Positions 1-64,000 of a stretch of DNA of 64,000 bases are shown here, piece by piece (positions within the stretch are counted from its first letter, which is position 1; every line of letters begins with the position of its first letter). The stretch lies in the sequence record PP047754. One strand, 5' to 3'. A program made the position numbers and the translations under genes. A model generated the notes under the pieces. That model did not search any database. It saw nothing but the letters and a program-made list of their open reading frames with translations, and was not told where the DNA came from. Source of the DNA: Escherichia phage KEP4.

Positions 1-670
1 GACGGTAAATCATGAGCAGGTTGTTCTGGTCAAGCCCCTTAACACCCAGGCGCGCATAATCAGGGATCCAGGCAATAGTGGTGCCGAACTCTTTCGGTGT
101 ATTGCCGATGACCGGATTGGACTTCTTGCTCATGTTGTCTTCAAACAGCTGAGTATAAGACTTCTTGCCGTCACTGGTAGCAACGCGGAACCACTTTGAG
201 AACACGTTGACGAGCGAAGCCCCTTCACCGTTCTGGCCGCCGGACTTCTGGTTGTTGTACTCCTCGTCCTCATCGTTGAAGTTGCTGCCCGCATAGAGAG
301 AGCCAAACAACATCTCAGGGAGCCACTCATTGGTGACGCCATGCTTGACCACAGGGATACCCCCGTTGTCAGAAACGATGATTTGACCGTTCATAGGGGA
401 GACCGTGACGGTGATTTCCGTCAAGCCTTTACCCTCAGGGGTCTTGCTGTGGTCAACACAGTTGGTGATGATTTCATCAAACTGTTTGATCAGCGCAGGG
501 GAGTACTCAAAGTTGTCACGGAAGATGACTTTTTCTTTGGTTGGGTCATATACCCACACCGTCCCCACAGACGAACGGATACTGCCCAGATGACGCTCTG
601 GGCGAAGTAGGATATGCTCTATGTGAGTGAGCTTTTTGTATTTGCGTTCAATATCAATTTTGTTGGACAT
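1..670 (-). CDS. DNA topoisomerase II large subunit, N-terminal GyrB-type ATPase part (T4 gp39-like); partial, continues past window start
   Basis: Reverse-strand reading frame open from ATG at 670 to the window edge (absent from ORF track because no in-window stop). Hand translation MSNKIDIERKYKKLTHIEHILLRPE...VSDNGGIPV...SLYAGSNFND shows GHKL/topo II ATPase-like motifs. Confidence 0.7.
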   Translation of the reverse strand, partial: MSNKIDIERKYKKLTHIEHILLRPERHLGSIRSSVGTVWVYDPTKEKVIFRDNFEYSPALIKQFDEIITNCVDHSKTPEGKGLTEITVTVSPMNGQIIVSDNGGIPVVKHGVTNEWLPEMLFGSLYAGSNFNDEDEEYNNQKSGGQNGEGASLVNVFSKWFRVATSDGKKSYTQLFEDNMSKKSNPVIGNTPKEFGTTIAWIPDYARLGVKGLDQNNLLMIYR

Positions 671-719
671 CGGCCTATCCCGTCAATGGTAAACACACAA
701 GATTATGTATGGGGTTGGC

Positions 720-1298
720 TTATAGACCAAATTTAGTGCGCCACTTTTCAACTTTGTGTTCTATGGCATGTTCTACTTTAACGATCGTGTTGATATGGTT
801 TTGATTATACCCACACGCCAATTTAGCAGTATTGCGTATCAGATTTGAAACCAGGTCCACCATATTATCTTCTGAACGTTGAGGTTGGTTCAGTAAACGA
901 GTGATGCGGCCTTTGTAATGATTAACCATCGCAAGATATTTGTCTATAGTTTCAACACCACTACAGAACCAATAATCCTCCAACGTATGTTGGTTGAGAT
1001 CAGTTGTGTGATTGGCCGTAGCCAAAGCAAACACCATGGAGTCAAAGATTTCTTCTTTGGACATAGACCCATGTTGTTGAACTTGTTGATAATCCACAAC
1101 ATATAATAGATCCAGAGCCGAGATGATAACGTCCGCCACTTCACCGTTCAGGGGTTCGGATGCAGCGATTCCATAAAGCACATCTGATAGTTCACAAGAC
1201 TCTTCCACGAGTTTGCAATATACAAACACAGGAGAACGATTAGGATCGCGCTGGCTGAGTTCATATGATGTGTTGAAGATAGTTTTTAGATAATTCAT
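720..1298 (-). CDS. hypothetical protein; possible MazG-like NTP pyrophosphohydrolase
   Basis: 192-aa ORF; acidic EESCEL ... EVADVIISALDL pattern resembles the EExxE/ExxD metal-binding helices of MazG-type all-alpha NTP-PPases. Function is tentative. Confidence 0.5.
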   Translation of the reverse strand: MNYLKTIFNTSYELSQRDPNRSPVFVYCKLVEESCELSDVLYGIAASEPLNGEVADVIISALDLLYVVDYQQVQQHGSMSKEEIFDSMVFALATANHTTDLNQHTLEDYWFCSGVETIDKYLAMVNHYKGRITRLLNQPQRSEDNMVDLVSNLIRNTAKLACGYNQNHINTIVKVEHAIEHKVEKWRTKFGL

Positions 1299-1795
1299 TT
1301 CAAATATCCTTCTAGACGGAAGCGGTTAATATGCTGTATGATAAAATCCATAGAGTTTTGAAAACTGTATTTCCCCTGATGTTCATAAGCGTGAATCAGG
1401 GGAAGACGGCTGTGGGCCAATTGGAATCTCAACTTGGATGGCATTGTCAGCAATTTTTGACTCGTCGCTGCGATAATGTCTCGTTTAAATTTGGGATCAT
1501 CAGGGGACAATACAACGATGCGTGACTTGGCCAGGGTTTGTCCAAATTGCTTGGCGTCGTTCCCATAAAGACTACGCAAGTCGTCGTGGCGATATTTTAG
1601 CCAATACCAGTAGCCTTCTAACGAATTGAAATTACCATCAACAGTATCCATGGGATGGTATGCAAAATGGGAAAGGAATCTGCCTAGTTCTGTGCGGCTT
1701 CGACTGTATATGTTGTAATGGGTCTTGCCTTCACTATCCGGCGTCATACGTTCTTTTGGAACATTGAGTAATGGGAGCATGATATAGGGTCTCAA
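1295..1795 (-). CDS. hypothetical protein
   Basis: 166-aa ORF, same strand as neighbours, 4-nt overlap with downstream gene (operon-style packing). Confidence 0.55.
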   Translation of the reverse strand: MRPYIMLPLLNVPKERMTPDSEGKTHYNIYSRSRTELGRFLSHFAYHPMDTVDGNFNSLEGYWYWLKYRHDDLRSLYGNDAKQFGQTLAKSRIVVLSPDDPKFKRDIIAATSQKLLTMPSKLRFQLAHSRLPLIHAYEHQGKYSFQNSMDFIIQHINRFRLEGYLK

Positions 1796-2060
1796 ATCAA
1801 AATTGCTGTGTGTAAGTTAAATCAGATCTTTTTGTACGCTTTCAAAGCACTAATAACCGAGACGCCGCCAAATAGAACTAACAATATGAATCGTTCCATC
1901 CTAAAATCAGGAAGGGAAAGCAGTCCCACAAGGCTGTCTAAAGCAATCATGAACGTTACTCCAGTCAGCATACCCAACTTAAAGGAGTTGGAACCTCTCT
2001 TGCAACGTAACATAAATCACCTCCGATTCAAAATGGGGAGTTCTCTCCCCACACAGATAT

Positions 2061-2570
2061 CTAGCCCAGAAACACTACTAAAGTCAAATTTGTGAGACTG
2101 GTCCGAGCATCCTGCAACATTTCACGGGCAGCGGCTAAACGTTTTACATCATGTAGAGTGTCAGAGAACACGATTATGTTAGCCTTATCGATCCTGGTCC
2201 CCATGAAATGGGTGATTGTCGTCGTGCTCTCTTTCTTGTCGACATCAGGGATAAGTAATTCTTCGCCCGTCTGAGGGTTGCGGGAAGGATAGAAGAATGC
2301 ATCACGTTCACGAGAAGTATGGAAGACGCCAAACACATATGCGTCGTTTTCGACCTGAAACTTTTTAGAAAGTAGTTTCTTCAGAGCGGCTGTATGTCCG
2401 GTCTGGCGGAGCATTCTGTAGTAGAGCATGTTGCCGGAGCAAATAGGGTCTATCACTCCCCTAATCTGACGTTCCTTTTGTATCTCATACGCATCTGCCA
2501 CAAGCTGCTGGATCATATCGACATGGGCATTCATGGAGATTTCTATTTTACGTTTGATCATAGATTGCAT
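2061..2570 (-). CDS. hypothetical protein
   Basis: 169-aa ORF in the minus-strand early gene array. Confidence 0.55.
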   Translation of the reverse strand: MQSMIKRKIEISMNAHVDMIQQLVADAYEIQKERQIRGVIDPICSGNMLYYRMLRQTGHTAALKKLLSKKFQVENDAYVFGVFHTSRERDAFFYPSRNPQTGEELLIPDVDKKESTTTITHFMGTRIDKANIIVFSDTLHDVKRLAAAREMLQDARTSLTNLTLVVFLG

Positions 2571-2629
2571 TTGGTATATCCTCAGTTAGGTTCCGCTCAT
2601 GGGGAACGGGTCCATTATACACCCAATGC

Positions 2630-2657
2630 TGGAAATGAAAAAGAGGCCGAAGCCTCT
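2630..2657 (-). terminator. rho-independent terminator (minus strand)
   Basis: Perfect hairpin AGAGGC-CGAA-GCCTCT (2642-2657); on the minus strand it is followed by a U-run (complement of gaaatgaaaaag). Lies just after the stop of 2658..2879. Confidence 0.55.
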
Positions 2658-2879
2658 TTAATCGTCGTATTGGCCTGTCCTGAAATTCCATTTTCGTGCC
2701 TTGGATAAATCCAAATCTTTGAAAATGTTGCCAAAGATCTTTTTAAAATCAGACTCTTCTTCAAGATCTTTTGGTTTTTTGACAGGCTCCTTGACCATAC
2801 CGCCTTCGGGTTTCCCCACATCGGCGGTCGTGGTTGCCGGAGCAGAAGAGTCTTCAAGGAAATCCTGGAAGCTCTTCAT
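2658..2879 (-). CDS. hypothetical small protein (73 aa)
   Basis: Short ORF between two minus-strand genes, followed by the hairpin terminator. Confidence 0.4.
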   Translation of the reverse strand: MKSFQDFLEDSSAPATTTADVGKPEGGMVKEPVKKPKDLEEESDFKKIFGNIFKDLDLSKARKWNFRTGQYDD

Positions 2880-2882
2880 AAA

Positions 2883-3704
2883 TTACACCACAGCCATTTC
2901 ACAACGAGTAGACGTGACAGAATGGCCATCTGCATCAGAAACAACACACCAATATTCGCCTTCATTTGCGGCTTCAACTGCTGTGATAACCAGGTTAGCA
3001 GTGGCGGCGGTGGCATTAGTGCCAGCATCGATAACTGACCCCGCACCCCCAGGAGTATCAGAGAAATGCCACACATAAGTGTATGGAGTTGTACCACCCG
3101 CAGCAACAACACTAAAGGTTCCGTCTTGTCCAGAAGTTACGTCTTTGGTGGCAGGTAAATCAGTCGACAGCGACAGAGCGCCTGCAACTGTAATAACCGT
3201 AGAATCTGTGTGATTCCCTTCAACCGTGACACCATAAACCGTTACAGTTCCTGAAGCCAGCAATTTGAATTTACCACCACCGACATGTACAGCTTTCGTA
3301 ATATCACCAGAATACCAATTAACGCCTTGATATGTGGCATTGGCAGGGGATACCGTCGCTAGCAATTCAACAAATTGTCCGATCTCTCCGCTGGCTGTAG
3401 CTGGAGTAATCACAAGTCCGGTGGTTAAAATGGCATTCGGATCGTGGATTTCATAAGATACTTGAAAGCCGATAGGCTTGGTGGGATCCACTTTGGTGAC
3501 ACCGTCCGCTTGTAAATTGCTCTTGGTGAGCAGAGCGTCAAGACCTTTACATTCGGTCAGGATCTCATCAGGATCTTGGTTGAGGCTGGTCTTTTGCCAA
3601 CCCTTTGCAACACCCGTCACGACATGATTGCGTTCGGTTTCCGGTTTGTTGCGGACAACTTCCGGCGCGACTAATACTGTGATTGTTGGCATGGTTTCCT
3701 CCAC
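2883..3704 (-). CDS. Ig-like (bacterial Ig/BIG-type) domain-containing protein
   Basis: 273-aa ORF rich in Thr/Val/Gly beta-strand repeats; C-terminal ANEGEYWCVVSDADGHSVTS resembles an Ig-fold strand pattern. Confidence 0.55.
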   Translation of the reverse strand: MEETMPTITVLVAPEVVRNKPETERNHVVTGVAKGWQKTSLNQDPDEILTECKGLDALLTKSNLQADGVTKVDPTKPIGFQVSYEIHDPNAILTTGLVITPATASGEIGQFVELLATVSPANATYQGVNWYSGDITKAVHVGGGKFKLLASGTVTVYGVTVEGNHTDSTVITVAGALSLSTDLPATKDVTSGQDGTFSVVAAGGTTPYTYVWHFSDTPGGAGSVIDAGTNATAATANLVITAVEAANEGEYWCVVSDADGHSVTSTRCEMAVV

Positions 3705-4063
3705 TCATCCAAATCGTTGTTCAGAGCCATCATCAGCTCATTATCTGGTTCGTATGAACCGGAACATAAATCATCTCGCCAAACTCCTAACGTCAACAGC
3801 GCTGCTTTAAGACGAGGATGTTGGTTCTTATCCGTTTTCAACACCAACATTCGGCACACGGCTTCGGTTTCAAAGGTATTGAAAAGGATAATCAATTGAT
3901 TGATAAGTACGCGAGGACTTTTCCCTGGCACAAATCTTTTCAATGATTGATTAATTAGCGAAATTCGCTGAATGTCTACCATCAAATCATCTCTTGAGAC
4001 ACCAGGGGTGATATAATGTCTTAGAGCGTACTCCATCAAATTGCTTTCGTCAACGATAGCCAT
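3671..4063 (-). CDS. hypothetical protein
   Basis: 130-aa ORF; start overlaps the end of the upstream gene. Confidence 0.5.
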   Translation of the reverse strand: MAIVDESNLMEYALRHYITPGVSRDDLMVDIQRISLINQSLKRFVPGKSPRVLINQLIILFNTFETEAVCRMLVLKTDKNQHPRLKAALLTLGVWRDDLCSGSYEPDNELMMALNNDLDEWRKPCQQSQY

Positions 4064-4095
4064 ATTGAATTATAATCAGCAGTTATACACTGGGA

Positions 4096-4509
4096 TTATT
4101 TAATCTGCAGTTTTTCAGTCAATTGCGAGATTATTTCATTACGGTCAGTCGCGTCGATACCCAGGGGTTCCGCAAGTGTTTTAAGATCATTGATATCGAG
4201 CAAAAGAAGAACTTCAACTGTAATATCGGTTGATACCACAGTACCTGGTTTCATCGGCTTACCGAATTTATCTAACCCATAACGGCGCAAAGTTCCGGCA
4301 AGTCCGGTGAGTTCCTCTAGAAGCTCCTTAGAGCCGTCTTTGTATTCACACACCCAACCGTAGTCACCAGCGTAGACAATACCGCCGTCGCCGCCCTGAG
4401 GCACGTTATCCACCACGCGTTGCAGATAACTGGGAAGTTTATTTTCTTCCTGTGCAGTGATTTCTTGAATGGTTTGGGTGTTTTCAATTTTCTTTTGTGT
4501 CTTCGCCAT
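4096..4509 (-). CDS. hypothetical protein
   Basis: ORF-track frame 4096..4605 trimmed to the internal Met (MAKTQKK...) at 4509, which has a GGAG Shine-Dalgarno upstream and removes the overlap with 4484..4783. Confidence 0.5.
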   Translation of the reverse strand: MAKTQKKIENTQTIQEITAQEENKLPSYLQRVVDNVPQGGDGGIVYAGDYGWVCEYKDGSKELLEELTGLAGTLRRYGLDKFGKPMKPGTVVSTDITVEVLLLLDINDLKTLAEPLGIDATDRNEIISQLTEKLQIK

Positions 4510-4783
4510 GATCAGTTCTCCTATAGACTGTAATATATTTACCACAACAATTGCAGCAATAAACATGCATGGAATATCCGTCGTCGTTAAAATCACAGCC
4601 GCCACAACGACAAAATAATTTCACGAACTGGTCGCCTATGACTTCTCTAGGAGGAAAATTCCTGAACGAGTATTCTCTGAGTTCACCCTCAAATTGGAAT
4701 GAATCAACAAGGAACTTTGTTTTTCGGCGCAGTGATCCAAATGCCTGTTGCTCATACACGAAGTAAACATCTCTGGTTTCCAT
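4484..4783 (-). CDS. hypothetical Cys-rich small protein (possible zinc ribbon)
   Basis: 99-aa ORF with paired cysteine clusters (CRCGGC ... CCNCCG). Confidence 0.45.
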   Translation of the reverse strand: METRDVYFVYEQQAFGSLRRKTKFLVDSFQFEGELREYSFRNFPPREVIGDQFVKLFCRCGGCDFNDDGYSMHVYCCNCCGKYITVYRRTDHGEDTKEN

Positions 4784-4794
4784 ATCAACCTCAA

Positions 4795-4822
4795 AGAAAA
4801 GGAGGCCGAAGCCCCCTCTTTT
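4795..4822 (-). terminator. hairpin terminator, probably bidirectional
   Basis: GGAGGC-CGAA-GCCCCCTC hairpin flanked by T-runs on both strands (aaagaaaagg ... tcttttatg); sits after the rIIB stop. Confidence 0.5.
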
Positions 4823-4836
4823 ATGTCAGTTCGCGG

Positions 4837-6420
4837 TTACTTGTATAGACCGTCAACATCAATAGATTTATGTTGGCGGTTGTATTCCGTAGTATAGTCA
4901 TCCAACACGAGATATTCACAGCAGCGGATTTTACTAGAACCGTAATCATCAGTGATAGACACGATGTCTTTCGGGTTCAGCTTACAACGCACAACCCGCT
5001 GGCCCAGGCTACCGAAACATTGTTTCAGATACGCCAGAGAACAAACGTGAAGACCATAGGAGCACAGGTCTTTGTTGTTATCGTTCACAAATGAGCGAGC
5101 CATCCGAACAATGGTCCCAGGAGCATTACTAACTTTTCCTGTGCGCTTGTCCATATAATTTCCGCGAACGGATTTGTATAGAATAATGTCGCCATCTTCA
5201 TGAATCTCAATGTCTGAGTATGCCATGAATTCATAGATTCGACCGGACTGAACCAGCGCGGCGCTCGGGTTTTGGAACATTTTGTCCAGGAAACGACCCA
5301 AGCGTTCCAAGTTCGGATAATCGCCTTTTAATGCCAAAGCCAAAATGCGTTTGGCAACGGAAGTTCCGGTGATATCATAGCCACCCCAGCGAACACGATT
5401 GTCTGAAAGGTCAACCATGCCTGTGGTGAATTGTTTGATGGCTTCACGCGGTTTCATCAGAGTGTACGCTGTTTTGACGTCACGATTTTTAATCGCTTCA
5501 ACAATACGGTCATACGCCTGGTGGCTCGTTGTGATCGTTTCCGGTTTACCATCAACCACGATTACGATACTTTCCGGCAAAATCATGATCTGGTGTTCGT
5601 TCAGGAACACAGACAGATCTTTTTCATTAAATGAATTCTGAGTTTGCTTGTCGCCTGTTTCTCCAACAACTGCAACAGTCTTGACCACGAATAATACGGA
5701 TGACAATGCCAGACGAAGTGTACGGCCTAAAATTACATCAAAGTAACCCACGCGCCGACGGGCATCAAGGGAACCGCGCATCGGGTATGTTTCGCCGTCA
5801 TGTTGTACACTGATTACCACGCCATCATTGACTTTGGTAACGCCATCAACCAGTGCTGTCGCCAATTCGGCCAACGGCGAAATATTTTCTTCATTGAAGC
5901 GGCTTGATCGAGTTTCTAACGGTTTCAGTTCTTCGCTTCTGAAAAGTTTGGCCTGAATAGCAGCAGAGCTATCGTAACGCATACAGATAAACACTGTTTG
6001 GTTTTCCAGGAAACGGCCAACATACCATTCTTCGCCTTCAGAATCGACAGACACCGAACCTTCCAGAACTTCATAGGTGTCGGGGATTTTCCCTTCTTCA
6101 GTCAATTCTTTAATTGGCGAAATCACGACCACGTTATTAGATTCTTTGATGATACGAACCATCAGGGCGCGGGCAATTGTTTTGGCACTGACGCCATAAA
6201 CTGATGCCAGAGAAGAATTGCTTTCACCTTTGCTGCTCTTGGTTTGTATTTCTTGAATCTGTTCAGTGGTCAGAGACTTAATCGAAGCTGGATCCACTCC
6301 CAGTTCTTTATCCGACACGCGTTGTATCATTGAGCGCGGTACGCCCAATTCACTGGCTATTGAACTTTGACTTCTGTTCTCATTCAACAGCTTGAGAATA
6401 CGTTTTTCTATAGCATTCAT
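4837..6420 (-). CDS. rIIB: rIIB-like protein
   Basis: 527-aa ORF directly downstream of rIIA. N-terminal helix-turn-helix-like segment and C-terminus (...CSYGLHVCSLAYLKQCFGSLGQRVVRCKLNPKDIVSITDDY...) match my recollection of T4 rIIB. Confidence 0.75.
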   Translation of the reverse strand: MNAIEKRILKLLNENRSQSSIASELGVPRSMIQRVSDKELGVDPASIKSLTTEQIQEIQTKSSKGESNSSLASVYGVSAKTIARALMVRIIKESNNVVVISPIKELTEEGKIPDTYEVLEGSVSVDSEGEEWYVGRFLENQTVFICMRYDSSAAIQAKLFRSEELKPLETRSSRFNEENISPLAELATALVDGVTKVNDGVVISVQHDGETYPMRGSLDARRRVGYFDVILGRTLRLALSSVLFVVKTVAVVGETGDKQTQNSFNEKDLSVFLNEHQIMILPESIVIVVDGKPETITTSHQAYDRIVEAIKNRDVKTAYTLMKPREAIKQFTTGMVDLSDNRVRWGGYDITGTSVAKRILALALKGDYPNLERLGRFLDKMFQNPSAALVQSGRIYEFMAYSDIEIHEDGDIILYKSVRGNYMDKRTGKVSNAPGTIVRMARSFVNDNNKDLCSYGLHVCSLAYLKQCFGSLGQRVVRCKLNPKDIVSITDDYGSSKIRCCEYLVLDDYTTEYNRQHKSIDVDGLYK

Positions 6421-6452
6421 CTTGTAGTTCTCACTGTGGGGTAATGGGGCTA

Positions 6453-9194
6453 TTATGCCCCGAGAATACGTTTTGAAATAGCCTTCACAAATCTAGTGGC
6501 ATCTTCAATCGCGTTGTGTGCCGAAGGCTGATATGTTGACATCATGAATTTCACCAAACGATGACATTCAACTCGGTATCGGTTTTTGGCCTTTTGCTTT
6601 TGAGATATAGTGCTAGTGACCTTTATCTCATCAAATCCTTCAGCAGTTAATTTTTCATTCAATAAATCAACAACTTGAGTTAACTGGTTACAGGCGCGGA
6701 AAAATCTCGTAGTTGAGAAAGGCATTTCTATATGATAATGTAATTCCTCAACAGCCTTGCGGAAATAACCGTACCCCGATCCAGACGGATTTCGTTTGGC
6801 CAGCATACGAACAATCTTCCATTCTTCTTCAGTGATTTGTTGTTTCGCATAACTGATGATTGCTTTTGCCCTGTGTTGATGATGGGCATAGCCATCCGTA
6901 ACTTTTCCATGGGAATCAATCAACAGCTTGGCACCATAATCAATGCGATGAGACATGATGTTTATGCCCTTGCGAAGTTTCAGGAGTTTCTTAGATTCAA
7001 GCGCCTGAAATTCATCTTTATAATGCTCAAGCAACATATCAAACACTGCGTCAATGGGGATGAATACTTCTGGGAATTTCTTCATCATCGGAACAGATTT
7101 ACGACGCGCAAGAACGATTGTTGGATGTGCTCCCAGCAAATCAAACAGGTTTTCGTTTCCATTCTCGCCGAACTTCGTTCTTTCCATCGCTTCACGCAAA
7201 TGTCCAGCCGCGGATTGTCGTAAGGTAATACCATGAATTTTATGGATACCTTCTCGGCCAGATACTTCGATATATACGATCTTTTTGCCCGAATCAATAA
7301 TATCTGAAACGGTTTTTCCATCTAATTCATAAACGCTGTCGAAGTTAAATGAATTGTAATGGAAACTAAACATCCCAGGATCTTTTTCAACGGTCGGGCG
7401 AACATATTCCATTTCATGCATGAAATAGACTTCATCCGGATTGAATAAATCGCCAAAAACCTCGATCAGTTTATCGGCAAAGACCAGGTAGTCCGGCGTT
7501 GTTTCTTGTACACCGATCCATGATTCAAAATAAGACTTCAATTCCTCATGGTTGGTAAATGATTCTTTATGTGCCGCCAGCTGATTCCGATTACTGAAAT
7601 AATTTTCATTCGGTTTGACGACGATAACGACATTGAAGTTATTGCGTGCTGTTTGTATCTTCAGGTTTCGAGCACGATTCGAGTTATCAATAATAACAGC
7701 AATTTTTGATTTAGATTTCAACCAATTTCCGACAGAGTTCACATAAATGCTGTCGTGTACTACACCGTTGTCGTGTACTTCAATTTCGTAAGGACTACCA
7801 ATAGACCGGAAAGGTGCATCCAAAGAGTAATCGCGCACGACGTCCGGCGCTCCGATATAACGGAACGTGCCTTTGTAGAAACGGTTATCTGCAGGAAATT
7901 CTCGCTCCACTAATTTACGGAAACCACTACCGAACATATCAGTCAGCTGAGTCTTTTTCATATACAACATAAGAGGACCCATTGACTCCGCTTGGCGAAG
8001 TTCATACATCTTCGCTTGCATGATATTTTCGGCCACATGCTTGAACACGCGGTTCAGGCTTTCACGAGTGAATTCGTCGTATGACAAGTCTTCGCGTGAA
8101 GGCGGTACATTCAGTTCCCCAAGTTCGAAGAAGGTATAGGAACTCGGGAATTTTTCCAGCACGGTGCATATTTCAGAGTCCAATTGGTCGAGATCTATCG
8201 GGTAAGAAACCCCGCCCATGACAGCATAGTGGATGTTGTCGGAATCTGACTTCGGTTGGATATATGTGTTGCCTACACGGTTTTCGAAGTTGATGTCAGA
8301 CCAACGGAAAGCATAACTGGCGTTTTCAACCTTCGGACGCATTGAAGGTCGCATCACTCGACCCAAACGGACCAACTCTTGTTCAAAGGCGGTAAAACGC
8401 TGATTCTTTACAGGAACTTTAACAGTCAGGCCGTTGAACTCATCAGTGTCCTCCGGTTTAGGATCACGGGTATCTAAATCCTTGGTAATGAGATCCACAG
8501 TTGGGATTCTGTCCGCATTCAGATACATCAGGAAGCGATACAGTTTCCCTTCATAGCGACTTTCTACTGTAAATGAATCAGATACCGCAAATGGGGATTT
8601 AGAACCTAGCCCAAACGCCCCTATTTGCCCGTCGTCGTCCTCTTTTGTACTATGGAAGAGTGTTGTATACAAACCAGGACCACGAATGATCTCGCCATCC
8701 TCAGCGCGGAATACCAGTACCCCATTATAATAACCAGGTGTACCAATAACAGCAGTGCTATCAGGGATTTCGTCTTCCTTCACGACGATATTACCTTCAA
8801 CCAGCACTTCATCTTCACGCGCTGTAATAGGCTCGCCGATGATCATTTCTAATGGAAGACCAACCCCATAATCTTTAATTTCCAGCCAGGGTTCCATAAC
8901 ATCCGGTAAATGTACAACAACAGGAGTTCCCTTGGGGGCAAGATGTTTGCTGTATCGTTGAGGCATAGGAGTGAGAGGAGCATAATGCGATGGCATCCAG
9001 CGTTGTTGGCGATCACGCATATTATGTGAGTCTATACCATTACACAACGTCTCACGCAAAGACGCCGCCTCTTTATATTTGTAGAGACTTGAAAATAATG
9101 TTTCAAATAATTTATCCGTCATCTTGACATTGAATGTCTGTCCGACGATGGTAGAAGAAGAGCGCACGAAATGCTCGGACTTGCGCATTTTCAT
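6453..9194 (-). CDS. rIIA: rIIA-like protein (GHKL/HATPase-type N-terminal domain)
   Basis: 913-aa ORF; N-box-like LRETLCNGIDSH, G1-like DYGVGLP, G2-like GAFGLGSKSPFAV as in T4 rIIA; conserved rIIA-rIIB adjacency. Confidence 0.8.
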   Translation of the reverse strand: MKMRKSEHFVRSSSTIVGQTFNVKMTDKLFETLFSSLYKYKEAASLRETLCNGIDSHNMRDRQQRWMPSHYAPLTPMPQRYSKHLAPKGTPVVVHLPDVMEPWLEIKDYGVGLPLEMIIGEPITAREDEVLVEGNIVVKEDEIPDSTAVIGTPGYYNGVLVFRAEDGEIIRGPGLYTTLFHSTKEDDDGQIGAFGLGSKSPFAVSDSFTVESRYEGKLYRFLMYLNADRIPTVDLITKDLDTRDPKPEDTDEFNGLTVKVPVKNQRFTAFEQELVRLGRVMRPSMRPKVENASYAFRWSDINFENRVGNTYIQPKSDSDNIHYAVMGGVSYPIDLDQLDSEICTVLEKFPSSYTFFELGELNVPPSREDLSYDEFTRESLNRVFKHVAENIMQAKMYELRQAESMGPLMLYMKKTQLTDMFGSGFRKLVEREFPADNRFYKGTFRYIGAPDVVRDYSLDAPFRSIGSPYEIEVHDNGVVHDSIYVNSVGNWLKSKSKIAVIIDNSNRARNLKIQTARNNFNVVIVVKPNENYFSNRNQLAAHKESFTNHEELKSYFESWIGVQETTPDYLVFADKLIEVFGDLFNPDEVYFMHEMEYVRPTVEKDPGMFSFHYNSFNFDSVYELDGKTVSDIIDSGKKIVYIEVSGREGIHKIHGITLRQSAAGHLREAMERTKFGENGNENLFDLLGAHPTIVLARRKSVPMMKKFPEVFIPIDAVFDMLLEHYKDEFQALESKKLLKLRKGINIMSHRIDYGAKLLIDSHGKVTDGYAHHQHRAKAIISYAKQQITEEEWKIVRMLAKRNPSGSGYGYFRKAVEELHYHIEMPFSTTRFFRACNQLTQVVDLLNEKLTAEGFDEIKVTSTISQKQKAKNRYRVECHRLVKFMMSTYQPSAHNAIEDATRFVKAISKRILGA

Positions 9195-9265
9195 AGTATA
9201 GAATTCCTGTTCAGATCAAAGAAGAACACATTATTGGGTAAGGTTATGATACTGGCGGGTGGTTC

Positions 9266-9291
9266 AATAGAAAAGCCTCCAATCGGAGGCT
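9266..9291 (-). terminator. rho-independent terminator (minus strand)
   Basis: Hairpin AGCCTCC-AATC-GGAGGCT followed on the minus strand by TTTTCTATT; directly after the stop of 9302..9655. Confidence 0.5.
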
Positions 9292-9301
9292 TTAATCAGG
9301 A

Positions 9302-9655
9302 TTAACTTCCCTGAACGTTTACAACGGTGGCGTTGAAATTGAATATCGGGTGGGTGGCACCTGGCTCTAACGTCTCTTCCAGATAACCCACAATATTGCG
9401 TGTCACAGATTTCGGCTCTGCGCGGGAAGGCTTCGTTGCGCCGAGGTCAATAATGCTCGAAGTGACTTGTTCAACCTGAGTGTGATTGACAACAAAATGA
9501 TAACGACTACCGAAGGCCGCAACTTCAACTTCTGTTATTTCTAAACCACTCAATTCAGAGCTGTTCAACTGCTTCACATTCAATTGAGAGCGGAGGTGCT
9601 CTACAATATTGCTGTAAACATATTGTGGTGTGATCAGCTGTTCAATAGAACTCAT
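9302..9655 (-). CDS. hypothetical protein
   Basis: 117-aa ORF. Confidence 0.5.
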   Translation of the reverse strand: MSSIEQLITPQYVYSNIVEHLRSQLNVKQLNSSELSGLEITEVEVAAFGSRYHFVVNHTQVEQVTSSIIDLGATKPSRAEPKSVTRNIVGYLEETLEPGATHPIFNFNATVVNVQGS

Positions 9656-9664
9656 GACATATCC

Positions 9665-9958
9665 TCATTTCTTTGGGGGTTTATTGTTACTTAAACGGAT
9701 CACCTCTGCTCGAAGGAAGAGGATTTCATCGGCCATCATTTTACCTTCTTGAAACATAACATGACATCGTGATGATCTGGGTTCACCTTCCGATAATGCG
9801 TGAAGGCGATATTCGGGGATGACATCATTTACGGCGTTTCTTTTTGTTCTTTCCATGGGTCTTGGCCTTTTTAGGACGACTGACGGAAGGACGAGCATGC
9901 CCAGGTTCCCCAGGGGTACACCCTTGTGCATAACGATGATCATCCCAGAGACGACCAT
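9665..9958 (-). CDS. hypothetical protein (conflicts with 9825..10031)
   Basis: 97-aa ORF with no recognisable RBS; overlaps the signal-peptide ORF in another frame, so only one of the two is likely real. Confidence 0.3.
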   Translation of the reverse strand: MVVSGMIIVMHKGVPLGNLGMLVLPSVVLKRPRPMERTKRNAVNDVIPEYRLHALSEGEPRSSRCHVMFQEGKMMADEILFLRAEVIRLSNNKPPKK

Positions 9959-10031
9959 TATGCGTCATATCTTCAGCCATGGCGGACAAAGCAAGGGTTG
10001 CTACAGCCGCAGCAGATAATGGTTTAGACAT
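9825..10031 (-). CDS. small secreted or membrane-targeted basic protein (predicted signal peptide)
   Basis: Start moved to the internal Met (MSKPLSAAAVATLALSAMA-ED...) preceded by AAGGAG at 7-nt spacing; Lys/Arg-rich C-terminus. Confidence 0.4.
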   Translation of the reverse strand: MSKPLSAAAVATLALSAMAEDMTHNGRLWDDHRYAQGCTPGEPGHARPSVSRPKKAKTHGKNKKKRRK

Positions 10032-10470
10032 TTGTTTCTCCTTTTGCTGCATACGACAGAGCTTTTACGATCATAACAGCCAAACCGATAGGATCGTATG
10101 CATTGTCGAATTCTTGTTCTATGTTCTGACGAATTTCATCAGAAGATTGTACTTCAGAGCAGTTCTTACTCTGTCTGCGTTGCTCTTGCTCGACTAGATC
10201 TTTGAACAGAAGGTCTTTGAAAGAATACTCATCGAAGTTTTCAAGATACCGTTGGATGCTTGGTTGTTTTACATCCATCGTTTGACGCAAATTGCTAATA
10301 GTTGAACTTGCCTGTTCGCGGTGTTTGTTCATAACAGCAAAGTTAACGGGCTTGCCCCAAGCATTCATCACTGGATTAGAGCATACTTGGCCAAAGAGAT
10401 CTTGGAAGGCATCATCCATGTGGATCAACGCAGTGGCCAATTCCTCATAAGTCGGTTTTTGAGTAGTCAT
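10024..10470 (-). CDS. hypothetical protein
   Basis: 148-aa ORF; 4-nt overlap with upstream gene. Confidence 0.55.
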   Translation of the reverse strand: MTTQKPTYEELATALIHMDDAFQDLFGQVCSNPVMNAWGKPVNFAVMNKHREQASSTISNLRQTMDVKQPSIQRYLENFDEYSFKDLLFKDLVEQEQRRQSKNCSEVQSSDEIRQNIEQEFDNAYDPIGLAVMIVKALSYAAKGETNV

Positions 10471-10868
10471 TTTCGTTTACTCCGATTTTTATATTTCTTA
10501 GCCTGACGTTTATGTTGGGCGGCTCCATATAGGCGCGGCGGCTTTTGATAACGTTGTGACGCAATTATGTCTCTGTCATCGGCTTCTGCTTCACAATACG
10601 AAATATCTGCCTTCCGTAACTGAGCCACCGCTTGAGATACCAATGTTTTGCGTTCACTTTCTACCAGATCATCACAAATTATCATGCGTTCACCTGGTTC
10701 ACAACGACGTTTAGGAATATCGTCTACACTGATACATTCTACTTCAACACCTTTCAACTTTTCTTGAAGGATAATGGCCATAGTCCGAGCGCCGATTCCT
10801 CCTCCAATAATCGCTATCTTTCTTGGCTTGTCTGTCATGTTCTTGTCCATGAAAAGGGGATAGAGCAA
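10467..10868 (-). CDS. hypothetical protein with N-terminal dinucleotide-binding-like GxGxxG motif
   Basis: 133-aa ORF; KIAIIGGGIGARTMAII resembles a Rossmann beta-alpha-beta start. Confidence 0.5.
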   Translation of the reverse strand: MLYPLFMDKNMTDKPRKIAIIGGGIGARTMAIILQEKLKGVEVECISVDDIPKRRCEPGERMIICDDLVESERKTLVSQAVAQLRKADISYCEAEADDRDIIASQRYQKPPRLYGAAQHKRQAKKYKNRSKRK

Positions 10869-10895
10869 TAATACCCTATCCCCATTTATTGAAGA
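10858..10895 (-). terminator. conserved intergenic hairpin element (terminator-like), copy 1
   Basis: GGGGATAGAG ... CCCTATCCCC stem with AATAATA-type loop; on the minus strand it is flanked by TTCTTCAATAAA upstream and a T-run downstream. Near-identical architecture at 13845..13890. Confidence 0.45.
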
Positions 10896-10899
10896 ATTA

Positions 10900-11322
10900 T
10901 TAGTCTTCCGAACCTACAACCCCACCACGCAGATCCTGTGCTGGCTTACCATCAGGTGCCATGACATAGATGGTATTGATGGTCTCAAACCAAGACAATA
11001 AATCAACTCCTTCAGTGTATGGCGTTACCGGAACAGAAGTTTTGATTTCTTTCTGTTCATCCTTCAAATCCGGATGACTTCCCGATAGGGTTAACCAAGC
11101 GAATCTTCCGTTGGGATAAATAATGCCTTCTTTGAACATTACAATCTTTTTGCGAGGATTATTGGCTTCGCCCAGACACACCACCAAATGATGTATCATT
11201 TCGGGGCGCGTCAACAACGTGTCATCTTTGATAATGCCCTGCTTGACAGCAGAGATTACCACTTCATCCAGTAACGCCTGTTGCTGTTCCAGCGTCAGAG
11301 ATTCGGTTAGTTTCACGCTCAT
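10900..11322 (-). CDS. hypothetical protein
   Basis: ORF-track frame 10900..11391 trimmed to the internal Met (MSVKLTES...) at 11322 to avoid a 65-nt overlap with the upstream gene. Confidence 0.5.
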   Translation of the reverse strand: MSVKLTESLTLEQQQALLDEVVISAVKQGIIKDDTLLTRPEMIHHLVVCLGEANNPRKKIVMFKEGIIYPNGRFAWLTLSGSHPDLKDEQKEIKTSVPVTPYTEGVDLLSWFETINTIYVMAPDGKPAQDLRGGVVGSED

Positions 11323-11326
11323 AAGA

Positions 11327-11896
11327 TCAGCCTTTGAAGTTAATCGGAGTCTGGACACCAGAGTCAAATGCGGCCTGGGTACGGGTGTCACTCACCACCT
11401 GACATGTCTTGTCAAGATCGATACGCGGATATCCAAAGATTCCTGCTATCAGAGAACCAGGGAACTGGCCAAGTTTAGTTTCATAGATCGCACATGCGTC
11501 CAATTTTTTAGTTTGGCTAATGCGGAATTCATCCCGACCTGAGCTGATAACAACCTGAATCTCTTTGTACAAAGATGAATCAAACTGAATATTCTGTTCC
11601 TGAATCCATTGCATTACTGCTTTGGAACCGTCTGCACCATAACGGCCTTGGAAAGTATCTTTGATCACTTCCTTCAAACCGTTTTTGTACATGTCAGGAA
11701 TCTGCGCCGTCTCCTGAACTTTGAGCGTGTAGTTGCTCAGGTGGTTTTCAGAATCTTTGTTGAACTTTTTGACCTGTTGTTCAATGCGGTTGAAATCATT
11801 GAAATAGCTAACCACACTGCCAATCCCAATTACAGCAAATGCTAGAATTGCCAACCCAACGATCCAACCAATTGAAATACCTTTACGTTGTGACAT
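11327..11896 (-). CDS. membrane-anchored protein, LemA-like (tentative)
   Basis: 189-aa ORF with one N-terminal transmembrane helix (ISIGWIVGLAILAFAVIGIGSVV) then a soluble domain; size and topology fit the LemA family. Confidence 0.45.
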   Translation of the reverse strand: MSQRKGISIGWIVGLAILAFAVIGIGSVVSYFNDFNRIEQQVKKFNKDSENHLSNYTLKVQETAQIPDMYKNGLKEVIKDTFQGRYGADGSKAVMQWIQEQNIQFDSSLYKEIQVVISSGRDEFRISQTKKLDACAIYETKLGQFPGSLIAGIFGYPRIDLDKTCQVVSDTRTQAAFDSGVQTPINFKG

Positions 11897-11911
11897 CTTT
11901 ACTTCCTCTTG

Positions 11912-13021
11912 TTAAAACAAACGTTTGTAAGTGCGACCATTGTACTGCATGCGGCCTAATATGAAAACTGCGGTAAATGGGATACATCCAAACAACACGA
12001 CGATAATCACTTCCCAAGTTTTAAGATCTCGCCATTTCAGATATTCCATTTCCTTCATCTCGACTCGGTTGTATCCCTTACTGATATTGACCGCAACTTC
12101 TTGGAACACGGATATGCCCATTGGTTTCCCAGTCAATGAAAGTCCGTTACGAGAATGGAGTTCCATGTTGTTCATGCCGTCGGCAAATGACGTAGACTTA
12201 CCCCAATTAATTTTCATATCCTTTGAAATATCGGTGACTACAATAACATCGTTCTTTTTACCGCCAGACCATGCATATAGAAGTCCCTGAAAATATTCAA
12301 CAGGCTGGCCAGAAGTCACAACCCAAACGATATTAACCTGACGTGAAGCACCTAATGTTTTCAGAGTATTGTTCAGATAATCATTCCAGTAATCAACAGG
12401 AATGTCCATCCCTGACATATTCAGAACACGAGTTACTCGGTAATAATCATACACCCTCGGATATGAAGGGATATGCTCTTTGAACTTCTCGGCGAATTGC
12501 TGGTCAGATTTAGAGAATAATGAATCTTTGTTGCCCAGCACATAATTCATATATGAATGTTCACGTGCCGCAGGTTCCCCGATTTTAACTTGTGCCCAAC
12601 GCGGAGGCTCTGTAGTACCCTGACGATCAATACGGTCAATGCTCAGATCACCGACGGTTGTTAATACGTCCCAATCAACGTCATAAGAGTGCTCATAGCA
12701 TGTGCTGCAATGACGCGTTTGTGTACAAGATCGGTTATTTCCTGAACCAGAGCAAGATGTTGTGTAATAACACATACATTCATAAGAATGTTCACAACCC
12801 ACCTTATTCCGTTGCTTATCAGTTACATATCCATTCAGGATTTCCACGTCCCCAGAACTACCAAGGGAGAAAGCAGCATATAATCCCGACTGGATAAGGC
12901 AAGACAATACGATAACAATGGCCGTGGCGATCAAAGTCTCCTTTGGCTCATGGGTCTTGCGGTGATATATTATAAACAAGATGGCCAAAATTACAGGAAC
13001 CACAAACAGAAGGTAAATCAT
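11912..13021 (-). CDS. membrane protein with Cys-rich extracytoplasmic region
   Basis: 369-aa ORF; N-terminal and C-terminal hydrophobic helices bracket a domain with many cysteines (GCEHSYECMCYYTTSCSGSGNNRSCTQTRHCSTCYEH). Confidence 0.55.
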   Translation of the reverse strand: MIYLLFVVPVILAILFIIYHRKTHEPKETLIATAIVIVLSCLIQSGLYAAFSLGSSGDVEILNGYVTDKQRNKVGCEHSYECMCYYTTSCSGSGNNRSCTQTRHCSTCYEHSYDVDWDVLTTVGDLSIDRIDRQGTTEPPRWAQVKIGEPAAREHSYMNYVLGNKDSLFSKSDQQFAEKFKEHIPSYPRVYDYYRVTRVLNMSGMDIPVDYWNDYLNNTLKTLGASRQVNIVWVVTSGQPVEYFQGLLYAWSGGKKNDVIVVTDISKDMKINWGKSTSFADGMNNMELHSRNGLSLTGKPMGISVFQEVAVNISKGYNRVEMKEMEYLKWRDLKTWEVIIVVLFGCIPFTAVFILGRMQYNGRTYKRLF

Positions 13022-13404
13022 AACACACCATCCACGAGTTGTTCCTTCGTCATACCAAGAAGTTGATTTTTATGCTCAGATTTAGCCCCATTTTTCAACA
13101 ACAGATCCCAACGTTCTTCATGATACTGTGGAGTCATTGCATCGTCAAAAGAAACATGGTGGCGATGCATAATTGTTGCAACGGTATGAAGAACGATTGC
13201 TGTTTCTCTTTTTAAAGCACGTGTATCCGTGATGTGGTCTTCGTATTCGATTCCCATCAAATCGAGTTCTTTTCGGATATATGCTATAGACAAATCACCT
13301 TCAGAATGCAATTTAACAATAGTCGCTTTCTTAGGATGTAACACGCCGTCTGTTTCTTTCATGAACAGATCGTACAAATATTGTTTGTATTCGGGGCGCT
13401 TCAT
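13018..13404 (-). CDS. hypothetical protein
   Basis: 128-aa ORF, 4-nt overlaps on both sides. Confidence 0.5.
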   Translation of the reverse strand: MKRPEYKQYLYDLFMKETDGVLHPKKATIVKLHSEGDLSIAYIRKELDLMGIEYEDHITDTRALKRETAIVLHTVATIMHRHHVSFDDAMTPQYHEERWDLLLKNGAKSEHKNQLLGMTKEQLVDGVL

Positions 13405-13622
13405 CTCGTAATCCCTCCGGCACAGATGATATTCAGTTCACCGCGACGGAAACCGCCTTGCCCACCGTTCAATTTAGTCGGAAGCGTATCTTGAACTTTT
13501 TGTGCGAACTCTTCCGACACTACCAGATGACCCTTTTCTTGTTTCGGGGTAGATTCAAAATAGTCGCCAAATGTCGCTTCCATATCGAGCACAGACATGT
13601 CTTCAATTCGTTGCATTGCCAT
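13401..13622 (-). CDS. hypothetical small protein
   Basis: 73-aa ORF in operon-style packing. Confidence 0.4.
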   Translation of the reverse strand: MAMQRIEDMSVLDMEATFGDYFESTPKQEKGHLVVSEEFAQKVQDTLPTKLNGGQGGFRRGELNIICAGGITR

Positions 13623-13633
13623 GATATAGGACC

Positions 13634-13825
13634 TCAGTATAATTTCGTATAAACTTGTTTAACGCCAATATCGGCAGGAGCTGTGCTCTGCTGCATATTA
13701 TAGAATGCCAAATCTGCTTGTTCTTTGTTTTCAAAATCAACTACAACTGTGTGTACTGATATTGCTTCACCCTGTCCATAAGCATAACAACGGCTGGTGA
13801 CCAATATTTTGTATTGAGGTGTCAT
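13634..13825 (-). CDS. hypothetical small protein
   Basis: 63-aa ORF. Confidence 0.35.
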   Translation of the reverse strand: MTPQYKILVTSRCYAYGQGEAISVHTVVVDFENKEQADLAFYNMQQSTAPADIGVKQVYTKLY

Positions 13826-13844
13826 AAATCAATCCTTGCAAAAA

Positions 13845-13890
13845 GAAAGGGGAACGGGCTAATAATAACCCATTCCCCTTTATTGAAGAA
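13845..13890 (-). terminator. conserved intergenic hairpin element (terminator-like), copy 2
   Basis: AGGGGAACGGG ... CCCATTCCCCT stem with TAATAATAA loop and the same TTTATTGAAGAA flank as the 10858 copy. Confidence 0.45.
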
Positions 13891-13906
13891 CGCAATCGCA
13901 ATCAGA

Positions 13907-14074
13907 TTACTTTTTCTTCAGCTCGTCCAGTTTGGCTTCGATTTGTTCCAGGATGTCTTTACCCTTCTGAACAATCACTTCACCGTCTTGCGCGTGTTTA
14001 CGAAAGACCAGAGCGCCAGCTACGAAGCCGACAACAACGCCAGGAAGCGCGTACACCAACAGATCTTGTAACAT
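13907..14074 (-). CDS. small membrane protein (55 aa)
   Basis: Hand-found ORF below the 60-aa track cutoff: MLQDLLVYALPGVVVGFVAGALVFRKHAQDGEVIVQKGKDILEQIEAKLDELKKK, one transmembrane helix plus a charged tail. Confidence 0.4.
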   Translation of the reverse strand: MLQDLLVYALPGVVVGFVAGALVFRKHAQDGEVIVQKGKDILEQIEAKLDELKKK

Positions 14075-14110
14075 GATAATATCCTCACTTTATAGGTGAG
14101 GATATTTATA

Positions 14111-15346
14111 TCAGCGCTTCAACAAAGACATGAGGTTTACACTGGTCGACTTCGGATTGTCCTCTATCTTTCGGACGGGCATTTTCAGATTAGTGTAAAC
14201 CTCAGATGGTTCCCAACGCGTACCCTGCTGTAAATGCCATATATGTAGAGGAACACCCGTCTCAAAGAACACAGGCATCTTCCACTTCTGGACGCCAGGA
14301 ACGTGCCCTGCAGGAGCTTTTTCGCACAACAGGGTATCTGGTAGCCAGAGTGAACGGGCTTCCCATAATGCCTTACAGGAGTATTCAGGCCAAATACGTT
14401 CCATATAATCGATCTCGTCCCATGTACGCTCGGCGTCCCACCCGATGTAACGGGTATTCTTCAGTCGGAAGAATTTCTTCAGCCAACAAGCACCGGAGGT
14501 CTCAAAGTTCAGACGATTGATAAACGTGATGTGGCCAAACTCTTCAACGCATTCCTGAAACGCTTTCTCAAGGTCGGTTTCGAGTATATCACATTCTTCG
14601 TCTGTAATAGGACAACCGTTGATCTTTTTCTTCCCGTGCTTGGTCACCCAGTCGTCACGGTTTGACAAGAATGCCGCGCCGTTGCGGTTGGACTCGCTGC
14701 CATCGCGGTCACGCAGCATGAACCCAGGGACGTCGATCTCCCACATGTTGCCGAATACCATGTTCAGGGCTTCCAGGAAGTTCCAGGCGCTCAGGCGGCC
14801 AAAGTATTTCCAGGACATCGCCGTGTCCCACAGATTCGTGAATTGGTGGACAGGGATATCCAATTCAAGCATCGGTCGGAATGCTTCCATCTGAGTACGC
14901 CCAGCCAGCCAATCAATGTAGGACTGAACACACGGGATCATCTTCGACTTACGGTAACGGCAATCGGTATCGAAGCGCATACGCTCAAAGTTCAGGTTGT
15001 ACCAATCAGAAAAGCGCTGCATCTCTTCTTTGGACTGAGGAGGCACAGGGAACTCACTGTAGATTGTCCATGGACCGATGGCGTTATAACAGCAGCCCCA
15101 AAGGAACGACATCCAGATCTTGCGCTCGATCTTCTCAAGCTGTGTGATGCCTTCAGTGACTTCGATCGCATAGTCCATCAGACGCATCTGCTGGTTGTGC
15201 TCTTCGGTGTAGGACAGCGCCTCCACCCAAGCCTTGAGCAGGTACATCCGATTCTCAGGCTTGCGATAGTCAACAGCCAGGTCAATCGGGTACTTCCATT
15301 CAGCCGGGGGCGCATAGCCAGTCGGCATTTTAGAAATGTTATTCAT
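14111..15346 (-). CDS. conserved protein of unknown function; candidate DNA-base modification enzyme (tentative)
   Basis: 411-aa Trp/Cys-rich ORF clustered with a P-loop kinase, a HAD hydrolase and the DNA polymerase. No motif-level assignment was possible by eye. Confidence 0.6.
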   Translation of the reverse strand: MNNISKMPTGYAPPAEWKYPIDLAVDYRKPENRMYLLKAWVEALSYTEEHNQQMRLMDYAIEVTEGITQLEKIERKIWMSFLWGCCYNAIGPWTIYSEFPVPPQSKEEMQRFSDWYNLNFERMRFDTDCRYRKSKMIPCVQSYIDWLAGRTQMEAFRPMLELDIPVHQFTNLWDTAMSWKYFGRLSAWNFLEALNMVFGNMWEIDVPGFMLRDRDGSESNRNGAAFLSNRDDWVTKHGKKKINGCPITDEECDILETDLEKAFQECVEEFGHITFINRLNFETSGACWLKKFFRLKNTRYIGWDAERTWDEIDYMERIWPEYSCKALWEARSLWLPDTLLCEKAPAGHVPGVQKWKMPVFFETGVPLHIWHLQQGTRWEPSEVYTNLKMPVRKIEDNPKSTSVNLMSLLKR

Positions 15347-15528
15347 CCGATTTTACTCCCGAGTTCAACACGGAACGCCAGATAGAAGAAAGTGGCGATA
15401 GATACAGGACATATCACCAAGAATGGGCGCTGTTGCACCCCTTCTGTGACCATGACGCCGACCAGCGAAACCGTAAAGATAACGAACATCAACATCATGA
15501 AGATAAAATCAACCTGCTTGATTTTCAT
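15343..15528 (-). CDS. small membrane protein
   Basis: 61-aa ORF, two hydrophobic segments. Confidence 0.4.
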   Translation of the reverse strand: MKIKQVDFIFMMLMFVIFTVSLVGVMVTEGVQQRPFLVICPVSIATFFYLAFRVELGSKIG

Positions 15529-15895
15529 CTTTCACTTCCTCTACAGGAGAAACAACTTCAGGCTCAGCTTCGGGAGCCAGCTGAATTTCTTCGGGGCTTA
15601 CTACGGGCTGTCCCAGAGACCAGATAGGCAGGAAACGACGATCATTCGTCACCAACCAAATTTGCTTGGCGGTTTTCGTCTTTTCGGAAATAAAATGCTG
15701 GGCATTGACTTGGGTACGAGCCAAACCCACCTGACGCCAAGAACCGAAATCCTTAGAAGAAGGATTGGTATTCAGTTGAAATTGTGGGACGATTTTATTC
15801 TGTTCCGGATAGTAACGGACAGCGTTAATCATCTTCGCATCACCACGGTAATCAATAGCAACAGCGACAACGTTGCGTGGAATGAGGATTTTCAT
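15509..15895 (-). CDS. hypothetical protein
   Basis: 128-aa ORF with acidic Pro/Glu-rich C-terminus. Confidence 0.5.
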   Translation of the reverse strand: MKILIPRNVVAVAIDYRGDAKMINAVRYYPEQNKIVPQFQLNTNPSSKDFGSWRQVGLARTQVNAQHFISEKTKTAKQIWLVTNDRRFLPIWSLGQPVVSPEEIQLAPEAEPEVVSPVEEVKDENQAG

Positions 15896-15896
15896 T

Positions 15897-16100
15897 TTAA
15901 TTCCTTTTGAAACTCTGAATTATGTTATAGACGAAAGGCGTTAATAAGATAGCACCCCCCAAATAATATAACGCGTAAACGTTCAATATTTCGGTTGAAT
16001 CCAACTCAACGATGCCCAAATATTTCATGACACCGACGAGCACAGCTGTGATACACATCACCAATCCGACGAACACAAAATATTTAGACATCTGTTTCAT
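15897..16100 (-). CDS. small membrane protein
   Basis: 67-aa ORF with two predicted transmembrane helices. Confidence 0.4.
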   Translation of the reverse strand: MKQMSKYFVFVGLVMCITAVLVGVMKYLGIVELDSTEILNVYALYYLGGAILLTPFVYNIIQSFKRN

Positions 16101-16102
16101 TT

Positions 16103-17008
16103 CTAACCCTTACTCAACAGGCCGAGAAGGGATACAGAGGACTTTGTTACCTCTCCCTTGGCGCTCGCCTTGGTTTTAGATTTGGTCACCTTCTCAGGGA
16201 CTCGATGCGCTAGAGGATCATCCCCACCGACTTCGCGCGTCATTGGGTCAGTTTCACAGAATCCGTAGAAATCTTTGATGTCCAGACCCATGGCGTGAAA
16301 CTCACCACGCATTTGATGATGAATAGCGTTGCCAATCACCCACAAAGGTGCATCAAACGGCATCATGGCTAATTCGCTATCATTTCCTGTTTTGAATTCT
16401 TGAGTGTTTGTAGGCGATTGACGATACAACACGTCTTGCCCGCTGTAGTCATTGACCACCACTTCCCAACCCAGCACCAGCATTTCAGTCTTCGACTTCT
16501 CAAACTCCTTGGAGTAAGATTCGTTGCGTGACCAGCCGGAGTCCCCTGCTTCCTTACCAGAGCGACCACGGATGCGCGCATCATACTGATAGCGGTCTGG
16601 GTATGCAAAATAAAGCAACGCCAGAGATTCAATCGGATAGTTCTTGAACATCCATTCAGGACGCCATTTATCTGACAGCATGAGGGGTTCACCCTCGCAC
16701 ACCAAAGTGTAACCCTGAGCCAGCCAGCCTTTGACCAGATCACGGGCGATATCACCCGAGCCTGTGGCGGCGTGGATGGCGTCCATGGAAGTCCAGGAAG
16801 CCAGACCGGATTTGTTGGACACAGTATACTGGCCGACGAAGATTAACTTCAGCTCTTCGAATTTCAGGCCGAATGGGCGCGTCTTGTCACCAATGGTGTA
16901 GGTGAGTTCAGTAGGCTCCAGCTTAGTGCGGAGCCATTCGATGAACTGGACTACTCTCGTACCCTTGCCCACGCCACTTGTTCCTTTCACTACAATTATT
17001 TTAGCCAT
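16103..17008 (-). CDS. P-loop kinase (NMP-kinase-like Walker A)
   Basis: 301-aa ORF; N-terminal IIVVKGTSGVGKGT matches the GxxGxGKGT P-loop of nucleotide/nucleoside kinases. Confidence 0.65.
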   Translation of the reverse strand: MAKIIVVKGTSGVGKGTRVVQFIEWLRTKLEPTELTYTIGDKTRPFGLKFEELKLIFVGQYTVSNKSGLASWTSMDAIHAATGSGDIARDLVKGWLAQGYTLVCEGEPLMLSDKWRPEWMFKNYPIESLALLYFAYPDRYQYDARIRGRSGKEAGDSGWSRNESYSKEFEKSKTEMLVLGWEVVVNDYSGQDVLYRQSPTNTQEFKTGNDSELAMMPFDAPLWVIGNAIHHQMRGEFHAMGLDIKDFYGFCETDPMTREVGGDDPLAHRVPEKVTKSKTKASAKGEVTKSSVSLLGLLSKG

Positions 17009-17349
17009 TATGCATCTTCCTCAATACGCCAGCTCACACCGCCCAACCAGGGAGACCAGAAAACAGCAACCTGTGGGCGATCGTTTTCTACAAACTTCAC
17101 TTTATACTGGTCGTCGAAGTTATAGAAAATTTCATCGTCATCTGGTGCCATACCGTTTTCTATCAGAACACGCTTTAACTCCAGCGCCGCACCAACGGAA
17201 GTGGGTGTGGTTTGTTTACGAATGAAGTTGTTCACATGGATAATAACGCCATCCATATCGCTATCACCGGAACGCTTGTCTGGGGTTTCCCCAAACTTGG
17301 ATTGTTCTTGCACGATGTCCTCCTCAATGGACGTATTGATAATGGCCAA
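17008..17349 (-). CDS. hypothetical protein
   Basis: 113-aa acidic ORF. Confidence 0.45.
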   Translation of the reverse strand: MAIINTSIEEDIVQEQSKFGETPDKRSGDSDMDGVIIHVNNFIRKQTTPTSVGAALELKRVLIENGMAPDDDEIFYNFDDQYKVKFVENDRPQVAVFWSPWLGGVSWRIEEDA

Positions 17350-18106
17350 TCAGGCGGTTCACCACTTCGACAATATTGCGGTTCAGGAAGTCGAAGTGGT
17401 TCTGGCCTTCGACTGGTTTAATATAAAGCATATCTTCCGAGTTCGAAAGATCCAGTTTTTCATAATTTCCCTGGGGAACAAAGATGACAAAAATATTGTT
17501 CATCGCACAGGGTTCAACGTATTTCGGGTTATCATCAATTAAAACATCACCTGCCAAAAGATGCTTTTCGTCGGTGCTGACAAACCCGTTGAAGATGCCA
17601 GGGAACTTGTCATAGACAAACTGGCGCTTGCTGCGCTCGTGTTCTGGCTCACACTTAGATACTGCGATCAATTCAACATTTTCAAAGTCTTCGAGAAGGA
17701 TCTTCTTCAGATTCACCAGGAACTCGTAAGCGCCTGGAAGCGGGTTCATCTTGGCATACAGGTCCGGCATGCGCCACCAATCCATAGGATCACGTCCTGT
17801 AGGTGAATCCATCCATTGACCAGCAACAAACACACGGCGCGTCAACCATGCTGGGTGAGCGCGTTCCCGCATGAGGATCGCCAAATCACCAGCATGAGCC
17901 ATATAGCACTCTTTGGTGATACGCTGGAAATCATTGGGATAATCATGACAACCCATGTTTTCAGCAGCAGCTTTTGAATTGGAAATATTAAACCAATCCA
18001 CCCAAGGGGAGAGGCTATCAACCAAAGTCAAGTCTACGTCTACCAGGATACGATACATTCCACCGATTTTAGAATTGGCATCATACAGACCAACATGATT
18101 ATTCAT
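17324..18106 (-). CDS. HAD-superfamily hydrolase (possible nucleotidase/phosphatase)
   Basis: ORF-track frame 17324..18166; start placed at the internal Met (18106) with GGAG upstream. Motif I hhhDxDxT present (ILVDVDLTLVD). Confidence 0.55.
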   Translation of the reverse strand: MNNHVGLYDANSKIGGMYRILVDVDLTLVDSLSPWVDWFNISNSKAAAENMGCHDYPNDFQRITKECYMAHAGDLAILMRERAHPAWLTRRVFVAGQWMDSPTGRDPMDWWRMPDLYAKMNPLPGAYEFLVNLKKILLEDFENVELIAVSKCEPEHERSKRQFVYDKFPGIFNGFVSTDEKHLLAGDVLIDDNPKYVEPCAMNNIFVIFVPQGNYEKLDLSNSEDMLYIKPVEGQNHFDFLNRNIVEVVNRLIGHYQYVH

Positions 18107-18443
18107 CAGACTTCTCCACTTGATCATAACCAGTTGCGGTGCATTGCTCTTCTGTGCAATCTGCATACAGAACCACAGAAGATTCCTTCACGTAAGTGGT
18201 ACAGTGATAGGTTTCATCTTCCTGGATGGAATCGTCATAATTGCAAACAGTTTGCAACGGACCAGGAGTGGTGTTATCCAACGCAGCATGTGCCTTGATT
18301 GTGTCTTCCATCTTATTCACCGCTTGCTGATTGGTGAACGTCGGCGCATCGAGGTCAACAGTAGACGCAACGTCCAGAAGGGTAGAGCATGCAGTGGTAG
18401 AGAAAGCCAGAGCACACACCAGAAGAATCTTATTGAGTTTCAT
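18099..18443 (-). CDS. predicted lipoprotein
   Basis: Start placed at MKLNKILLVCALAFSTTAC: signal peptide with lipobox-like STTAC, mature protein Cys-rich and acidic. Confidence 0.5.
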   Translation of the reverse strand: MKLNKILLVCALAFSTTACSTLLDVASTVDLDAPTFTNQQAVNKMEDTIKAHAALDNTTPGPLQTVCNYDDSIQEDETYHCTTYVKESSVVLYADCTEEQCTATGYDQVEKSDE

Positions 18444-18503
18444 AACAATACCTGTTGTCAAAGGGATAACAGGGGGAATTATATCCCCCTTTGGTTTATT
18501 GAA

Positions 18504-21500
18504 TCAACCTTTCTTGCCCATCATGGACAACAGATTAACTCGACGTTTATGAGACCAACCAACCACATCCAAGATAGACTGAATTGGCTCTATAAAGGTC
18601 TTTTCAAACGTGGTGTGGTAATCCACCCATTTATCCAATCCCAATTCTGGAGGAAGGAAGTCAGGGAAGGCTATGCGATCATTCCCCACAGGATTGCCAG
18701 GTTTCAGGTTGATGATTTTAACCTTATCGCCAGATTCGATAGGGGGAAGACCGAGATCTTCGTGCTTATCGATCAGCTTGTTGTACATAATACAAGCCTT
18801 GGCAGCAAAGTGCGTACCGCTGATGTAATTCCCGTTCGCGTCTAACCACTTCTCAATATCGCTTACACCAGATGCCTGAGCGATATCATCCACGGTGAGT
18901 TCCATATATTCCTTTTTGTATCCAGCGATTAATTCCTGAACCTCTGCCTCAGTACCGAGCAGGACTTTCTCATAACATTTAACCAGACGCTCACGACACC
19001 ACTCAGGAGTGGTTGATTTACGCGCTTCCAGACCTTTGAATTTGATCTTTGGCTTCTCATACTTGATGCCTTCGCTATCGTATACTGCCATGCAATACAT
19101 CTTCTTGGCTCGCCATACAGCAGACGATGCGATGACCTCACGTTCCCAGACCATGCGCTGCTCAAACCCGTTCATGGTATTACACAACAACTGCGCCCAT
19201 TCACTGGTTTTTGGCTGGTAATTCTCTTTGATCCATTGGTCAATGTTATCAACGAGTTTGTGATGGTCCTTTTCTTCAGGCCACAATTGCTTGACCAGGC
19301 GTTCAATGCAAATGTAGTTGGAGTCTGTATCACCTGCGATAACAAAATCCTGACCAGTAGTACCACAAAGTTTGTTCAGATAATCATCAGTGTGGCGTTT
19401 GTTCCATTTATTGATCAACTGGCCGGAAGTGGTAATTGCTTCAGCGATGTTGATGTTGAAGTATTCTTTAAACCAGACGTTAGAAATTGCACCATATCCT
19501 GCGTTCATCAAGATCTTCAGACCTTGTTGTAACGTATCTTGGGCAACTCCCAAATCTTCCCACTTGTGCATGACTTCAGTCAGGTGATCAAGGTCGATAT
19601 GCTTGTGTTCTTCATACCATTCAGGATCGTAGAAACGAGACTTCATGGCAGATTCAAGGTGGAAATCACCTTTAGACATTTCCTTACACCAACCAGCCCA
19701 TTGCTCATACTTCAGACCAGTTGCTTTCTCTCCTTTACGGTCAGCGTATATGCCTCGCATAATTTCGGAAAGGAAAGACATCTTCTCATTACTGAAGAAT
19801 TGAACGTTCGGGGTAAACGAAACGTTATATCGACGTAATGTTTCAAAATGGAATTCACCCAGCGCGACCAATTCATCAACAACTTGTATGCGTTCATCAA
19901 TAGCACGCTGCAGCTTGTCGTGAAGATTTTTGAGATGACGGCGCTTGTTCATAGGCGTTGTCATATCATTCATCGCTTTGGTCAATTCTTCACACATGGA
20001 CTCAATGATATCGCGACGTGTGTGCTTGTCAGAAACGATAGTCTCAGGACCAAGGTTGTATTGCTGTATGATGTGGGGATACAGGGAGTTTAAGTCCTCA
20101 GAGAATACCCAGAAATATATCCCTGGTGCAACCTCCATGACATATGCGCCTTCAAAGTCCGTTGGACCATCATATACACGCTGTATTTTAGGGACAATCC
20201 CCTTTTCATAAAGACGATAGTAACACATCGCCAGCCATGGTGCTACAGTCCCAAGACCGTCTTCATAGTTAGATTTGGTGCGATACGCCAATACGAACAT
20301 CAGCTGTATCAAACGCAGCTTTTGTTCTAAACGCCACACGAGTTTGACGTCTTTGATACCATATCGGGTGTGTTTGCAATAATCATTAAAATATAGATCA
20401 TACAATGACTTGCTTTCACTATAATCCAACTTCTTCTCACCGAGTTCACAATAAGCGATCCAATCCAGTGAGTATTTTTCGCGGGTTGTGTACGTGTGTT
20501 TCTTGTAAACTTGCATGTAGTCCATCATAGGACAACCCACGAATTGATAAGAAGTCACGTCGCCTTTACGGTCTTTGATGAAACGTTTCTTGAGTTTGCC
20601 CCAAGGACTGAGGCGCTCTGCCTGAGTTTCACCGAGAACCTGCGTAATACGTTCAACCAAGTACGGGCTATCAAACGTTTCGATGTTCCAGCCAGTCCAA
20701 CCATCAAATTGACGTTCAGACCAATAATCTAAGAAAGCGCGAAGAAGTTCTTGTTCAGTCGTGTATTCTTTGTATTCAACCTCAAGACCACCTATCTCTT
20801 CATCATTTGGATCATATTTGAATTTATGGCGATCCTTAGAACACGGCATACCCCAGACATAGAACTTGTTGGTGTTCATGTCTTGAAGCTGGATGAGCGT
20901 AATAGGGAAGGCGGCATTCATGTTCTGTGTGATCTTACCATTACTATCAATGATAGGGAACTGGTCAGTCACGTTGTTGGAAATAAAGGAACCTGGGAAG
21001 TGCTCTCGAACGAAATCATGGTTGGCCAACACTTGCTTATGGAATCGGCGAACACGCGCCTCGCTCCCCTTAAACGTGTGGGATTCAATCGTCGCGTGAG
21101 GAAATGGGCCTTTAGTCATTTCTCCATCGCGCCACCCAGCCGAGAAAACTTCGATATCCACGTTGGCGATGTGAATATTTGAGTAATCGGGGGTAATCAT
21201 CCCAGGAAAACTATGCGCTATGAATTGATATGCATAATCCGTTTGTCCGTAAACGGCAGCGCCTTCGACCTCCTTATATTCCTCCAGATAGTTGTCGGCG
21301 TCACGCATTGACGCAAATTTTTTAGACACCAACGGTTCATTGAGGAGGCCAATCTTTTCAACTTTGGAATAATCGGCTGTGGGTAAATACAAGGTGGGTT
21401 CGAATTTCTTACGCAACATACGGCGATTGCCGTTGTCGTCTGCAATACGAATCAGAAGGTCGTTACCCTGTCGGGCAACGTTCGTATAGAAAACAGTCAT
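18504..21500 (-). CDS. DNA polymerase, family B (T4 gp43-like)
   Basis: ORF-track frame extends to 21659, but the internal Met MTVFYTNV... at 21500 has a GGAG RBS and avoids overlap with the divergent gene. Exo I-like NVDIEVF and motif C IAGDTDSNYI present. Confidence 0.85.
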   Translation of the reverse strand: MTVFYTNVARQGNDLLIRIADDNGNRRMLRKKFEPTLYLPTADYSKVEKIGLLNEPLVSKKFASMRDADNYLEEYKEVEGAAVYGQTDYAYQFIAHSFPGMITPDYSNIHIANVDIEVFSAGWRDGEMTKGPFPHATIESHTFKGSEARVRRFHKQVLANHDFVREHFPGSFISNNVTDQFPIIDSNGKITQNMNAAFPITLIQLQDMNTNKFYVWGMPCSKDRHKFKYDPNDEEIGGLEVEYKEYTTEQELLRAFLDYWSERQFDGWTGWNIETFDSPYLVERITQVLGETQAERLSPWGKLKKRFIKDRKGDVTSYQFVGCPMMDYMQVYKKHTYTTREKYSLDWIAYCELGEKKLDYSESKSLYDLYFNDYCKHTRYGIKDVKLVWRLEQKLRLIQLMFVLAYRTKSNYEDGLGTVAPWLAMCYYRLYEKGIVPKIQRVYDGPTDFEGAYVMEVAPGIYFWVFSEDLNSLYPHIIQQYNLGPETIVSDKHTRRDIIESMCEELTKAMNDMTTPMNKRRHLKNLHDKLQRAIDERIQVVDELVALGEFHFETLRRYNVSFTPNVQFFSNEKMSFLSEIMRGIYADRKGEKATGLKYEQWAGWCKEMSKGDFHLESAMKSRFYDPEWYEEHKHIDLDHLTEVMHKWEDLGVAQDTLQQGLKILMNAGYGAISNVWFKEYFNINIAEAITTSGQLINKWNKRHTDDYLNKLCGTTGQDFVIAGDTDSNYICIERLVKQLWPEEKDHHKLVDNIDQWIKENYQPKTSEWAQLLCNTMNGFEQRMVWEREVIASSAVWRAKKMYCMAVYDSEGIKYEKPKIKFKGLEARKSTTPEWCRERLVKCYEKVLLGTEAEVQELIAGYKKEYMELTVDDIAQASGVSDIEKWLDANGNYISGTHFAAKACIMYNKLIDKHEDLGLPPIESGDKVKIINLKPGNPVGNDRIAFPDFLPPELGLDKWVDYHTTFEKTFIEPIQSILDVVGWSHKRRVNLLSMMGKKG

Positions 21501-21579
21501 TGTTTGTCTCCGGTTAACCGTGCCGTTAGCACGTCCCCGTAATTTAGCCGAGGAACGTTCAATGACCAAGGAGTTTATT

Positions 21580-22152
21580 ATGGCAATCCCCTTTGTGAGT
21601 ATGATCCCAGGGGCGCTCAAGCAACTCTGGAACCTCGGGACTGATTTGATCCAATACAAGCGGGAAGTTGTTCAGGCCAAACACGATGTCAAGCTAGAGG
21701 CTATCAAGTCCTCCTCAGATTGGGAGCTGTCTAAGATCACCGAAGTCGGCGGGTCTTGGAAAGACGAATTCTGGACTATCGTGTTAGCTGTTCCCGCTAT
21801 CCTCGTCATGACTGCTCCGGTTGTGGAACTAATTCTGTTCCCTGATGAGTATCATAAAGGGGATTTCATCAAAGCAGTAATCGACGGCCTCCAGGCGCTC
21901 GATACCGCACCTGAATGGTATACCTATTCGTTATTGACAGCAATTAGTGCATCATTCGGTATCAAGGGGTATAACCATTACAAAAGCAACAGCCGGAAGG
22001 CGCAAGCTGTGGATGCTCTCAAGCAGTTTGGGGTCAAAGTGGTTAACAAAGATCCCACTGTTGTTACTCAGTCGGGTTCTCCCGATCTTGAGTCTGCTCC
22101 CCCAGCTGGGTCTACTGCGACCTCTGGTGCGTGGCCTGATCTGAAGAAATAA
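21580..22152 (+). CDS. hypothetical membrane protein
   Basis: ORF 21520..22152; start placed at the ATG (MAIPFVSMIP...) preceded by AAGGAG. Contains a hydrophobic helix (WTIVLAVPAILVMTAPVV). Confidence 0.5.
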   Translation: MAIPFVSMIPGALKQLWNLGTDLIQYKREVVQAKHDVKLEAIKSSSDWELSKITEVGGSWKDEFWTIVLAVPAILVMTAPVVELILFPDEYHKGDFIKAVIDGLQALDTAPEWYTYSLLTAISASFGIKGYNHYKSNSRKAQAVDALKQFGVKVVNKDPTVVTQSGSPDLESAPPAGSTATSGAWPDLKK

Positions 22153-22156
22153 GTTA

Positions 22157-22184
22157 GAGGGGAGGAAACTCCCCTTTCTTTTGG
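22157..22184 (+). terminator. rho-independent terminator
   Basis: GGGGAG-GAAA-CTCCCC hairpin followed by TTTCTTTTGG. Confidence 0.65.
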
Positions 22185-22193
22185 TGTTAAGGA

Positions 22194-22406
22194 ATGAAAG
22201 TGGTAAACAAGAGATTGCTCGTCACCCAAGGCGGGGCGACGATAGTGAGAGGAAGGATTTACGAACAGATTCAGCTGGGTGATCATAAGACACGCCTGAC
22301 TGTCAAAGCACCGGACGGCGGATGGCCCACAAAGGTGGTTGTCCCCGACGGCCTCATAGAACGAGGGACAGCAGTGTACAAAGGAGCAGAGTTCAAAATT
22401 TATTAA
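22194..22406 (+). CDS. hypothetical small protein
   Basis: 70-aa ORF after the terminator. Confidence 0.4.
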   Translation: MKVVNKRLLVTQGGATIVRGRIYEQIQLGDHKTRLTVKAPDGGWPTKVVVPDGLIERGTAVYKGAEFKIY

Positions 22407-22501
22407 AATATTTATTGAATAAAGTTTACTTCTTCAATAACTGGCGTATACTTCTAATTGTAGTACGAACAAACAACAATCTGAAGAGAAGGAAATACAT
22501 C

Positions 22502-23059
22502 ATGGCAATCGAAATTATCGCTCAATCCAAATCCGGCAAAACTGTATTGTTCGGCACCGAAGAAGGCCGTGTAATCACCACTTTGGGCACAGTTGACGGC
22601 AGCAACCCCGTAAAAGGCGGTCGCTTCCTGGTTGAGTACGGTTCTCGTGTCGTGATGGTAAGTAAAATTGATGGGCGTGATATCACTGCTCCTCGTCAAG
22701 AATTCTTTGATTCACGTTCTGCCGCCATGCAATTCTTTTTCTTCCAGAAACGTCACGAACTGTTCGTTGAAGCGAAAGACGCAGGTCTGGACGACGCAAC
22801 GGCTGAGCTGATTGCCGAAGGTAAAATGACTCTTGAGACTGCTCTGGGAGACATGGATTACGAAGCCGAAGCGCATTATATTGAATATTCCGCATATCAG
22901 AACGAATGTGAAGATGATCCGGAAGATGATGGATTTGATCCAGATCTTCACGGCGGCGAGGATGACAATACTCCTTCTCTGGAAGTTATCATGGCTGGTG
23001 GTCAGGCCGCTTGGGAATGGCAGAATGAAAAGAACGCATGGTTGGATTCCCGCCTCTAA
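22502..23059 (+). CDS. hypothetical acidic protein
   Basis: ORF 22322..23059 trimmed to the Met (MAIEIIAQSK...) with AAGGAAA RBS; acidic C-terminus. Confidence 0.55.
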   Translation: MAIEIIAQSKSGKTVLFGTEEGRVITTLGTVDGSNPVKGGRFLVEYGSRVVMVSKIDGRDITAPRQEFFDSRSAAMQFFFFQKRHELFVEAKDAGLDDATAELIAEGKMTLETALGDMDYEAEAHYIEYSAYQNECEDDPEDDGFDPDLHGGEDDNTPSLEVIMAGGQAAWEWQNEKNAWLDSRL

Positions 23060-23066
23060 TATGACA

Positions 23067-23084
23067 AAGCCCCTTCGGGGGCTT
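23067..23084 (+). terminator. hairpin terminator (UUCG loop)
   Basis: AAGCCCC-TTCG-GGGGCTT immediately after the stop of 22502..23059; downstream T content is modest. Confidence 0.4.
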
Positions 23085-23107
23085 ACTTTGAACTGAAGGA
23101 CTATATT

Positions 23108-23257
23108 ATGATTTTTATCGTGTGGGTAGTATTCGCATTTCTGGCCATGGCCGACATCGGCAAGTATCACCTAATCCCCAGTGACCTGACTGTCCTGCTG
23201 TACGGTATGGTTTCGTACATCCTGGGTTATGTCCGCGCCCGTCTTCTGTCTGAATGA
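23108..23257 (+). CDS. small membrane protein (49 aa)
   Basis: Hand-found ORF MIFIVWVVFAFLAMADIGKYHLIPSDLTVLLYGMVSYILGYVRARLLSE; upstream context GAAGGACTATATT-ATG is repeated before the next gene. Confidence 0.4.
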   Translation: MIFIVWVVFAFLAMADIGKYHLIPSDLTVLLYGMVSYILGYVRARLLSE

Positions 23258-23268
23258 AGGACTATATC

Positions 23269-23811
23269 ATGAATATACCAAAAACTCCTGTCCGTATTGC
23301 CGTCGAGCCTCTGCTGGTTGATGCTGAGAATGCTGCTGAGCAGTACGCGAACAAAGTCATCAAGAACATAATGGACGATCTGGCATCCAACGGCTGGGAC
23401 GTCGAGAAGTGCGCTCCGTGGCCATCTTCGGTTGGTGTCAAGTTTGGTGATCCAGATTACCAACGAATGAAATCAAAACATGCGCTCTACCGTTCTTTGA
23501 CCCAGGCAGTGAATCCTTCTTACATACCTGGGAAGCCGGATATTGTCAAAGCTGATCCTGAGCGCCATGCTCTGTTTGTCAAAGAAGCACGTCGAAACGC
23601 TGCGATGCAATATGAGTCTTTCATTTGTAAACTGGAAGACAAAATTGGTGGGCACAGCGCGGCTGTGCTGAATGGTTCCCATATATGGGGTTATTCAATC
23701 CTAACCGTGACTACACCAGAGGGGATCGAGCGCTGGAAGACTCAGACGATTATCAATGTGTCCAAGCTGGGCAAACTCTTTAACCAATATCCAACGAGGA
23801 AGGTGAAATGA
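23269..23811 (+). CDS. hypothetical protein
   Basis: ORF 23254..23811; start placed at the second ATG (MNIPKTPV...), which has the same GAAGGACTATAT context as the preceding small gene. Confidence 0.55.
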   Translation: MNIPKTPVRIAVEPLLVDAENAAEQYANKVIKNIMDDLASNGWDVEKCAPWPSSVGVKFGDPDYQRMKSKHALYRSLTQAVNPSYIPGKPDIVKADPERHALFVKEARRNAAMQYESFICKLEDKIGGHSAAVLNGSHIWGYSILTVTTPEGIERWKTQTIINVSKLGKLFNQYPTRKVK

Positions 23812-24182
23812 TGAAAAACTTCGCACAAGAATTACAGACTACGATTGACCAGGCTCAGATTTGGGAAGCCATGGGGATAGTTGAAAAAGCCGTTGATATC
23901 TTTGTTTGCAAAATGAAGAAGCAACTCGTTTCCCAAGCAAATCGCGGAGTTGAAATTGATGACATGGTGTACGCTGTTGGTGGCCACAGGTTTGACGAAA
24001 TATTAACCGCATTTCAACAGGCATATAAGTCTCAAAAATACCCAACAGACAAGCAAGTCGAAAAGTTCAAAACATTGTTGGTGGCGAGTCTTCTGAAGGA
24101 AGGTTTGAAGTTCGAATTACACAAGGATGAAAGAACAGATGTCGTAACAATGAGATTCACAGTACACACAAACGATATCTAA
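23808..24182 (+). CDS. hypothetical protein
   Basis: 124-aa ORF, 4-nt overlap with upstream gene. Confidence 0.5.
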   Translation: MMKNFAQELQTTIDQAQIWEAMGIVEKAVDIFVCKMKKQLVSQANRGVEIDDMVYAVGGHRFDEILTAFQQAYKSQKYPTDKQVEKFKTLLVASLLKEGLKFELHKDERTDVVTMRFTVHTNDI

Positions 24183-24184
24183 AA

Positions 24185-24207
24185 CAAAGGGGCATTAAGC
24201 CCCTTTG
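24185..24207 (+). terminator. bidirectional rho-independent terminator
   Basis: CAAAGGGGC-ATTA-GCCCCTTTG hairpin with T-runs on both sides, between convergent genes 23808..24182 (+) and 24209..24667 (-). Confidence 0.65.
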
Positions 24208-24208
24208 T

Positions 24209-24667
24209 TTATTTCCCATCCCAAAAGTCGTCTTCATCGTCTACTTCATCAAACGCAGAATCCAATTCTTCGTCAGAGTACTCTGGAAGACGACCATTCT
24301 GTTTCAGATATTCAATTTCGTCATCTTCCAATTGAAGATCCGTGGCTATAAACAGCGCCCCTGTTTCTTCATCGTGCTCAATACTGTAAGATGTATATTC
24401 AGCACCCTGGACTGTAATGATGATAGACGTCGGGTCTTCTGGGTCCACATGGGCTTCAAACGGGATACCGTCAATCGGGGCGTCCTCTAAAAATGTAGCA
24501 AGAGCTACGGCGGCGCGGACGACGTCTGTCCCTTGCACGGAAGCATAAATCTCTTCAGCGCCTGTTTCCCCGCGCTCAAAGAATTCAATCGTAGTCCCGT
24601 CTTGAACACCAGTCCAGATAGGCATGTCTGCTGGGGAATCCGCTTCAAATAATTTCGAAATTGGCAT
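24209..24667 (-). CDS. hypothetical highly acidic protein
   Basis: 152-aa ORF, Asp/Glu-rich. Confidence 0.5.
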   Translation of the reverse strand: MPISKLFEADSPADMPIWTGVQDGTTIEFFERGETGAEEIYASVQGTDVVRAAVALATFLEDAPIDGIPFEAHVDPEDPTSIIITVQGAEYTSYSIEHDEETGALFIATDLQLEDDEIEYLKQNGRLPEYSDEELDSAFDEVDDEDDFWDGK

Positions 24668-24702
24668 GGTAATGTCCTCTTGAATAAACCGCTTTGGACT
24701 AT

Positions 24703-25152
24703 TTAGGCTTCTCTGGTCGCCAACCCTGGCTTAAACACCACCATTTCCTCAACGTTATTGGCACTCATAGAGGCTATAGAATCGAACCCTTTGTTGATAA
24801 GTTCTTTCACATTATCATGTATCTTACCAGGCTTTATCCCCAACTCTCGCATTTTATTTTCCCACACCGAAACATTGTTGGAATCTATTACAAGAGTCTT
24901 CTTGGCCTTGACACGAAATGCCATGACAATAGGTTCACCAGATTGACGATAGCGCACGGCATTTTCTGCGTAGATCTGTGCCTTTTCTGGATCCCCCGTC
25001 AGGTAAAACCCAGCACCCATCGTACCAGAGTCAGTCTGGCCAAATTTTTCAAAATCAAAGATATCGAATTCAACATTAGACCCATGATACAAAACGATAT
25101 TCGTAAAATCAGGTAACGTTGATTCGCGATAAAATTCTAGAAAGGTTTTCAT
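24703..25152 (-). CDS. hypothetical protein
   Basis: 149-aa ORF; no confident motif. Confidence 0.5.
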   Translation of the reverse strand: MKTFLEFYRESTLPDFTNIVLYHGSNVEFDIFDFEKFGQTDSGTMGAGFYLTGDPEKAQIYAENAVRYRQSGEPIVMAFRVKAKKTLVIDSNNVSVWENKMRELGIKPGKIHDNVKELINKGFDSIASMSANNVEEMVVFKPGLATREA

Positions 25153-25191
25153 AGATACCCCACACTGGTCGTATGGGGTATTTAGGATGGA

Positions 25192-26385
25192 TTAGCTGGG
25201 GACAAACTCATTCACAGGGACATGTTCAGGTATTGATAATTCAGGACAAGCAGCTTTCATCGCTTCCAGATATGGCTTGCTACCCACGATCCAAAACAAT
25301 GAGTTCTCATTAAGCAATTCTGGTTTGTGTTCCTGTATCCATGTCATCACCTTCCCTTCATAACGAGGATGCAACTCAATATCTCCCCACTGGTAATCCA
25401 TGAGGTCGTTGTAACGAACCCAATTAGTGGTATGAAGATCCCAATGGTGTACCTCAAAGCGAGGAAGCACGATATCCGGCTCGTTCTTTGGCCTGATACC
25501 ACTTAGGAGGCCAGCCAGCGAAACGCTCTTAGAGGCATGCTGAAGATCCTTCTTACCATACACATAATCTGGGTTGTCGTGATAGCGACGAGTGAAATCA
25601 GTTATGTGAGGGAGGTTTGCTTGCTTACCGATAATGCGCAAACGACTTTCAATGAAATCTAATCGGTTAGGTCCAATCCCGATCAGATAGACATTCTTCA
25701 GATTTGGTTTCGGATGCATCGCTAAACCTGTCAGGATACTGGTGCATGAATTACAAGAACCAGCAGGAATGATCAGATCAGTGATATGGTCTGGGATATT
25801 GGCAACCTGCTCGCCACCCAGCATATGGAATCCAGCAATGCGTTCTGGTGAATGAACGGTATGATCCAATGTAATGCCATATTCCAGATAATACGCCTTT
25901 GGATTTAATTGTTCAATGAGTTTCTTACAGCGCGGCTGAATGGTGCTATTGTAACCAGATCCAACAAAGTTGAACTCACTACCAAACCATGCTGACATTG
26001 AAACCATATCATGATTCATGCATGTGGTTGGTTTAGTGGCACCCAGCACAGTGGTTGTCTTGCCGCCGAAATGCCGTGAGACTGCCGTCGCCATAGGGGA
26101 CTGCGGACTACCAACTACAGTACCATGGATAAGATCTGGGGATCCTCCAGCTTTCAGATGCTCCATCATGAGCCAGATGGCCTGGCGGAGTTTGCTGCCA
26201 TTGATCCCCTGCTTGCCATTCATATAGCATGACAAAGGCGCGAAGTAATCTTCACGTTTGAACCAAACCTGCTGATTGGTTTCTGGATTGGCAATAAGTT
26301 CGCACGGGGTGTGTTTGTAGAGATAGTCTTCCCAGTGAACCAGATTACGGTCGAGGGAAAGGGTATCGAAGATGGTTTTGTTCAT
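25192..26385 (-). CDS. PLP-dependent enzyme, fold type II (Trp-synthase-beta/ACC-deaminase-like), tentative
   Basis: 397-aa ORF; candidate PLP-lysine motif NGSKLRQA and a loop IIPAGSCNSCTSILTG resembling the VVCSVTGSTQAG loop of ACC-deaminase/D-cysteine desulfhydrase enzymes. Confidence 0.45.
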   Translation of the reverse strand: MNKTIFDTLSLDRNLVHWEDYLYKHTPCELIANPETNQQVWFKREDYFAPLSCYMNGKQGINGSKLRQAIWLMMEHLKAGGSPDLIHGTVVGSPQSPMATAVSRHFGGKTTTVLGATKPTTCMNHDMVSMSAWFGSEFNFVGSGYNSTIQPRCKKLIEQLNPKAYYLEYGITLDHTVHSPERIAGFHMLGGEQVANIPDHITDLIIPAGSCNSCTSILTGLAMHPKPNLKNVYLIGIGPNRLDFIESRLRIIGKQANLPHITDFTRRYHDNPDYVYGKKDLQHASKSVSLAGLLSGIRPKNEPDIVLPRFEVHHWDLHTTNWVRYNDLMDYQWGDIELHPRYEGKVMTWIQEHKPELLNENSLFWIVGSKPYLEAMKAACPELSIPEHVPVNEFVPS

Positions 26386-26454
26386 TCTATTTCTCCTGTA
26401 GGCATTGGCTTATCATAGCGTATCTACAGGAGTATAGAAAAGGAGAATCTCGGA

Positions 26455-27156
26455 TTACTTCTTGAACAGACGAAGGAACTTCATCATGTTATCCATGAAA
26501 GTCGGCTTCTCGACCTTTTGTTTTACCGGAGCGCCCTGATCATTCAGAACACGACTGGCCGGAGGAGTAGGCGGTGTCGGGATTGAACTGTCATGTTTAA
26601 CAACCGGAGCACCACTGGCCAGAGGAGTTGGCTTCAAAGATTTAATTGCCTGATTCAAATCGGAATTATCCACGACACCCACTTCTTCACCGACCGTAAC
26701 GCATGGTTTGATCAGAACGGATTTCTTAGACTGCTCATACTGATGAGCGATGTCCAGATATTTCTTGCGCTCTGTGTAGAAATCAACATTCTTTACTTTA
26801 CGGCGGCGAGCAGTAGAACTCTCTTCACCATAGAAATCATAACCATTTTTGAATAACCAATTCACGGCTTGCTCAAATGTGTTGAACACCATATACAGAC
26901 CGCGTCGACCATTTACCATGTCGTCTTCGCTGGAATAACCAATGAATACCGCTTGCCCTTTCTTGTTGATATCAAAAGGAGTACACACACCAGTTTCTTC
27001 AAGTGATCGCGGAGCAAGATGCCCGTCCCGATAGATATATGCCGGATACAAGAACTCATTAAGAGTACGTTTGTTCCCTTTGTATGTGTACAGGCGAGCA
27101 AATGGAGGCAGGTCACAAACGACATCGTTGTAATCCCAAATCGTAACATTACGCAT
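26455..27156 (-). CDS. hypothetical protein
   Basis: 233-aa ORF with Pro/Thr-rich linker and basic C-terminus. Confidence 0.5.
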   Translation of the reverse strand: MRNVTIWDYNDVVCDLPPFARLYTYKGNKRTLNEFLYPAYIYRDGHLAPRSLEETGVCTPFDINKKGQAVFIGYSSEDDMVNGRRGLYMVFNTFEQAVNWLFKNGYDFYGEESSTARRRKVKNVDFYTERKKYLDIAHQYEQSKKSVLIKPCVTVGEEVGVVDNSDLNQAIKSLKPTPLASGAPVVKHDSSIPTPPTPPASRVLNDQGAPVKQKVEKPTFMDNMMKFLRLFKK

Positions 27157-27227
27157 GTTGTTTCCTCAAATCAATGAAGGGGTTTATAAACGGTTAAATT
27201 TTAAACCCCTTATTCTCATTGAACAAA

Positions 27228-27746
27228 TCAAATACTAGTCATATAGAGTGGGACAACCTGCTCAGCGATCAACACGACCTCGGTAATGGTAAAGTCACCA
27301 CCATAAGAGTACAGTTTCATTTGCGCTCCGTTGGTCGCCAGGTTCCCATCCTTGTCAACGCTGAAGAATGTAATGAAAGACAAAGTGTCCGGCGGCGGTA
27401 CGCTAGCATCACGACTTCTTGATAACTGGTTCCCCACAGAACCCACAAAATCTAATATCATAGTTCTATTAGAAGTAGACCCAGACCATGATCCGACAAT
27501 ATTAACCTTCACCGGAAGAATAGAATCATAGGGAAACGCATGAAATTTGTGATCTGATAATTTAAAAAACGGGGCTAAACCAGTAGGAGAAGAAGGGTTC
27601 GGAGTCTTCCCATCCAACACAGTTAATAAATCTATTCCAGTTGCCCCAGAAGTTAGCAGTTGTGACAATCCAGAAAATCTGACTTCTGTTTTAATGCGGT
27701 GGGTCTGAAGCATATTCCCCAAATAGGGAGATGTCAAAATAGCCAT
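27228..27746 (-). CDS. hypothetical protein
   Basis: 172-aa ORF. Confidence 0.5.
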   Translation of the reverse strand: MAILTSPYLGNMLQTHRIKTEVRFSGLSQLLTSGATGIDLLTVLDGKTPNPSSPTGLAPFFKLSDHKFHAFPYDSILPVKVNIVGSWSGSTSNRTMILDFVGSVGNQLSRSRDASVPPPDTLSFITFFSVDKDGNLATNGAQMKLYSYGGDFTITEVVLIAEQVVPLYMTSI

Positions 27747-27755
27747 ATCTCCCCC

Positions 27756-27989
27756 TTAAGAAACGATAACTGTCGCATCAGAATTAATTGCCTTAACCCA
27801 ACCCACCGTCGGCGGGGTTAAAACGACCATATTTCCTTGATATATGATATGCGCGTTGTTACCCGTTGGAGCGCTGGGGCTATCACACAGATACACAGAA
27901 CCGTGAGTCACTTGAAGAGTTTTCAAAGATGTTCCGTCTGAGACTTGTGTCCATGTACTTGCGTTTGGTATGATCTTAGCGGTTGCCAT
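27756..27989 (-). CDS. hypothetical small protein
   Basis: 77-aa ORF. Confidence 0.4.
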   Translation of the reverse strand: MATAKIIPNASTWTQVSDGTSLKTLQVTHGSVYLCDSPSAPTGNNAHIIYQGNMVVLTPPTVGWVKAINSDATVIVS

Positions 27990-28034
27990 AATAGACCTCC
28001 TTTACAAGTCAGATCTATTTATTATAGACAAAAA

Positions 28035-28060
28035 GAAGCCCGATCTTCCTGATCGGGCTA
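28035..28060 (-). terminator. rho-independent terminator (minus strand) at the exit of the tRNA island
   Basis: AGCCCGATC-aggaa-GATCGGGCT hairpin followed on the minus strand by TCTTTTTGTC. Confidence 0.5.
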
Positions 28061-28119
28061 TGGTTAAACCATCGTGGGGATGGAAAGACTACTCACAGCA
28101 ATTTCTAGTATTAGGCGTT

Positions 28120-28150
28120 TGGGAGAGTGCGTCGGGAATCGAACCCGAAA
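28120..28150 (-). ncRNA. tRNA-like 3-prime fragment (T-arm plus acceptor strand); 5-prime half not found
   Basis: Reverse complement reads TCGGG-TTCGATT-CCCGA-CGCACTC-T-CCCA, a perfect T-arm, but no complementary acceptor strand or anticodon stem was found nearby. Confidence 0.25.
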
Positions 28151-28283
28151 TCGTCAGGACGTTGAAAGCTATTTGCATTTCACTTGCATATCCTGCGACT
28201 TTCTTAACTTCCTTAACCCCAGATTGTTATGAAGTCGGCATGCACACCTTCTTCATCTTCAGGAAGTCACACTCATTATTCTG

Positions 28284-28370
28284 ATTGCTTCAACTGGATT
28301 CGAACCAGTGACCTCAGGCACCTTGTTCTCTCGAAACTTTCCTGCGCTCTACCACTCGAGCTATGAAGCA
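28284..28370 (-). pseudogene. tRNA-like element without an anticodon stem (probable pseudo-tRNA)
   Basis: Reverse complement has a 7-bp acceptor stem (TGCTTCA/TGAAGCA), canonical D-arm GCTC-GAGTGGTA-GAGC and T-arm ACTGG-TTCGAAT-CCAGT, but a sliding 5-bp/7-nt/5-bp scan of the 35-nt middle segment finds no anticodon stem. Confidence 0.35.
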
Positions 28371-28373
28371 ATT

Positions 28374-28462
28374 TGGCGGAAGGTGAAGGATTCGAACCTT
28401 CGGGGGCTAAAAGCCCCACTCGATTAGCAGTCGAGTCCCTTAAACCTCTCGGGCAACCTTCC
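28374..28462 (-). tRNA. tRNA-Ser (anticodon GCT), type II with long variable arm, CCA encoded
   Basis: Reverse complement folds as GGAAGGT/ACCTTCC acceptor, anticodon stem CTCGA/TCGAG with loop CTGCTAA, variable arm GGGGCTTTTAGCCCCC, T-arm GAAGG-TTCGAAT-CCTTC, discriminator G plus CCA. Confidence 0.8.
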
Positions 28463-29002
28463 AATTTGGAGCGGGAGAGCAGTCAGCTACTGGCCAACCC
28501 CTATGGCTCCCGCGAAATTAGGACGGGCTTCACACCCGATTGTGCATTTGATCTGCCGTAGCCCAACTCCCCGCGCTTATCAGCGCCGATTGGTTAACTG
28601 GCACCAGTGCCTTCTGGTTCGATCTCCTGGAACTTTACAGGCTTCGTGCCCGACCATTTCTGGAAGTTGGGGCATCGTTTCCGATGTGGAGTCACCCCAT
28701 TTTATACACAGCTGGCTGCAACGCTTACTGTGTTTGGTCTACCACCACGTGCTGGGCCACGCTTGAGGACATCGGCCATCCTTCCTCAGCTAATCCACGC
28801 GGTGGTAGATTTTGTATCAGAGTGTCCGGTGTAGCTTTCCGTGAGGTGCGCACTACTGTAGCCTCTACACTCTGAATTTGGTGGGCGTTACTTTCGTCGG
28901 GTTCGGATTCCGTTCGGCTATTGGACGTCGCTCGAGAGAACTTGTCGTTCGCGTACTTCGTGCTTACTTGCTTTCGTTTCACACCCATTGTTTGTCGTCG
29001 GG

Positions 29003-29023
29003 CGGGGGATTCAAACCCCAATC
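29003..29023 (-). ncRNA. tRNA-like T-arm fragment
   Basis: GGGG-TTTGAAT-CCCC motif in reverse complement followed by an acceptor-like strand; no matching 5-prime half. Confidence 0.2.
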
Positions 29024-29130
29024 TTTAGTTTGTGTTTCTTCAAAGCTATCATATGTTCACTTTGAATACTAGACTCCCCTGGACATCAAAACAGAATCTC
29101 TATTCCATCCTGCAAGACCCGACATAATCC

Positions 29131-29206
29131 TGGCGACGATGGCAGGACTTGAACCTGCGACATACGGTTTAACAGACCGCCGTTCTACCGACTGAACTAC
29201 ATCGTC
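29131..29206 (-). tRNA. tRNA-Asn (anticodon GTT), CCA encoded
   Basis: 76-nt cloverleaf: acceptor GACGATG/CATCGTC, D-arm GTTC-AGTCGGTA-GAAC, anticodon stem GCGGT/ACCGT with loop CTGTTAA, T-arm GCAGG-TTCAAGT-CCTGC, discriminator G plus CCA. Confidence 0.85.
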
Positions 29207-29619
29207 ATTTATTCTTACTTTCGTAAACATTCTTTATTTTGCATGAAGACCCAGGGCAGGATCATAACGATCGTAAGTTTTTGGATGAGACCCGTTCTTG
29301 ATGCTCACCATCCGACCTTCCCAACTAGCGCGAATTCTGTTGGAAATCACCACCCAAATATTCTTCATAATATAGAACCCTTCAACTATGTTTATTCGCT
29401 TCGATCGCCCTTAATTGGGCGTCCGCGTCAGCTTTGGTGTCATGTGTCCCAAGAACTTTAGTCTTGGTGTGGTCAAGGACAACCCACTTATCGCCTCGCT
29501 TTTCAACAAACTCAACAATCTCTTTGTTGTCAGTAGCGAGGCCATCCCACTCAGTAAGAAACTCACCGAACGTTTTCATCATACTCACCAATTGTTTATT
29601 GAACAACTGGTTTATTTAG

Positions 29620-29695
29620 TGGTGACCCTGGCTGGACTTGAACCAGCGACCAATCGATTATGAGTCGACTGCTCTAACCACTGAGCTACGGGGCC
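29620..29695 (-). tRNA. tRNA-Met (anticodon CAT; elongator Met or lysidine-Ile type), CCA encoded
   Basis: 76-nt cloverleaf: acceptor GGCCCCG/CAGGGTC (one mismatch, one GU), D-arm GCTC-AGTGGTTA-GAGC, anticodon stem GTCGA/TCGAT with loop CTCATAA, T-arm GCTGG-TTCAAGT-CCAGC. Confidence 0.8.
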
Positions 29696-29758
29696 AAAAT
29701 TTGGCGGGGTCTGAGGATTTTCACCTCACCTGCTGGATTGGCCTCCAGCTGTTCTCTA

Positions 29759-29784
29759 TGAGGATTCGATGCGCGCGCATCGAA
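29759..29784. repeat. perfect 26-nt palindrome
   Basis: GGATTCGATGCGC|GCGCATCGAATCC is an exact reverse-complement palindrome. Confidence 0.6.
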
Positions 29785-30016
29785 TCCCTTAAACTATCGC
29801 CCCATAATTTATTGTGTGACCAACCAAGGTCTCTCAACCCTTTATCCCGTTTGTGCATGATCAGTTCATGCATGCCTGTTTGTGCGCCTCGCGGCAACGC
29901 GCTTCTGTGGGTCTTTGGCTTGCACCGTAGCCTCACCACAGGCGTTTATTTTTCCAGGGCTTTCCACTTGCAAGTCTTGACCATACAGGGATACGGGCTT
30001 GCAAGATCGGGTTGGA

Positions 30017-30096
30017 CACAACTTTGATGGCTCTGGTACTAAAGATCCCGCGTCACCCATAGACATGGTTTATAAAATCCAGAGCCATCAAAGTTG
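30017..30096. repeat. long inverted repeat (about 18-bp perfect stem, about 42-nt loop)
   Basis: CAACTTTGATGGCTCTGG at 30018-30035 is the exact reverse complement of CCAGAGCCATCAAAGTTG at 30078-30095. Confidence 0.55.
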
Positions 30097-30475
30097 CAAC
30101 CAAATGTTACAACTCGCATTCAATGTCTTCGTCACACCGAATACTTGTCCTCTATCGCTCGGACCAAACGAGGCTGGCCGAAGAAACAAAACACCACTCA
30201 ACACTAGAGCAAGGATGTGGTTGATGGCCACGATGTAATGTCTCTATCGAAGAGTGATCACACTTGTCAGATGATCACTGTTTTGCGAACTCGAGAATAC
30301 TGCGCCTGTCTCGGGTTTCCCCTTAGTTCGGCCTCTCATTGTTCGTCCGGTCAGGGAGCTACCCTTGATGACCAGCTTATATTGAGATCTTCGCCAGCGC
30401 CCACCAGTGTCTAGAATGTGTAGGCGTCGAGGTCTGCAAGGCATTGCCCTATTTCATACAACGCTCTCTCAAGTA

Positions 30476-30608
30476 CGCAAATCGAAGTTCTCTGGGCTTA
30501 ACAGGTTCGACCCAACATGTTGTATATCGCCTAACTTACTCATGGGACGGCCACTTCTGTGTACAGACCTTGAGGGTTAAAAGATATACCCAGAGAACTT
30601 CGATTTGC
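30476..30608. repeat. long inverted repeat (20-bp perfect stem, about 93-nt loop)
   Basis: CGCAAATCGAAGTTCTCTGG (30476-30495) and CCAGAGAACTTCGATTTGCG (30589-30608) are exact reverse complements; a second hairpin TGTGGGGG-CAAA-CCCCCCACA follows at 30610-30630. Confidence 0.55.
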
Positions 30609-30894
30609 GTTGTGGGGGCAAACCCCCCACACGGCTACTTCTTTAACAGGGATTGCTAGCCCTGGGGATTCCACTGTTTAAGGCTTTATCCCATAACGCC
30701 CGAGGCGCGTTTTAACTTATTGAAGCTTGCATAACTGCAAACTGATGCGCTGTGAGACACATCTTTGAGGGCACTCAGTGTACAACAGGCTCCGATATTT
30801 CATAGGGCATTACTGCCTCGGATTTAAGTTGCCTTTCTCCTGAAACTCCATACAGTCTCGCGTCTGACGCGGAATGCCCTCAAAGATATGGAGC

Positions 30895-30925
30895 CGTTTT
30901 AGGGAGTCGAACCCAAATGCTTGGC
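30895..30925 (-). ncRNA. tRNA-like T-arm fragment
   Basis: GGG-TTCGACT-CCC in reverse complement; no acceptor complement found. Confidence 0.2.
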
Positions 30926-31016
30926 CAGCGCTGACCTTACATCCCATCTGACTTAGGCAACCCACCTCTGCCTACTCAGGAGCTTATCCCCTTTGGACAG
31001 TCAGATATAACGGCGT

Positions 31017-31045
31017 TGGGATTGGAGGAAGGACTCGAACCTTCT
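31017..31045 (-). ncRNA. tRNA-like 3-prime fragment with encoded CCA
   Basis: Reverse complement GAAGG-TTCGAGT-CCTTC-CTCCAAT-C-CCA; no 5-prime acceptor strand (ATTGGAG) nearby. Confidence 0.25.
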
Positions 31046-31300
31046 CATGTACGCTCCTGATTTCTCAGAAGTAGTCTGCTCCCATCGACCTATTAAGTAC
31101 ACGCTCCGCTCATTGTCGACGGGAGATTATTAATCACACCCTCCCGTCTATTTTAGTGCGCCGAATTTGGTGATGAGGAATCGGAAGACCTCACTGGTGT
31201 ATGGCTATTAAGCTACTGCCAGGAACGTGTTATCATTAGCGATTATTTTTGTGGTCAGTTTCTAAAAACCCGCAAAGTCACGCACAACGAAAACGAAAAC

Positions 31301-31365
31301 CTGTTTGAGTCCTAAACCTACCTGTCTTGGTCTCACATCGCTATGAGTGGCCAGGACTCAAACAG
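31301..31365. repeat. inverted repeat (13-bp perfect stem, about 39-nt loop)
   Basis: CTGTTTGAGTCCT (31301-31313) is the exact reverse complement of AGGACTCAAACAG (31353-31365). Confidence 0.5.
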
Positions 31366-31427
31366 CTTGCCGTTCAGTGAGTTAACTATACTTTGTAACC
31401 CGTTATTGATAAAACCTTTTATTTTTG

Positions 31428-31500
31428 TTGGCGAGGGTGCGGAATCGAACCACACTTCTGAGCGCTACCCCGTGTCATCAATGCACCACCTCACCATCGA
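31428..31500 (-). ncRNA. truncated tRNA-like element
   Basis: Acceptor-like GGTGAGG/CCTCGCC pairing and T-arm TGTGG-TTCGATT-CCGCA, but the body is about 8 nt too short for D plus anticodon arms. Confidence 0.25.
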
Positions 31501-32158
31501 TTTGCCGGAACTTACGCATCCGGCCTCGTCCTGTCGGTGTTCTTCTGAATCCGGGAAGATCAGCAGGAACTATGAATCAAGTTAATTCAACCAACAGGAA
31601 TCCTCTTGTTGCCCTTTGACGCAACATTATGAACCCTCTATGAAGACTCATAATGTTGTCGGCGTGATGGAGATTAGCGCCCCCGACCTCCCCTTATATG
31701 TTGGTGTCGACTTGCCAACGGGGTGCTCTCGTTTTTCTGAGCTAATCACGCTACAACAGGGAGTTTCGTTCTCCGACGGTCAAGTGCGTCCACTGACACC
31801 AGCGAGGTGGCTATTACGCCTCTATTCACACAAGCCCCTGAGACTAGGGGTTAACTGGTTTTGGGCTGCAAACCCGACTCCCACTGTGTTATTTCCCTCA
31901 TGTTTAATACTTTACCGCAGCCCAGCTAATTTGAAAAGTCCTCTCCCCTTTGAGCTACACTGCCCACAGCAGTGCGGACGAACCTTCACTCAAAACCGGA
32001 TGCGCCGAAGTGGGCAACTGTTTACCGGACTGATCGGGTAGACCCAGGAGAGAGCAGGTAATCCCGATCAGGAGGATGAGGAGTAACATCATGTAAAACA
32101 TAGTGTTCCCTCCCTTCCATGCAACTAACTTTACTACAATTATTTATTGAATAAAGCG

Positions 32159-32728
32159 TTATTTTAACACTTCTAACTTCACAACACGACGCAGAAGGTA
32201 AACATATTCGCCAGCAGCTTCATGCGTCATATAATGGGTAGAAGGTGTGGAATGATTGTTCTGGGTTTCTTTTAATCCAACACGTTCTGCCCAACCATTA
32301 ATAGAGTTCCCATAGAAACCGATAATCGCGCCAAAATAAATGCGCTGGCTTTCTGGCTCTAAAACATAGTTGACAGTGAAGCAAATATCAGAACGAATAG
32401 ACTCCAGTTTCATACCAACACGACCTTCGGAGAATTCGTTACGAACATATAAATGACGGAAACGATCGCGCCGCGCTTGTGATGATTCTTCCAATTCTTG
32501 TCGGAGTGAAGAAGTTACGTCAATATTAAATGAAAATGTTGGATTCTGTAAATCGGAACGGGCCAACTCTAACGCAGATTCAACAACGCGACGGAAATTG
32601 ATACTTTTACCTGTCAGGCGTTTCACTTCATCTGTGATTGTTCCAAAAGGGATTTTCGTGGCGCGTTCCCCTTCGTATTTTGCCAATAAAGGAATAATGT
32701 GTTTCATGATTGCTGTGTTAATGTGCAT
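32159..32728 (-). CDS. hypothetical protein
   Basis: 189-aa ORF transcribed divergently from the structural module. Confidence 0.55.
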   Translation of the reverse strand: MHINTAIMKHIIPLLAKYEGERATKIPFGTITDEVKRLTGKSINFRRVVESALELARSDLQNPTFSFNIDVTSSLRQELEESSQARRDRFRHLYVRNEFSEGRVGMKLESIRSDICFTVNYVLEPESQRIYFGAIIGFYGNSINGWAERVGLKETQNNHSTPSTHYMTHEAAGEYVYLLRRVVKLEVLK

Positions 32729-33091
32729 TCCGGAGCCTCACCGAATTGATTAAATGTCTCCATTATTATATTGGAGATACGTTTATTGAATATAAACACA
32801 GGAATGGCCAATAAAATAATGACAGTGATTATTAATAGGTAAAAACTACTTTTCTACAACATCAAGAAACTGTATCTTAACGCGGTGCCCTTCGAGTTGT
32901 GAGTGTTAACGAACAACGAGAAGCAGCCTCCATGGCTGTGGAATGGGACTGCCTGTCAAGGCGGTGTTACGAGCGAGGGCGTCAGCCCCCTCGCGAGTAT
33001 ATTCGAATAAATTAAACGCGCGCGAGCGTTTTGATTCCCGTTGGCTAAATATCTTCAACACCATATTCAAACTCAGGTGATGGAGATTATC
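32729..33091. promoter_or_regulatory. divergent intergenic control region (early-type leftward, late-type rightward)
   Basis: 363-nt gap between divergent genes; TATAAT-like hexamer on the minus strand and the CTAAATATC late-promoter-like motif at 33045-33053. Confidence 0.35.
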
Positions 33092-34873
33092 ATGGCCACG
33101 CAAACAGTTCCTTCACTCGACGTCAGAGCATTTGAATACATTATTAAACAGCGAATGAAAGCTGATCCCACCTTTAAAGATTATGACTTTGAAGGTTCTG
33201 GTCTTAGTGCGATTATTCGTTTGTTGGCATCTGACGCGAACGCCATAGCCTTTATGCAAAACATGCTTAATGGTGAAGGCCATTTGAAGACAGCAAATCA
33301 ACGTTCAAACGTCGGTTTATCTGCTGCATTTCTTTCCTACACGCCTGACAACTATCGGGCAGCATACATGTATGTCAACATCAAAGTTACGCCTTATGAC
33401 GCCAGCACAGCCCCCAATGAGATCATCATGGATCGGCGCGTAATGTTCGTTGGGGCAAAAGACGGCAGTTCCTACAACTTTACTGTTGAGAAACCAGTGT
33501 CGGCAACGTTGACTGCAGACGGTTATTACATGTTCAACAATGTAAAGTTGATACAGGGGAATTGGTTGTACAAGACATATGATGTTGAAGGAAGCGCGAT
33601 TTCAACATATACGATTCCTTCTGGGAATGTCGATATCAATCATATGGTCGTGCAAGTACAAGAATCAGAGTCTTCCGACGTTTCGACGACATATCAACGT
33701 TACAACAGTCCATTTGATCTGAGCCAATATGCCTACCTGTATTTCGTAGAATTGGGTATTGATGGTCTGTATGTGTTTGAATTCGGAGATGGTTATCTTT
33801 CGCGTCGAGTAGAAGATGGGAACGTCATATTCCTTCAATACTTAGAAACTTCTGGTGCTGATGGGAATGATATCACAAGCCTGTCATCAGCGTCATCCAT
33901 AGGCGGGTTTAACCAGGTCGATGTAGAATTGGTTTCCGAACGTAGCGCAGGTGGAGACGATCCGGAATCTATTGAGGACACTAAACGGTTGGCTCCTTTA
34001 GCTTATCAGGCTGATGGTGCTGCGGTTACAGAAACAGATTATGGTGTATTGACTGAAAGGTTATTCTCCAACGTCTCCCGAGCTAAATCATATGGTGGTG
34101 ACACGCTGTCTCCTCCTGATTCTGGCTATGTTTACATCGCTGTTATACCTTCTGTTGGTGAGACACTTTCGGACGCTGAGAAGGCCGATATCGTTGCTGC
34201 TCTGGACAAGTATAATGTGGGATCTATTACCCCCAAAGTGGTAGACTCCGAGATCACATATATCCAAGTCTCAACGACTATATTTTGGGATCCGACTTCT
34301 ACAGTCTACGTTGAAGAACAGATGAAAGTTGTTGTTGGAAACAGTATCGTTAAATGGGGTGAAAATAATCTCGGCGGATTTGACCAATTGTTTGACAAAG
34401 AAATATTGCAGGAAGCAATTACAAAAATGGAGCGTTCTATTAACTCGAATATTACTTCGGTTGGTTATAAACGCCATTTCAAACCCGATTATGGAGTCTT
34501 AGACAGTTTTACATTCAGTTATGGAAGAAGTATCAAACCTGGTTCTGTGAAAATAACGGGGTTCAAACCGCTTCCTGCCGAGGTGGATTTCACTTACTAC
34601 ATGCGCGACAATAATGGCGATTTGAACATGTATAAAGTGAATAACAATGACACGACAAAAGAGTTTTTAGTTCAAAAAACAGGGGTTGTAGATTATGCAA
34701 ATGGGGTTGTAGACCTTCAACAGATCACAGTCTCCAACTATAACCCTGAAGGGGTGACCATAGTCGTGTTACCGGATGGACTGAACCAGAACATACAGGC
34801 TACACAAAACCAAGTATTCAAGATTGGTGATGTGGTTGTTACGCCAGAGGTGCGCTATGTCCAAAGATCTTAA
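33092..34873 (+). CDS. baseplate wedge protein, T4 gp6-like (baseplate J family)
   Basis: ORF 33041..34873; start placed at MATQTVPSL... (GGAG RBS). N-terminal ...KDYDFEGSGLSAIIRLLA... matches the gp6 DYDFEGS signature. Confidence 0.7.
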   Translation: MATQTVPSLDVRAFEYIIKQRMKADPTFKDYDFEGSGLSAIIRLLASDANAIAFMQNMLNGEGHLKTANQRSNVGLSAAFLSYTPDNYRAAYMYVNIKVTPYDASTAPNEIIMDRRVMFVGAKDGSSYNFTVEKPVSATLTADGYYMFNNVKLIQGNWLYKTYDVEGSAISTYTIPSGNVDINHMVVQVQESESSDVSTTYQRYNSPFDLSQYAYLYFVELGIDGLYVFEFGDGYLSRRVEDGNVIFLQYLETSGADGNDITSLSSASSIGGFNQVDVELVSERSAGGDDPESIEDTKRLAPLAYQADGAAVTETDYGVLTERLFSNVSRAKSYGGDTLSPPDSGYVYIAVIPSVGETLSDAEKADIVAALDKYNVGSITPKVVDSEITYIQVSTTIFWDPTSTVYVEEQMKVVVGNSIVKWGENNLGGFDQLFDKEILQEAITKMERSINSNITSVGYKRHFKPDYGVLDSFTFSYGRSIKPGSVKITGFKPLPAEVDFTYYMRDNNGDLNMYKVNNNDTTKEFLVQKTGVVDYANGVVDLQQITVSNYNPEGVTIVVLPDGLNQNIQATQNQVFKIGDVVVTPEVRYVQRS

Positions 34874-35711
34874 TAATGGACACAACGGGGTTAAGTATGA
34901 AACTCCGTTGTTCTACCAGAATGATTTCCCTCTGTTCATAGAATTTATGGACACGTTTTTCAATTGGCTGTATAGACAGCAGGGGTTCACTCAAGAAGAG
35001 ATCTTGGCATATCTGGCAGATACGTCTAGTTGGATGAATCCCGAGAGTGAAGATTCTCCGGTTAAACAGCTGATTGATTTAAAGGCTGACAAGACTCCAG
35101 GCTCAGAGGCCAAGGATTATTTGTCTGATAAATTCTTGGTTCGTACCTTTGAGAACATGATGGCTCTGGATGCCGAAGAACTTTTAGATGCCGACGGAAG
35201 GCCGCTATTGTCAATAGAAGATAAGAACAAACAGATAGATGACTGGTATAATGATTTTGGTTTCCAACGAACTGTTGATAAATCATTTCAGGAATTTGGT
35301 CATTTTATCCCAGTTGGTTCGGATTCTTTGCTGACGGCAACGGGAGACAGGTTCTCAGTTTACATTGAAGGAACGAAACGGAGAACGCTAGATCATCCAC
35401 GTTGGTTGAAACTGTTAAAACATATCTATAAAATCCGCGGAACCAAGAAAGCAATTGAATTGTTCTTTTGGATATATTTTGGTTGTCCAGTCAGTGTCTA
35501 TTTCCCAAAAGAGGAAATAGGCGGTCTGGATGGCAATTTTGAATGTGACGGTATGACAGGGATGCGTGATGACTATTATTATGATGAGTACACTTACGTG
35601 ATAAGAGTCCCAGGCGACGTATCTGATTTCGAAGGCGTATTTGAACGTGTCTTCCGTCAGCATTTCCATCCTGCTGGGTTTACTGTATTCCTAGAAAGTT
35701 CAAGGAGCTAA
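34857..35711 (+). CDS. putative baseplate-associated structural protein
   Basis: ORF 34824..35711; start placed at MSKDLNNG... (GAGGTG RBS), 17-nt overlap with gp6-like gene. Function from position only. Confidence 0.45.
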   Translation: MSKDLNNGHNGVKYETPLFYQNDFPLFIEFMDTFFNWLYRQQGFTQEEILAYLADTSSWMNPESEDSPVKQLIDLKADKTPGSEAKDYLSDKFLVRTFENMMALDAEELLDADGRPLLSIEDKNKQIDDWYNDFGFQRTVDKSFQEFGHFIPVGSDSLLTATGDRFSVYIEGTKRRTLDHPRWLKLLKHIYKIRGTKKAIELFFWIYFGCPVSVYFPKEEIGGLDGNFECDGMTGMRDDYYYDEYTYVIRVPGDVSDFEGVFERVFRQHFHPAGFTVFLESSRS

Positions 35712-35713
35712 AA

Positions 35714-36904
35714 ATGGCCGATTTCCTGAGTCAATATACAGGTCAGCAGATAGATCAGATATTGGGTTCTGTTGACGACAAAGTAAGTAAAAATGACGTT
35801 ATTAACGATTTTGAAGTTAACGACCCATTGTTTCCACCATCTGCTCGCCTGACATATGAGTTGAAAAGATCTGTTGACACAATCAATGATACTCTGGCCA
35901 ACAAAGTTATTCGTACAGATAGTGGTGAACAAACAATCAATGGCAAAAAGACTTTCAATGCGTTGTTGGTGACCAATGGGGGCATACAAGTCCCCGCCGG
36001 AAAATCCGTTTCAATCACAGATGAACCAACGAACTCGACAGATGGTGTTAACCTGAGCATGTTGAGAAAGCATGGCGTCAGTGAAGACACTACCCCGCCT
36101 GGTTCTGGTTTGGCTGGGGAGTTGTTGACATCCGGATATTACAAATTCAATTTGGATTTCACCAGATTGTCTGCGTATACCGGACCAACGTTGCCGACTT
36201 CAGTTCCTGTACAGACAGATTCTGGAGCGCGTTATTGGACAATGACTGCATTTTTTGATGCGTTGTTTGCAGACAACCGATTTAATGGATATGTGACAAC
36301 GACAGCGTATGACGCAGATATGCTGAGTCTAGAGTCTCAAATTAATAACATCAACACGTCGTTGAACGGGAAAGTCAACACCTCGACTTACAACACTAAG
36401 ATGGCGTCGTTGGATTTGAGTATCTCCAATATCAACACGTCTCTGGGTAATAAAGTCGAGGTCAGCACATATAATACGAAGATGACTTCCTTGGACGGCA
36501 GTATCAGTTCTCTCACGACTGGTAAGGTCGATGTATCAACGTATAATGCCAAAATGACCACAATTGATAACAGTTTAGGGAACGCAGTTTATCGCACAAA
36601 AACAAACTTGTCGTCATACACGGTTTCGGCTTCGGGAACGACGGCTCTTCCAGATTTTGATTTGGTGAACCTTTGTCAAATACTGGTAACTGCGCAATGG
36701 GGGACAGGTAACGTTGTTGACACATATCGAGTAACCATAACTCGTGACGGAACGATCAAATCAGAGTTGTTGGTTCAGAAAAGTACGAGTGGTACAGTGA
36801 CGTTCACAGGGTCTGTGGTGGGCGGTAAATTGAGAATTTCCGTTGTTAATGCGAATACAACAACTGCTTGTTCTGTCGATTATTCTATTGCAGCTTCTTT
36901 CTAA
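35714..36904 (+). CDS. tail fibre-like protein with tandem ~20-aa repeats
   Basis: 396-aa ORF; central repeats (NTSLNGKVNTSTYNTKMASLD / NTSLGNKVEVSTYNTKMTSLD / TGKVDVSTYNAKMTTID) typical of fibrous trimeric proteins. Confidence 0.55.
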   Translation: MADFLSQYTGQQIDQILGSVDDKVSKNDVINDFEVNDPLFPPSARLTYELKRSVDTINDTLANKVIRTDSGEQTINGKKTFNALLVTNGGIQVPAGKSVSITDEPTNSTDGVNLSMLRKHGVSEDTTPPGSGLAGELLTSGYYKFNLDFTRLSAYTGPTLPTSVPVQTDSGARYWTMTAFFDALFADNRFNGYVTTTAYDADMLSLESQINNINTSLNGKVNTSTYNTKMASLDLSISNINTSLGNKVEVSTYNTKMTSLDGSISSLTTGKVDVSTYNAKMTTIDNSLGNAVYRTKTNLSSYTVSASGTTALPDFDLVNLCQILVTAQWGTGNVVDTYRVTITRDGTIKSELLVQKSTSGTVTFTGSVVGGKLRISVVNANTTTACSVDYSIAASF

Positions 36905-36950
36905 AACTAAATACCCCTAGATGACATGAATACATTTAGGGGTATTACAA

Positions 36951-39900
36951 ATGGCCAACAAACCAACACAGCCTCTTTTCCCTTTGGGTTTAGAAACTTC
37001 TGAGTCTTCGAACATAAAAGGCTTCAACAACTCCGGCACTATTGAGCATTCCCCTGGTGCCGTAATGACATTTCCTGAAGATACTGAAGTTACAGGTCTT
37101 CCATCTTCTGTGCGTTACAATCCTGATAGTGATGAATTTGAAGGTTATTACGAAAACGGTGGTTGGTTGTCTTTGGGTGGCGGCGGAATACGCTGGGAAA
37201 CGCTCCCTTACGCTCCCTCTAGCAATTTGTTAGAAGGTCGCGGCTATCTCATTAATAATACGACAGGGACTTCTACAGTGGTTCTCCCTTCCCCTACGCG
37301 CGTTGGTGATTCAGTTACAATTTGTGATGCCTATGGGAAATTCGCGACGTATCCATTGACTGTATCTCCAGCGGGAAATAACCTGTACGGCTCCACCGAA
37401 GATATGACGATATCCACCGATAACGTGTCGGCGACTTTCACTTGGTCTGGTGCCGAGCAGGGTTGGGTTGTTACATCTGGTGTTGGCCTCGGCCAAGGTC
37501 GTGTGTACAGTCGTGAGATTTTCACTCAAATTTTAGCATCTGAAACAAGTGCTGTCACTCTCAATACTCCACCAACAATCGTGGACGTGTATGCTGACGG
37601 AAAACGTCTTGCGGAATCCAAATATTCACTAGATGGGAATGTAATCACTTTCGACCCTTCTTTACCTGCCAGCACTGAATTGCAGGTAATAGAATATACT
37701 CCGATTCAGTTGGGCACTGGCGGCGGGGGTTCGGGCGCTTCTGCAATCACCTGGATTTACAATGGCGGATCCGCTATTGGTGGCGAAACCGAAATAACGC
37801 TAGATATCGTTGTAGATGATGTTCCGGCTATTGATATAAACGGGTCTCGTCAGTACAAAAATCTTGGATTCACGTTCGACCCATTGACGAGTAAAATCAC
37901 TCTGACGCAAGAACTGGAACCAGAAGATGAAGTTGTTGTGGTTATAAATGGGACACCAAACATTTATAACCAAATCGATCGTTCTTTACAGGAAGTTGCT
38001 CGCGCCTACAATTTTACAAATGCTCAAGTTATTTTGAGCAACGATTATACTTCTGTTCTGGATAATAAAGTCGTTATTTATGATACGACATCCCAACGTT
38101 CTTGGGGGATTCCATCTGGAATCCCAGCAGGTTCTACAGTGGTTTCCGTCAATGGGGATCAACTGAAGTACAAAAATGGATCAACTGAAACCACTGTTAC
38201 ATTGGTGAGTGTACCAGGTAGTGCAGAGAAATTGAAGAACGATCTGGCTTCAAACTCTGGTTCAGGTATGTTGAAAACTTCTAGAGGTGATACCGTAGAA
38301 GAAGAATTGACTTTCATTAATCAGAATATGGTCGTTCAAATTTCAGATTTCGCGAGTCTTAGAACTTTAGTGCCAGCCACAGCGGGTATCCGAGTCAAAT
38401 TGAAAGGTTATTATTCTGGTTCTGAAATCGGTGGCGGAGAATTCATTTCTGTCGCTGGAGATGCTGTTGATGATGCTGGGATGATTGCTCGAGTGTCAAG
38501 CAGCTTCTATTGGAAGAGAATTATCGACAAACACATTACTCCTGGCATGTATGGCATCAAAGGGAATCTTCCAGAAGATCCGGCAGTGAAACTGAACGCT
38601 ATGTTTACGGCTGCGGCTGCGGCTAACGCTTATGTCTTACTGAACGATGTCGACACTCTGGTCTGTAAAAGCCCTGTCGTGATTCCAGCACATTCATTAG
38701 TGTACGGCAACAAACGAACTATACTGAAACGTGATGCATCGTTGTCATATGCTAATGATTTCTTGACAATTATGAATGATTCATATGTCAAGGGGATCTA
38801 TGTTGATGGTAGCCGTTTAGATTCTCAGACTCCTCTAGAAGCAGTTTTGGTGCGTATCGCTGGGAATGTAACTATCCATAAGAGTGAGATCCGAAACAAT
38901 GCTGGCTATGGCGTTGTTGGTAACGCAGTCCCTGGTATTCGTATCACCAAGAACATTTTTTCCAACTTCGCCAAAGGTTGTGTAGCCATGTTTGGCGACG
39001 GAACAGCGACGAGTGATGATCTGCAAATTAATGATAACAGATTCTTTAACCTGGGCGCGGGAACCATTTATGTTGGCGGTTACTCAAACTTCCTTGTCGA
39101 CAAAAACGTCGGAAGAGGCACTTACGTGGGTTCTCCAGGAAACCGTCTGTATGTTGTGACCAATACTAACGGGACTATCACCCAAAGCGCTGGGCCAGAT
39201 TTTGGGCCATTGAAAACGGGTATGTTCTTTGTATTGCCTGGTGGTTCTGAACATATGATAACGGCGGTCAACAGCCTTACCAGTGTGACAGTAACCCCAC
39301 CACCGCCGTCGAACGCCACAGTTCGTGCAATCGCAGGGACAGGGGATCTTCTGGGCATCCAATCATGCTCCTACGGCACCATCAGCCGTAACAACCTGAC
39401 CGATTGCGTGACTTACGGAACTGGTGGAGGCACGATGGAGGGGAGCACTCTGGGTTGCAATTATGTCACTTGGGAAGACAACTTCATCCGCAACACAGGT
39501 AAGAACGGAATCAACGTCGGGCAATCAGGCGCTGGGGTTGCCACGTGTTCTATCCTGAGGAACACTCTGATACAGGTTGGTAACGGCGGTCAGGGTGTTG
39601 GCCCAGCGTATCTTCTGCCTTGGTTCGATACGCTAGGTATCGCTCTGTATCAGGGAAACCCAGGTTATATGGCGAATATGGACGTCAGTGATAACAACGT
39701 CTCTACATGGTCTGGCGATCTGAATGACGGCGCTGCTTGGTTTGGTATGAGCGGTTGTACGGAAGCCACTGTGACTTGTACAGGCAACAAATCTTCTGGT
39801 TATTCCGACGGCTATGTTCGTGGAGATATATTAGAAGTCACGTTGACAGGTTATGGTACAGGGGCGGCTGCGACTTCATTCGTTAGTGATGGTGAGTCTA

Positions 39901-40124
39901 TACAGATAACCGTTCAAACAGGTACTTCACCAACAGCTTCACCTTATTTTTCAGTGCGGAAGGCGATCCGCACCCGCCATCAACCGATGATAACGGCGCA
40001 GATCGTCACCACAACTGGGAACATGTCTCATTGTTGGGGTATGCAATCTAGTACAGCAGGAAACTGGATGGTGGGTCAGAATACAACTCCTTCGGGGCTT
40101 ACGACATATTACGCAAAAGGGTAA
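36951..40124 (+). CDS. tailspike protein 1 (right-handed parallel beta-helix)
   Basis: 1057-aa ORF; PbH1-type repeats (NNAGYGVVGNAVPGIRITKNIFSNF ... INDNRFFNLGAGTIYVGG); N-terminal module homologous to that of 42756..45536. Confidence 0.7.
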   Translation: MANKPTQPLFPLGLETSESSNIKGFNNSGTIEHSPGAVMTFPEDTEVTGLPSSVRYNPDSDEFEGYYENGGWLSLGGGGIRWETLPYAPSSNLLEGRGYLINNTTGTSTVVLPSPTRVGDSVTICDAYGKFATYPLTVSPAGNNLYGSTEDMTISTDNVSATFTWSGAEQGWVVTSGVGLGQGRVYSREIFTQILASETSAVTLNTPPTIVDVYADGKRLAESKYSLDGNVITFDPSLPASTELQVIEYTPIQLGTGGGGSGASAITWIYNGGSAIGGETEITLDIVVDDVPAIDINGSRQYKNLGFTFDPLTSKITLTQELEPEDEVVVVINGTPNIYNQIDRSLQEVARAYNFTNAQVILSNDYTSVLDNKVVIYDTTSQRSWGIPSGIPAGSTVVSVNGDQLKYKNGSTETTVTLVSVPGSAEKLKNDLASNSGSGMLKTSRGDTVEEELTFINQNMVVQISDFASLRTLVPATAGIRVKLKGYYSGSEIGGGEFISVAGDAVDDAGMIARVSSSFYWKRIIDKHITPGMYGIKGNLPEDPAVKLNAMFTAAAAANAYVLLNDVDTLVCKSPVVIPAHSLVYGNKRTILKRDASLSYANDFLTIMNDSYVKGIYVDGSRLDSQTPLEAVLVRIAGNVTIHKSEIRNNAGYGVVGNAVPGIRITKNIFSNFAKGCVAMFGDGTATSDDLQINDNRFFNLGAGTIYVGGYSNFLVDKNVGRGTYVGSPGNRLYVVTNTNGTITQSAGPDFGPLKTGMFFVLPGGSEHMITAVNSLTSVTVTPPPPSNATVRAIAGTGDLLGIQSCSYGTISRNNLTDCVTYGTGGGTMEGSTLGCNYVTWEDNFIRNTGKNGINVGQSGAGVATCSILRNTLIQVGNGGQGVGPAYLLPWFDTLGIALYQGNPGYMANMDVSDNNVSTWSGDLNDGAAWFGMSGCTEATVTCTGNKSSGYSDGYVRGDILEVTLTGYGTGAAATSFVSDGESIQITVQTGTSPTASPYFSVRKAIRTRHQPMITAQIVTTTGNMSHCWGMQSSTAGNWMVGQNTTPSGLTTYYAKG

Positions 40125-40174
40125 TATTGAATGCCTAAATACCCCATATTGGTCATCCTTTATGGGGTATTATC

Positions 40175-42715
40175 ATGATTTCTCAATTCAATCAACCACG
40201 CGGTTCCACTTCCATAGAAGTTAACAAACAATCTATCGCTCGAAATTTCGGTGTCAAAGAAGACGAAGTCGTTTATTTCACTGTCGGTATTGACCTCAGT
40301 GGATTTAAAGTAATTTATGATGAGTCTACCCAACGGGCTTATTCTCTCCCTTCCGGTATTGTTTCAGGGACAACTGCAATTAGTCTGGATGAAAGAGCTA
40401 TCCTCACTCATTCTTCTGGCTCTGTTGACCTTGGGGAATTAGCAGTAAGCCGCGAAGAATATGTGACTTTACCTGGTTCTTTTAATTTCGGCCATACCAT
40501 TAATGTGAAAAATGAACTTCTTGTTCACGATGATGAAAAATATCGATGGGATGGTTCTTTGCCAAAGGTAGTTGCCGCTGGTTCTACACCCGATAACTCA
40601 GGCGGTGTTGGCACAGGCGCGTGGATACCTGTTGGCATTAATTCTTTGTCTGGCGATGGTGGTTGGTCGCGTATCGGATCAGAATTTGGTAAATCTTTGA
40701 AAGAACATATTCAAAGTCTTCCCAGCTTGTCTGCTGTCAAATATATGACATTTGTTGAATACGCAGCCCTTTTGGCAGGAAACGACACGGTCAATCATGA
40801 CGTTAAAGTTCAGCAAGTTATGGATGAAGCGCATGAATTGAAATGCTCTGTTTATTTTCCAACAGGGCGTTATGTATTTGACACTGCAGTCAACGTTTGG
40901 ACATACGTTCGCGCTGTTTGGGGAGACGGTTCGGCCATTATCACCAGACGTTACGGAAGTCAGTTTAGTTCCCCTGGGGTGATAGATCCGGCGCATGATA
41001 CGCGTAAATTATTCCGAATGATGGGCGGAGCGTTGGGACCGCAGTCTATTCATGGTCTTATTATTGATGGTAATGCGCGTTCATTTACAGTCCCAAAACA
41101 TACTGATTCGGATCAAACTTATCCCAACCAAACTTATTATGGCGATGTTGAACCAGTCGATGTTGGCCCATATGTATTTGGACCGGAAGGAAATACTTCT
41201 GTTCCTGGCGCTTCTTACTATAACCATGATAAGAAAGAATCCGGTCTGACCGTTTTCGATATGGTGTTTAAAGATCAACCTGGTGGTGGTGTCGTAGGTA
41301 ATGGCCAAAACGTCCGTGTGTTTGGAAATCACTTTATGGGTTGGTATGACCATGCTGTGTATATCGCCGGAAGTAACTTTGCCTCGGAAGGAGACGGAAT
41401 TTTGTGTAGTGATATTGTTGTCACTGGTAACGTATTCCGAAATCGTATTAACAATCGAGGCAATGGAGCAGTCAAAGCACGATTTGGTGTTAATCGTTAC
41501 GCAGTTACAGGCAACTCCTTTGATATAGTTGACTATTGCATGGCATTTGAGATGGGTAATGGACCAGCGACTCAACCATTTGGCCAAATTGTTGTGGACG
41601 GCAACGTGTGCACTTCAGATGGTATGTTTATGCAAATCGGGAATGATATTGGGACTGAGTGGTTCTCGACCAATTGGCTCAAATCAATGACTATTACGAA
41701 TAACACAGCACGGTCGTTGGATCGCATTTTCTTGTTAGGGGTTAGCGGATCTTCCAGTTATATTATGGATGGGTTTTCTGTACAAGTGGCCAATAACCGA
41801 TTTTATGCGCCGTCATTTTTGTCCGTGTACACATTCATGACGAATACGGAATGGATGTTGAATAACAATATCGTGGAGATCACAGGAACTGCTATGATCA
41901 CAGGAGTTGATCAATCGAACATCAACAATTCACGGATATATCTTAAAGATAATGTTTTAGGAGTTCTCCGGACTGATGTTCAAGGTTATGCTGCAGTCAG
42001 TAATTTTCAACAAGTTGAAATTTCTAATAATACATTGCGTAATTTGTATTTCCAAATAGGAAGTTATACCACAGATCTGTTTATTAAAGGAAATACTGTT
42101 AACTACACATCTGCATTATCCAGTAAAAACTTGGCGCTCATGTATTCAAGTGCTGGGAATGGTTTGATAACAGCCGATATCAGTGATAATAAGTTTTTCG
42201 GTGGAGTTGGTCGTTGCCAACTTAAATTCAGTAGCAGCGCTTCTCTGGATTGTATTAACAACAAATTCTTTACAACTTCGGCACCGTTTTTGGAATTGCA
42301 TCCGGCTGGTTATACTCCACGTGTCGTTCGTATAAAGGACAATTTAATGCGTGGTGCAGGCGTATTGCTGGCTCCTCTTGCTTCTGGTGTTTCTTTGTCC
42401 GGTGCTGGGAATTATATGGTAATTTCGGGAAACACGTTGATGGCTAATAACCCATCTGCGCCTGAAAATATAACTTTGTATCAGGACACAGGTGCGCAGA
42501 GTTGGGTGGCCCATTATGAAACTATCAGATGTGTTCGAAATGATTTCAAATCTGCGCTGTTGGCGATTAATGCAACAGGGACAGCACAATCTGGTTTGAG
42601 TACTACCAATAAATTCTGGTTCGGGGATAACGCGACGATTAATACCACGGTTGTTTGTACTTATCCTGCTGGCAACAAAGCCAACACCGACATCACCCAG
42701 ACAGTTTCAGTTTAA
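40175..42715 (+). CDS. tailspike protein 2 (parallel beta-helix)
   Basis: 846-aa ORF; N-terminal about 90 aa alignable to 45591..47825; beta-helix repeats (GNHFMGWYDHAVYIAGSNF ... VVTGNVFRNRINNRGNGA). Confidence 0.7.
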   Translation: MISQFNQPRGSTSIEVNKQSIARNFGVKEDEVVYFTVGIDLSGFKVIYDESTQRAYSLPSGIVSGTTAISLDERAILTHSSGSVDLGELAVSREEYVTLPGSFNFGHTINVKNELLVHDDEKYRWDGSLPKVVAAGSTPDNSGGVGTGAWIPVGINSLSGDGGWSRIGSEFGKSLKEHIQSLPSLSAVKYMTFVEYAALLAGNDTVNHDVKVQQVMDEAHELKCSVYFPTGRYVFDTAVNVWTYVRAVWGDGSAIITRRYGSQFSSPGVIDPAHDTRKLFRMMGGALGPQSIHGLIIDGNARSFTVPKHTDSDQTYPNQTYYGDVEPVDVGPYVFGPEGNTSVPGASYYNHDKKESGLTVFDMVFKDQPGGGVVGNGQNVRVFGNHFMGWYDHAVYIAGSNFASEGDGILCSDIVVTGNVFRNRINNRGNGAVKARFGVNRYAVTGNSFDIVDYCMAFEMGNGPATQPFGQIVVDGNVCTSDGMFMQIGNDIGTEWFSTNWLKSMTITNNTARSLDRIFLLGVSGSSSYIMDGFSVQVANNRFYAPSFLSVYTFMTNTEWMLNNNIVEITGTAMITGVDQSNINNSRIYLKDNVLGVLRTDVQGYAAVSNFQQVEISNNTLRNLYFQIGSYTTDLFIKGNTVNYTSALSSKNLALMYSSAGNGLITADISDNKFFGGVGRCQLKFSSSASLDCINNKFFTTSAPFLELHPAGYTPRVVRIKDNLMRGAGVLLAPLASGVSLSGAGNYMVISGNTLMANNPSAPENITLYQDTGAQSWVAHYETIRCVRNDFKSALLAINATGTAQSGLSTTNKFWFGDNATINTTVVCTYPAGNKANTDITQTVSV

Positions 42716-42755
42716 ATTGAATTGAGCCTAAATACCCCATATTGGCAAATCCTTT

Positions 42756-45536
42756 ATGGGGTATTTTCAAATGACCAGAAATGTAGAAGAATTATTCGGC
42801 GGCGTAATCACAGCTCCCCACCAGATTCCTTTCACTTATAAATCAAGTGTCGGTGGAGAAACTTTCTTTTCTCTACCTTTCTATCCTGTCACTGGCGTAG
42901 TCACAATTAACGGCGGCATGCAAGTTCCGTTAGACAACTTCGAGATAGACGGGAATACGTTGAATCTCGGGCGCGCATTGTCCAAAGGCGATGTTGTGTA
43001 TTGCTTATTCGATAAAATTCTTTCACCAGAAGACACTGCCAAAGGCATCCGCATATACAAATTTCAAGCCGTGGGTGGAGAAACTGAATTCACGCCTGAC
43101 TTTACTTCTTATGGTGTACAGTCTCTTTATATCGGTGGCGAATACAAAACTCCTGATATAGAATATTCCTATAACAGCACGACAGGGAAAGTGTCTTTGC
43201 AAACTGCATTGACTGCAGGCGTTTGGGTAGTCGCTGAAATGTCTGTTAAACAACCGAATATCAGTCCGGCGTTTGATCGCAGTATTCAAGAAATTGCCCG
43301 TTCTGCTAATGTGAAAGACTCTGAAGTCATCGTTAGTACGGACACCATATCTTTATTGGATGGGAAGAAAGTTGTTTATGACGTAGCGGCGCAAACCAGT
43401 TATGGCTTACCAACCATTCCTGATGGTTCTGTCATTTCTTCTGTTAGTAATGGGCAACTTACTTATAATCCAGGTAATGTTGTAGTGGATTTGTTACCTT
43501 TAGAAGATTCATTTATTAATGTGATAAACACTCTGGGGCGCAATGATGGTGCCAAGTATATCGGAGAATGCCATTCTGTTGCTGATCTCAGGAATACTGA
43601 ACCCACTATGGATGGACAACGCATTATTCTTAAGCAACACACTGCGGGTACTCTTCTTGGTGGAGGGGTATTCCGTGCGTTAATTGATGGTACAGGAAAG
43701 ACTGATGATAACGGCACTGTGATCAAAACTGTTGGCGGCGCAGCCTGGTTACGTGTTAATGCTGATAGAGTTAACCCATTCATGTTTGGTGCTTTGGGCG
43801 GTTCTAATGATGATACTATTCCAGTACAATCTTGTGTGGACAGTGGTAAGGCCACACAATTAACTGGTGTACATTACGTTAGCAATATCCGGTTAAAATA
43901 TAATACGTCGTCTATTTATGGGTCTGGATTACATTACTCCAGGTTGCATCAGTTGCCTTCTGCTACTGGGAATTGTATTACCATAAAAGATACATGCTCC
44001 CTTATTGTATTAGACTCCTTTGGGGTATATGGCACAGGTGCACAACAAGGCACATCATTTACTGCGGGTACAACAGGTATCTATATAGAAACTCCTTCAG
44101 GTCTCTCAGCCGATTATCCGTTCCACACTACCGCAGACCCAAGACGCGACTTGTGTATTTCTAAGGTCCATATAGCAGGTTTTGATGAATATGGGTTAAA
44201 TATTGATAGTGGTAACTTTAGTGTTACTACAGATTCTCTTTTAGTCAACCACATCAATCAGGTGGGCGTCCGTTGTGCTACTACTGATTGGACTTGGACA
44301 AATATTCAGGTTAATACCTGCGGTAAACAATGTCTGGTTCTTGATGGTTGTGGTAATGGTCGTATTATTGGTGGTAAATTCATTTGGGCTAACTGGCAAC
44401 CTTATGGTACAGTAGGACAGTTCCCAGGCATTACTATTAATAATAGCCAGAATATGGTTATTAATGGTATTGAGGTACAAGATTGTGGCGGGAATGGCAT
44501 TGAGATTAGCGATTCATATTCAATTTCCATGAACGGATTGAACACCAATCGTAACGGCATCAACGCTAACAACACTTTCTACAACATCGTATTTAACAAA
44601 AGTGATGCAGTTATCAACGGATTCGTAGGACTCAATTATGCTGCGAATAGTGGTTCAGGTGCTAACTCTAGTGCAGGCAATTTTCAGTTCCTGTCTAATG
44701 ATTGCAGCGTCACCATTAATGGTGTGGTTGAGACTGGTTATATGGGCATTAACTTTATTGGTGATAACAATATTATCAACCCCACAAATTCCGAACTGAG
44801 CATTAACGGATTGGTTAATTATTCCAAGACTGGTTTGCAAACCATGAACGAGACCCCTACATTTGATGGTGTTAGCACTACACCTGTTTATGTAAGTGTC
44901 CCATCTTCTGTAGGGCAAGTAAATGGTCTGAGACTATCACAAGCCAACAAAGATAAATTACTGTACTCAAGAACAGCAGGTCCAGAAGGTATTACCATGG
45001 CTGCTGTTGTAGTACCTACCATATCTGGAGCTGAAGTATTTAACTTCATGGCCATTGGTTCAGGGTTTAGTGATACATCCAACAGTCTTCATCTTCAATT
45101 AGTTATAGACGCTTCTGGAAAACAAACAATTGCTTTGCTATTGGGGGGCGATGGTACAACCCAAATTTTATCTGGGGATTTACCTAACGACCTTAAACTA
45201 CAAAGTGGTGTGCCATATCATATAGCTATTGGTGCTAAACCTGGATATTTCTGGTGGAGTATTCTTAATATTCAGACGGGTAAGAGAATCAGACGGTCAT
45301 TCCGAGGCGCTTATTTAGCTGTACCATTTAATTCTATATTCGGATTAACTTCTTCATTAACATTCTTCTCGGATAGCAATGCTGGTGGGGATGCCTGTTC
45401 TGGTGTAGGTGCTAAAGTGTATGTTGGTATGTTCTCTTCTGAGAATGATTATGTAGCTTCACGGTACTACAACCTGATTAATCCTGTAGACCCTAATAAG
45501 TTAATTAGTTACCGTATATTGGATTCTTCTATTTAA
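42756..45536 (+). CDS. tailspike protein 3 (parallel beta-helix)
   Basis: 926-aa ORF; shares the FDRSIQEIARSANVKDSEVIVSTD...VVYD... module with tailspike 1; Asn/Gly-rich beta-helix repeats. Confidence 0.7.
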   Translation: MGYFQMTRNVEELFGGVITAPHQIPFTYKSSVGGETFFSLPFYPVTGVVTINGGMQVPLDNFEIDGNTLNLGRALSKGDVVYCLFDKILSPEDTAKGIRIYKFQAVGGETEFTPDFTSYGVQSLYIGGEYKTPDIEYSYNSTTGKVSLQTALTAGVWVVAEMSVKQPNISPAFDRSIQEIARSANVKDSEVIVSTDTISLLDGKKVVYDVAAQTSYGLPTIPDGSVISSVSNGQLTYNPGNVVVDLLPLEDSFINVINTLGRNDGAKYIGECHSVADLRNTEPTMDGQRIILKQHTAGTLLGGGVFRALIDGTGKTDDNGTVIKTVGGAAWLRVNADRVNPFMFGALGGSNDDTIPVQSCVDSGKATQLTGVHYVSNIRLKYNTSSIYGSGLHYSRLHQLPSATGNCITIKDTCSLIVLDSFGVYGTGAQQGTSFTAGTTGIYIETPSGLSADYPFHTTADPRRDLCISKVHIAGFDEYGLNIDSGNFSVTTDSLLVNHINQVGVRCATTDWTWTNIQVNTCGKQCLVLDGCGNGRIIGGKFIWANWQPYGTVGQFPGITINNSQNMVINGIEVQDCGGNGIEISDSYSISMNGLNTNRNGINANNTFYNIVFNKSDAVINGFVGLNYAANSGSGANSSAGNFQFLSNDCSVTINGVVETGYMGINFIGDNNIINPTNSELSINGLVNYSKTGLQTMNETPTFDGVSTTPVYVSVPSSVGQVNGLRLSQANKDKLLYSRTAGPEGITMAAVVVPTISGAEVFNFMAIGSGFSDTSNSLHLQLVIDASGKQTIALLLGGDGTTQILSGDLPNDLKLQSGVPYHIAIGAKPGYFWWSILNIQTGKRIRRSFRGAYLAVPFNSIFGLTSSLTFFSDSNAGGDACSGVGAKVYVGMFSSENDYVASRYYNLINPVDPNKLISYRILDSSI

Positions 45537-45590
45537 AAATATACCCCTCTTCGGAGGGTATTTACTAGAGAAAAACAGGAGATTCTTATT

Positions 45591-47825
45591 ATGAATCCGC
45601 AATTTGCTCAACCAAAAGGTTCTACTTCAAAAGAATCGAATAAAGATAGCATCGCCCGTAAATTTGGGTGCAAAAAGTCGGAAGTCGTTTATGCGAAATC
45701 AGGACAGTCCTTGTCTGGTTATAAGGTTATTTATGACAAGGAAACACAGAGAGCGTATTCCTTGCCTGTAGATATTCCAGCAGGAACCACGGTTATTAGC
45801 CTTAGCGCCAGTGCTCTGCTTGTACACTCTGGGGGTTCTGTAGACCTGGGCGAACTAGCTTCCCAACGCAATGAATATAATGTATTACCTGGTTCTTTTA
45901 CTACTGGTGCAATAGTATCCACAAAGAATGATGTACTTACCCACAATGGTATCCAGTATCGTTGGAATGGTTCATTACCTAAAGTTGTACCTCAGAACTC
46001 TTTACCATCCAGTGATGATAATTGGATTGGCTTGGGTGCTTCTTATCTGAAGGAACAGCTTAACAGTACCAGTGGTGCATCCATGGTAGTACTGGCTAAT
46101 GGCAAAACCATTGAAGAAGAATTTGCCGAAGAAGCTGCATGGCAGAACCAAGAGAATATGGTGAGAACCGTTATTCCTAATGTTTATCACCATATCCGTG
46201 GCGTTCAGCGTCACTCTGGTAAAAACTTAGCATGGTCTGCTCCAGACGTTGCTATTGATAAACTTAACCCTACGGATACCGTCTTCTACCGTATGCCCCA
46301 GATTGTTAAAACTGGTGATGGTACTCTGATGATTTTCTGTAATGAGTTGCATGGTAACAATACAGATATTGGTGCTACTCCAGATCAGCAATGTAATATC
46401 GTTATGAAATACTCCATTGATAATGGGTGGTCTTGGTCGGCTAAGGTAGTGGTAGCTAACTTTGGGGCTACGTATCAGAACGGTGAGATTGCTGCTGTGT
46501 ATAACCCAGCAGATGGTCGGGTATACTGTTACTTTACTTCCTGCAAAGGCCAGTTGGGTTGGGGATACTCACAGCCAGGCAATGACCCTAATACATCATC
46601 CCAGATATATGTTACCTACTGTGATGCGGAAGCTCCTACTATATGGCGTACACCAGCTAACCTTACTGCTACCCTTAAGCCAGCAACGGCAGATTTTATC
46701 TGGACTTCACCAACTAAACCAGTTGTTTTACCGGATGGTAAGATGGCAATGATTGTGTCTACCGTCACTGGTTCACGGGTTGATTCTTTCCTTACCATCA
46801 TGAAGTATGACATTAAGTACAGCATGGACTACGTACTTAGTTCCGAAGAATCTGGTGGGGAAGTCGGACTGAACCTTTTGCCGGATGGTCGTATGGTGAT
46901 GAACTCTCGTGCTTACCACACCACAGACCTTAAAGGGCTTCAGAAATTCTATATCAGTGATCATCAGTTTAAGAACTGGCAGCACTTATCTGATTTAGTT
47001 ACATCGGATAGTAAGGGTGACCTGGTTCCTATTTTTGATGGGGTTAATGGTGTTCTTACTTGGGCGTTTACTTGTGCTAATGGTGTAGGTGATAATTCTA
47101 TTGGTCGTACTAACTACCGAGTATGGATTAGTCGTGACCTAGTTACTTGGGGGTTAGCTCCTACTGGGGATATCAACACAAGTGATTCTGTTGGGTACAT
47201 CGCATCAATGCCTGGTGGTGATGATGGTTATGTAATCTCTACATCTGAATCAGGTGGTTTTGGTGGTATTTGGTTTACTCAATGGAATGCTAAGTATATC
47301 CAGAACAGAAACTACAACCGCTATCACAAAGAGTTGCGAGAATTAGAGTCAGTAGATGAAACAGCAATGCTCGCATCCGGTGCTATTCCTAACTACTCTT
47401 TTTACGTAAACAAAGACTCCAACCTAATTAACTTCAACCGCAACGGTACTCCAGTTAAGATTCAGCAGTTGGGGGTTAGTCAGAATGCTGTTGATAAGTA
47501 CACTACAACTCAGACCCTAGCATCTATTCCTGTAGATGGTGTTGATATTGTATTAGTCACTGGTTCTGGTACTACTCTTACCCTTAGTGGGTTTAGCGGT
47601 GGATATATGGGCCAGCGTGTGACAGTTATCTCTGATTCATCTGGTGGTGGGGTGGTGCTTAAACGTGCTGATACAACATTGCCTACTGTAACGGACAGAT
47701 TCCACTTTAATGTGGCAGGAGCCTTTACTGCTTTGAGGGTAGACTATGCAACTAAGATGATGGCTACTTTAGTTAAGACTCCATCTGGTTGGTTCACGGA
47801 AAGTATTGCTAACGTAACAATCTAA
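45591..47825 (+). CDS. tailspike protein 4 with putative sialidase/BNR-like domain
   Basis: 744-aa ORF; N-terminus homologous to tailspike 2; one canonical Asp-box SIDNGWSW and one degenerate (SRDLVTW). Confidence 0.65.
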   Translation: MNPQFAQPKGSTSKESNKDSIARKFGCKKSEVVYAKSGQSLSGYKVIYDKETQRAYSLPVDIPAGTTVISLSASALLVHSGGSVDLGELASQRNEYNVLPGSFTTGAIVSTKNDVLTHNGIQYRWNGSLPKVVPQNSLPSSDDNWIGLGASYLKEQLNSTSGASMVVLANGKTIEEEFAEEAAWQNQENMVRTVIPNVYHHIRGVQRHSGKNLAWSAPDVAIDKLNPTDTVFYRMPQIVKTGDGTLMIFCNELHGNNTDIGATPDQQCNIVMKYSIDNGWSWSAKVVVANFGATYQNGEIAAVYNPADGRVYCYFTSCKGQLGWGYSQPGNDPNTSSQIYVTYCDAEAPTIWRTPANLTATLKPATADFIWTSPTKPVVLPDGKMAMIVSTVTGSRVDSFLTIMKYDIKYSMDYVLSSEESGGEVGLNLLPDGRMVMNSRAYHTTDLKGLQKFYISDHQFKNWQHLSDLVTSDSKGDLVPIFDGVNGVLTWAFTCANGVGDNSIGRTNYRVWISRDLVTWGLAPTGDINTSDSVGYIASMPGGDDGYVISTSESGGFGGIWFTQWNAKYIQNRNYNRYHKELRELESVDETAMLASGAIPNYSFYVNKDSNLINFNRNGTPVKIQQLGVSQNAVDKYTTTQTLASIPVDGVDIVLVTGSGTTLTLSGFSGGYMGQRVTVISDSSGGGVVLKRADTTLPTVTDRFHFNVAGAFTALRVDYATKMMATLVKTPSGWFTESIANVTI

Positions 47826-47831
47826 AATACA

Positions 47832-47858
47832 AGCCCCCAATAAGGGGGCTTTCTTTTG
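47832..47858 (+). terminator. rho-independent terminator
   Basis: AGCCCCC-AATAA-GGGGGCT hairpin followed by TTCTTTTG, just after the tailspike 4 stop. Confidence 0.7.
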
Positions 47859-47955
47859 CTATGTCTCGTTAACCTGACAGGAACTGGAAGTTCAAAACTA
47901 TCTATTGGCTGTATACTAAATATCTCTATAAAATGGCACTCGATGGAGCATCAAA

Positions 47956-50900
47956 ATGCAATCTACAAATTTAAACCGTCGCCCGTATTGGGATGACTGG
48001 AATCCTGGGAAACGTTTTTCACGGATTCTTTTTCGTCCGATGCCTATCAAGGTTCAGACTCGCGAACTGAATCAGATGCAGACTATTCTTCAGGATCAAA
48101 TTGAAAAACTGGGCAACCATTTGTTCAAAGATGGTTCTATGGTTATCCCTGGCGGTTTGACGATCACTAACGCCGCAGTCTCTTTGAAATTCACTTTGGC
48201 TGGTGGTACTGAATTCACTGATCTGGAAGGTATTTCTGAACTCTACGTTTTGGGGAAAGACAATAACGCCAAAGCGCGTGTGCTGTCTCTTGAACGTGAT
48301 CTGTCTGCTCCTGATACAATGCTGGCTATCCTTGAGATGACTGAAGCGGGTAATGCTGACGGATTCCATGTTAACGATAATCTGTATTTCCAGACTTACG
48401 ACGTGAATGATAATTTCATTCGTATTGGTTATGGGATCGCGGCTGCTGTGACTGGTTCTATCGTTGCTCGTATGACGAAAGGCGTTTACTTCATTCGTGG
48501 GATGTTCCTAGACGTTGATGACGCGACTCTTATCGTTGATAAAACTTCGAACACGTCTTCCCACCGCGTCGGATTTAAAGTCACTGAAACCATCGTGACT
48601 GAATCTGAAGACGAATCCCTTTATTCAAATGCTCAGGGAACGATTAACTCCAAAGCCCCAGGCGCTCATCGTCTTCGAATAGATCTGGTCTTATCTCGAT
48701 TTGATTATGATGCTGTGGTTGAAGACTTTGTTGAACTGGCCAAAGTTCGTGATGGTAAAATCCAGTCTATGGTGACTCAGTCCACCTATAATATTCTGGA
48801 AGACACGTTGGCCCAACGGACGTATGAAACCAACGGCGATTACAACGTTTCAACGCACCAGATCGACATCCGCGAACACCTGAAAGTCAATAACAATGGT
48901 GGTGTATTCAATGCTGCTGATGGCGGCGACGAAAGTAAATTCGTGTCTGTAATGAAACCAGGTATTTCCTATGTTCGCGGTCGCCGTATCGAAAACGTCG
49001 GGGAAGAGTTGGTGATCGTTGATAAGGCGCGGGATACCGATGTCCTGAACAACACCCCTGTTGCGGTGGCCACAGGCAATTATCTGGTCACTAAGAATTC
49101 TAAAGGTGTGCCAGTGATATCCCGCACCGTTCGATACAAATTACTGAATGCTTCAGGCGTTACCCAGGCTACAGCACTTTGTATATCAGCTGAACGTAAT
49201 TCAACAGAATTTCGTCTGTATATGCGCGACCTGGTCGTTACTGGCGATGCATCCACTATCACCAAAGTGTCTTACGAAGAAAGCGGTATCACCATGTTCT
49301 CTGCTGAACTGGAATCCAATCAGTTTAACCAGAGTTCTATGATAGATCTGATCTTCTCTCTTCCGGTATTCGGTGTCAAGACTTTAGCACCAACTGGCTC
49401 CGTGGATATCAACTACACTGTTCTCAGAACGTATAAAGTGACGTTGGACAACAGCGGCGCGGGTTCTATTTCTGCTCCATTGGGATATAGTTTTTCCCCA
49501 GAATTTTCGTTGTACTCTGCAGCGAAATCTGATGGTTCTGAAGCGCAGTTCGATATCTCTGGTTCTTTGTCTTTGACTGGTTCTCCGGTCGGTTCGGCGT
49601 TGCAGATTTCTCTGGGCAGTGGTAATGCTAACCAGTCAATCAATTTGCTGGCGCTGATGATTCGTACCACGGCCACAATCAAAACGAAGACCATCACTGA
49701 AACAACTGAAACAGTGACGTTCACCTCGCAGACTAGCCACCCTTTGGCGAATCACGATGGTTGGAAATTGGTGTCGGTCAAAAACGATACTGGCGCAGAC
49801 GTGACCTCCAGCTTCGTCCTAGATGGCGGACAGCGTGATGCAGGGTATTACAAGTCTAACTTGTTATCCAGCGCTGGAGCAATCTCAGGGACGTATACAG
49901 TGGTGTATCAATACTTCGCCCACAGTTCCGGTGATTTCTTCTCTGCTGATTCGTATACTTCGATGGATTATAAAGATATCCCGAATTATACATCTTCTAC
50001 ATCAGGCGCGGTGTACGGCCTGGCAGATAGTTTGGATTTCCGTCCGAAAATCACCAACGGAACTTCTGACACAGATATGGTTCGTCCAAACACTGCAGTT
50101 ATTCTGGACACAGAATATTATCTGCCGCGTATTGACGCGATTTATCTGGCAGATAACGGTGTGTTTGGTGTGGCTCGTGGCATCAGTTCGAACAATCTGG
50201 CTTCTCCAGCAATCCCAGCGAACGCCATGCGTTTGTATGAATTGTTGATCCCACCGTATACGCCGAATATTGATGATATCCAAATTCGCACTATTGACAA
50301 TCGTCGTTATACGATGCGCGATATCGGTAAACTGGAAACCCGTATTTCCAATGTTGAATACTATACCTCTCTGTCACAGTTGGAATCTTCAGCGATGACA
50401 CAGCAAGTGTTTGACCCCATCACGGGTAATCCTCGTTTCAAAAATGGTATTGCAGCTGATCCGTTCAAAGACTTCCGGTTGATTGATGACTTGTCTGAAG
50501 ATTGGATGGGTTCTATCGATACCGAAAACGGACGTCTGCGCCCGTTTGTACAACAAAACGTTGTTGACATGACTCCGGTTGGCTGGAACAAAGTGATGGA
50601 TGGGATGGTGGTTTGTAATTACACGCCTGAAATCTCAGTGAACCAAGAATATGCGACGACGACGATCAACGTTAACCCGTATGCAGTATTCAACTGGGAA
50701 GGTTTCTTGAAGATTAACCCGACCACGGACTACTGGTTCGAAAACTATTATGTTGCCCCGCGTATTATTAATGAAACGATCAACACCCGTGGTACTGTAC
50801 AAGAAGGTTCAGTGTACGGAACATGGCGGACTGTTTCTGTTTCTGATCGTGTTTGGGAGCCGCATGGTGCTGGTGGTGTGTGGTGGGGATATCGTTACCG

Positions 50901-52794
50901 CACGACTGTTTCTGCCCGTGATGTGACCACATACACATACACAGACAAAACAACCACGACCATGACTGGTGAACAGATTGTGGAGACGCAAGTTATCCCA
51001 TACATGCGCGAGATCGATATTTCTTTCGACGCATCTGGACTGCGACCTTTCACTCGTATGTATGCGTTCTTCTCTGGTCGTGACGTCAATCTGTATTGCA
51101 AACCGAATGGCGGTAATTTCGGTGACCCAATCACCACTGATGCCAATGGTGCTGTTAAAGGTGTATTCCGCGTTCCACAGAACGATACAATCAAGTTCAA
51201 CACAGGTGACAACGTGTTCCGCTTGACAGATAGCCCTGTTGATAGTAAATCTGCGGATGATACACTGACCAATGCAGAAATTGTTCATAAATCTTTCGGC
51301 AAGAAACAAGGTATTCAAAAGACCTTTGTCAACACTCGTGTCTTGGGTTACACTGCCAGCACTCGCACCGAAACTTCTACTTCTGAAGTTGTGGTCGACC
51401 AATGGCGTGATCCGATTGCCCAATCGTTTATGGTGGCGACTAAGATTGGCGGCGAGTATATCGAAGGCGTGGAAGTATTCTTCTCTACCAAATCTCGCGA
51501 TGTACCGATCACTTTGGAAATTCGCGAGATGGAGAATGGCTTACCTTCTCACACAGTCATTACTCGTAAGACTTTGAACCCATCTGAAGTGACGATCTCT
51601 ACAGACTCTTCCGGCGGTACGAAGTTCACCTTTGATTATCCGGTGTATCTGCAAGCATCGACTGAGTTTGCTATCGTTTTGTTGGCGAATACTCAGGATT
51701 ACAACGCGTATATCGCGGAAATGGGCAAGAAAAACCTTCTGTCCAACGAATATATCGCCAAACAACCGTATACAGGGGTGTTCTTCACTTCTTCAAACGG
51801 TTCAACTTGGTCTCCGAACCAAATGGCTGATATGAAATTCCGCATATATCGTTGCAACTTTGCGGCTGGTCAGAACGTTGTAACATTTGATCCGAAGCTC
51901 GGGCCAAAACAACGTCCTCTGGGTCTGAACACTCTCAACTGTGTGAGCGGGTCTTCTGTTGTGACGGTGTTTGCACCTGGTCATGGTTTGGTTGCTGGGA
52001 ACAATGTTACTCTGTCTGAATTGACAGGTGGTTGTGGGTTCACCCCAGAACAACTCAACAAAACATTTACCGTGACAGACGCAAGCTATACTTCATTCAA
52101 GATTGATGTTGGCGCAGCAGCAGACAGCAACGGTCAGATTGGTGGTGACAACGCATCTTTCTTGGGCAATTATCTGGTTGATATGTTCTATGCCAGTGTC
52201 ACCAATTCAGCTCTGGAAGGTTCAATTCTGAAATTGGAATATCGCTATCGCGATGCTACTTCCAATTCTATGTCTGATTGGGCTGAATTTGAAACTGACA
52301 CTGACGTGGCGTTGCCGACTGAAGGGATCTATCGTCAGGTCGGGGATTTCCAGATCCGAGCCACCATGACGCGCAGTGAAAACAACGTGTACACCGCTCC
52401 AATGATTGATGGTGATGACCTGAGCGTAATCTTCAACTCATACGGCGTGGATCCATTTGAAGATGTCTTCAAATATGTGACAAAAGACATCGGATTTGAT
52501 AACCCATGTTCGACTGTGAAGTTGTTCTTTGGTGCAATGCTCCCATCTCAGTCTTCTATGAAGGTGCAGGTGAAACTTCTTAGAGCAGGTCAGGAGATGG
52601 ATAGTGTGGCTTGGGAAGATGTTACTCCAACGTCGCCTCTGGTCAACGACGGTTCTACATTCTTTGAATATGAATACGACAAGACTGTGGCGAGCAATAA
52701 CCCGTTTGTTGGCCTGAAAGTCCGAGCGCTTGTACGGGGGAACCGCGTTGCTCCTCCATCATTCAAAGACTTCCGTCTTATTGCTCTGGCATAA
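47956..52794 (+). CDS. very large virion structural protein (putative baseplate/tail-fibre-associated)
   Basis: 1612-aa ORF with the CTAAATATC motif 32 nt upstream; Thr/Ser/Gly/Asn-rich like fibrous proteins. Function inferred from position between tailspikes and neck genes. Confidence 0.55.
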   Translation: MQSTNLNRRPYWDDWNPGKRFSRILFRPMPIKVQTRELNQMQTILQDQIEKLGNHLFKDGSMVIPGGLTITNAAVSLKFTLAGGTEFTDLEGISELYVLGKDNNAKARVLSLERDLSAPDTMLAILEMTEAGNADGFHVNDNLYFQTYDVNDNFIRIGYGIAAAVTGSIVARMTKGVYFIRGMFLDVDDATLIVDKTSNTSSHRVGFKVTETIVTESEDESLYSNAQGTINSKAPGAHRLRIDLVLSRFDYDAVVEDFVELAKVRDGKIQSMVTQSTYNILEDTLAQRTYETNGDYNVSTHQIDIREHLKVNNNGGVFNAADGGDESKFVSVMKPGISYVRGRRIENVGEELVIVDKARDTDVLNNTPVAVATGNYLVTKNSKGVPVISRTVRYKLLNASGVTQATALCISAERNSTEFRLYMRDLVVTGDASTITKVSYEESGITMFSAELESNQFNQSSMIDLIFSLPVFGVKTLAPTGSVDINYTVLRTYKVTLDNSGAGSISAPLGYSFSPEFSLYSAAKSDGSEAQFDISGSLSLTGSPVGSALQISLGSGNANQSINLLALMIRTTATIKTKTITETTETVTFTSQTSHPLANHDGWKLVSVKNDTGADVTSSFVLDGGQRDAGYYKSNLLSSAGAISGTYTVVYQYFAHSSGDFFSADSYTSMDYKDIPNYTSSTSGAVYGLADSLDFRPKITNGTSDTDMVRPNTAVILDTEYYLPRIDAIYLADNGVFGVARGISSNNLASPAIPANAMRLYELLIPPYTPNIDDIQIRTIDNRRYTMRDIGKLETRISNVEYYTSLSQLESSAMTQQVFDPITGNPRFKNGIAADPFKDFRLIDDLSEDWMGSIDTENGRLRPFVQQNVVDMTPVGWNKVMDGMVVCNYTPEISVNQEYATTTINVNPYAVFNWEGFLKINPTTDYWFENYYVAPRIINETINTRGTVQEGSVYGTWRTVSVSDRVWEPHGAGGVWWGYRYRTTVSARDVTTYTYTDKTTTTMTGEQIVETQVIPYMREIDISFDASGLRPFTRMYAFFSGRDVNLYCKPNGGNFGDPITTDANGAVKGVFRVPQNDTIKFNTGDNVFRLTDSPVDSKSADDTLTNAEIVHKSFGKKQGIQKTFVNTRVLGYTASTRTETSTSEVVVDQWRDPIAQSFMVATKIGGEYIEGVEVFFSTKSRDVPITLEIREMENGLPSHTVITRKTLNPSEVTISTDSSGGTKFTFDYPVYLQASTEFAIVLLANTQDYNAYIAEMGKKNLLSNEYIAKQPYTGVFFTSSNGSTWSPNQMADMKFRIYRCNFAAGQNVVTFDPKLGPKQRPLGLNTLNCVSGSSVVTVFAPGHGLVAGNNVTLSELTGGCGFTPEQLNKTFTVTDASYTSFKIDVGAAADSNGQIGGDNASFLGNYLVDMFYASVTNSALEGSILKLEYRYRDATSNSMSDWAEFETDTDVALPTEGIYRQVGDFQIRATMTRSENNVYTAPMIDGDDLSVIFNSYGVDPFEDVFKYVTKDIGFDNPCSTVKLFFGAMLPSQSSMKVQVKLLRAGQEMDSVAWEDVTPTSPLVNDGSTFFEYEYDKTVASNNPFVGLKVRALVRGNRVAPPSFKDFRLIALA

Positions 52795-52846
52795 ATAGTG
52801 TTGAAAGGTGGGCGTAAAGCCCACCAAACCAATAGAGGATAAAGAT

Positions 52847-53095
52847 ATGCGTGGAATGAAAGTACAGGGGCACGCATCCATGTTGAGAAGCAGTTCTTGT
52901 CCAGGCGCGATCATTTGTACTGATCATGCTGCAGGTATGGCTGCATTGCAAGCCCGTCAACGCAACGAAACCCGTGAAGCCACCATTGTTGAACAATCAA
53001 ACCAGATATCGAATCTGGAGGCGACGATCAAAATGATGGCCGAAAAGTTGGGGATAGAAATCCCCGAAGGAGGTCAGAATGGCGACGCAAGCTGA
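52847..53095 (+). CDS. hypothetical small protein
   Basis: ORF 52808..53095 trimmed to MRGMKVQG... with GAGGA RBS. Confidence 0.4.
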   Translation: MRGMKVQGHASMLRSSSCPGAIICTDHAAGMAALQARQRNETREATIVEQSNQISNLEATIKMMAEKLGIEIPEGGQNGDAS

Positions 53096-53420
53096 AAGAT
53101 CTGGGCTTGATATCCGTGGTATCTTGACTGCTGTCGTGGCTTCTGCATTGGTCTCGGCGGCGTCGTTCCTTTGGTTTATGGGTGGGATGGAAACACGCGT
53201 GAATGTATTGGAGCGAGATTCTAATAAAATGGATCAGGTCCTTCAAAAGGTGAATGACATGAGTGAGCGCATGGCGATCATGAATACAGACCTCGCATAT
53301 GTCAAACAAAATATGGCTGAGTTAAAACTCAATAGCAGCAGCCTATCAGACGATGTCCGCACATTGCGGATTACTGTATCTGATTTGCAGCAACGAGGGA
53401 ATAACAATGGCCGTCAATAA
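53079..53420 (+). CDS. membrane-anchored coiled-coil protein
   Basis: 113-aa ORF with GGAGG RBS; one transmembrane helix (ILTAVVASALVSAASFLWF) then heptad-like sequence. Confidence 0.5.
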   Translation: MATQAERSGLDIRGILTAVVASALVSAASFLWFMGGMETRVNVLERDSNKMDQVLQKVNDMSERMAIMNTDLAYVKQNMAELKLNSSSLSDDVRTLRITVSDLQQRGNNNGRQ

Positions 53421-54159
53421 AATTCGCGACAAGAAATCTTTTATGAACTATGTCTTGCGTAAATTGGGCGCTCCGGTCATCCAAATTAACCTTGACAGTT
53501 CACAAGTAGAAGATGCTGTTGATGATGCTCTACAGAAGTTTTGGGAATATCATCGCGACGGTAGCCAAGATGCGTTCTTCCTGTACCAAGTTAAGCAAGA
53601 AGATATCGACAAGGGTTATATTGAATTCCCAGAAGATATTGACGATGTGATTGAAGTTATCCCTGGACCTCCTATTGAGTCAATTGGAAACTGGGCAACT
53701 CCTCAATGGCAAATGGCCCAAGCCATGCTTGTACCAAAAGCGGCGCTTGTGTCTATTCGTCTCATTGATTACGTTTCCATGCAACAGCGCCTGTCTGATA
53801 TCACAAGCGTCTTGAATGTTCGTCGTAATTTTGTGTACAAGAAGTTCCAGCGACGCCTTTACCCGCAATTTGCTGCCACCATTGATGAAACTCTGGCTTT
53901 CCGTTGTTATCAGAATATCGACCCCGAATCGGAAGAAAACGCTGAAGCATGGAATGACATGTGGTTGAAAGCGTATGCGACTGCATTGGTTAAGCGCCGT
54001 TGGGCAGAGGTGCTTAAGAAGGCAAGAGGCATCCGTCTCCCAGGTGGTATCGAACTGGATGGTGATAGTATGTTCAGTGAGGCCGAGACCGAGATAGAGC
54101 GGTTGGAGGAAGAATTGCGTACTGGTCAGCAATACCCTATCGATTTTATGATGGGATAA
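53407..54159 (+). CDS. neck protein, T4 gp13-like
   Basis: ORF 53353..54159; start placed at MAVNKIRDKK... (GAGGGA RBS). N-terminal YVLRKLGAPVIQINLD resembles the gp13 ...LRRLGAPIINVEL... region as I recall it; T4 13-14-15-16-17-18-19-20 order. Confidence 0.55.
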   Translation: MAVNKIRDKKSFMNYVLRKLGAPVIQINLDSSQVEDAVDDALQKFWEYHRDGSQDAFFLYQVKQEDIDKGYIEFPEDIDDVIEVIPGPPIESIGNWATPQWQMAQAMLVPKAALVSIRLIDYVSMQQRLSDITSVLNVRRNFVYKKFQRRLYPQFAATIDETLAFRCYQNIDPESEENAEAWNDMWLKAYATALVKRRWAEVLKKARGIRLPGGIELDGDSMFSEAETEIERLEEELRTGQQYPIDFMMG

Positions 54160-54163
54160 GAGA

Positions 54164-54181
54164 AGGCGGGATAACCCGCCT
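54164..54181 (+). terminator. bidirectional hairpin terminator
   Basis: AGGCGGG-ATAA-CCCGCCT followed by TTCTTTTTA; also directly downstream of the antisense gene 54188..54400. Confidence 0.6.
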
Positions 54182-54187
54182 TTCTTT

Positions 54188-54400
54188 TTATAACTTGATG
54201 TCGCGTTCGGAAGGATTTGAATTTGCTAGAATATAACCATCAACCACGTTCTTTTCATCCCACCATTCAATAAAATCATTCCCATCTTTGCCTTTAATAA
54301 GACCCACAATGTTATAAGAATTATTTGCGACTTTAGCGTCCACACAGATAATTCTCACACGCCTTCCGTCACGAGTTTCTTTAATATCTTCAACCTTCAT
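54188..54400 (-). CDS. hypothetical small protein encoded antisense within the structural module
   Basis: 70-aa minus-strand ORF in an otherwise plus-strand late operon, flanked by the bidirectional terminator. Confidence 0.4.
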   Translation of the reverse strand: MKVEDIKETRDGRRVRIICVDAKVANNSYNIVGLIKGKDGNDFIEWWDEKNVVDGYILANSNPSERDIKL

Positions 54401-54461
54401 TTATCAATTCCTCAAAAGAATTAATGATTGACTAAATACCTTCAAAATTGAGGGTAAAGTC

Positions 54462-55103
54462 ATGGCTACTTCAAAATATTTCAACTATACAGCACACCAA
54501 GGTACTCAGAAATTAATTGACGACTTGGTGGTCGAGATGATACAACTACGTGGGATTGACGTCAAGTATATTCCACGTTCCATCGTTGAAAAATACCCAA
54601 TTTTAAACGAGGCTGAACATAAATTCGACCAGGCGTTCGATATCGAAGTATACATGCAAGATTACCAAGGCTTTAACACCCAAATGTGGGAGAAGTTTGG
54701 CGGTATTCAATTACAAGATGAAGTGACGTTCACCATTGCTCGTCGCCGTTTTTCGGAAGTGATTGGTAATGGGCCAGGACTTGAGCAGATGCCTCAAGAA
54801 GGTGATTTGATATACCTCCCAATGGCGAACAAGATATTCAAAGTGAATAACCCGAATAACGACGAAGAATTTATGCAATTCGGTAAATGGTACACATATT
54901 CCTTACCGTGCACGTTGTTCCAATATGGTAATGAAGATTTTGATACTGGTGTATCTGAAATTGACGACATCGATAAACGTTTACAAGATCTAGACGGCGA
55001 TGGTGTCTATAAAGATGCCAGTCTACAGACAGATAACCAATTTGCGGACGAAATAGAGAAAGATCTTTCGCCCAATAAAATGAAGATAGACTTCGGGGAA
55101 TAA
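54462..55103 (+). CDS. putative neck protein (gp14 position)
   Basis: 213-aa ORF with CTAAATACC motif 22 nt upstream; assignment by synteny only. Confidence 0.45.
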   Translation: MATSKYFNYTAHQGTQKLIDDLVVEMIQLRGIDVKYIPRSIVEKYPILNEAEHKFDQAFDIEVYMQDYQGFNTQMWEKFGGIQLQDEVTFTIARRRFSEVIGNGPGLEQMPQEGDLIYLPMANKIFKVNNPNNDEEFMQFGKWYTYSLPCTLFQYGNEDFDTGVSEIDDIDKRLQDLDGDGVYKDASLQTDNQFADEIEKDLSPNKMKIDFGE

Positions 55104-55105
55104 TC

Positions 55106-55804
55106 ATGGCCAGACCATTTGAAAAATATTTCTACCATGAATCGTTGTTGAAATACATTCATGTCTTCAACGCTATCATGTCAGATTTAAAAGTCAAAAC
55201 CGAACGTGGCTTGATGGAAATCCCGCTGCATATGGCTATTGGCCGTCGCAATGACCTCAACAGGAACGTGCCAGCCAATATGCTGCCATTTGCGACTATG
55301 TCCTTCGGTCAATTCGAAATTAATAAACAAGTGACCAAGTCGTATCATAATCAGATATCGACTGCAACTGCGCGGTCCAAACAACGAATTCCGATCATTA
55401 TAGATTTTGAATATAACATCAGAACGAAGAAACTGGTCGAAATGCTACAGGTGTTGGAACAAATTTATTCTGTGTTCACTCCTTCTATTGATTGTCAGAT
55501 AAAAGACAACGATACGTTATCTCAAGATCAAAACGTGAAGATTATGTTGACATCCCATACCATTTCCGATAACTGGGAAGGGGATGCCGCTGAATCACCC
55601 CATATAGATTGCACCTTTAATTTTCAATTACATGGGCACATTTATGGCGAAGATTATTGGGTCGATGACGGCTCTGGCGGTGGTGATCCGAACGTTATCA
55701 AAGAGATAATTATTGAAATGTCTAATGATTTGAACACGCCATGGTCGGAACTGCCTGAGTGGTTCCGAGTTGACAAAGATGGCATACATCATCCGGAGGA
55801 TTGA
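55106..55804 (+). CDS. tail completion / sheath stabiliser protein, T4 gp15-like
   Basis: 232-aa ORF immediately upstream of the terminase genes; N-terminal pattern resembles gp15 as recalled; synteny. Confidence 0.5.
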   Translation: MARPFEKYFYHESLLKYIHVFNAIMSDLKVKTERGLMEIPLHMAIGRRNDLNRNVPANMLPFATMSFGQFEINKQVTKSYHNQISTATARSKQRIPIIIDFEYNIRTKKLVEMLQVLEQIYSVFTPSIDCQIKDNDTLSQDQNVKIMLTSHTISDNWEGDAAESPHIDCTFNFQLHGHIYGEDYWVDDGSGGGDPNVIKEIIIEMSNDLNTPWSELPEWFRVDKDGIHHPED

Positions 55805-56487
55805 TCATGAGCAATATGTCAGAAAGGTTACTTGCGACGCTAGACGCGGTGACTGCCAGAGATGAAGTTGGTAAGGAGGCGATGGAAGCCGTCTCTCCAC
55901 GTCCAGGTATTGACTTCGATGAAAAAACGGGCGAGTGGTTTGGTGAACGCCCAGAAGGTTATCAGCCGATTCCAGAACCTCCATCATTGGAAGATATCGC
56001 GTCCAAAGAATCCAAGGTTCCGGAGTTTGCGGATACTGATGCCACAACAGATTACAAGCGGATACGCGACACAACATATGCCATGCAAGAAGCCACGATG
56101 TTCATGATGGGGCAAGCTGCTAAATTAGCTGCATCTACCGAAGCCCCAAGAGCGTTTTCCGTGTTTCGTGAATTGGGCGAACTCATGCGCGGCCTGAACA
56201 AAGACCTGATGGAAAACCAAAAAACCATCAAAGCTGTGACAGGGGATAAAGAACCGCCGACTGATGACACAACCGTGGATGTTACCACTTCACCCGACGG
56301 GACCACAACAGTATCTGTTGGGAAGAAAGCGAGATCTTCGCGCGATTTATTGAAAACGATCGAAGATGCACGCCGCCGCGCTGAAGAACGCGCCCAGGCA
56401 AAAGCCACCCAACAAACCGAAGATGAAATTATCGACGGAGAAACGGTTGACGTGAAGGAAGAAGACGATGGCGTATCAGAAGCGTGA
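55801..56487 (+). CDS. terminase small subunit (gp16-like)
   Basis: 228-aa ORF overlapping the TerL start by 20 nt; central region resembles T4 gp16 as recalled; acidic C-terminus. Confidence 0.6.
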   Translation: MIMSNMSERLLATLDAVTARDEVGKEAMEAVSPRPGIDFDEKTGEWFGERPEGYQPIPEPPSLEDIASKESKVPEFADTDATTDYKRIRDTTYAMQEATMFMMGQAAKLAASTEAPRAFSVFRELGELMRGLNKDLMENQKTIKAVTGDKEPPTDDTTVDVTTSPDGTTTVSVGKKARSSRDLLKTIEDARRRAEERAQAKATQQTEDEIIDGETVDVKEEDDGVSEA

Positions 56488-58678
56488 TATAGAATATGCT
56501 CCGATAAAAACGGGGTTTAAAATCGACGACGTGAAATTGCGTATGGACCAGACGTTCATGCGCAAGCCTTCTGTGCGCGCTCCACGAGTCGAGTTGATGC
56601 TAACAGATGAACAAGAAGACGAATTTGTTGAATGTTCAATGGACGCGCATTACTTCGCTGCCAATTACTATAAGATAACGACAATCGATAAAGGCTTTAT
56701 CCTTTTCGATATGCATGATTATCAGAAACAATTATTTCACGATTTTCAAGATTATCGTTTCAATGCCGTTGTCCAGGCGCGTCAGTCCGGTAAATGCGTC
56801 CGTGGTGATACTCTTGTTTATGTCTATGATACAGTCAGTCAACAAGAGTTGCATCTCACCATAGAAGAGCTTCACAAGCGCTTCGAAGGACCGAACCATG
56901 CTGTGCCACTGAATACCATTGGCAACCACAATAAGTTTGTAGACAGCCGTTTCGGGAAACGATATTTTGTTGAGTCCGACACTGGCTGGGTTCCGGTTAT
57001 TGCCGCTCATAAAACGAAAGAATACGCTGAATACGTGGTCAGGACTGAAACCGGACGCACAATTCATGTCGCAGATGAGCACATGTTCTTCAATGAATAT
57101 GGGCGCGAAGTATTTGCTAAAGACATGGAGGCCGGAGATGCCATAATGACCCAGGAGGGAATAGAATTCATCTCTGAGATCTGGGAGACTGGTGAGTACC
57201 ACCACATGTATGACTTGCAAGTCAAGTCCAGCGATCAACGTTATTACACGAATGGGTTCCTCAGCCATAATACCACGGTCGTGGCTGCGTTTCTTCTTTG
57301 GTATGCGATGTTCCACTCAGACAAAGAAATCGCGGTACTGGCAAACAAAGAGAAACAAGCGATTGAAATTCTTGACCGTATCAGGAAGGCGTATCAGGAC
57401 CTCCCATTCTTCCTTCAGCAGGGTTGTGAGAAGTTTGGTTCTACACTGATAGAGTTTGAGAACGGCTCTAAGATATATGCTTATGCAACGTCTTCGGACT
57501 CTATTCGTGGTCGTTCTGTATCTCTCTTGTACGTGGACGAAGTCGCATTCATCGAAAATGACTTTGAATTTTGGGAATCAACATTCCCAGCGATCGCATC
57601 TGCTGATACTTCACGTTGTATTCTGACCAGTACTCCGAAAGGCCAGCGAGGGTTGTTCTATGATATCGTCACCAAAGCAGACCCGCGCCATCCGCAATAC
57701 AACGACTTCCATCTTACCGAAGTCCCTTGGTACAAGGTTCCGGCGTACACCAAAGACCCTGATTGGGAAACCAAACAACGCGCTCGTCTGGGGGATGCCC
57801 GTTTTGACCAGGAATTTGGAATCAAGTTCCGTGGTTCTGTAGGTTCATTGATACCAGCCAAATGCTTGGATAAAATGACATCCAAGTTATATCGAGAGCC
57901 TAATGAATTCACCAAAATTTACAAGGAATATGACCCGCAACGCATCTACTTCGGGATTGCAGATACGGGGAAAGGTGTTGAAGGAGATTATTCGGTTCTG
58001 ACAATTCTGGATATAACGGAATACCCGCATGTCATAGCGGCCAAGTACAGGAACAATACAATACCTCCGATGATGTATGCATACACGATAGCCGATATGT
58101 GTACTGAATACGGGGAATGCCCTGTCCTTGTAGAAACCAACAACGACGTTGGTGGACAGGTTATTACGATCTTGTATCAAGAAATTGAGTATCCAGAGAT
58201 CATATTCACGTCGACGGATAACAAAGGGACAGGGAAACGGATTGGTGGTCGTAAACCAGAGCCAGGCATTAACACCAACAGGAAAGTGCGATCTATTGGT
58301 TGTGCTAACCTGAAAGCGCTTATTGAGAAAGAAATGTTGGTGATTGAAGATCAAGACACGATAGATGAACTCAGCACATTCGTGTTCCGTGGTGCGCGTT
58401 ATGAAGCAGATGATGGATGTCACGACGACTGCGTTATGCCGTTGGTATTATATTCTTGGGCAGTTAAACAAGAATGGTTCAGTGATCTGACTTCTACCAG
58501 TATTTCTCAAGACATGAGAAATAGAATGTCTTCGACTGAGTCACAACAAGTATTCCCGTTTGGTGGTTTAGTCGTGGGAGACACTCCATCTGGAACTGAG
58601 CATCTCCCTGGGTTCGGTGGTGTTCAAGTCTTCGACGAACGTTCAGGGATGACCATGGATGAGTGGTTTAAGAATTGA
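56468..58678 (+). CDS. terminase large subunit (T4 gp17-like), interrupted by a mini-intein
   Basis: 736-aa ORF. Extein matches gp17 across the ATPase (...VVQARQSGK / TTVVAAFLLWYAMF...GSKIYAYATSSDSIRGRSVSLLYVDEVAFIEN); about 159 extra residues sit between the Lys and Thr of the Walker A GK[TS]. Confidence 0.9.
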   Translation: MAYQKRDIEYAPIKTGFKIDDVKLRMDQTFMRKPSVRAPRVELMLTDEQEDEFVECSMDAHYFAANYYKITTIDKGFILFDMHDYQKQLFHDFQDYRFNAVVQARQSGKCVRGDTLVYVYDTVSQQELHLTIEELHKRFEGPNHAVPLNTIGNHNKFVDSRFGKRYFVESDTGWVPVIAAHKTKEYAEYVVRTETGRTIHVADEHMFFNEYGREVFAKDMEAGDAIMTQEGIEFISEIWETGEYHHMYDLQVKSSDQRYYTNGFLSHNTTVVAAFLLWYAMFHSDKEIAVLANKEKQAIEILDRIRKAYQDLPFFLQQGCEKFGSTLIEFENGSKIYAYATSSDSIRGRSVSLLYVDEVAFIENDFEFWESTFPAIASADTSRCILTSTPKGQRGLFYDIVTKADPRHPQYNDFHLTEVPWYKVPAYTKDPDWETKQRARLGDARFDQEFGIKFRGSVGSLIPAKCLDKMTSKLYREPNEFTKIYKEYDPQRIYFGIADTGKGVEGDYSVLTILDITEYPHVIAAKYRNNTIPPMMYAYTIADMCTEYGECPVLVETNNDVGGQVITILYQEIEYPEIIFTSTDNKGTGKRIGGRKPEPGINTNRKVRSIGCANLKALIEKEMLVIEDQDTIDELSTFVFRGARYEADDGCHDDCVMPLVLYSWAVKQEWFSDLTSTSISQDMRNRMSSTESQQVFPFGGLVVGDTPSGTEHLPGFGGVQVFDERSGMTMDEWFKN
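56795..57271 (+). mobile_element. mini-intein (Hint domain, no endonuclease domain) inside TerL
   Basis: In-frame 477-nt insert starting with Cys (CVRGDTLVYVYD...) and ending ...HHMYDLQVKSSDQRYYTNGFLSHN followed by Thr; block F/G-like ends and a TxxH-like block B (RTIHVADEH). Confidence 0.8.
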
Positions 58679-58730
58679 TCACTAAATATCTTTCAAATTG
58701 AGCGAAACTCTACCGAGAAGGAATGATATT

Positions 58731-60626
58731 ATGGCAACTCAAAGCTTCAGCGTTGCGCCGTCCGTTCAGTGGACTGAGCGTGATGCCACGCTTCAGACGT
58801 CCCCGTCCGTTGTTGTTCAGGGCGCGACCGTCGGCAAATTTCAATGGGGTGAAGTTGAACTTCCAGTGCTGGTGACTGGTGGTGAGACAGGTTTGGTGAA
58901 GAAATTCTTCAAACCCAACGACAGCACCGCGACCGATTTTCTCGTAATCGCGGACTTTTTGTCTTACAGCTCTATGGCATGGGTGACCCGTGTTGTTGGT
59001 CCTCTGGCCAAGAACTCTGTTACCAAAGGTCAGACAGCGATTGCGATCAAAAACAAACTGGATTTTGAAACAGCAAGTCCTTCGGCGTCCATCACTTGGA
59101 CTGGTCGTTATCCAGGTTCCCTGGGTAATGATATTGCTATCAATGTTTGTGATGCTGCTGGGTTCTCAACTTGGGAATTCCGTAATAACTTTGCATACGC
59201 ACCTCAGTCTGGTGAATTCCATGTAGTTGTCGTAGACAAAGTTGGTCGCATTACCGACTCTGCTGGCGCGGTCGGTCAGGTTGACCGTATCTCCGTTTCT
59301 GGTACGGCTACTGCTGCTGGCACCATCAGTGTGGCAGGTGAAGATATCGCATATCTGGATACTGATACTCCAGCCGATTTGGCAACCAAAATCGGCACAG
59401 CGCTAACTTCCCTGACAAGTGTTTATTCTTCTGTTGTCGTGAAGTCCAACACTGTCATCGTGACACATAAAGCTATCGGTCCTCAGGCCGTTACAGCTAT
59501 CGTTCCTGATGATAAAGGACTGACTGCAACAGCCGTAATCACTACTGTTGGCGCTTCTGGTTCCATCATTGAAAAATACGAACTGATGCAGAACACCCAG
59601 GGTTCTAAAAAATCCGATGGCGCGAATGCGTACTTCAAAGACGTGATCAACGATACTTCAAATTGGGTGTATACCTTCGCGAGCGAACTGGTTGCAGGTG
59701 TCGTTGAATTAGAAGGCGGCGTAGACGATTATAACATCAACCGCGTGGCAGCTATCCAAGTCTTGAACAATGCTGAAGCATATGATGCGAAGCCAGTATT
59801 TGCGTACTGTGAAGAACTGATTGAGCAACAAGCATTGATCGACTTATCTACTGAGCGAAAAGATACTGTATCTTTCGTATCCCCGCTCCGTGATACGGTT
59901 GTTGGCAACCGTGGTCGTGAAATGGATGATGTCGTTGCTTGGCGTGAAAGTCTGGTGCGCGACTCCTCCTATTTCTTCATGGACGACAACTGGGCATACG
60001 TGTACGATAAATACAACGATAAGATGCGTTGGATTCCGGCTTGTGGCGGCACCGCAGGTGTTTGGGCGCGAAGCATTGAAATCGCGGGTATCTACAAATC
60101 TCCGGCGTTCCACAACCGTGGTAAATACAACAACTATAATCGAATGGCGTGGTCTGCGTCTTCTGATGAACGTGCTGTGTTGTACCGCAATCAGATCAAC
60201 AGCATCGTAACCTTCTCCAATGAAGGCATCGTCCTGTATGGTGACAAAACTGGCCTGACCCGCCCGTCGGCGTTTGACCGCATCAACGTTCGTGGTCTGT
60301 TCATCATGGCTGAGCAGAACATCGCCGCAATCGCCAAATACTATCTTGGTGAGAACAATGACGCGTTTACACGTGGTCTGTTCAGCAATGCGGTTCGTCC
60401 ATATATTCGCCAGCTGGCGAATATGGGCGCGATTTACGATGGTAAAGTCAAGTGTGATGAAGATAACAACACTGCTGATGTCATTGCGGCAAACCAAATG
60501 GTTGCTGGTATCTGGTTGAAACCGGAATACAGCATAAATTGGGTGTATCTTGACTTTGCTGCAGTTCGACCAGATATGGAGTTCAGCGAAATCGAATCCG
60601 GTGGCGGCATCGTTGCTGCTTCATAA
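58731..60626 (+). CDS. tail sheath protein (T4 gp18-like)
   Basis: ORF 58698..60626; start placed at MATQSFSV... N-terminal GKFQWG and C-terminal DKYNDKMRWIP...VLYGDKTGLTRPSAFDRINVRGLF match the gp18 signatures. Confidence 0.9.
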   Translation: MATQSFSVAPSVQWTERDATLQTSPSVVVQGATVGKFQWGEVELPVLVTGGETGLVKKFFKPNDSTATDFLVIADFLSYSSMAWVTRVVGPLAKNSVTKGQTAIAIKNKLDFETASPSASITWTGRYPGSLGNDIAINVCDAAGFSTWEFRNNFAYAPQSGEFHVVVVDKVGRITDSAGAVGQVDRISVSGTATAAGTISVAGEDIAYLDTDTPADLATKIGTALTSLTSVYSSVVVKSNTVIVTHKAIGPQAVTAIVPDDKGLTATAVITTVGASGSIIEKYELMQNTQGSKKSDGANAYFKDVINDTSNWVYTFASELVAGVVELEGGVDDYNINRVAAIQVLNNAEAYDAKPVFAYCEELIEQQALIDLSTERKDTVSFVSPLRDTVVGNRGREMDDVVAWRESLVRDSSYFFMDDNWAYVYDKYNDKMRWIPACGGTAGVWARSIEIAGIYKSPAFHNRGKYNNYNRMAWSASSDERAVLYRNQINSIVTFSNEGIVLYGDKTGLTRPSAFDRINVRGLFIMAEQNIAAIAKYYLGENNDAFTRGLFSNAVRPYIRQLANMGAIYDGKVKCDEDNNTADVIAANQMVAGIWLKPEYSINWVYLDFAAVRPDMEFSEIESGGGIVAAS

Positions 60627-60634
60627 AATGACCA

Positions 60635-60660
60635 ACCCCGCTTCGGCGGGGTTTTCCTTT
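60635..60660 (+). terminator. rho-independent terminator (UUCG tetraloop)
   Basis: ACCCCGC-TTCG-GCGGGGT followed by TTTCCTTTG, directly after the sheath stop. Confidence 0.7.
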
Positions 60661-60683
60661 GTCTTATTGATTTGAGTTATTGA

Positions 60684-61142
60684 ATGATATACGCATACAA
60701 AATTGAAACGATAACTAATGGAAAGGTCTACATCGGTGTGACCAATCACCCACAACGAAGATATGATCAGCATTTTGCGAATGCTTTTCATCATGGAGTC
60801 CAAAGTGAATTGTATGATGCCATGCGTAAGTATGGAACATCTGGATTTACTTTCGTTGTAATTGCTCAGACCGATGAAGTCCATAAATGGGAATTAGAGA
60901 AGCAACTCATCGCTCAATATAATTCTTATGAGATGGGTTACAACATGAATAAAGGCGGTAATGATGGAAGTCATATGCTGGGTAAAACTGCAGCAAAATT
61001 GACATCTACAGGTGAACACATTGGTCTTGTTTCTCTCATAGATCCCCGTTGGGAATTGTGTGAAATCGAACCCGTTTTAAGCAATGTTGACCACGGATTT
61101 GATTTTTCTTCCATGAAGATTAAAAGATTGACGACTAATTAG
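60684..61142 (+). CDS. GIY-YIG family homing endonuclease (free-standing)
   Basis: 152-aa ORF; N-terminal IYAYKIETITNGKVYIGVT...RRYDQH is a GIY-YIG motif with the conserved Arg; inserted between the sheath and tube genes. Confidence 0.7.
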   Translation: MIYAYKIETITNGKVYIGVTNHPQRRYDQHFANAFHHGVQSELYDAMRKYGTSGFTFVVIAQTDEVHKWELEKQLIAQYNSYEMGYNMNKGGNDGSHMLGKTAAKLTSTGEHIGLVSLIDPRWELCEIEPVLSNVDHGFDFSSMKIKRLTTN

Positions 61143-61172
61143 AATTGTGTACTCTTATTTGGAGATATAAAA

Positions 61173-61706
61173 ATGGCGACAGTCAATGAGTTTCGCGCAG
61201 CCATGTCACGAGGGGGCGGCGTACAACGCCAACACCGCTGGCGTGTGACTGTAAACTTTCCTTCTTTTGTTGCTGGTTCCGACACAATTCGTGACGTGTC
61301 CTTGCTGGCTGTAACCACCAACACCCCAACAGGTCAGCTGGGCGAAATTCTGGTGCCCTGGGGTGGTCGTGAACTTCCGTTCCCAGGGGATCGTCGTTTC
61401 GAAGCGCTTCCTGTGACGTTCATTAACGTGGTGAACAACGCTCCATACAATGCTTTTGAAGTGTGGCAGCAATTCATCAACGGTAGTGAAAACAACCGCG
61501 CCAGCGCGAATCCAGATGATTATTTCCGTGATATCATCATGGAACTTCTGGACGCGAATGACAACGTGACTAAGACATGGACTTTGCAGGGTGGCTGGCC
61601 TCAAAACCTCGGCCAATTGGAACTCGATATGTCGGCAATGGACTCTTACACACAGTTCACTGTCGACTTGCGTTATTTCCAAGCCGTTTCTGACAAGTCA
61701 TTGTAA
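61173..61706 (+). CDS. tail tube protein (T4 gp19-like)
   Basis: 177-aa ORF; C-terminal GWPQNLGQLELDMSAMDSYTQFTVDLRYFQA matches the gp19 LWPTNVGELQLDWDS...FEVTLALDYWE pattern. Confidence 0.85.
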   Translation: MATVNEFRAAMSRGGGVQRQHRWRVTVNFPSFVAGSDTIRDVSLLAVTTNTPTGQLGEILVPWGGRELPFPGDRRFEALPVTFINVVNNAPYNAFEVWQQFINGSENNRASANPDDYFRDIIMELLDANDNVTKTWTLQGGWPQNLGQLELDMSAMDSYTQFTVDLRYFQAVSDKSL

Positions 61707-61773
61707 TGTCCTCGGTGCTGGGGGAATGTTATTCCCCCTCACTAATTACAAGAAAATGTTGAGGACTTAGATC

Positions 61774-63456
61774 ATGGCTGGATACGGCAGAGGGTTCTTC
61801 GGTTTGTTTGGCGGCGGCGGTTTAGTCAATGCCAAAGTCGACACCGATAAGTTAGCCCAAAAACAAGATGAATTGTTGCTCACCAAGGCGACAGTTGTTG
61901 CTCTGGACGATGCTCAAGACGGTTCTATAATCCTTCAGGGCGGTGCAAACACCTACAACTATGTTGGCGTTGAGAGTGAACTTCTCAGCGTTAAAACAGT
62001 TGTGGAAGAATATCAGTCCATGGCTCAACAGCCTGAAATTCGCAAAGCGGTGGACATTATTGTCAATGATGTTGTCACCTGTGAGGAAGATGAAACTCCA
62101 GTGACAGTAAACCTTGACAAAGTTGAAGGGATATCTGATACTGTTAAAGAATCTATCACCGAATGCTTCAAAGAAGTTATGCACTTGATGGACTTTGACA
62201 ATACAGCATATCAGAAGATCCGGAAATGGTATGTTGACGGTCGACAAGCATATCATGTCATCGTTGATCCCACGAATAAAAAAGGCGGGATCAAGAAATT
62301 GGTTATGCTTGATTCTCGTTGCATTCGTCCTGTCTATATCGTTGAGAAGGCGATGCGTGAAGGCGGTATTGAAGCAATAGAATCTGTAACATTGAAGTAT
62401 TATTACAACCCGAATTATAATCGAAACCAATTCACTGGCCAATCTGGTACTTCCCAGAACTTCCAGCCTTCACAGCAAGAACTCGTATTCGATGACGAAA
62501 GCATTGTTTACATCGATAGTGGTGAAGAGCCATTGGCCAATGGTATTGTCCCAGGCCTTTTAAATCCTGCTATCCGTCCGTTGAACAACCTGGTTACGAC
62601 TGAAGATGCGACTGTAATTTATGCCATCACTCGCGCCCCTGAGAAACGCGCATTCTATCTTGACGTCGGTACTCTCGGTAAGAAATCTGCTGAAGAATAC
62701 ATGACCATGATGATGGGTAAATTCAAAAACCGCAACGCATATGACCGCACCACTGGTAAGATAACAGGTAATGCCCATCTTATGGGTATTGCAGAGGATT
62801 ATTGGTTGCCGCGCCGCGAAGGTCAGAATGCTACAGAGATTGCGACTGTTGGGGGTGGGAATCAATTGGGCGAAATGGATCACGTGAACTATTTCCGTGA
62901 AAAACTCTATGATGCTCTAATGATCCCTAAGAGCCGCCTCCAAGAGGAAGGATCTATTAACATTGGGGGTTCTAACCTTGCGGAGATTACACAGGAAGAG
63001 CTGCGCTTCAGCAAGTTCTGTGCTGGGTTACGACGCCGTTACTCCCATTTCTTCATGGAATTCTTGCGCCGCCAGTTAATTTTGAAAGGCGTTACGGATG
63101 AAAAGGATTGGAATGAGAAGATCAAACCGTTTATAAAGTTTGAATTCACATCCGATAGTTACATTCGTGAACAACAAGAAAACGCTATCTTGAATGATCG
63201 TCTGGCTTCATTGAACACTGTTGAGCCATTTGTTGGTTCCATTTTCTCCATAGACTACGTCATGAGAAATGTATTGCGTATGTCTGATGAAGAAGTTAAA
63301 GAACAACAAACGAAGATCGCGGAAGAGAAAAAGAAAGGTCTCTATCCGAAGGTTCAAGCAGATGAAACTGGCAATTATAGCGGTTCAGATGTTAGTCCGT
63401 TGAAGTTTAAACCTGAGACTATCCCATTCTCCGGTTCAACAGACGATAGTATTTAA
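61774..63456 (+). CDS. portal vertex protein (T4 gp20-like)
   Basis: 560-aa ORF; RKWYVDGRQAYHVIVDP and VIYAITRAPEKRAFYLDVGTLGKKSAEEYM...EDYWLPRREGQ match conserved gp20 blocks. Confidence 0.85.
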   Translation: MAGYGRGFFGLFGGGGLVNAKVDTDKLAQKQDELLLTKATVVALDDAQDGSIILQGGANTYNYVGVESELLSVKTVVEEYQSMAQQPEIRKAVDIIVNDVVTCEEDETPVTVNLDKVEGISDTVKESITECFKEVMHLMDFDNTAYQKIRKWYVDGRQAYHVIVDPTNKKGGIKKLVMLDSRCIRPVYIVEKAMREGGIEAIESVTLKYYYNPNYNRNQFTGQSGTSQNFQPSQQELVFDDESIVYIDSGEEPLANGIVPGLLNPAIRPLNNLVTTEDATVIYAITRAPEKRAFYLDVGTLGKKSAEEYMTMMMGKFKNRNAYDRTTGKITGNAHLMGIAEDYWLPRREGQNATEIATVGGGNQLGEMDHVNYFREKLYDALMIPKSRLQEEGSINIGGSNLAEITQEELRFSKFCAGLRRRYSHFFMEFLRRQLILKGVTDEKDWNEKIKPFIKFEFTSDSYIREQQENAILNDRLASLNTVEPFVGSIFSIDYVMRNVLRMSDEEVKEQQTKIAEEKKKGLYPKVQADETGNYSGSDVSPLKFKPETIPFSGSTDDSI

Positions 63457-63497
63457 AGTTCAACTAAATATAGAAAATTAATTCGGAGATCAAAATC

Positions 63498-63668
63498 ATG
63501 AGCGCAATTGATATCGTTCGTGCAGTAATTGACGGTGACACTGAAACTGCTGTTGCAGAATGCAACATGGAACTTGATGCACGTAGTCAAGAACTATTAA
63601 ACCAAGGCACCGCATATGTTCTGGATTCTATCGCAGCTGATATGAATTCAAACAACAACGGCCAGTAA
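63498..63668 (+). CDS. small head-assembly protein (prohead core gp67-like by position)
   Basis: Hand-found 56-aa ORF with GGAG RBS (MSAIDIVRAVIDGDTETAVAECNMELDARSQELLNQGTAYVLDSIAADMNSNNNGQ), directly after the portal gene as gp67 is in T4. Confidence 0.4.
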   Translation: MSAIDIVRAVIDGDTETAVAECNMELDARSQELLNQGTAYVLDSIAADMNSNNNGQ

Positions 63669-63676
63669 GGAGATGC

Positions 63677-63994
63677 ATGATGGAAATCACAGAGATCGCC
63701 ACGTTCGCTGATTTCCTGGCCTCTCGTATGGACGAGCAGCGAGTCATCGATAAAGTGAACGCTCGTGGTAAACGCCGCCGCCGCTTGAAATGTGCCCCTG
63801 GGTTCAAATTGTCGGCTGATGGTTCACGTTGTGAAGTTATGGACGCCAGCGAACGTCGTGTTCGCAAGATCGGCAACCGCAAAGCCCTCCGCTCTAAAAA
63901 GCGTATGGGAATGGGCTATCAACGTAAAATCGAGCGCCGCAAGAAAAAGGCTATGAAGTTCCGCAAAATGATGGGACTGAGTAAGAACAAGTAA
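63677..63994 (+). CDS. basic prohead core/scaffold-like protein (gp68 position)
   Basis: 105-aa ORF with AAGGAG RBS; Lys/Arg-rich C-terminal half. Confidence 0.45.
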   Translation: MMEITEIATFADFLASRMDEQRVIDKVNARGKRRRRLKCAPGFKLSADGSRCEVMDASERRVRKIGNRKALRSKKRMGMGYQRKIERRKKKAMKFRKMMGLSKNK

Positions 63995-64000
63995 GGAGTT

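Follow-up and report, generated by a model that had tools for sequence, protein, structure and literature searches.

Is a phage gene that keeps the body of a tRNA but lacks an anticodon a dying tRNA gene or a working RNA? This question is raised by an element in the window, which is here the whole stretch of 64,000 nucleotides of Escherichia phage KEP4 DNA (PP047754) under analysis. The first-pass annotation had described a tRNA-like gene at 28284-28370 with intact acceptor, D and T arms but no anticodon stem, and had offered two explanations: a pseudogene in decay, or a structured RNA mimicking tRNA, for example a processing element or a decoy for host anticodon nucleases. The element is located there, but it is encoded on the minus strand, which had been left unstated, and nucleotide 28284 lies one base beyond the discriminator. 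The minus strand from 28370 to 28285 represents a tRNA-shaped gene of 86 nt including the discriminator A, and is read as UGCUUCA-UA-GCUC-GAGUGGUA-GAGC-G-(30 nt)-AGGUC-ACUGG-UUCGAAU-CCAGU-UGAAGCA-A. Its parts are as follows.

28285..28370, minus strand: whole gene, tRNA-Ile body with the anticodon arm replaced (Rfam score, MFE cloverleaf, pairs kept in homologues)
28364..28370, minus strand: acceptor stem, 5' strand UGCUUCA, perfectly paired with 28286-28292; predicted RNase P cut before U1
28346..28361, minus strand: D arm GCUC-GAGUGGUA-GAGC with G18 and G19; G at the usual A14 position in the window lineage
28315..28344, minus strand: module M1, 30 nt, in place of the 17-nt anticodon stem-loop (alignment with ECML-4 tRNA-Ile; three scaffolds)
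28341..28344, minus strand: M1 outer stem, 5' strand CAGG (tRNA positions 27-30), paired with 28315-28318
28329..28332, minus strand: M1 terminal GNRA tetraloop GAGA (four GNRA versions among copies)
28319..28324, minus strand: M1 3' internal-loop strand AAGGUG, Shine-Dalgarno-like, invariant
28315..28318, minus strand: M1 outer stem, 3' strand CCUG (tRNA positions 40-43), paired with CAGG
28310..28314, minus strand: variable loop AGGUC (tRNA model, alignment)
28293..28309, minus strand: T arm ACUGG-UUCGAAU-CCAGU with a canonical T loop
28286..28292, minus strand: acceptor stem, 3' strand UGAAGCA; discriminator A at 28285

Structure of the element

The three arms of the tRNA body are intact as annotated, with a perfect 7-bp acceptor stem (beginning with U1-A72, G2-C71 and C3-G70), a 4-bp D stem and a 5-bp T stem with the UUCGAAU loop. 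The Rfam tRNA model (RF00005) gave 48.7 bits against a gathering score of 29, with an E-value of 2e-8 in a 6-kb search and 3e-10 for the element alone, a match far beyond chance. It was the sole genuine match in the Rfam search of the element, a plastid motif on the opposite strand being noise, and ARAGORN called no tRNA at this site. The MFE fold is the cloverleaf, with unremarkable stability (z = -1.5). The comparison across homologous phages that had been suggested bears the fold out: all 24 modelled pairs are preserved across 10 distinct homologues, the acceptor stem covaries (see below), and the T arm is invariant except for G/A at one loop position.

Among the features that characterize RF00005, the 7-bp acceptor stem, the D arm with G18 G19 and the T arm with a UUCRANY loop are present, and the 5-bp anticodon stem with a 7-nt loop, U33 and an anticodon is absent. 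The annotated lack of an anticodon stem is thus correct only in part, since a 4-bp CAGG/CCUG helix occupies the anticodon-stem position (tRNA-model positions 27-30/40-43), enclosing 22 nt instead of 9. Within the enclosed stretch, a second small helix, G(U)UUC/GAAC, is capped by the GAGA tetraloop. The further claim that no 5-bp stem exists anywhere in the middle segment needs correction, since a brute-force scan detected a G.U-rich 6-bp pairing, GUUUCG/UGAGGU; this pairing is weak and not preserved in homologues. Two peculiarities mark the window copy, the G at the usual A14 position and the discriminator A (28285) followed by UCA without encoded CCA, whereas CCA is encoded in ECML-4, SW16-7 and VLCpiP4b. 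A protein-coding reading of the locus was rejected, the overlapping ORFs being only short and unsupported, and a CDS annotated across the pSb-1 copy was taken as spurious.

The element is located inside a non-coding cluster of tRNA and tRNA-like genes. The tRNA-Ser(GCU) gene (28374..28462, minus strand; ARAGORN; Rfam 56 bits) lies directly upstream in the same direction, and the distance of 3 nt reported for it is exact, the CCA of tRNA-Ser being followed by the spacer AAU. An intrinsic terminator at 28037..28059 (minus strand), composed of a 9-bp stem with 6 G-C pairs and then UCUUUUUGUC, closes the cluster. The 12-bp acceptor/T-stem stack and the U at N-1 are features favourable for RNase P cleavage, and the genomic setting fits co-processing alongside tRNAs. 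A tag-like reading frame was also noticed 2.9 kb upstream of the element, separate from it.

Replacement of the anticodon arm at the tRNA-Ile locus

At this locus, a few Kutterviruses (Escherichia phage ECML-4 and Salmonella phages STML-13-1 and Matapan) carry a normal tRNA-Ile(GAU) after tRNA-Ser. The acceptor stem, T arm and variable loop of this tRNA-Ile are identical to those of the element, and the D arm is near-identical, but it has a 5-bp anticodon stem with the loop CUGAUAA where the element has M1. Except for a few D-loop changes, the window copy differs from tRNA-Ile only by a block between G26 and the variable loop. In the alignment with ECML-4 tRNA-Ile, the boundaries of the swap coincide exactly with the limits of the anticodon arm, and the window arm exceeds that of tRNA-Ile by exactly 13 nt (30 versus 17). 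As the whole 17-nt arm is replaced by M1, no decoding is possible. The M1 form is the one found in about 139 of the 153 matching phage records. Homologues with an intact anticodon arm had been named beforehand as the sign of a simple pseudogene; such homologues were found, but their presence does not separate a pseudogene from a mimic.

Anatomy and conservation of module M1

The sequence of M1 in the window is CAGG-AAA-G-U-UUC-GAGA-GAA-C-AAGGUG-CCUG. Its outer 4-bp stem (CAGG/YCUG) is followed by an internal loop with ANA opposite AAGGUG and by an inner helix of 4 bp, G(Y)UUC/GAAC, which contains a one-base bulge and ends in a GNRA tetraloop. The 61 aligned copies fall into 8 variants, and variation is confined to 5 of the 30 positions: the central nucleotide of ANA, the bulged base, both variable letters (N and R) of GNRA, and a single G-C pair changed to G.U, the sole change observed in the outer stem. 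All five positions are structurally tolerant, and no further position varies when the metagenome copies described below are included (75 copies in total). The tetraloop occurs as GAGA (window), GAAA, GGAA and GGGA, while the closing UUC/GAA is invariant. In a metagenome search, 14 true matches to M1 were identified, each with CAGG...YCUG and one of the three scaffolds described below; the other 16 matches, without CAGG...YCUG and without scaffold, are due to chance. The AAGGUG strand is unchanged in all 61 aligned and 14 metagenome copies, and none of these 75 copies is broken or degraded. Identical M1 variants occur on tRNA and non-tRNA scaffolds alike.

Because the M1 helices are invariant, covariation cannot prove the M1 fold, and the near-identity of the copies could partly reflect recent horizontal spread instead of long purifying selection. 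Stems that never covary and a tetraloop that drifts among four versions suggest that M1 is recognized as a whole arm.

Three scaffolds carrying M1

M1 is carried by three different scaffolds. Scaffold (a), the tRNA-Ile body, is present in Kuttervirus, Agtrevirus and the N4-like Klebsiella phage VLCpiP4b. Scaffold (b), also a true-tRNA body, has the acceptor GCCCACU or GUCCACU and was found in N4-like pSb-1, T5-like EP_H11 and metagenome contigs. Scaffold (c) is a non-tRNA cloverleaf present in HK620 and in prophages of 107 of 5426 E. coli genomes. Between scaffolds (a) and (b), 5 of the 7 acceptor pairs are changed on both sides with 100% pairing, the divergent versions being those of pSb-1, EP_H11, L204 and L210. 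Among the other scaffold-(a)/(b) copies, those with tRNA calls in their surroundings (VLCpiP4b and EP_H11) are located within tRNA clusters. In E. coli HS, the one prophage examined in this respect, the scaffold-(c) copy is located between the Q antiterminator and holin genes.

Scaffold (c) is arranged as a closing helix, GGUGAAU, a GC hairpin with a GCUGA loop, the insert, and a CCGG hairpin with a UCAGC loop. Its closing helix P1 and D-like stem covary, and the two hairpin loops are mutually complementary (GCUGAU:AUCAGC). In Stenotrophomonas phage S72, of which the cloverleaf directly precedes six tRNAs, both loops are switched together to UGGUGA:UCACCA. From this pattern, the loops of scaffold (c) probably kiss and thereby mimic the tRNA elbow. 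The position of M1 in this frame is open to other sequences as well, with at least 56 unrelated inserts (12-180 nt) counted there, of which M1 is the commonest. Widespread in phages and absent from Rfam, scaffold (c) thus represents a generic frame for the display of arms; the Rfam search with it yielded only a trivial 18-nt resemblance to rydB. By the criteria of the scaffold-(c) family, the window element is not a member, having a true tRNA body and only the insert M1 in common. The comparisons thus demonstrate the anatomy of the element, a clean arm swap, conservation of the arm across families and scaffolds, and a habit of phages to place variable arms on tRNA-shaped frames.

Proposed role: a tRNA body as carrier of an effector arm

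With a probability of about one half, we interpret the element as a phage tRNA-Ile gene in which the anticodon arm has been replaced by the portable module M1, resulting in a tRNA-shaped carrier that displays an effector arm. Its conservation gives it the appearance of a functional small RNA without decoding role, and not of a dying tRNA gene. The structured, tRNA-shaped RNA proposed in the first-pass annotation is upheld in this form, the arm being a conserved unit on several scaffolds. From these features we infer that M1 would be expressed, processed and bound by a host factor. The element would be transcribed with the tRNA operon, excised by RNase P and the 3' tRNA-processing enzymes like its neighbours, and would accumulate in a stable, L-shaped form. 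In this RNA, the tRNA body would be the handle for processing and stability, and the M1 arm the working part, a sequence-specific binding surface acting as decoy or aptamer. Its partner, a protein or some component of the translation machinery, may be a factor conserved among cells of Salmonella, Escherichia and Klebsiella. Two observations run counter to a functional reading: G at the A14 position and the lack of encoded CCA are as a relaxed gene might have, and some Kutterviruses do well with plain tRNA-Ile at the locus.

A laboratory precedent is the engineered tRNA scaffold of Ponchon and Dardel, in which a cargo RNA reportedly replaces the anticodon arm. As in the element, the cargo is grafted at the anticodon stem-loop and is processed and stabilized as a tRNA; that scaffold is a laboratory construct, of which the element would be a natural counterpart. 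The tRNA-like domain of tmRNA and the bacterial Y RNA YrlA also have tRNA-like acceptor, T and D parts with another helix in place of the anticodon arm. The tmRNA models gave no match to the element, and the G3:U70 alanine identity is absent; the YrlA model (RF02553) gave 11.5 bits against a threshold of 69, truncated to the D arm only. The topology of YrlA differs, its 5' and 3' ends, which form the Ro-binding helix, being on the anticodon side.

RNAs C and D of phage T4 (species 1 and 2), which have tRNA-like ends, resemble the element as small non-decoding RNAs among phage tRNA genes. They are longer, and no module common to them and other scaffolds is known, the likeness being one of description. 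Both are expressed from the T4 tRNA region and are stable, with a role that the literature leaves undetermined (PMC3014915, PMC9697503). RNase P also matures non-tRNA phage RNAs such as C4 of P1/P7, CI of P4 and M3 of phi80 (PMC5499578), which borrow tRNA-like features for release by the host tRNA-processing enzyme (PMC5499578, PMC11143913). These differ from the element as hairpin-like substrates without a T-loop equivalent (PMC5499578), C4 and CI acting by antisense pairing, and the Rfam search of the element gave no match to C4, CI or M3-type families.

Alternative interpretations

An alternative that we regard as rather unlikely is a base-pairing regulatory sRNA similar to STnc100 and PasD, in which the tRNA body would be only the carrier and M1 would provide a short seed, above all with its invariant GAACAAGGUG / AAGGUG strand. 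The target would be a host or phage RNA with, for instance, a CACCUU site, or else 16S rRNA at its anti-Shine-Dalgarno tail, in agreement with the Shine-Dalgarno-like nature of AAGGUG. STnc100 (RF02076) and PasD share with scaffold (c) the layout P1-GGUGAAU-hairpin-variable-hairpin-P1' and the late-region neighbourhood beside antiterminator Q, and the STnc100 model matches Klebsiella phages that also carry scaffold (c). Both are reported to be Hfq-associated base-pairing sRNAs (bioRxiv 10.64898/2026.05.13.724894), detected on Hfq by RIL-seq, alike in structure and unlike in seed; this Hfq association of scaffold-(c) relatives favours seed pairing over a protein decoy. The hypervariable inserts are also as expected of seeds, and an intrinsic terminator ending in a U tail lies downstream of many scaffold-(c) genes. 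The lytic-phage versions, however, lack their own terminator and U tail, and the M1 stems are as invariant as the loops, while the stems of seed-type sRNAs usually covary. No stretch of about 18 nt or more resembling or complementary to M1 was detected on either strand of the E. coli core genome, and CACCUUGUUC-like sites in the window are at chance level, not in excess. The element itself is unlike STnc100 and PasD in its true tRNA body and its lytic phage, and searches with model RF02076 up to E = 10 gave no match in the window element or in the M1 cloverleaves.

The sole insert complementary to M1 also fails to support pairing. This 'anti-M1' candidate, CCACCUUGUUCU, presents an 11-nt complement of M1 in the hairpin loop of one cloverleaf insert. 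What its relatives have conserved is a palindrome (GUGGCCAC / GUGAUCAC), and in phage S72, of which the host is non-enteric, the counterpart is CACCUAGUU, the M1-complementary insert not being kept. The complementarity is thus explained by the palindromic loop, and the candidate was dropped as probably coincidental.

Improbable in our judgement is a decoy for tRNA-targeting defence, that is, an uncleavable tRNA look-alike that would absorb a nuclease, with PrrC, RloC, PARIS AriB, retron/Septu PtuAB or an acceptor-end-modifying toxin as candidates. Phages carry tRNAs reported to counter such defences (bioRxiv 10.1101/2023.03.15.532788), which counts for a decoy, as do the full tRNA L-shape, kept by canonical D/T loops or by the kissing-loop elbow, and a horizontal spread resembling that of an accessory anti-defence gene. 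The anticodon-nuclease decoy suggested at first is not supported, given the terminal loop, a freely varying GNRA tetraloop without U33 that is unlike any anticodon loop, and the presence of the arm on a non-tRNA cloverleaf. The acceptor stems vary with the scaffold, so no single tRNA identity is mimicked, and the at least 56 unrelated arms of scaffold (c) argue that the arm, and not the likeness to tRNA, is the specific part.

Still less probable is a decaying or neutral tRNA-Ile pseudogene, in which a recombination accident destroyed the anticodon arm, as the annotation had also considered. The intact tRNA-Ile(GAU) of ECML-4, STML-13-1 and Matapan, the G at position 14 and the missing CCA are in line with decay, and annotation pipelines label the element tRNA-OTHER, Leu or Pro, or leave it unannotated. 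This reading is, however, already contradicted by the conservation of M1, with its five tolerant positions, across phage families and all three scaffolds, with 0 of 75 copies degraded, by the perfect pairing of all tRNA-body stems, and by the predominance of the M1 form among the phage records.

An intron-containing tRNA, from which the extra 13 nt would be removed to give a functional tRNA, is very improbable: the excess is exactly 13 nt inside the anticodon arm and some pipelines assigned Leu or Pro as though skipping an intron, but no 13-nt excision yields a 5-bp stem with a Y-U-NNN-R-N loop, U33 is missing in every register, the fifth stem pair would be A.G, the same arm occurs in a non-tRNA frame, and neither a group I core nor an intron-family match was found. 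The tRNA introns known from bacteria and phages belong to group I and measure hundreds of nt.

Wider implications

If the carrier interpretation of the element is extended, phages of gammaproteobacteria including enterobacteria may have, in tRNA-shaped RNAs, a general platform for the display of arms that are swapped at the anticodon position, M1 being the most successful arm and neutralizing or hijacking a conserved host component. We consider this generalization tentatively, at odds clearly below even. The platform would be either a true tRNA body or a cloverleaf with a kissing-loop elbow, and M1 a portable RNA effector moved between lytic and temperate phages. The candidate targets would be the ribosome, the trans-translation machinery, suggested because tmRNA-like tag templates are encoded nearby, or a common defence sensor. 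If true, the laboratory tRNA scaffold would have its counterpart in nature, and a new class of phage RNA effectors would be recognized.

The tRNA genes of phages are usually read as devices for codon supply or against nucleases, the odd ones being labelled 'tRNA-OTHER' or ignored. The element suggests a third use of the phage tRNA body, as carrier for a conserved non-decoding RNA arm, and since M1 occurs in Ackermannviridae as well as in N4-like, T5-like and HK620-type phages, a host interaction common to these groups is indicated. An unannotated cloverleaf family with interchangeable arms would enlarge the annotation of phage small RNAs, and the carrier idea may help to explain the stable RNAs of the T4 tRNA cluster, long a puzzle. 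Since Kutterviruses serve as biocontrol and therapy phages, an unrecognized effector RNA would also be of practical relevance.

Search for relatives and motifs of M1

A host copy or antisense target of M1 was searched for in 185,579 genomes (one per species); the 8 matches, all without CAGG or scaffold, are due to chance. The 5426 E. coli genomes contained, even at E = 10, the 107 prophage copies of M1 and nothing else. Literature searches, including those by sequence, found no description of the M1 arm or scaffold (c).

Several motifs of known RNAs were compared with M1 and rejected for partial fit or for fit to the window variant only, including the kink-turn, sarcin-ricin loop, SRP RNA domain IV, lambda/P22 boxB, T-loop, CsrA GGA sites and Hfq ARN repeats. 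A mimic of the sarcin-ricin loop is excluded by the drift of the loop among GNRA versions. M1 also has a partial likeness to tmRNA helix 2, 'CAAGGUGC', and to positions 1499-1506 of 16S rRNA, 'AACAAGGU'. An identity of 8-9 nt is expected by chance when RNAs of about 5 kb are compared by eye, and both likenesses were discarded. As a separate observation, small-RNA data of phage P22 include an abundant sRNA within the Q-holin interval, distinct from the M1/scaffold (c) RNA.

A tRNA-Ile body with an exchanged arm

The surroundings of the element (31.4-28.0 kb of the window) form a non-coding RNA island. Over the 4 kb around it, identity is 100% with Salmonella phage kage (genus Kuttervirus, family Ackermannviridae) and 95-100% with more than 100 relatives. 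The element is part of an RNA gene cluster that includes:

29695-29620, minus strand, tRNA-Met
29206-29131, minus strand, tRNA-Asn
28462-28374, minus strand, tRNA-Ser(GCU), with its CCA ending 3 nt before the element start
28059-28037, minus strand, strong intrinsic terminator closing the cluster

On the minus strand (28370->28285), the element reads UGCUUCA UA GCUC GAGUGGUA GAGC G CAGGAAAGUUUCGAGAGAACAAGGUGCCUG AGGUC ACUGG UUCGAAU CCAGU UGAAGCA A. The perfect 7-bp acceptor stem, the canonical D and T arms and the 3-nt distance to tRNA-Ser reported in the first-pass annotation are all present. The Rfam tRNA model (threshold, 29 bits) gave 48.7 bits (E = 2e-8 within 6 kb, 3e-10 for the element alone), and ARAGORN made no tRNA call at this site. 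In kage, position 14 is a G and CCA is not encoded. The kage GenBank record carries no annotation at these coordinates; in other records the Kuttervirus copy appears as tRNA-OTHER, tRNA-Leu, tRNA-Pro or blank, and public annotation is thus inconsistent.

The first-pass annotation had seen no anticodon stem. A normal arm is indeed missing, together with U33 and any plausible anticodon, but alignment to the Rfam tRNA model places an overlooked 4-bp stem, CAGG/CCUG, exactly at the anticodon-stem position, enclosing 22 nt instead of 9. The MFE fold contains an inner small helix UUC/GAA with a GAGA cap. That no 5-bp stem exists anywhere is literally untrue, because a brute-force scan gave a weak G.U-rich 6-bp alternative pairing, although this pairing is not conserved. 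The initial observation thus holds in substance, with its details amended. The reading as an intron-containing tRNA was rejected, since no 13-nt excision would yield a canonical arm and a group I core is absent.

In a few Kutterviruses, namely ECML-4, STML-13-1 and Matapan, the gene following tRNA-Ser is a plain, normal tRNA-Ile(GAU) of 73-76 nt. When aligned with these tRNA-Ile(GAU) genes, the kage copy shows no difference in acceptor stem, variable loop or T arm; except for a few D-loop bases, divergence is limited to one block between G26 and the variable loop, in which 30 nt, herein designated M1, take the place of the 17-nt arm UUCCC-CUGAUAA-GGGAG. As judged from sequence, the alignment shows the element to be a tRNA-Ile body with a clean arm swap, situated among tRNA genes.

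Distribution and conservation of M1

The 30-nt M1 was found on the same tRNA-Ile body (scaffold (a)) in the N4-like Klebsiella phage VLCpiP4b and in phages of Agtrevirus, which belongs to a different subfamily of Ackermannviridae, and on a tRNA body with a different acceptor, GCCCACU/AGUGGG(U/C) (scaffold (b)), in the N4-like Shigella phage pSb-1 and the T5-like phage EP_H11. In pSb-1 (L008 408-743), a "hypothetical protein" CDS (gp97) is annotated straight over the M1 tRNA-like gene. A pattern scan of IMG/VR yielded 52 loci, mostly prophage-like contigs of 20-47 kb, in which M1 is carried by a third, non-tRNA cloverleaf (scaffold (c)). This cloverleaf with M1 is also present in phage HK620 and in prophages of 107 of the 5426 complete E. 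coli genomes; in the E. coli HS prophage, the sole one examined in detail, it lies downstream of the late-leader terminator, flanked by the late antiterminator Q and the holin.

Only 8 variants were detected among 61 compared copies. Five of the 30 positions account for all differences: the central base of ANA, the Y bulge, two tetraloop positions (N and R of GNRA, giving GAGA, GAAA, GGAA or GGGA) and one C/U (G-C to G.U). Identical variants are common to tRNA and non-tRNA scaffolds. In a metagenome scan that left the outer stem unconstrained, each of the 14 true matches combined CAGG...YCUG with one of the three scaffolds; a further 16 matches had neither and were due to chance. One genome per bacterial or archaeal species gave chance matches only, and E. 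coli genomes searched on both strands (E up to 10) contained nothing M1-like except the prophage copies. The results of these variant, metagenome, species-wide and E. coli scans indicate that M1 belongs to phages, that all copies found are intact and that it is under constraint at every site but those where the structure tolerates change; its conservation may come partly from recent horizontal spread. In the likely fold, the outer stem CAGG/YCUG is followed by an internal loop (ANA facing AAGGUG), the helix G(Y)UUC/GAAC, which has a single-base bulge, and a GNRA cap; covariation is unable to confirm this fold since the M1 helices never vary. Likenesses of M1 to the kink-turn, sarcin-ricin loop, SRP domain IV, boxB, CsrA or Hfq motifs, tmRNA helix 2 and 16S 1499-1506 were all partial and within chance.

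The first-pass annotation had considered a decaying pseudogene, with an intact anticodon arm in homologues as the mark of a simple pseudogene. Such homologues do exist in the three phages with tRNA-Ile(GAU), but the verdict is contradicted because the same arm is found in other phages and on other scaffolds. With M1 conserved across phage families and three scaffolds and varying at tolerant sites, the replacing arm is a conserved, mobile unit, and a tRNA pseudogene is rejected.

M1 carriers as tRNA-shaped RNAs

In an alignment of 10 distinct tRNA-type carriers, none of the 24 modelled pairs is broken in any sequence, and 5 of the 7 acceptor pairs are altered on both sides between bodies (a) and (b), including C2-G71 to U2-A71 within type (b); shuffles and slid registers came nowhere near this covariation. 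In scaffold (c), a closing helix of 7 bp and a linker of 3 nt (AAU) lead to a 4-bp hairpin (loop AGGCUGAU), after which come the insert, a 5-bp hairpin (loop AGAUCAGCA) and the closing strand. The dimensions are those of tRNA, and both the closing helix and the first hairpin covary. The loops of the two hairpins are complementary (GCUGAU:AUCAGC), and in Stenotrophomonas phage S72, where six tRNA genes directly follow the cloverleaf, they have changed in concert to UGGUGA:UCACCA, which is to be expected if the loops kiss and so imitate the D-loop/T-loop elbow. Pairing and covariation indicate that the M1 carriers are genuine tRNA-shaped RNAs.

Scaffold (c) as a display frame

With the HK620 version as query, BLAST gave matches in 143 phage records, among them Webervirus-like Klebsiella siphophages (~46-48 kb), N4-like IME11, P1-like RCS47, N15-like PY54, Klebsiella Taipeivirus and phages of Erwinia, Hafnia and Pantoea; the matches were often split in two because the middle differs. 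In two IMG/VR scans of at least 120 loci each, at least 56 unrelated inserts of 12-180 nt were found at the place of M1, which was the commonest among the matches listed. An intrinsic terminator often follows. The order of closing helix, GGUGAAU, GC hairpin, insert, CCGG hairpin and closing strand was observed at many IMG/VR loci and at:

L064 6007-6096, E. coli HS prophage
L299 1201-1340, phage S72

Comparison of these loci indicates that scaffold (c) is a display frame for interchangeable arms. Rfam contains no family for it; the layout is the same as that of Rfam STnc100, the model of which matches other sites in the same Klebsiella phages that carry scaffold (c). STnc100 and the EPEC prophage sRNA PasD are reported to have a common structure with different seeds, to adjoin Q and to occur on Hfq (2026 preprint, bioRxiv 10.64898/2026.05.13.724894).

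One insert type consists of two hairpins with covarying stems:

L083 ~3360-3540, two-hairpin insert
L166 ~1300-1450, two-hairpin insert
L299 1201-1340, two-hairpin insert

The palindrome of the first loop changes yet stays palindromic (GUGGCCAC versus GUGAUCAC), which suggests loop-loop dimerisation; in the second loop, GUAAGCGG...ACGGCUA is kept. The complementarity of one insert to M1 is probably coincidental, the palindromic loop being the better explanation. At L064 6072-6089, the second hairpin of the frame (GCCGGAGAUCAGCGCCGG) differs little from positions 30-47 of the model for rydB, an E. coli sRNA, and rydB might be a remnant of a scaffold-(c)-type phage RNA. About 200 nt from an M1 cloverleaf in the prophage-like contig L021, the minus strand at 4307-4368 matches the type III hammerhead ribozyme below threshold (30.5 bits, E = 0.007), with the CUGAUGA and GAAAC cores intact.

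Proposed mode of action

The element RNA would be freed by RNase P and 3' processing as the neighbouring tRNAs are, be stabilised through its tRNA fold and act via M1. In this it may resemble known tRNA-like phage RNAs as well as the engineered tRNA scaffold. Cleavage by RNase P would be favoured by the U at N-1 and by the acceptor/T stack of 12 bp. RNase P matures the P1/P7 C4, P4 CI and phi80 M3 RNAs (PMC5499578), and the T4 tRNA region yields the stable RNAs C and D, of unknown role (PMC3014915, PMC9697503).

We favour recognition of the whole M1 arm by a conserved enterobacterial factor, the arm serving as decoy or aptamer, because its stems are as invariant as its loops while the tetraloop drifts, because it occurs on three different carriers and because E. 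coli core sequences show no complementarity of about 18 nt or more to it. Caveats are that recent horizontal spread may account for part of the conservation, that the kage copy has G at position 14 and lacks an encoded CCA, and that a plain tRNA-Ile is kept in some Kutterviruses. The chief alternative is an sRNA that pairs through a short seed, of the type of STnc100 and PasD. The decoy for host anticodon nucleases proposed in the first-pass annotation is unlikely, since M1 has no part that looks like an anticodon loop and since arms unrelated to it are also accommodated by the frame.

The element passes the Rfam tRNA model and fails its defining anticodon-arm feature; it belongs to neither STnc100, YrlA, tmRNA nor any other Rfam family. 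No description of M1 or of the scaffold (c) cloverleaf was found in the searchable literature, the coverage of which is incomplete. If the display-platform reading is true, these RNAs would represent a new class of phage RNA effectors.

Other RNAs in the island

Two further RNAs with both acceptor and T arms flank the element, and a third site is annotated in the kage record:

28128-28275, minus strand, ~148-nt tRNA-like RNA directly downstream of the element, acceptor-type helix GAGUGUG/CGCACUC
28995-29125, minus strand, ~130-nt tRNA-like RNA just after tRNA-Asn, closing helix GUCGGGU/GCCCGAC
29234-29368, minus strand, "tRNA-OTHER" of 135 nt

The first, reminiscent of T4 RNAs C and D, has a canonical T arm (UCGGG-UUCGAUU-CCCGA) with two long arms between, folds better than shuffles (z = -2.4) and ends ~70 nt before the cluster terminator. 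The second has a T-arm-like GGGG-UUUGAAU-CCCC and a large middle; in some relatives (BPS3), tRNA-Tyr lies between this region and tRNA-Ser. The third, of unremarkable fold (z = -1.0), is also a 44-codon ATG ORF, annotated as a hypothetical protein in a relative. Two long near-perfect hairpins with 17-20 bp stems are located at 30476-30609 and 30000-30111 (GCAAAUCGAAGUUCUCUGGG...CCCAGAGAACUUCGAUUUGC and AACUUUGAUGGCUCUGG...CCAGAGCCAUCAAAGUU); microRNA-precursor matches there were spurious.

A tmRNA-like tag template was also detected:

31412-31385, promoter-like site
31205-31262, minus strand, tag template ...GAAACUGACCACAAAAAUAAUC GCU AAU GAU AAC ACG UUC CUG GCA GUA GCU UAA (ANDNTFLAVA*)

The RNA probably spans ~31380 to ~31113 on the minus strand. 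The template lacks a start codon and is preceded by an in-frame TAG. Rfam tmRNA matches were sub-threshold only (20.6 and 14 bits), ARAGORN made no tmRNA call, and a search for a tRNA-like domain with G3:U70 gave nothing convincing. Thirteen versions from other phages and prophages, encoding ANDDVVLMAA, ANDEQFLAVA, ANEEMYLAVA, ANDDLMLMAA, ANDNAFLMSA and ANEEMYLAAA, show coding-type variation with the SsrA-like character kept; in this biased sampling, a scaffold-(c) cloverleaf often follows 200-250 nt downstream of the tag. Isolated T-arm-like pieces, with very weak Rfam matches only, occur on the minus strand at 31020-31050 and 30891-30915 (GAAGG-UUCGAGU-CCUUC and GGG-UUCGACU-CCC). GGG-UUCGACU-CCC is followed by ACGGCUCCA, as at the 3' end of tmRNA/tRNA-Ala, and the complementary GGAGCCUG lies ~100 nt further downstream (30786-30793), which recalls the arrangement of permuted tmRNA genes.

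Follow-up and report, generated by a model that had tools for sequence, protein, structure and literature searches.

A conserved tRNA-like element in the tRNA array of Ackermannviridae phages carries a variable hairpin that is a perfect palindrome in Escherichia phage KEP4

The DNA analysed here, which we call the window, is a stretch of 64,000 nt from Escherichia phage KEP4 (PP047754). Around the palindrome that is the subject of this study, genes and tRNAs lie on the minus strand throughout, and 3 kb of sequence are 100% identical to Salmonella phages kage, BPS6 and SFP10 (Kuttervirus, Ackermannviridae); 333 phage records matched in all. The local tRNA array includes the following genes.

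28374-28462, minus strand: tRNA-Ser
29131-29206, minus strand: tRNA-Asn
29620-29695, minus strand: a genuine tRNA-Met(CAT), 6 nt downstream of the element described below

At 28285-28370 (minus strand) there is also a sequence that scores 48.7 bits with the Rfam tRNA model and has a 22-nt insertion in the anticodon-loop region; it receives no ARAGORN call and is entered as a pseudo 'tRNA-OTHER' in the SFP10 record. To the right of tRNA-Met, ~2.2 kb carry no annotated genes. Positions 30005-31380 of this 2.2-kb non-coding island hold four modules of about 90-135 nt, each with a closing stem of 22-25 bp and a branched interior, whose minus-strand RNA folds have z-scores from -5.1 to -8.3.

30012-30103: module I1
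30475-30610: module I2
30758-30890: module I3
31292-31374: module I4

In CBA120-type phages both arms of I1 have apparently changed, from CTCTGG/CCAGAG to CTCTAG/CTAGAG, and the left arm of I2 is given as a repeat_region in the GenBank record of phage kage. They might represent structured RNAs in an array, or else MITE-like modules.

Between tRNA-Met and these four modules lies a 26-nt perfect palindrome, GGATTCGATGCGCGCGCATCGAATCC, with arms of 13 nt and no spacer, present as a single copy in the window. The original prediction had the sequence right, as an exact and perfect palindrome, and was 3 nt off in placing it at 29759-29784; its position is 29762-29787. It tops all perfect palindromes of the window, the runner-up being 22 nt long (ATATTCGCCAGCTGGCGAATAT, 60403-60424). 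The longest palindrome in 200 shuffles of the window never exceeded 20 nt, and 100 dinucleotide-preserving shuffles gave no match to the palindrome even with 3 mismatches allowed. It is therefore real rather than a product of chance. The surroundings had been described as non-coding, which held up: the closest GenBank records have no CDS at the palindrome, and a Pfam search with the two mechanical ORFs that overlap it gave no match. Homologues of the 102-nt element described below are 101-105 nt long, and their length differences (1-4 nt) are not multiples of three. We conclude from the lack of a Pfam match and from these length differences that the element is not coding.

When Kuttervirus sequences were aligned with those of Limestonevirus (Dickeya), Taipeivirus (Klebsiella) and Agtrevirus (Enterobacter) phages, a block of ~102 nt that contains the palindrome was conserved while the left flank was unrelated. 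BLAST of this block alone returned 199 records; in 185 the match covered nearly its full length. Thirteen distinct Ackermannviridae versions were collected for an alignment and a covariance model. The parts of the element in the window are as follows, numbered both on the window and on the RNA.

29702-29803, minus strand: whole tRNA-like element, 102 nt, 5' GGGGCGAUAGUUUAAG ... CCUCAGACCCCGCCA 3'; 115.6 bits with the covariance model; 13 Ackermannviridae variants plus Seunavirus
29800-29803, minus strand: 5' strand of the acceptor-like stem, GGGG (RNA 1-4), pairing with 29706-29709
29791-29794, minus strand: 5' strand of the D-like stem, GUUU (RNA 10-13), preceded by U8 A9 and pairing with GAAC
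29762-29787, minus strand: the palindrome, stem of hairpin-1 (RNA 17-42), from folding and covariation
29761-29788, minus strand: hairpin-1 with one extra G·U pair (RNA 16:43), which extends the palindrome stem
29751-29754, minus strand: 3' strand of the D-like stem, GAAC (RNA 50-53), pairing with GUUU at 29791-29794
29732-29749, minus strand: anticodon-like arm (RNA 55-72), stem GCUGG(A)/(U)CCAGC, with an invariant GGCCAA in a 6- to 8-nt loop
29712-29728, minus strand: T-like arm (RNA 76-92), stem UGAGG/CCUCA, 7-nt loop UGAAAAU
29702-29709, minus strand: 3' strand of the acceptor-like stem, CCCC (RNA 95-98), and an encoded G + CCA tail (RNA 99-102), invariant in all variants

The hairpin (RNA 16-43) thus sits within the equivalent of the D-loop, and the variable region between the anticodon-like and T-like arms is 3 nt. 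The anticodon-like helix was read from the MAFFT alignment; the model-based alignment misaligned that arm (52% paired).

The element is carried by ~190 Ackermannviridae records and also by Seunavirus phages (Vequintavirinae: 4MG, GAP31), which are matched by the first 34 nt of the query. The Seunavirus homologue is again 102 nt long and lies between two tRNAs, on the tRNA strand, 6 nt after the CCA of the upstream tRNA; its T-like loop is UGCAAAC. The same 6-nt spacer separates the element from tRNA-Met, which it precedes in the window and follows in a Klebsiella phage and in Det7. With this conserved spacing and its occurrence on both sides of tRNA-Met, the element thus behaves like a cassette of its own in the tRNA array, of tRNA size. 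The order is swapped between lineages, even within Kuttervirus, with the spacer always 6 nt (Det7, L142, 202-387; Klebsiella phage, L007, 1506-1688; window, 29620-29803), and the array seems to have been shuffled as tRNA-sized cassettes. Dickeya Limestonevirus phages, in which only one tRNA is predicted (PMC3296691), retain the element.

Roughly a third of relatives lack the element, and the locus, which shows many insertion states, is a hotspot of insertions and rearrangements. The element is dispensable, since CBA120-type phages are without it. In CBA120, SS9 and SeKF_64 it is replaced exactly by the gene of an HNH_3 endonuclease (Pfam E = 2.6e-13).

CBA120 (L003) 4421-4834, minus strand, corresponding to about 29696-29810 of the window: HNH_3 homing endonuclease gene, 137 aa, abutting tRNA-Met

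Two further features were seen beside the element in relatives. A ~107-nt module with a closing stem of roughly 20 bp (TTCATATTGCTGTGGGTA...TACCCACAGCAATATGAA) and a fold z-score of -8.0 adjoins it in some phages and is absent from the window; it lies at 1613-1725 in phage bering (L009) and at about 1700-1810 in Klebsiella phage K5lambda5 (L007), and in CBA120 its right arm alone survives, beside the HNH gene. In EspM4VN (L008, 1610-1689, minus strand) the element and the island are separated by an unusual tRNA-like gene of 80 nt, labelled 'tRNA-Undet' by the depositors and called tRNA-Ser(tga) by ARAGORN, with the anticodon at position 31.

Beyond these phages the searches gave little. E. coli genomes held no copy of the element, and a metagenome scan returned three loci with no new variants of it. 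Scanning IMG/VR for a 14-mer taken from the element's 3' end gave mostly chance matches, and more specific patterns brought up only 14 loci, of known type. The 102-nt element was not annotated in the Ackermannviridae records inspected, and literature on Ackermannviridae, Kuttervirus or CBA120 combined with tRNA-like RNA, non-coding RNA or RNA-seq yielded nothing on it.

On the minus strand, the window RNA folds into a closing stem and three hairpins with a minimum free energy (MFE) of -43.2 kcal/mol (z = -4.3). The z-score was -3.1 for the bering-type copy; the Seunavirus copy was not more stable than shuffles (z = -0.02). The proposed cloverleaf lies within 0.5 kcal/mol of the MFE for the window RNA; with the acceptor and T arm constrained, the Seunavirus RNA takes up this layout within 1.2 kcal/mol. 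The Seunavirus homologue scores 41.8 bits with the covariance model of the 13 versions, and the model can also be aligned from end to end with Seunavirus tRNA-Trp (28.9 bits), the hairpin then being a D-loop insertion. Deleting the hairpin leaves an RNA of 74 nt, as long as a tRNA, which ARAGORN at a relaxed threshold (-ps70) reports as a 'tRNA-???' with the 4-nt anticodon GCCA.

The element shares with tRNAs the order of the cloverleaf helices, an encoded discriminator and CCA, and a place in a tRNA array on the tRNA strand. In detail, the likeness extends to U8-A9, a 4-bp D-stem with U13·G22, a 5-bp T-stem with a 7-nt loop, a possible U54-A58 and a discriminator G followed by CCA. It differs from a canonical tRNA in its 28-nt D-loop hairpin, its 6-8-nt anticodon-like loop, (N)GGCCAA(N), without U33, and its T-loop, UGAAAAU/G rather than UUCRANY, without U55/C56. 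The acceptor has four Watson-Crick pairs plus C·A and G·G, not 7 bp; the conserved C·A is U:A in one lineage. The tRNA detectors did not recognize it: Rfam RF00005 had no match to the element at E<=10 in scans of 6 kb and of 118 nt, and ARAGORN called no tRNA there with default or mitochondrial settings. With all of Rfam 15, the same two scans at E<=10 gave no family, only chance miRNA- or snoRNA-like matches on the hairpin, and neither tmRNA nor the other tRNA-like families of Rfam matched the element (Rfam, ARAGORN).

Within the Ackermannviridae, covariation in the element is confined to the hairpin. Four of its 12 pairs have changed on both sides (for example C:G to A:U, and U:A to C:G twice), a covariation score reached by none of 500 shuffles, and sliding the partners reduced pairing from 93% to 25-52%. 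Between SenASZ3/GG32 and the window a double change, GCGCGCGC to GUGCGCAC, leaves the palindrome perfect. The 10 hairpin cells that are not Watson-Crick but are allowed pairs on the minus strand comprise 10 G·U and no A·C, and all of them are mismatches on the plus strand. This one-sidedness points to single-stranded RNA rather than a symmetric site in duplex DNA. Within the Ackermannviridae the other helices are invariant and hence show no covariation, so that support for the acceptor, D-like, anticodon-like and T-like helices comes from one outgroup, Seunavirus, and from thermodynamics. In Seunavirus, acceptor pair 4 is A:U where Ackermannviridae have G:C, and D-stem pair 10:53 is G·U (GAAU) instead of G:C. 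In phage 241, a 4-nt duplication offers AAAC in place of GAAC for the D-like stem.

The hairpin is also where the sequence varies. Seventeen of its 28 alignment columns are variable, against 20 of 83 in the rest of the element, a count that partly includes gap columns. Over the 71-nt core outside the hairpin the window is 98.6% identical to the copies of Klebsiella and Dickeya phages (Kuttervirus, Taipeivirus and Limestonevirus being compared), whereas the adjacent genuine tRNA-Met is 88% (Klebsiella phage) and 77% (Dickeya phage) identical in the same comparisons. Judged from the aligned sequences, then, the hairpin is hypervariable, its pairing retained by compensatory changes. The near-identity of the core could in part reflect recent horizontal spread within a recombination hotspot rather than selection.

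How the hairpin became a perfect palindrome can be followed through its natural variants. The common form, GGGAU-A-GCUGUCCGGACAGC-GA-GUCCC, has a 1x2 internal loop. In Se_EM4 the hairpin is GGGAU-A-GAUGUGCGCACAUC-GA-AUCCC, in SenASZ3/GG32 GGGAU-UC-GAUGUGCGCACAUC-GA-AUCC and in the window GGGAU-UC-GAUGCGCGCGCAUC-GA-AUCC. Phage 38 (GGGAC-A-GCUGUCC...) and Mooltan (GGGAC-UC-GCUGUCC...) likewise differ by A→UC, and the Mooltan hairpin is a perfect 28-nt palindrome. The change A→UC makes the 5' arm complementary to the GA of the 3' arm, and it is seen in two backgrounds, from Se_EM4 to SenASZ3/window and from phage 38 to Mooltan. Because a substitution plus an insertion has twice created exact complementarity to the opposite arm, we propose template switching; the twice-independent A→UC suggests the signature of a quasipalindrome template-switch mutation. 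Such switching is known to turn imperfect inverted repeats into perfect ones by complex templated changes (PMC7202029). The likeness lies in A→UC perfecting the stem twice; the difference is that here it is read from natural variants, with no mutational event observed. The centre of the hairpin is self-complementary in every variant (CCGG, GCGC; UCCGGA, UGCGCA, CGCGCG), which an RNA loop does not require; template switching would account for this too, with no need for selection. The series provides a clean natural example of the templated perfecting of a quasipalindrome.

The least unlikely of the alternatives, to which we allow a small chance, is that the symmetry is selected at the level of DNA, as a duplex or cruciform site for dimeric protein binding or cleavage. 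The candidate would be the target of the CBA120-type HNH homing endonuclease, with changes in the hairpin representing escape from cleavage. The self-complementary centre of all variants, the propensity of the locus for insertions and rearrangements, and the HNH_3 gene in place of the element in CBA120, SS9 and SeKF_64 would all fit such a site. However, many relatives have the asymmetric 1x2 internal loop, the central symmetry is explained by template switching without selection, and the sequence lacks the conservation that is usual in a site recognized by a protein; among relatives there is no conserved half-site of a symmetric operator (GCUGUCC, GAUGUGC, GAUGCGC, GCCGUCC) although pairing is kept. 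Wobbles that are G·U on one strand only, with no A·C, fit RNA pairing instead. The suggestion in the original prediction of a dimeric protein-binding site is disfavoured on these grounds, pairing being conserved and sequence not. Its proposal to look for the palindrome in relatives gave a divided answer, since the exact sequence occurs only in the SFP10 clade (8 records, at least 99% identity) while a structural counterpart is present in ~190 relatives.

It is also unlikely that the element is a decaying tRNA pseudogene, possibly tRNA-Trp-like, with a hairpin insertion, functionless and with a neutral palindrome. The failure of the tRNA detectors, the broken inner acceptor pairs and non-canonical loops, the absence from about a third of relatives and the further pseudo-tRNAs in these arrays would be expected of such a relic. 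A neutral relic should, however, decay everywhere and not in one helix. Instead, the core is 98.6% identical across three genera in which the functional tRNA-Met has fallen to 77-88%, the pairing of the hairpin survives double substitutions, and the element keeps the same ends in a different phage subfamily, with a compensatory change in the acceptor.

The possible connection with tRNA-Trp deserves separate mention. In a global alignment against 71 tRNAs, E. coli tRNA-Trp, whose sequence was checked against 5426 genomes, scored best, by one point only; it shares GGGGCG-UAGUUyAA and CCCC(U)GCCA with the element. We treat this resemblance as only a lead. In phage 4MG (L130, 2118-2190, minus strand) a Seunavirus pseudo-tRNA lies next to tRNA-Trp. 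Its acceptor stem is paired throughout, its anticodon loop measures 4-6 nt, UUA takes the place of the terminal CCA, and its start, GGGGCGAUAGGCUAA, is nearly the 5' end of the element. It is possibly related to the ancestor of the element. A long shot, in our estimation, is that the element acts as a mimic of tRNA-Trp, with its discriminator G and a CCA triplet in the enlarged invariant loop. It might then act on a host factor directed at tRNAs, either a tRNA-targeting defence nuclease or TrpRS, as its decoy or sponge; a less likely role would be four-base decoding via GCCA in the 8-nt loop. The variability of the hairpin would come from a DNA-level arms race with the HNH homing endonuclease.

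Two readings can be set aside as very improbable. An intrinsic transcription terminator, or an RNA element of the plus strand, would suit a strong G+C-rich hairpin, and a simple scan flags the neighbouring hairpin at 29732-29749 (plus strand) as terminator-like, but that scan does not list the palindrome hairpin, no U-run follows the palindrome on either strand (UCAUAGAG on minus, CUUAAACU on plus), the genes and tRNAs around it all lie on the minus strand, and in a plus-strand RNA the wobble positions would be A·C mismatches. Near the element, scans for sigma-70 promoters, terminators and the T4 late-promoter motif turned up nothing of use. It is equally hard to credit that recombination between tRNA genes joined two tRNA T-arm fragments head to head, as the original prediction had suggested: TCGAATCC does match the T-loop/T-stem consensus exactly, as seen for instance in the local tRNA-Ser, but no tRNA flank lies beside either half, and relatives have a hairpin of unrelated sequence at the same position, within which intermediates trace TCGAATCC stepwise from GCGAGUCC by point changes. 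The series runs from GCGAGUCC through GCGAAUCC / GUGAAUCC to UCGAAUCC, and the opposite arm became complementary later. The suspected link to tRNA was sound to the extent that the palindrome lies inside a tRNA-like gene of a tRNA array; it does not come from T-arms, and the element's own T-like arm, UGAGG-UGAAAAU-CCUCA, is separate from it. The palindrome itself is ordinary, one lineage's perfected version of a variable stem and not a recombination scar.

What lies at this locus, then, is a conserved, structured minus-strand element of tRNA-like architecture within the tRNA array, and the palindrome is its variable inserted hairpin. We think it probable that the palindrome encodes an additional stem-loop of a tRNA-like RNA, specified by a minus-strand gene of 102 nt, that template switching made the palindrome perfect, and that this RNA is processed and acts as a non-decoding tRNA mimic. 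The gene (29702-29803) would be read together with the phage tRNA array, and its RNA would adopt a modified cloverleaf made of the 4-bp acceptor-like stem with G-CCA, U8-A9, the 4-bp D-like stem, the palindromic D-loop hairpin, and the anticodon-like and T-like arms. If only pairing matters in the inserted hairpin, its sequence would be free to drift while the rest of the RNA stays nearly frozen, and in the SFP10 lineage the hairpin would have turned into a perfect palindrome by template switching, one arm being copied from the other during replication. Because an acceptor/T-arm helix and an RCCA end are present, we infer that cleavage by RNase P and trimming of the 3' end would release the RNA from the tRNA precursor; its transcription, processing and ends are all predicted from the DNA sequence. 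The product might then occupy some tRNA-binding factor of the host or the phage.

The acceptor/T-arm part of a tRNA is copied in several RNAs, among them the tRNA-like domain of tmRNA, YrlA (bacterial Y-RNA-like), mascRNA and viral 3' tRNA-like structures, so that tRNA enzymes handle them, and the rest is remodelled. The element differs from these mimics in that no such Rfam family matches it. A closer parallel may be RNA C and RNA D of phage T4 (species 1 and 2 RNAs, rnaC/rnaD), which are likewise small non-coding RNAs in a phage tRNA cluster, on the tRNA strand. They are stable RNAs of about 120-140 nt encoded within the tRNA cluster beside the homing endonuclease gene segB, and their role is still unknown (PMC3014915, PMC9697503). 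The analogy is one of kind, not of homology: their lengths and folds are unlike those of the element, a search of the T4 tRNA region with the covariance model gave no match at E<=10, and no similarity was seen on reading the rnaC/rnaD sequences. The HNH_3 gene at the tRNA-Met of CBA120 mirrors segB in the T4 tRNA cluster beside rnaC/rnaD. Our best guess is that the element specifies a tRNA mimic that is processed and is of the same general kind as T4 RNA C/D.

The palindrome thus flags an unannotated, strongly conserved family of tRNA-like RNA outside Rfam, in phages (Ackermannviridae, Vi1/CBA120-like) that are widely isolated and used for biocontrol. Its core beats a real tRNA in conservation across phages of Salmonella, E. 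coli, Klebsiella, Enterobacter, Shigella and Dickeya, and is shared with Seunavirus, a pattern that points to a real function for the presumed tRNA mimic. The element bears on the 50-year-old question of small stable RNAs in phage tRNA clusters, raised by T4 RNA C/D, and offers a second, easily testable family.

Follow-up and report, generated by a model that had tools for sequence, protein, structure and literature searches.

CTAAATA boxes upstream of late genes in a Kuttervirus and the hairpins that overlap them

Late promoters of related phages and the motif in the window

The motif CTAAATAcCcc reportedly goes back to the 2012 Arch Virol paper that introduced the genus. It is listed, together with TTCAAT[N14]TATAAT, as a regulatory motif of Ackermannviridae ('Viunalikevirus'), in an entry that gives the string and its coordinates and no reference for the motif (PMC7283392). 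For Aeromonas phage Aeh1, too, the 7-mer CTAAATA, starting at -12, has been predicted to be the late promoter, and the C at -12 was attributed to a diverged gp55 (Nolan et al. 2006, PMC1524935). For T4 gene e, I-TevI/II/III and segB, and for Aeh1 mobE, the late promoter lies inside a hairpin that sequesters the ribosome-binding site, and late transcripts of the gene e/I-TevI type start within the hairpin and so are translatable (PMC3014915, PMC2988022). With CTAAATA already listed for Ackermannviridae and Aeh1, its interpretation as a late promoter is not original to our analysis; what we add to the known motif is a hairpin over the Shine-Dalgarno sequence (SD) at predicted late promoters.

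The window analyzed here, a 64,000-nt stretch of Escherichia phage KEP4 (PP047754), is a segment of a Kuttervirus (Vi01-like Ackermannviridae). A first-pass annotation had reported CTAAATAYC at seven plus-strand sites; six of its coordinates were correct, and the site given as 42729 is really at 42728. The enumeration against background statistics that it had proposed as a check gave 8 exact matches on both strands of the window versus 0.82 expected from 100 dinucleotide shuffles, none of which reached 8 (maximum 3), confirming that the recurrence upstream of late genes is real. The eighth copy, at 25177-25185 on the minus strand, contradicts the statement that the motif was not seen in the minus-strand early region. 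All eight copies are intergenic, and counting from the last base of the nonamer, each is followed after 19–40 nt by a co-oriented start codon. The shorter CTAAATA has 13 copies in the window, 10 of them no more than 45 nt ahead of a start in the same orientation; of the other three, one comes after a tRNA and two fall within coding sequence, once in the sense and once in the antisense direction. An unbiased ranking of the 7-mers near 77 mechanical ORF starts put CTAAATA first, at 11 genes versus 0.66 expected (p = 1.4e-10).

Both sequence and phage family are identical to those of the listed Ackermannviridae motif: CTAAATACCCC occurs exactly at 36907, 40135, 42728 and 25177 (minus), and CTAAATAcCcc and its listed partner TTCAAT[N14]TATAAT are both enriched here. 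The consensus here, (A)C-TAAATA-yyyy-n-AA, is however broader, and the 'cCcc' tail belongs to the subset of sites with hairpins rather than to all sites.

The box as a predicted late-promoter element

CTAAATA, with the extended consensus A-C-TAAATA-yyyy-n-A-A, is likely to be a -10-type late-promoter element, with hairpin gating as a second layer. The earlier suggestion of a variant T4 late promoter recognized by a gp55-type sigma factor is supported, as all computational properties expected of one were found. The gp55/gp33/gp45-dependent T4 late promoter TATAAATA likewise consists of a single -10-type box with a TAAATA core and no -35 element, placed before late genes; here, the boxes are found on the coding strand ahead of genes for virion and lysis proteins, and in a search for a -35 partner the information content nowhere exceeded 0.3 bit between -57 and -13. 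The differences from T4 are that -12 is C (in 71% of motif sites) instead of A, that -13 is not T, and that exact TATAAATA is rare, with one copy in the window and four in Vi01, all five before genes. The 7-mer including the unusual C at -12 is identical to that of Aeh1, although Aeh1 belongs to another, T4-like phage family and the Aeh1 and Kuttervirus promoters are both predictions. At +1 and +2, as predicted from T4/Aeh1 spacing, A is found in 63% of sites each. The stretch from -5 to -2, pyrimidine- or GC-rich here, is unlike what follows the late box in T4.

As a sequenced relative we used Vi01, which shows 96.9% identity where 6 kb of the window were compared. Its genome has 23 matches to CTAAATA, 16 of which lie in the non-coding 7.8% of the genome and 18 of which sit 21–42 nt upstream of a co-oriented start. 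For the core TAAATA, 29 of 58 matches fall in the zone 15–50 nt upstream, which by calculation makes up about 2.7% of strand positions, and most genes behind the CTAAATA and TAAATA sites have structural or lysis functions. Homologues of the late-transcription factors, for which the first-pass annotation had proposed a search, are encoded by Vi01, the only genome this search covered, and are absent from the window. They comprise gp33 (Pfam PF16805, 68.5 bits), gp45 (phrog_223, E = 5e-65) and gp55 (phrog_234, E = 1e-53; homology by PHROG profile, with no Pfam or PDB sequence match). The phage family retains homologues of all three.

We infer the sigma factor and the RNA start site by analogy with T4: host core RNA polymerase with a phage gp55-like sigma would recognize the box without a -35 element, assisted by gp33 and the gp45 clamp, and RNA would start about 6 nt past the last A of the box. 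The box would thereby drive virion genes including those for gp6, the tailspikes, the 1612-aa protein, the neck and the sheath. In the literature, we found no transcript-end mapping, in vitro transcription or expression-timing data for any Ackermannviridae phage. Across five further genera of Ackermannviridae, represented by phages of Erwinia, Klebsiella, Dickeya and Shigella and by metagenomic relatives, the orthologous late genes keep the box in its position, with diverged flanks. Counting against this reading, the late genes for TSP1, gp13, gp15 and gp17 have no box.

TAAATA also matches TATAAT at four of six positions, and a host-type scan of the region gave numerous weak sigma-70-like sites, one overlapping 47905-47934, which would fit boxes that are weak sigma-70 -10 elements used by unmodified host RNA polymerase without a phage sigma. 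We regard this as very improbable. Sigma-70-like matches number 37 versus 41.9 expected from shuffles and are thus not above expectation, a conserved -35 and a TG extension are both absent, and the C preference at -12 fits the Aeh1 late promoter, not a sigma-70 site. The family moreover conserves gp55 and gp33 homologues, and the phage has a distinct sigma-70-like motif, TTCAAT-N14-TATAAT, that marks the early region and occurs there only.

Hairpins over the Shine-Dalgarno sequence

A stable hairpin is present at six of the eight exact copies (gp6, three tailspike genes, gp14 and orf149), its 5′ arm made of the motif end and the following bases and its 3′ arm covering the SD. Folding z-scores were -2.7 to -6.7 at these six copies and, for two sites with a variant box, -2.6 to -5.6. 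The 5′ arm is missing from RNA that starts at the predicted +1, and the probability that the SD is unpaired was 0.00–0.22 for read-through RNA versus 0.38–0.61 for RNA from the predicted +1 (individual values below are paired in this order).

On the plus strand, the gp6 (baseplate wedge) box CTAAATATC at 33045..33053 is 38 nt from the ATG at 33092, and the hairpin ATCTTCA-CACC / GGTG-TGGAGAT at 33051..33087 (-11.6 kcal/mol, z = -2.7) covers a GGAG SD with its 3′ arm (0.12 versus 0.54). The box is kept upstream of gp6 in Klebsiella 0507-KN2-1, Dickeya phiD3 and Shigella AG3, and the stem is retained in the Klebsiella orthologue via a one-sided change from T.G to C-G. Three tailspike genes, also on the plus strand, have the box CTAAATACC(CC). 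For TSP4 it lies at 36907..36915, 35 nt from the ATG at 36951, and is conserved in phiD3, AG3 and Klebsiella 0507-KN2-1; the 14-bp hairpin AATACCCCTAGATG / CATTTAGGGGTATT at 36910..36946 (-19.1 kcal/mol, z = -6.7) sequesters a GGGG SD (0.02 versus 0.47). The TSP3 box (40135..40143, 31 nt from the ATG at 40175) overlaps the hairpin AATACCCCATA / TATGGGGTATT at 40138..40171 (-19.6 kcal/mol, z = -5.9), which sequesters the SD (0.00 versus 0.46). At TSP2 (box 42728..42736, 34 nt from the ATG at 42771) the SD is sequestered by AAATACCCCATA / TATGGGGTATTT at 42730..42766 (-18.8 kcal/mol, z = -6.0; 0.03 versus 0.41), and the 3′ arm contains a second ATG, in frame, at 42756, 19 nt from the nonamer.

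The gp14 (neck protein) box CTAAATACC at 54432..54440 (plus) is 21 nt from the ATG at 54462, and an 8-bp hairpin, TACCTTCA / TGAGGGTA at 54437..54456 (-9.2 kcal/mol, z = -3.9), covers a GAGGG SD. Both arms of this stem change between genera, reading AAATACCCCCA / TGGGGGTATTT in relative L022, and in Erwinia Bue1 and L028 the anti-SD arm is upstream with the promoter in the loop. On the minus strand, the box CTAAATACC(CC) at 25177..25185, conserved in Klebsiella 0507-KN2-1 and Dickeya phiD3, is 24 nt from orf149 (24703..25152; Vi01_183 homologue), whose SD is sequestered by ATACCCCATAC / GTGTGGGGTAT at 25155..25181 (-18.0 kcal/mol, z = -4.8; 0.10 versus 0.57).

Among the genes of Vi01, strong SD sequestration is seen for 9 of the 29 with a motif versus 8 of the 178 others (Fisher p = 7e-5). 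Arm complementarity is site-specific, with a mean duplex energy of -6.8 kcal/mol versus -3.9 when arms are mismatched (permutation p < 0.0005), and base-pair types vary between sites with pairing maintained. We infer a translational effect: with a 5′ arm formed by the last box bases and the next 5–12 nt, as predicted for about a third of such promoters across Vi01, read-through transcripts from upstream would hold both arms and hide the ribosome-binding site, whereas transcripts begun at the late promoter would lack the 5′ arm and be translatable. The purpose of such gating at the tailspikes is unclear because most transcription entering from upstream would be late too.

As in the T4 gene e/I-TevI design, the promoter encodes the hairpin 5′ strand that pairs with the SD, or lies in the loop; the Vi01 endolysin gene shares this promoter-in-hairpin layout with T4 gene e. 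The layout also occurs at the Vi01 RuvC-like resolvase gene, presumably the counterpart of T4 gene 49. Unlike in T4, the arrangement is frequent, at about a third of motif sites, and is found on core structural genes (gp6, gp14, tailspikes) in co-directional late clusters, and the stem base is regularly formed by the promoter AATA and a TATT after the SD; its function here is putative.

Counting against the hairpin layer, four genes of the window carry the motif but lack a hairpin. For the 1612-aa DUF4815 virion protein, the box CTAAATATC at 47916..47924 (plus; 31 nt from the ATG at 47956) has a true terminator upstream at 47831-47851 and is conserved in L021, L022, L024-L028 and AG3; folding of the leader gave no significant hairpin (z = -0.25). 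The same was true of the tail sheath leader (z = -0.7), where CTAAATATC at 58682..58690 (plus), conserved in L022 and L024-L028, is 40 nt from the ATG at 58731. An extended element had been described as common to gp14 and the sheath; the similarity is real, but it requires indels, as CTAAATA-y-CTT(T)CAAA(A)TTGAG. The other two carry CTAAATA: at 63464..63470 (plus) before a 56-aa gene starting at 63498, with CTAAATA at the equivalent position in Bue1 and L028 and CTAAGTA in L024, L025 and L027; and at 24700..24706 (minus) before orf152 (24209..24667; Vi01_184 homologue). In 184-like genes of other genera, CTAAATACCCCATA is present and the complementary arm absent, and the C-run may for that reason have a role of its own.

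These sites bear on whether the conserved unit is instead an intercistronic RNA hairpin, acting as a terminator or 3′-end stabilizer of upstream mRNAs, with CTAAATA just its stem base. Six of the eight copies do form the foot of a stable hairpin, which comes immediately behind the stop codon of an upstream gene in the same orientation, and some hairpins in relatives (for example Vi01_142, the endolysin gene, RuvC and L022 gp14) have a U-rich tail; a few of the hairpins there resemble intrinsic terminators. Yet the box is equally conserved without a hairpin at the 1612-aa gene, sheath and 56-aa gene in the window and at gp22, MCP, portal and gp19 in other genera, and lies in the loop, not the stem, at gp14 of Bue1 and L028. 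None of the window hairpins was flagged as a terminator, their loops being above 8 nt or their T-tails weak, and A is enriched at the fixed +1/+2 distance from the box, which makes such an RNA element improbable.

It is more doubtful still that the inverted repeats are operators of a dimeric DNA-binding regulator, overlapping and controlling the late promoters. I-TevI autorepression would be the model, as the T4 I-TevI operator overlaps its own late promoter (PMC2988022), and the arms ATACCCCATA...TATGGGGTAT are identical at TSP2, TSP3 and orf149 and also across genera. Against such operators, arm-to-arm spacing ranges from 4 to 13 nt, and the arms vary by site (CCTTCA, CCTCTGC, CCCATAAC, TCCTCAC and others) with self-complementarity kept, which fits nucleic-acid structure better than one protein binding one sequence; we think operators extremely unlikely.

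Tailspike leaders and variant boxes

The TSP2 and TSP3 leaders are nearly identical, and the same block stands before unrelated tail-fiber or tailspike genes in Klebsiella, Dickeya and Shigella phages and in the metagenomic relatives L022 and L028. The ~40-nt promoter-plus-hairpin blocks between tailspike genes could additionally be homology linkers for cassette swapping between phages, a role compatible with promoter function and not in competition with it. We hold this to be a minor possibility, as tailspikes have conserved N-terminal anchor domains that could provide homology instead and the block is also upstream of orf149, which is not a tailspike gene.

Both variant sites with hairpins are on the minus strand. 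The T4-consensus TATAAATA at 14103..14110, before a 55-aa gene (ATG 14074), forms the 5′ arm of a hairpin at 14078-14106 (z = -5.6; 0.00 versus 0.61), and ATAAATA at 28016..28022 (core variant AATAAATA, ending 28016), before a 77-aa gene (ATG 27989), forms that of a hairpin at 27990-28019 (z = -2.6). On the plus strand, gp19 and the portal gene have the variant CTAATTA in place of CTAAATA. The gp19 (tail tube) box ACTAATTA lies at 61134..61141 (ATG 61173), with CTAAATA at the orthologous position in Erwinia Bue1 and L028; the portal box, also ACTAATTA, lies at 61741..61748 (ATG 61774), with CACTAAATA at the orthologous position in the same two relatives.

Window identity and placement of the CTAAATA box

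With 97–99% identity to Kuttervirus genomes, the window is a segment from that genus (Vi01-like, Ackermannviridae): the 54000-60000 interval shares approximately 97% identity with Escherichia phage Sa157lw and 96.9% with Salmonella phage Vi01, and 8001-33000 shares 98.6-99.6% with phages LPEK22, BPS6 and GG32. Compared with annotated Vi01 and GG32, the window carries rIIA/rIIB, DNA polymerase, small early genes and tRNAs on its left (about 1-32 kb, mostly minus strand), and on its right (33-64 kb, plus strand) gp6, four tailspikes (TSP), the 1612-aa DUF4815 protein, neck proteins, terminase, sheath, tube and portal. Between sheath and tail tube there is a 152-aa ORF (60684-61142, plus strand); Vi01 carries its match, an annotated GIY-YIG homing endonuclease, in the same place, where relatives have another insert or none.

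The first-pass annotation had listed seven plus-strand copies of CTAAATAYC, upstream of gp6 (33045), TSP4 (36907), TSP3 (40135), TSP2, the 1612-aa gene (47916), gp14 (54432) and sheath (58682). All of these positions were recovered except the TSP2 copy, which is at 42728 instead of 42729. It had seen no copy in the minus-strand early region; one was missed there, at 25177-25185 (minus strand), 24 nt before orf149, a homologue of Vi01_183. The eight exact copies on both strands compare with 0.82 expected from dinucleotide shuffles (none of 100 shuffles had eight or more), and the start-proximal placement that had been claimed held for every one, each copy being intergenic with a start codon 19-40 nt downstream. 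Shortened to CTAAATA, the box occurs 13 times in the window, with ten copies preceding a start on the same strand by no more than 45 nt, one after a tRNA and two in coding sequence. A scan of the surroundings of 77 mechanically called ORF starts, made with no prior assumption, put this heptamer first among all 7-mers (11 genes versus 0.66 expected, p = 1.4e-10) and also had ATACCCC and GGGGTAT among its top 7-mers. A single copy of the T4 consensus TATAAATA was found in the window, at 14103-14110 (minus strand), upstream of a gene. Four of the exact copies continue as CTAAATACCCC and the other four have different tails, which agrees with the CTAAATAcCcc form listed for Ackermannviridae. The extended similarity previously remarked between the gp14 and sheath copies is in part a common initiation region, yyTTCAA, present also at gp6 and at the capsid gene of other genera, and in part the gp14 hairpin.

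Sites matching TTCAAT-N14-TATAAT, the second motif published for the family, with one mismatch allowed numbered eight versus 0.7 expected, all within 2.6-32.8 kb (range 2614-32790): seven on the minus strand (2614, 10868, 13862, 18478, 27198, 29578 and 32765) and one on the plus strand (22433). These are probably early, sigma-70-type promoters; their distribution mirrors that of the late motif, and the two together split the window in the manner of an early and a late class. Within the minus-strand tRNA cluster (Ser-GCT, Asn-GTT and Met-CAT; 28374-29695), CTAAATA at 29613-29619 adjoins the 3′ side of tRNA-Met and is followed by an early-type TTCAAT...TATGAT site.

A predicted gp55-dependent late promoter

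For the motif survey, the full Vi01 genome was assembled with its 208 annotated genes. CTAAATA occurs 23 times, with 16 copies in the non-coding DNA that makes up 7.8% of the genome and 18 copies preceding a co-oriented start by 21-42 nt. The four copies of TATAAATA are each followed by a start at 26-34 nt, and half of the copies of the core TAAATA (29 of 58) fall in the zone 15-50 nt upstream, which covers about 2.7% of strand positions. Most of the genes with the motif are structural (gp6, TSP2-4, the 1612-aa protein, gp14, sheath, gp22, gp48, gp54, gp26, gp5 and gp2), and further ones encode the endolysin, a RuvC-like resolvase, a uvsW-like helicase and several proteins annotated as 'phage associated'.

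We compared the neck-to-capsid and gp6-to-tailspike regions with those of Erwinia phage Bue1 (gp14 56% identical), two metagenomic relatives (54% and 61%), Salmonella phage pSal-SNUABM-02, Klebsiella phage 0507-KN2-1 (Taipeivirus), Dickeya phage phiD3 (Limestonevirus) and Shigella phage AG3 (Agtrevirus). In relatives, CTAAATA (often CACTAAATA) stands 22-42 nt upstream of orthologous genes, namely DUF4815, gp14, sheath, gp19, portal, scaffold, the major capsid protein (MCP), gp6, tailspikes and the homologues of orf149 and orf152 (the latter the Vi01_184 homologue), with diverged flanks. At gp19 (61134) and portal (61741), the window has CTAATTA where Erwinia-type relatives have CTAAATA. In L023, a more distant 155-kb phage (ENA ERZ17987050 NODE_3; gp14 42% identical), CTAAGTA(C) replaces CTAAATA upstream of portal, scaffold, MCP, gp14 and sheath, with CCCC next in two cases, and is probably the late-promoter variant of that lineage; the 56-aa gene has CTAAGTA in place of CTAAATA in three other relatives (L024, L025 and L027).

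A -35 element is absent: across 16 Vi01 CTAAATA sites, no more than 0.3 bit of information falls on any single position in the range -57 to -13. The pooled consensus was built from 49 sites in four genera, selected for the TAAATA core (hence invariant) and numbered after the T4 and Aeh1 spacing, with the start 6 nt past the last A of the box. In it, -13 is A and -12 is C (35 of 49 sites, 71%), TAAATA spans -11 to -6, the bases from -5 to -2 are pyrimidines, and +1 and +2 are both A (63% each). This A-A information peak at the expected start is as predicted for a promoter with a fixed start site. Homologues of gp55, gp33 and gp45, which had been suggested as a check, are all present in Vi01: the gp33 homologue is Vi01_069c (Pfam PF16805 'phage late-transcription coactivator', 68.5 bits), the gp55 homologue is Vi01_103c (phrog_234 'late sigma transcription factor', E = 1e-53; assigned via PHROGs, with no match in Pfam and PDB sequence searches), and the gp45 (sliding clamp) homologue is Vi01_135c (phrog_223, E = 5e-65). 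Judging from the gene order common to the window and Vi01, these three genes lie outside the window. The earlier reading as a T4-type late promoter is supported by a -10 box only, late-gene placement, a position kept across genera and the three factors in Vi01, and we consider it likely that the CTAAATA box is a gp55-dependent promoter of this type.

This late-promoter reading is well supported but already known, since the motif is in the family literature, and its rediscovery adds little. Both CTAAATAcCcc and TTCAAT-N14-TATAAT reportedly originate in the 2012 paper on the genus 'Viunalikevirus'. The CBA120 paper (2011) noted gp55, gp33 and gp45 homologues at a time when the ViI-like late promoter had yet to be identified (PMC3184105), and the AG3 paper (2011) searched for TATAAATA with one mismatch allowed (PMC3121705). 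The LIMEstone paper (2012) reports 33 late promoters, with no sequence in its main text, and CTAAATAcCcc is listed for Ackermannviridae in PMC7283392 without a reference for its origin. Our literature search found no transcriptomic study or transcript mapping for Ackermannviridae. In Aeh1, a T4-like Aeromonas phage, the late promoter was derived as CTAAATA from -12, and the unusual C was tied to a diverged gp55 (PMC1524935).

Predicted hairpins over the Shine-Dalgarno sequence

The TSP4, TSP3, TSP2 and orf149 leaders read CTAAATACCCC(A/T)..., a loop, and ...GGGGTATT directly before the ATG; a 5′ arm consists of the end of the box plus the nucleotides that follow, and the 3′ arm is the Shine-Dalgarno (SD) region, with GGGG 5-9 nt before the ATG. 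Evaluated against dinucleotide shuffles, a stable helix pairing the SD was predicted at six of the eight exact copies (z -2.7 to -6.7): TSP4 (-19.1 kcal/mol, z -6.7), TSP3 (-19.6 kcal/mol, z -5.9), TSP2 (-18.8 kcal/mol, z -6.0), orf149 (-18.0 kcal/mol, z -4.8), gp14 (-9.2 kcal/mol, z -3.9) and gp6 (-11.6 kcal/mol, z -2.7). The leaders of the 1612-aa gene (-3.0 kcal/mol, z -0.25) and sheath (-6.0 kcal/mol, z -0.7) were not significant. On the minus strand, the TATAAATA site at 14103 gave -14.4 kcal/mol (z -5.6) and a variant site at 28016 gave -8.6 kcal/mol (z -2.6). An Rfam search of the whole window returned the three tRNAs only, with no known RNA family at the hairpins.

With +1 predicted from the T4/Aeh1 spacing, the anti-SD bases lie at -5 to about +6, and RNA from the late promoter would therefore be without them. 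The SD is predicted to be unpaired with a probability of 0.00-0.22 when the RNA reads through from upstream and of 0.38-0.61 when it starts at the promoter. Only 3-12 nt separate the boxes from the ends of the co-oriented genes upstream, and no terminator was flagged in between. Across Vi01, strong sequestration (P unpaired <0.15) was predicted for 9 of 29 motif genes versus 8 of the remaining 178 (odds ratio 9.6, Fisher p = 7e-5), a count that mis-scores RuvC and gp5, both annotated with a start within the 3′ arm; all nine motif genes are predicted to be open in the short RNA. Duplexes averaged -6.8 kcal/mol for a site's own arms versus -3.9 kcal/mol for arms exchanged among sites (permutation p < 0.0005), in a test that mis-scores tight hairpins and again RuvC and gp5 with their starts inside the 3′ arm. 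Such start codons (ATG in ...TTATGGGG...) are at 42756 in the window and at 45650 (RuvC-like) and 48036 (gp5) in Vi01, and an in-frame ATG with better SD spacing follows a few codons further (in the window, 42771 versus 42756); the annotated Vi01 starts of the RuvC-like gene and gp5 are probably 4-5 codons too early.

At the stem base, promoter (A)ATA pairs with TAT(T) past the SD in all 16 hairpins compared, and positions +1 to +11 vary by site (CG, TA, AT, GC, TG) with pairing kept, as in CCTTCA/TGAGGG, CCTCTGC/GCGGAGG, CCCATAAC/GTTATGGG, TCCTCAC/GTGAGGA and CCCCCAA/TTGGGGG. The gp14 stem differs on both arms between Kuttervirus (TACCTTCA/TGAGGGTA) and the metagenomic relative L022 (AAATACCCCCA/TGGGGGTATTT), and the Klebsiella gp6 stem keeps its pairing through a one-sided change from T.G to C-G. 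A C-run facing a G-rich ribosome site does not by itself account for the predicted hairpins. For gp14 of Bue1 and of the metagenomic relative L028, the anti-SD arm is wholly upstream of the box and the promoter is in the loop, a geometry that is altered but would leave the logic unchanged. The IMG/VR search with orf149 returned only relatives at least 95% identical, which are useless for covariation.

Possible roles of the hairpins, and the tailspike leaders

Long early transcripts of T4 gene e (lysozyme) fold and sequester the SD and AUG, and late promoters in the 5′ strand of the structure yield translated RNAs; the same device is found in I-TevI/II/III, segB and Aeh1 mobE (PMC3014915, PMC2988022). 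As in gene e and I-TevI, the predicted late promoter here lies in the 5′ strand or loop of the hairpin, given the predicted +1. The Vi01 endolysin gene has the gene e layout (TTTAAATACCTCTGC...GCGGAGGTATTT), and so does the Vi01 RuvC-like resolvase gene, which presumably matches T4 gene 49. We see about an even chance that the promoter-in-hairpin arrangement would be a new instance of this known T4 mechanism, and the systematic coupling of a promoter to a hairpin that hides the ribosome-binding site (RBS) would then represent a modest extension of it to another phage family. The T4 gating logic fits best at the minus-strand sites 28016, 25177 and 14103, because these are co-oriented with early genes and downstream of early-type promoters. 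The tailspike, gp6 and gp14 copies are within a co-directional late cluster, where read-through RNA would be late too, and the hairpin could serve there in cassette insulation, stoichiometry control or stabilisation of upstream 3′ ends.

Tentatively, roughly a third of Ackermannviridae late promoters might lie in the 5′ arm of an RBS-hiding hairpin, terminator-like in some relatives, with each gene an insulated cassette translated only from its own late start; such genes would include the tailspikes, gp6, gp14, the endolysin gene and the resolvase gene. If this holds, the 'cCcc' tail of the published consensus would be explained as anti-Shine-Dalgarno, and tailspike cassettes could move among phages with correct expression kept. 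The anti-Shine-Dalgarno reading leaves one group unexplained, the hairpin-free C-rich boxes of the 184-like genes: the orf152/Vi01_184 homologues of the Klebsiella, Dickeya and Shigella phages (L029, L030 and L031) have CTAAATACCCCATA without a complementary GGGGTAT arm and with GAGGA as SD, and the polymerase itself may thus also respond to the C-run. Searched in IMG/VR as a 14-mer, CTAAATACCCCATA had a matching 3′ arm in 14 of 123 cases among the matches listed; of these 14, the traceable ones are on contigs of about 150-160 kb, a length typical of Ackermannviridae genomes, and the cases that lack the arm are mostly on far shorter contigs. Kuttervirus and its relatives are widely developed for biocontrol and diagnostics, with tailspike genes swapped for re-targeting; an exact late promoter, and the possible own-promoter-only translation of several tailspike genes, bear directly on the design of engineered cassettes.

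Two other roles were considered. Some relatives' hairpins have U-rich tails and could terminate transcription; the window hairpins were not called by the terminator scan, which placed true terminators at 47831-47851 and 45545-45558. As inverted repeats, the arms might instead form an operator for a dimeric protein, which is unlikely because neither the spacing (4-13 nt) nor the sequence of the arms is constant.

The leaders of TSP3 (40135-40171) and TSP2 (42728-42766) are near-identical over about 40 nt, and this block also precedes unrelated tail genes in other genera; it could be a homology patch for tailspike cassette exchange. TSP1 (ATG at 45591) differs in that its leader (45537-45590) has no late box and carries a terminator-like hairpin, ATACCCCTC-TTCG-GAGGGTAT, with a free AGGAG after it. 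In AG3, phiD3 and Klebsiella 0507-KN2-1, one tailspike or fibre gene has this AAACAGGAGATTC..ATG leader too, in some cases with CTAAATA or TAAGTA upstream.
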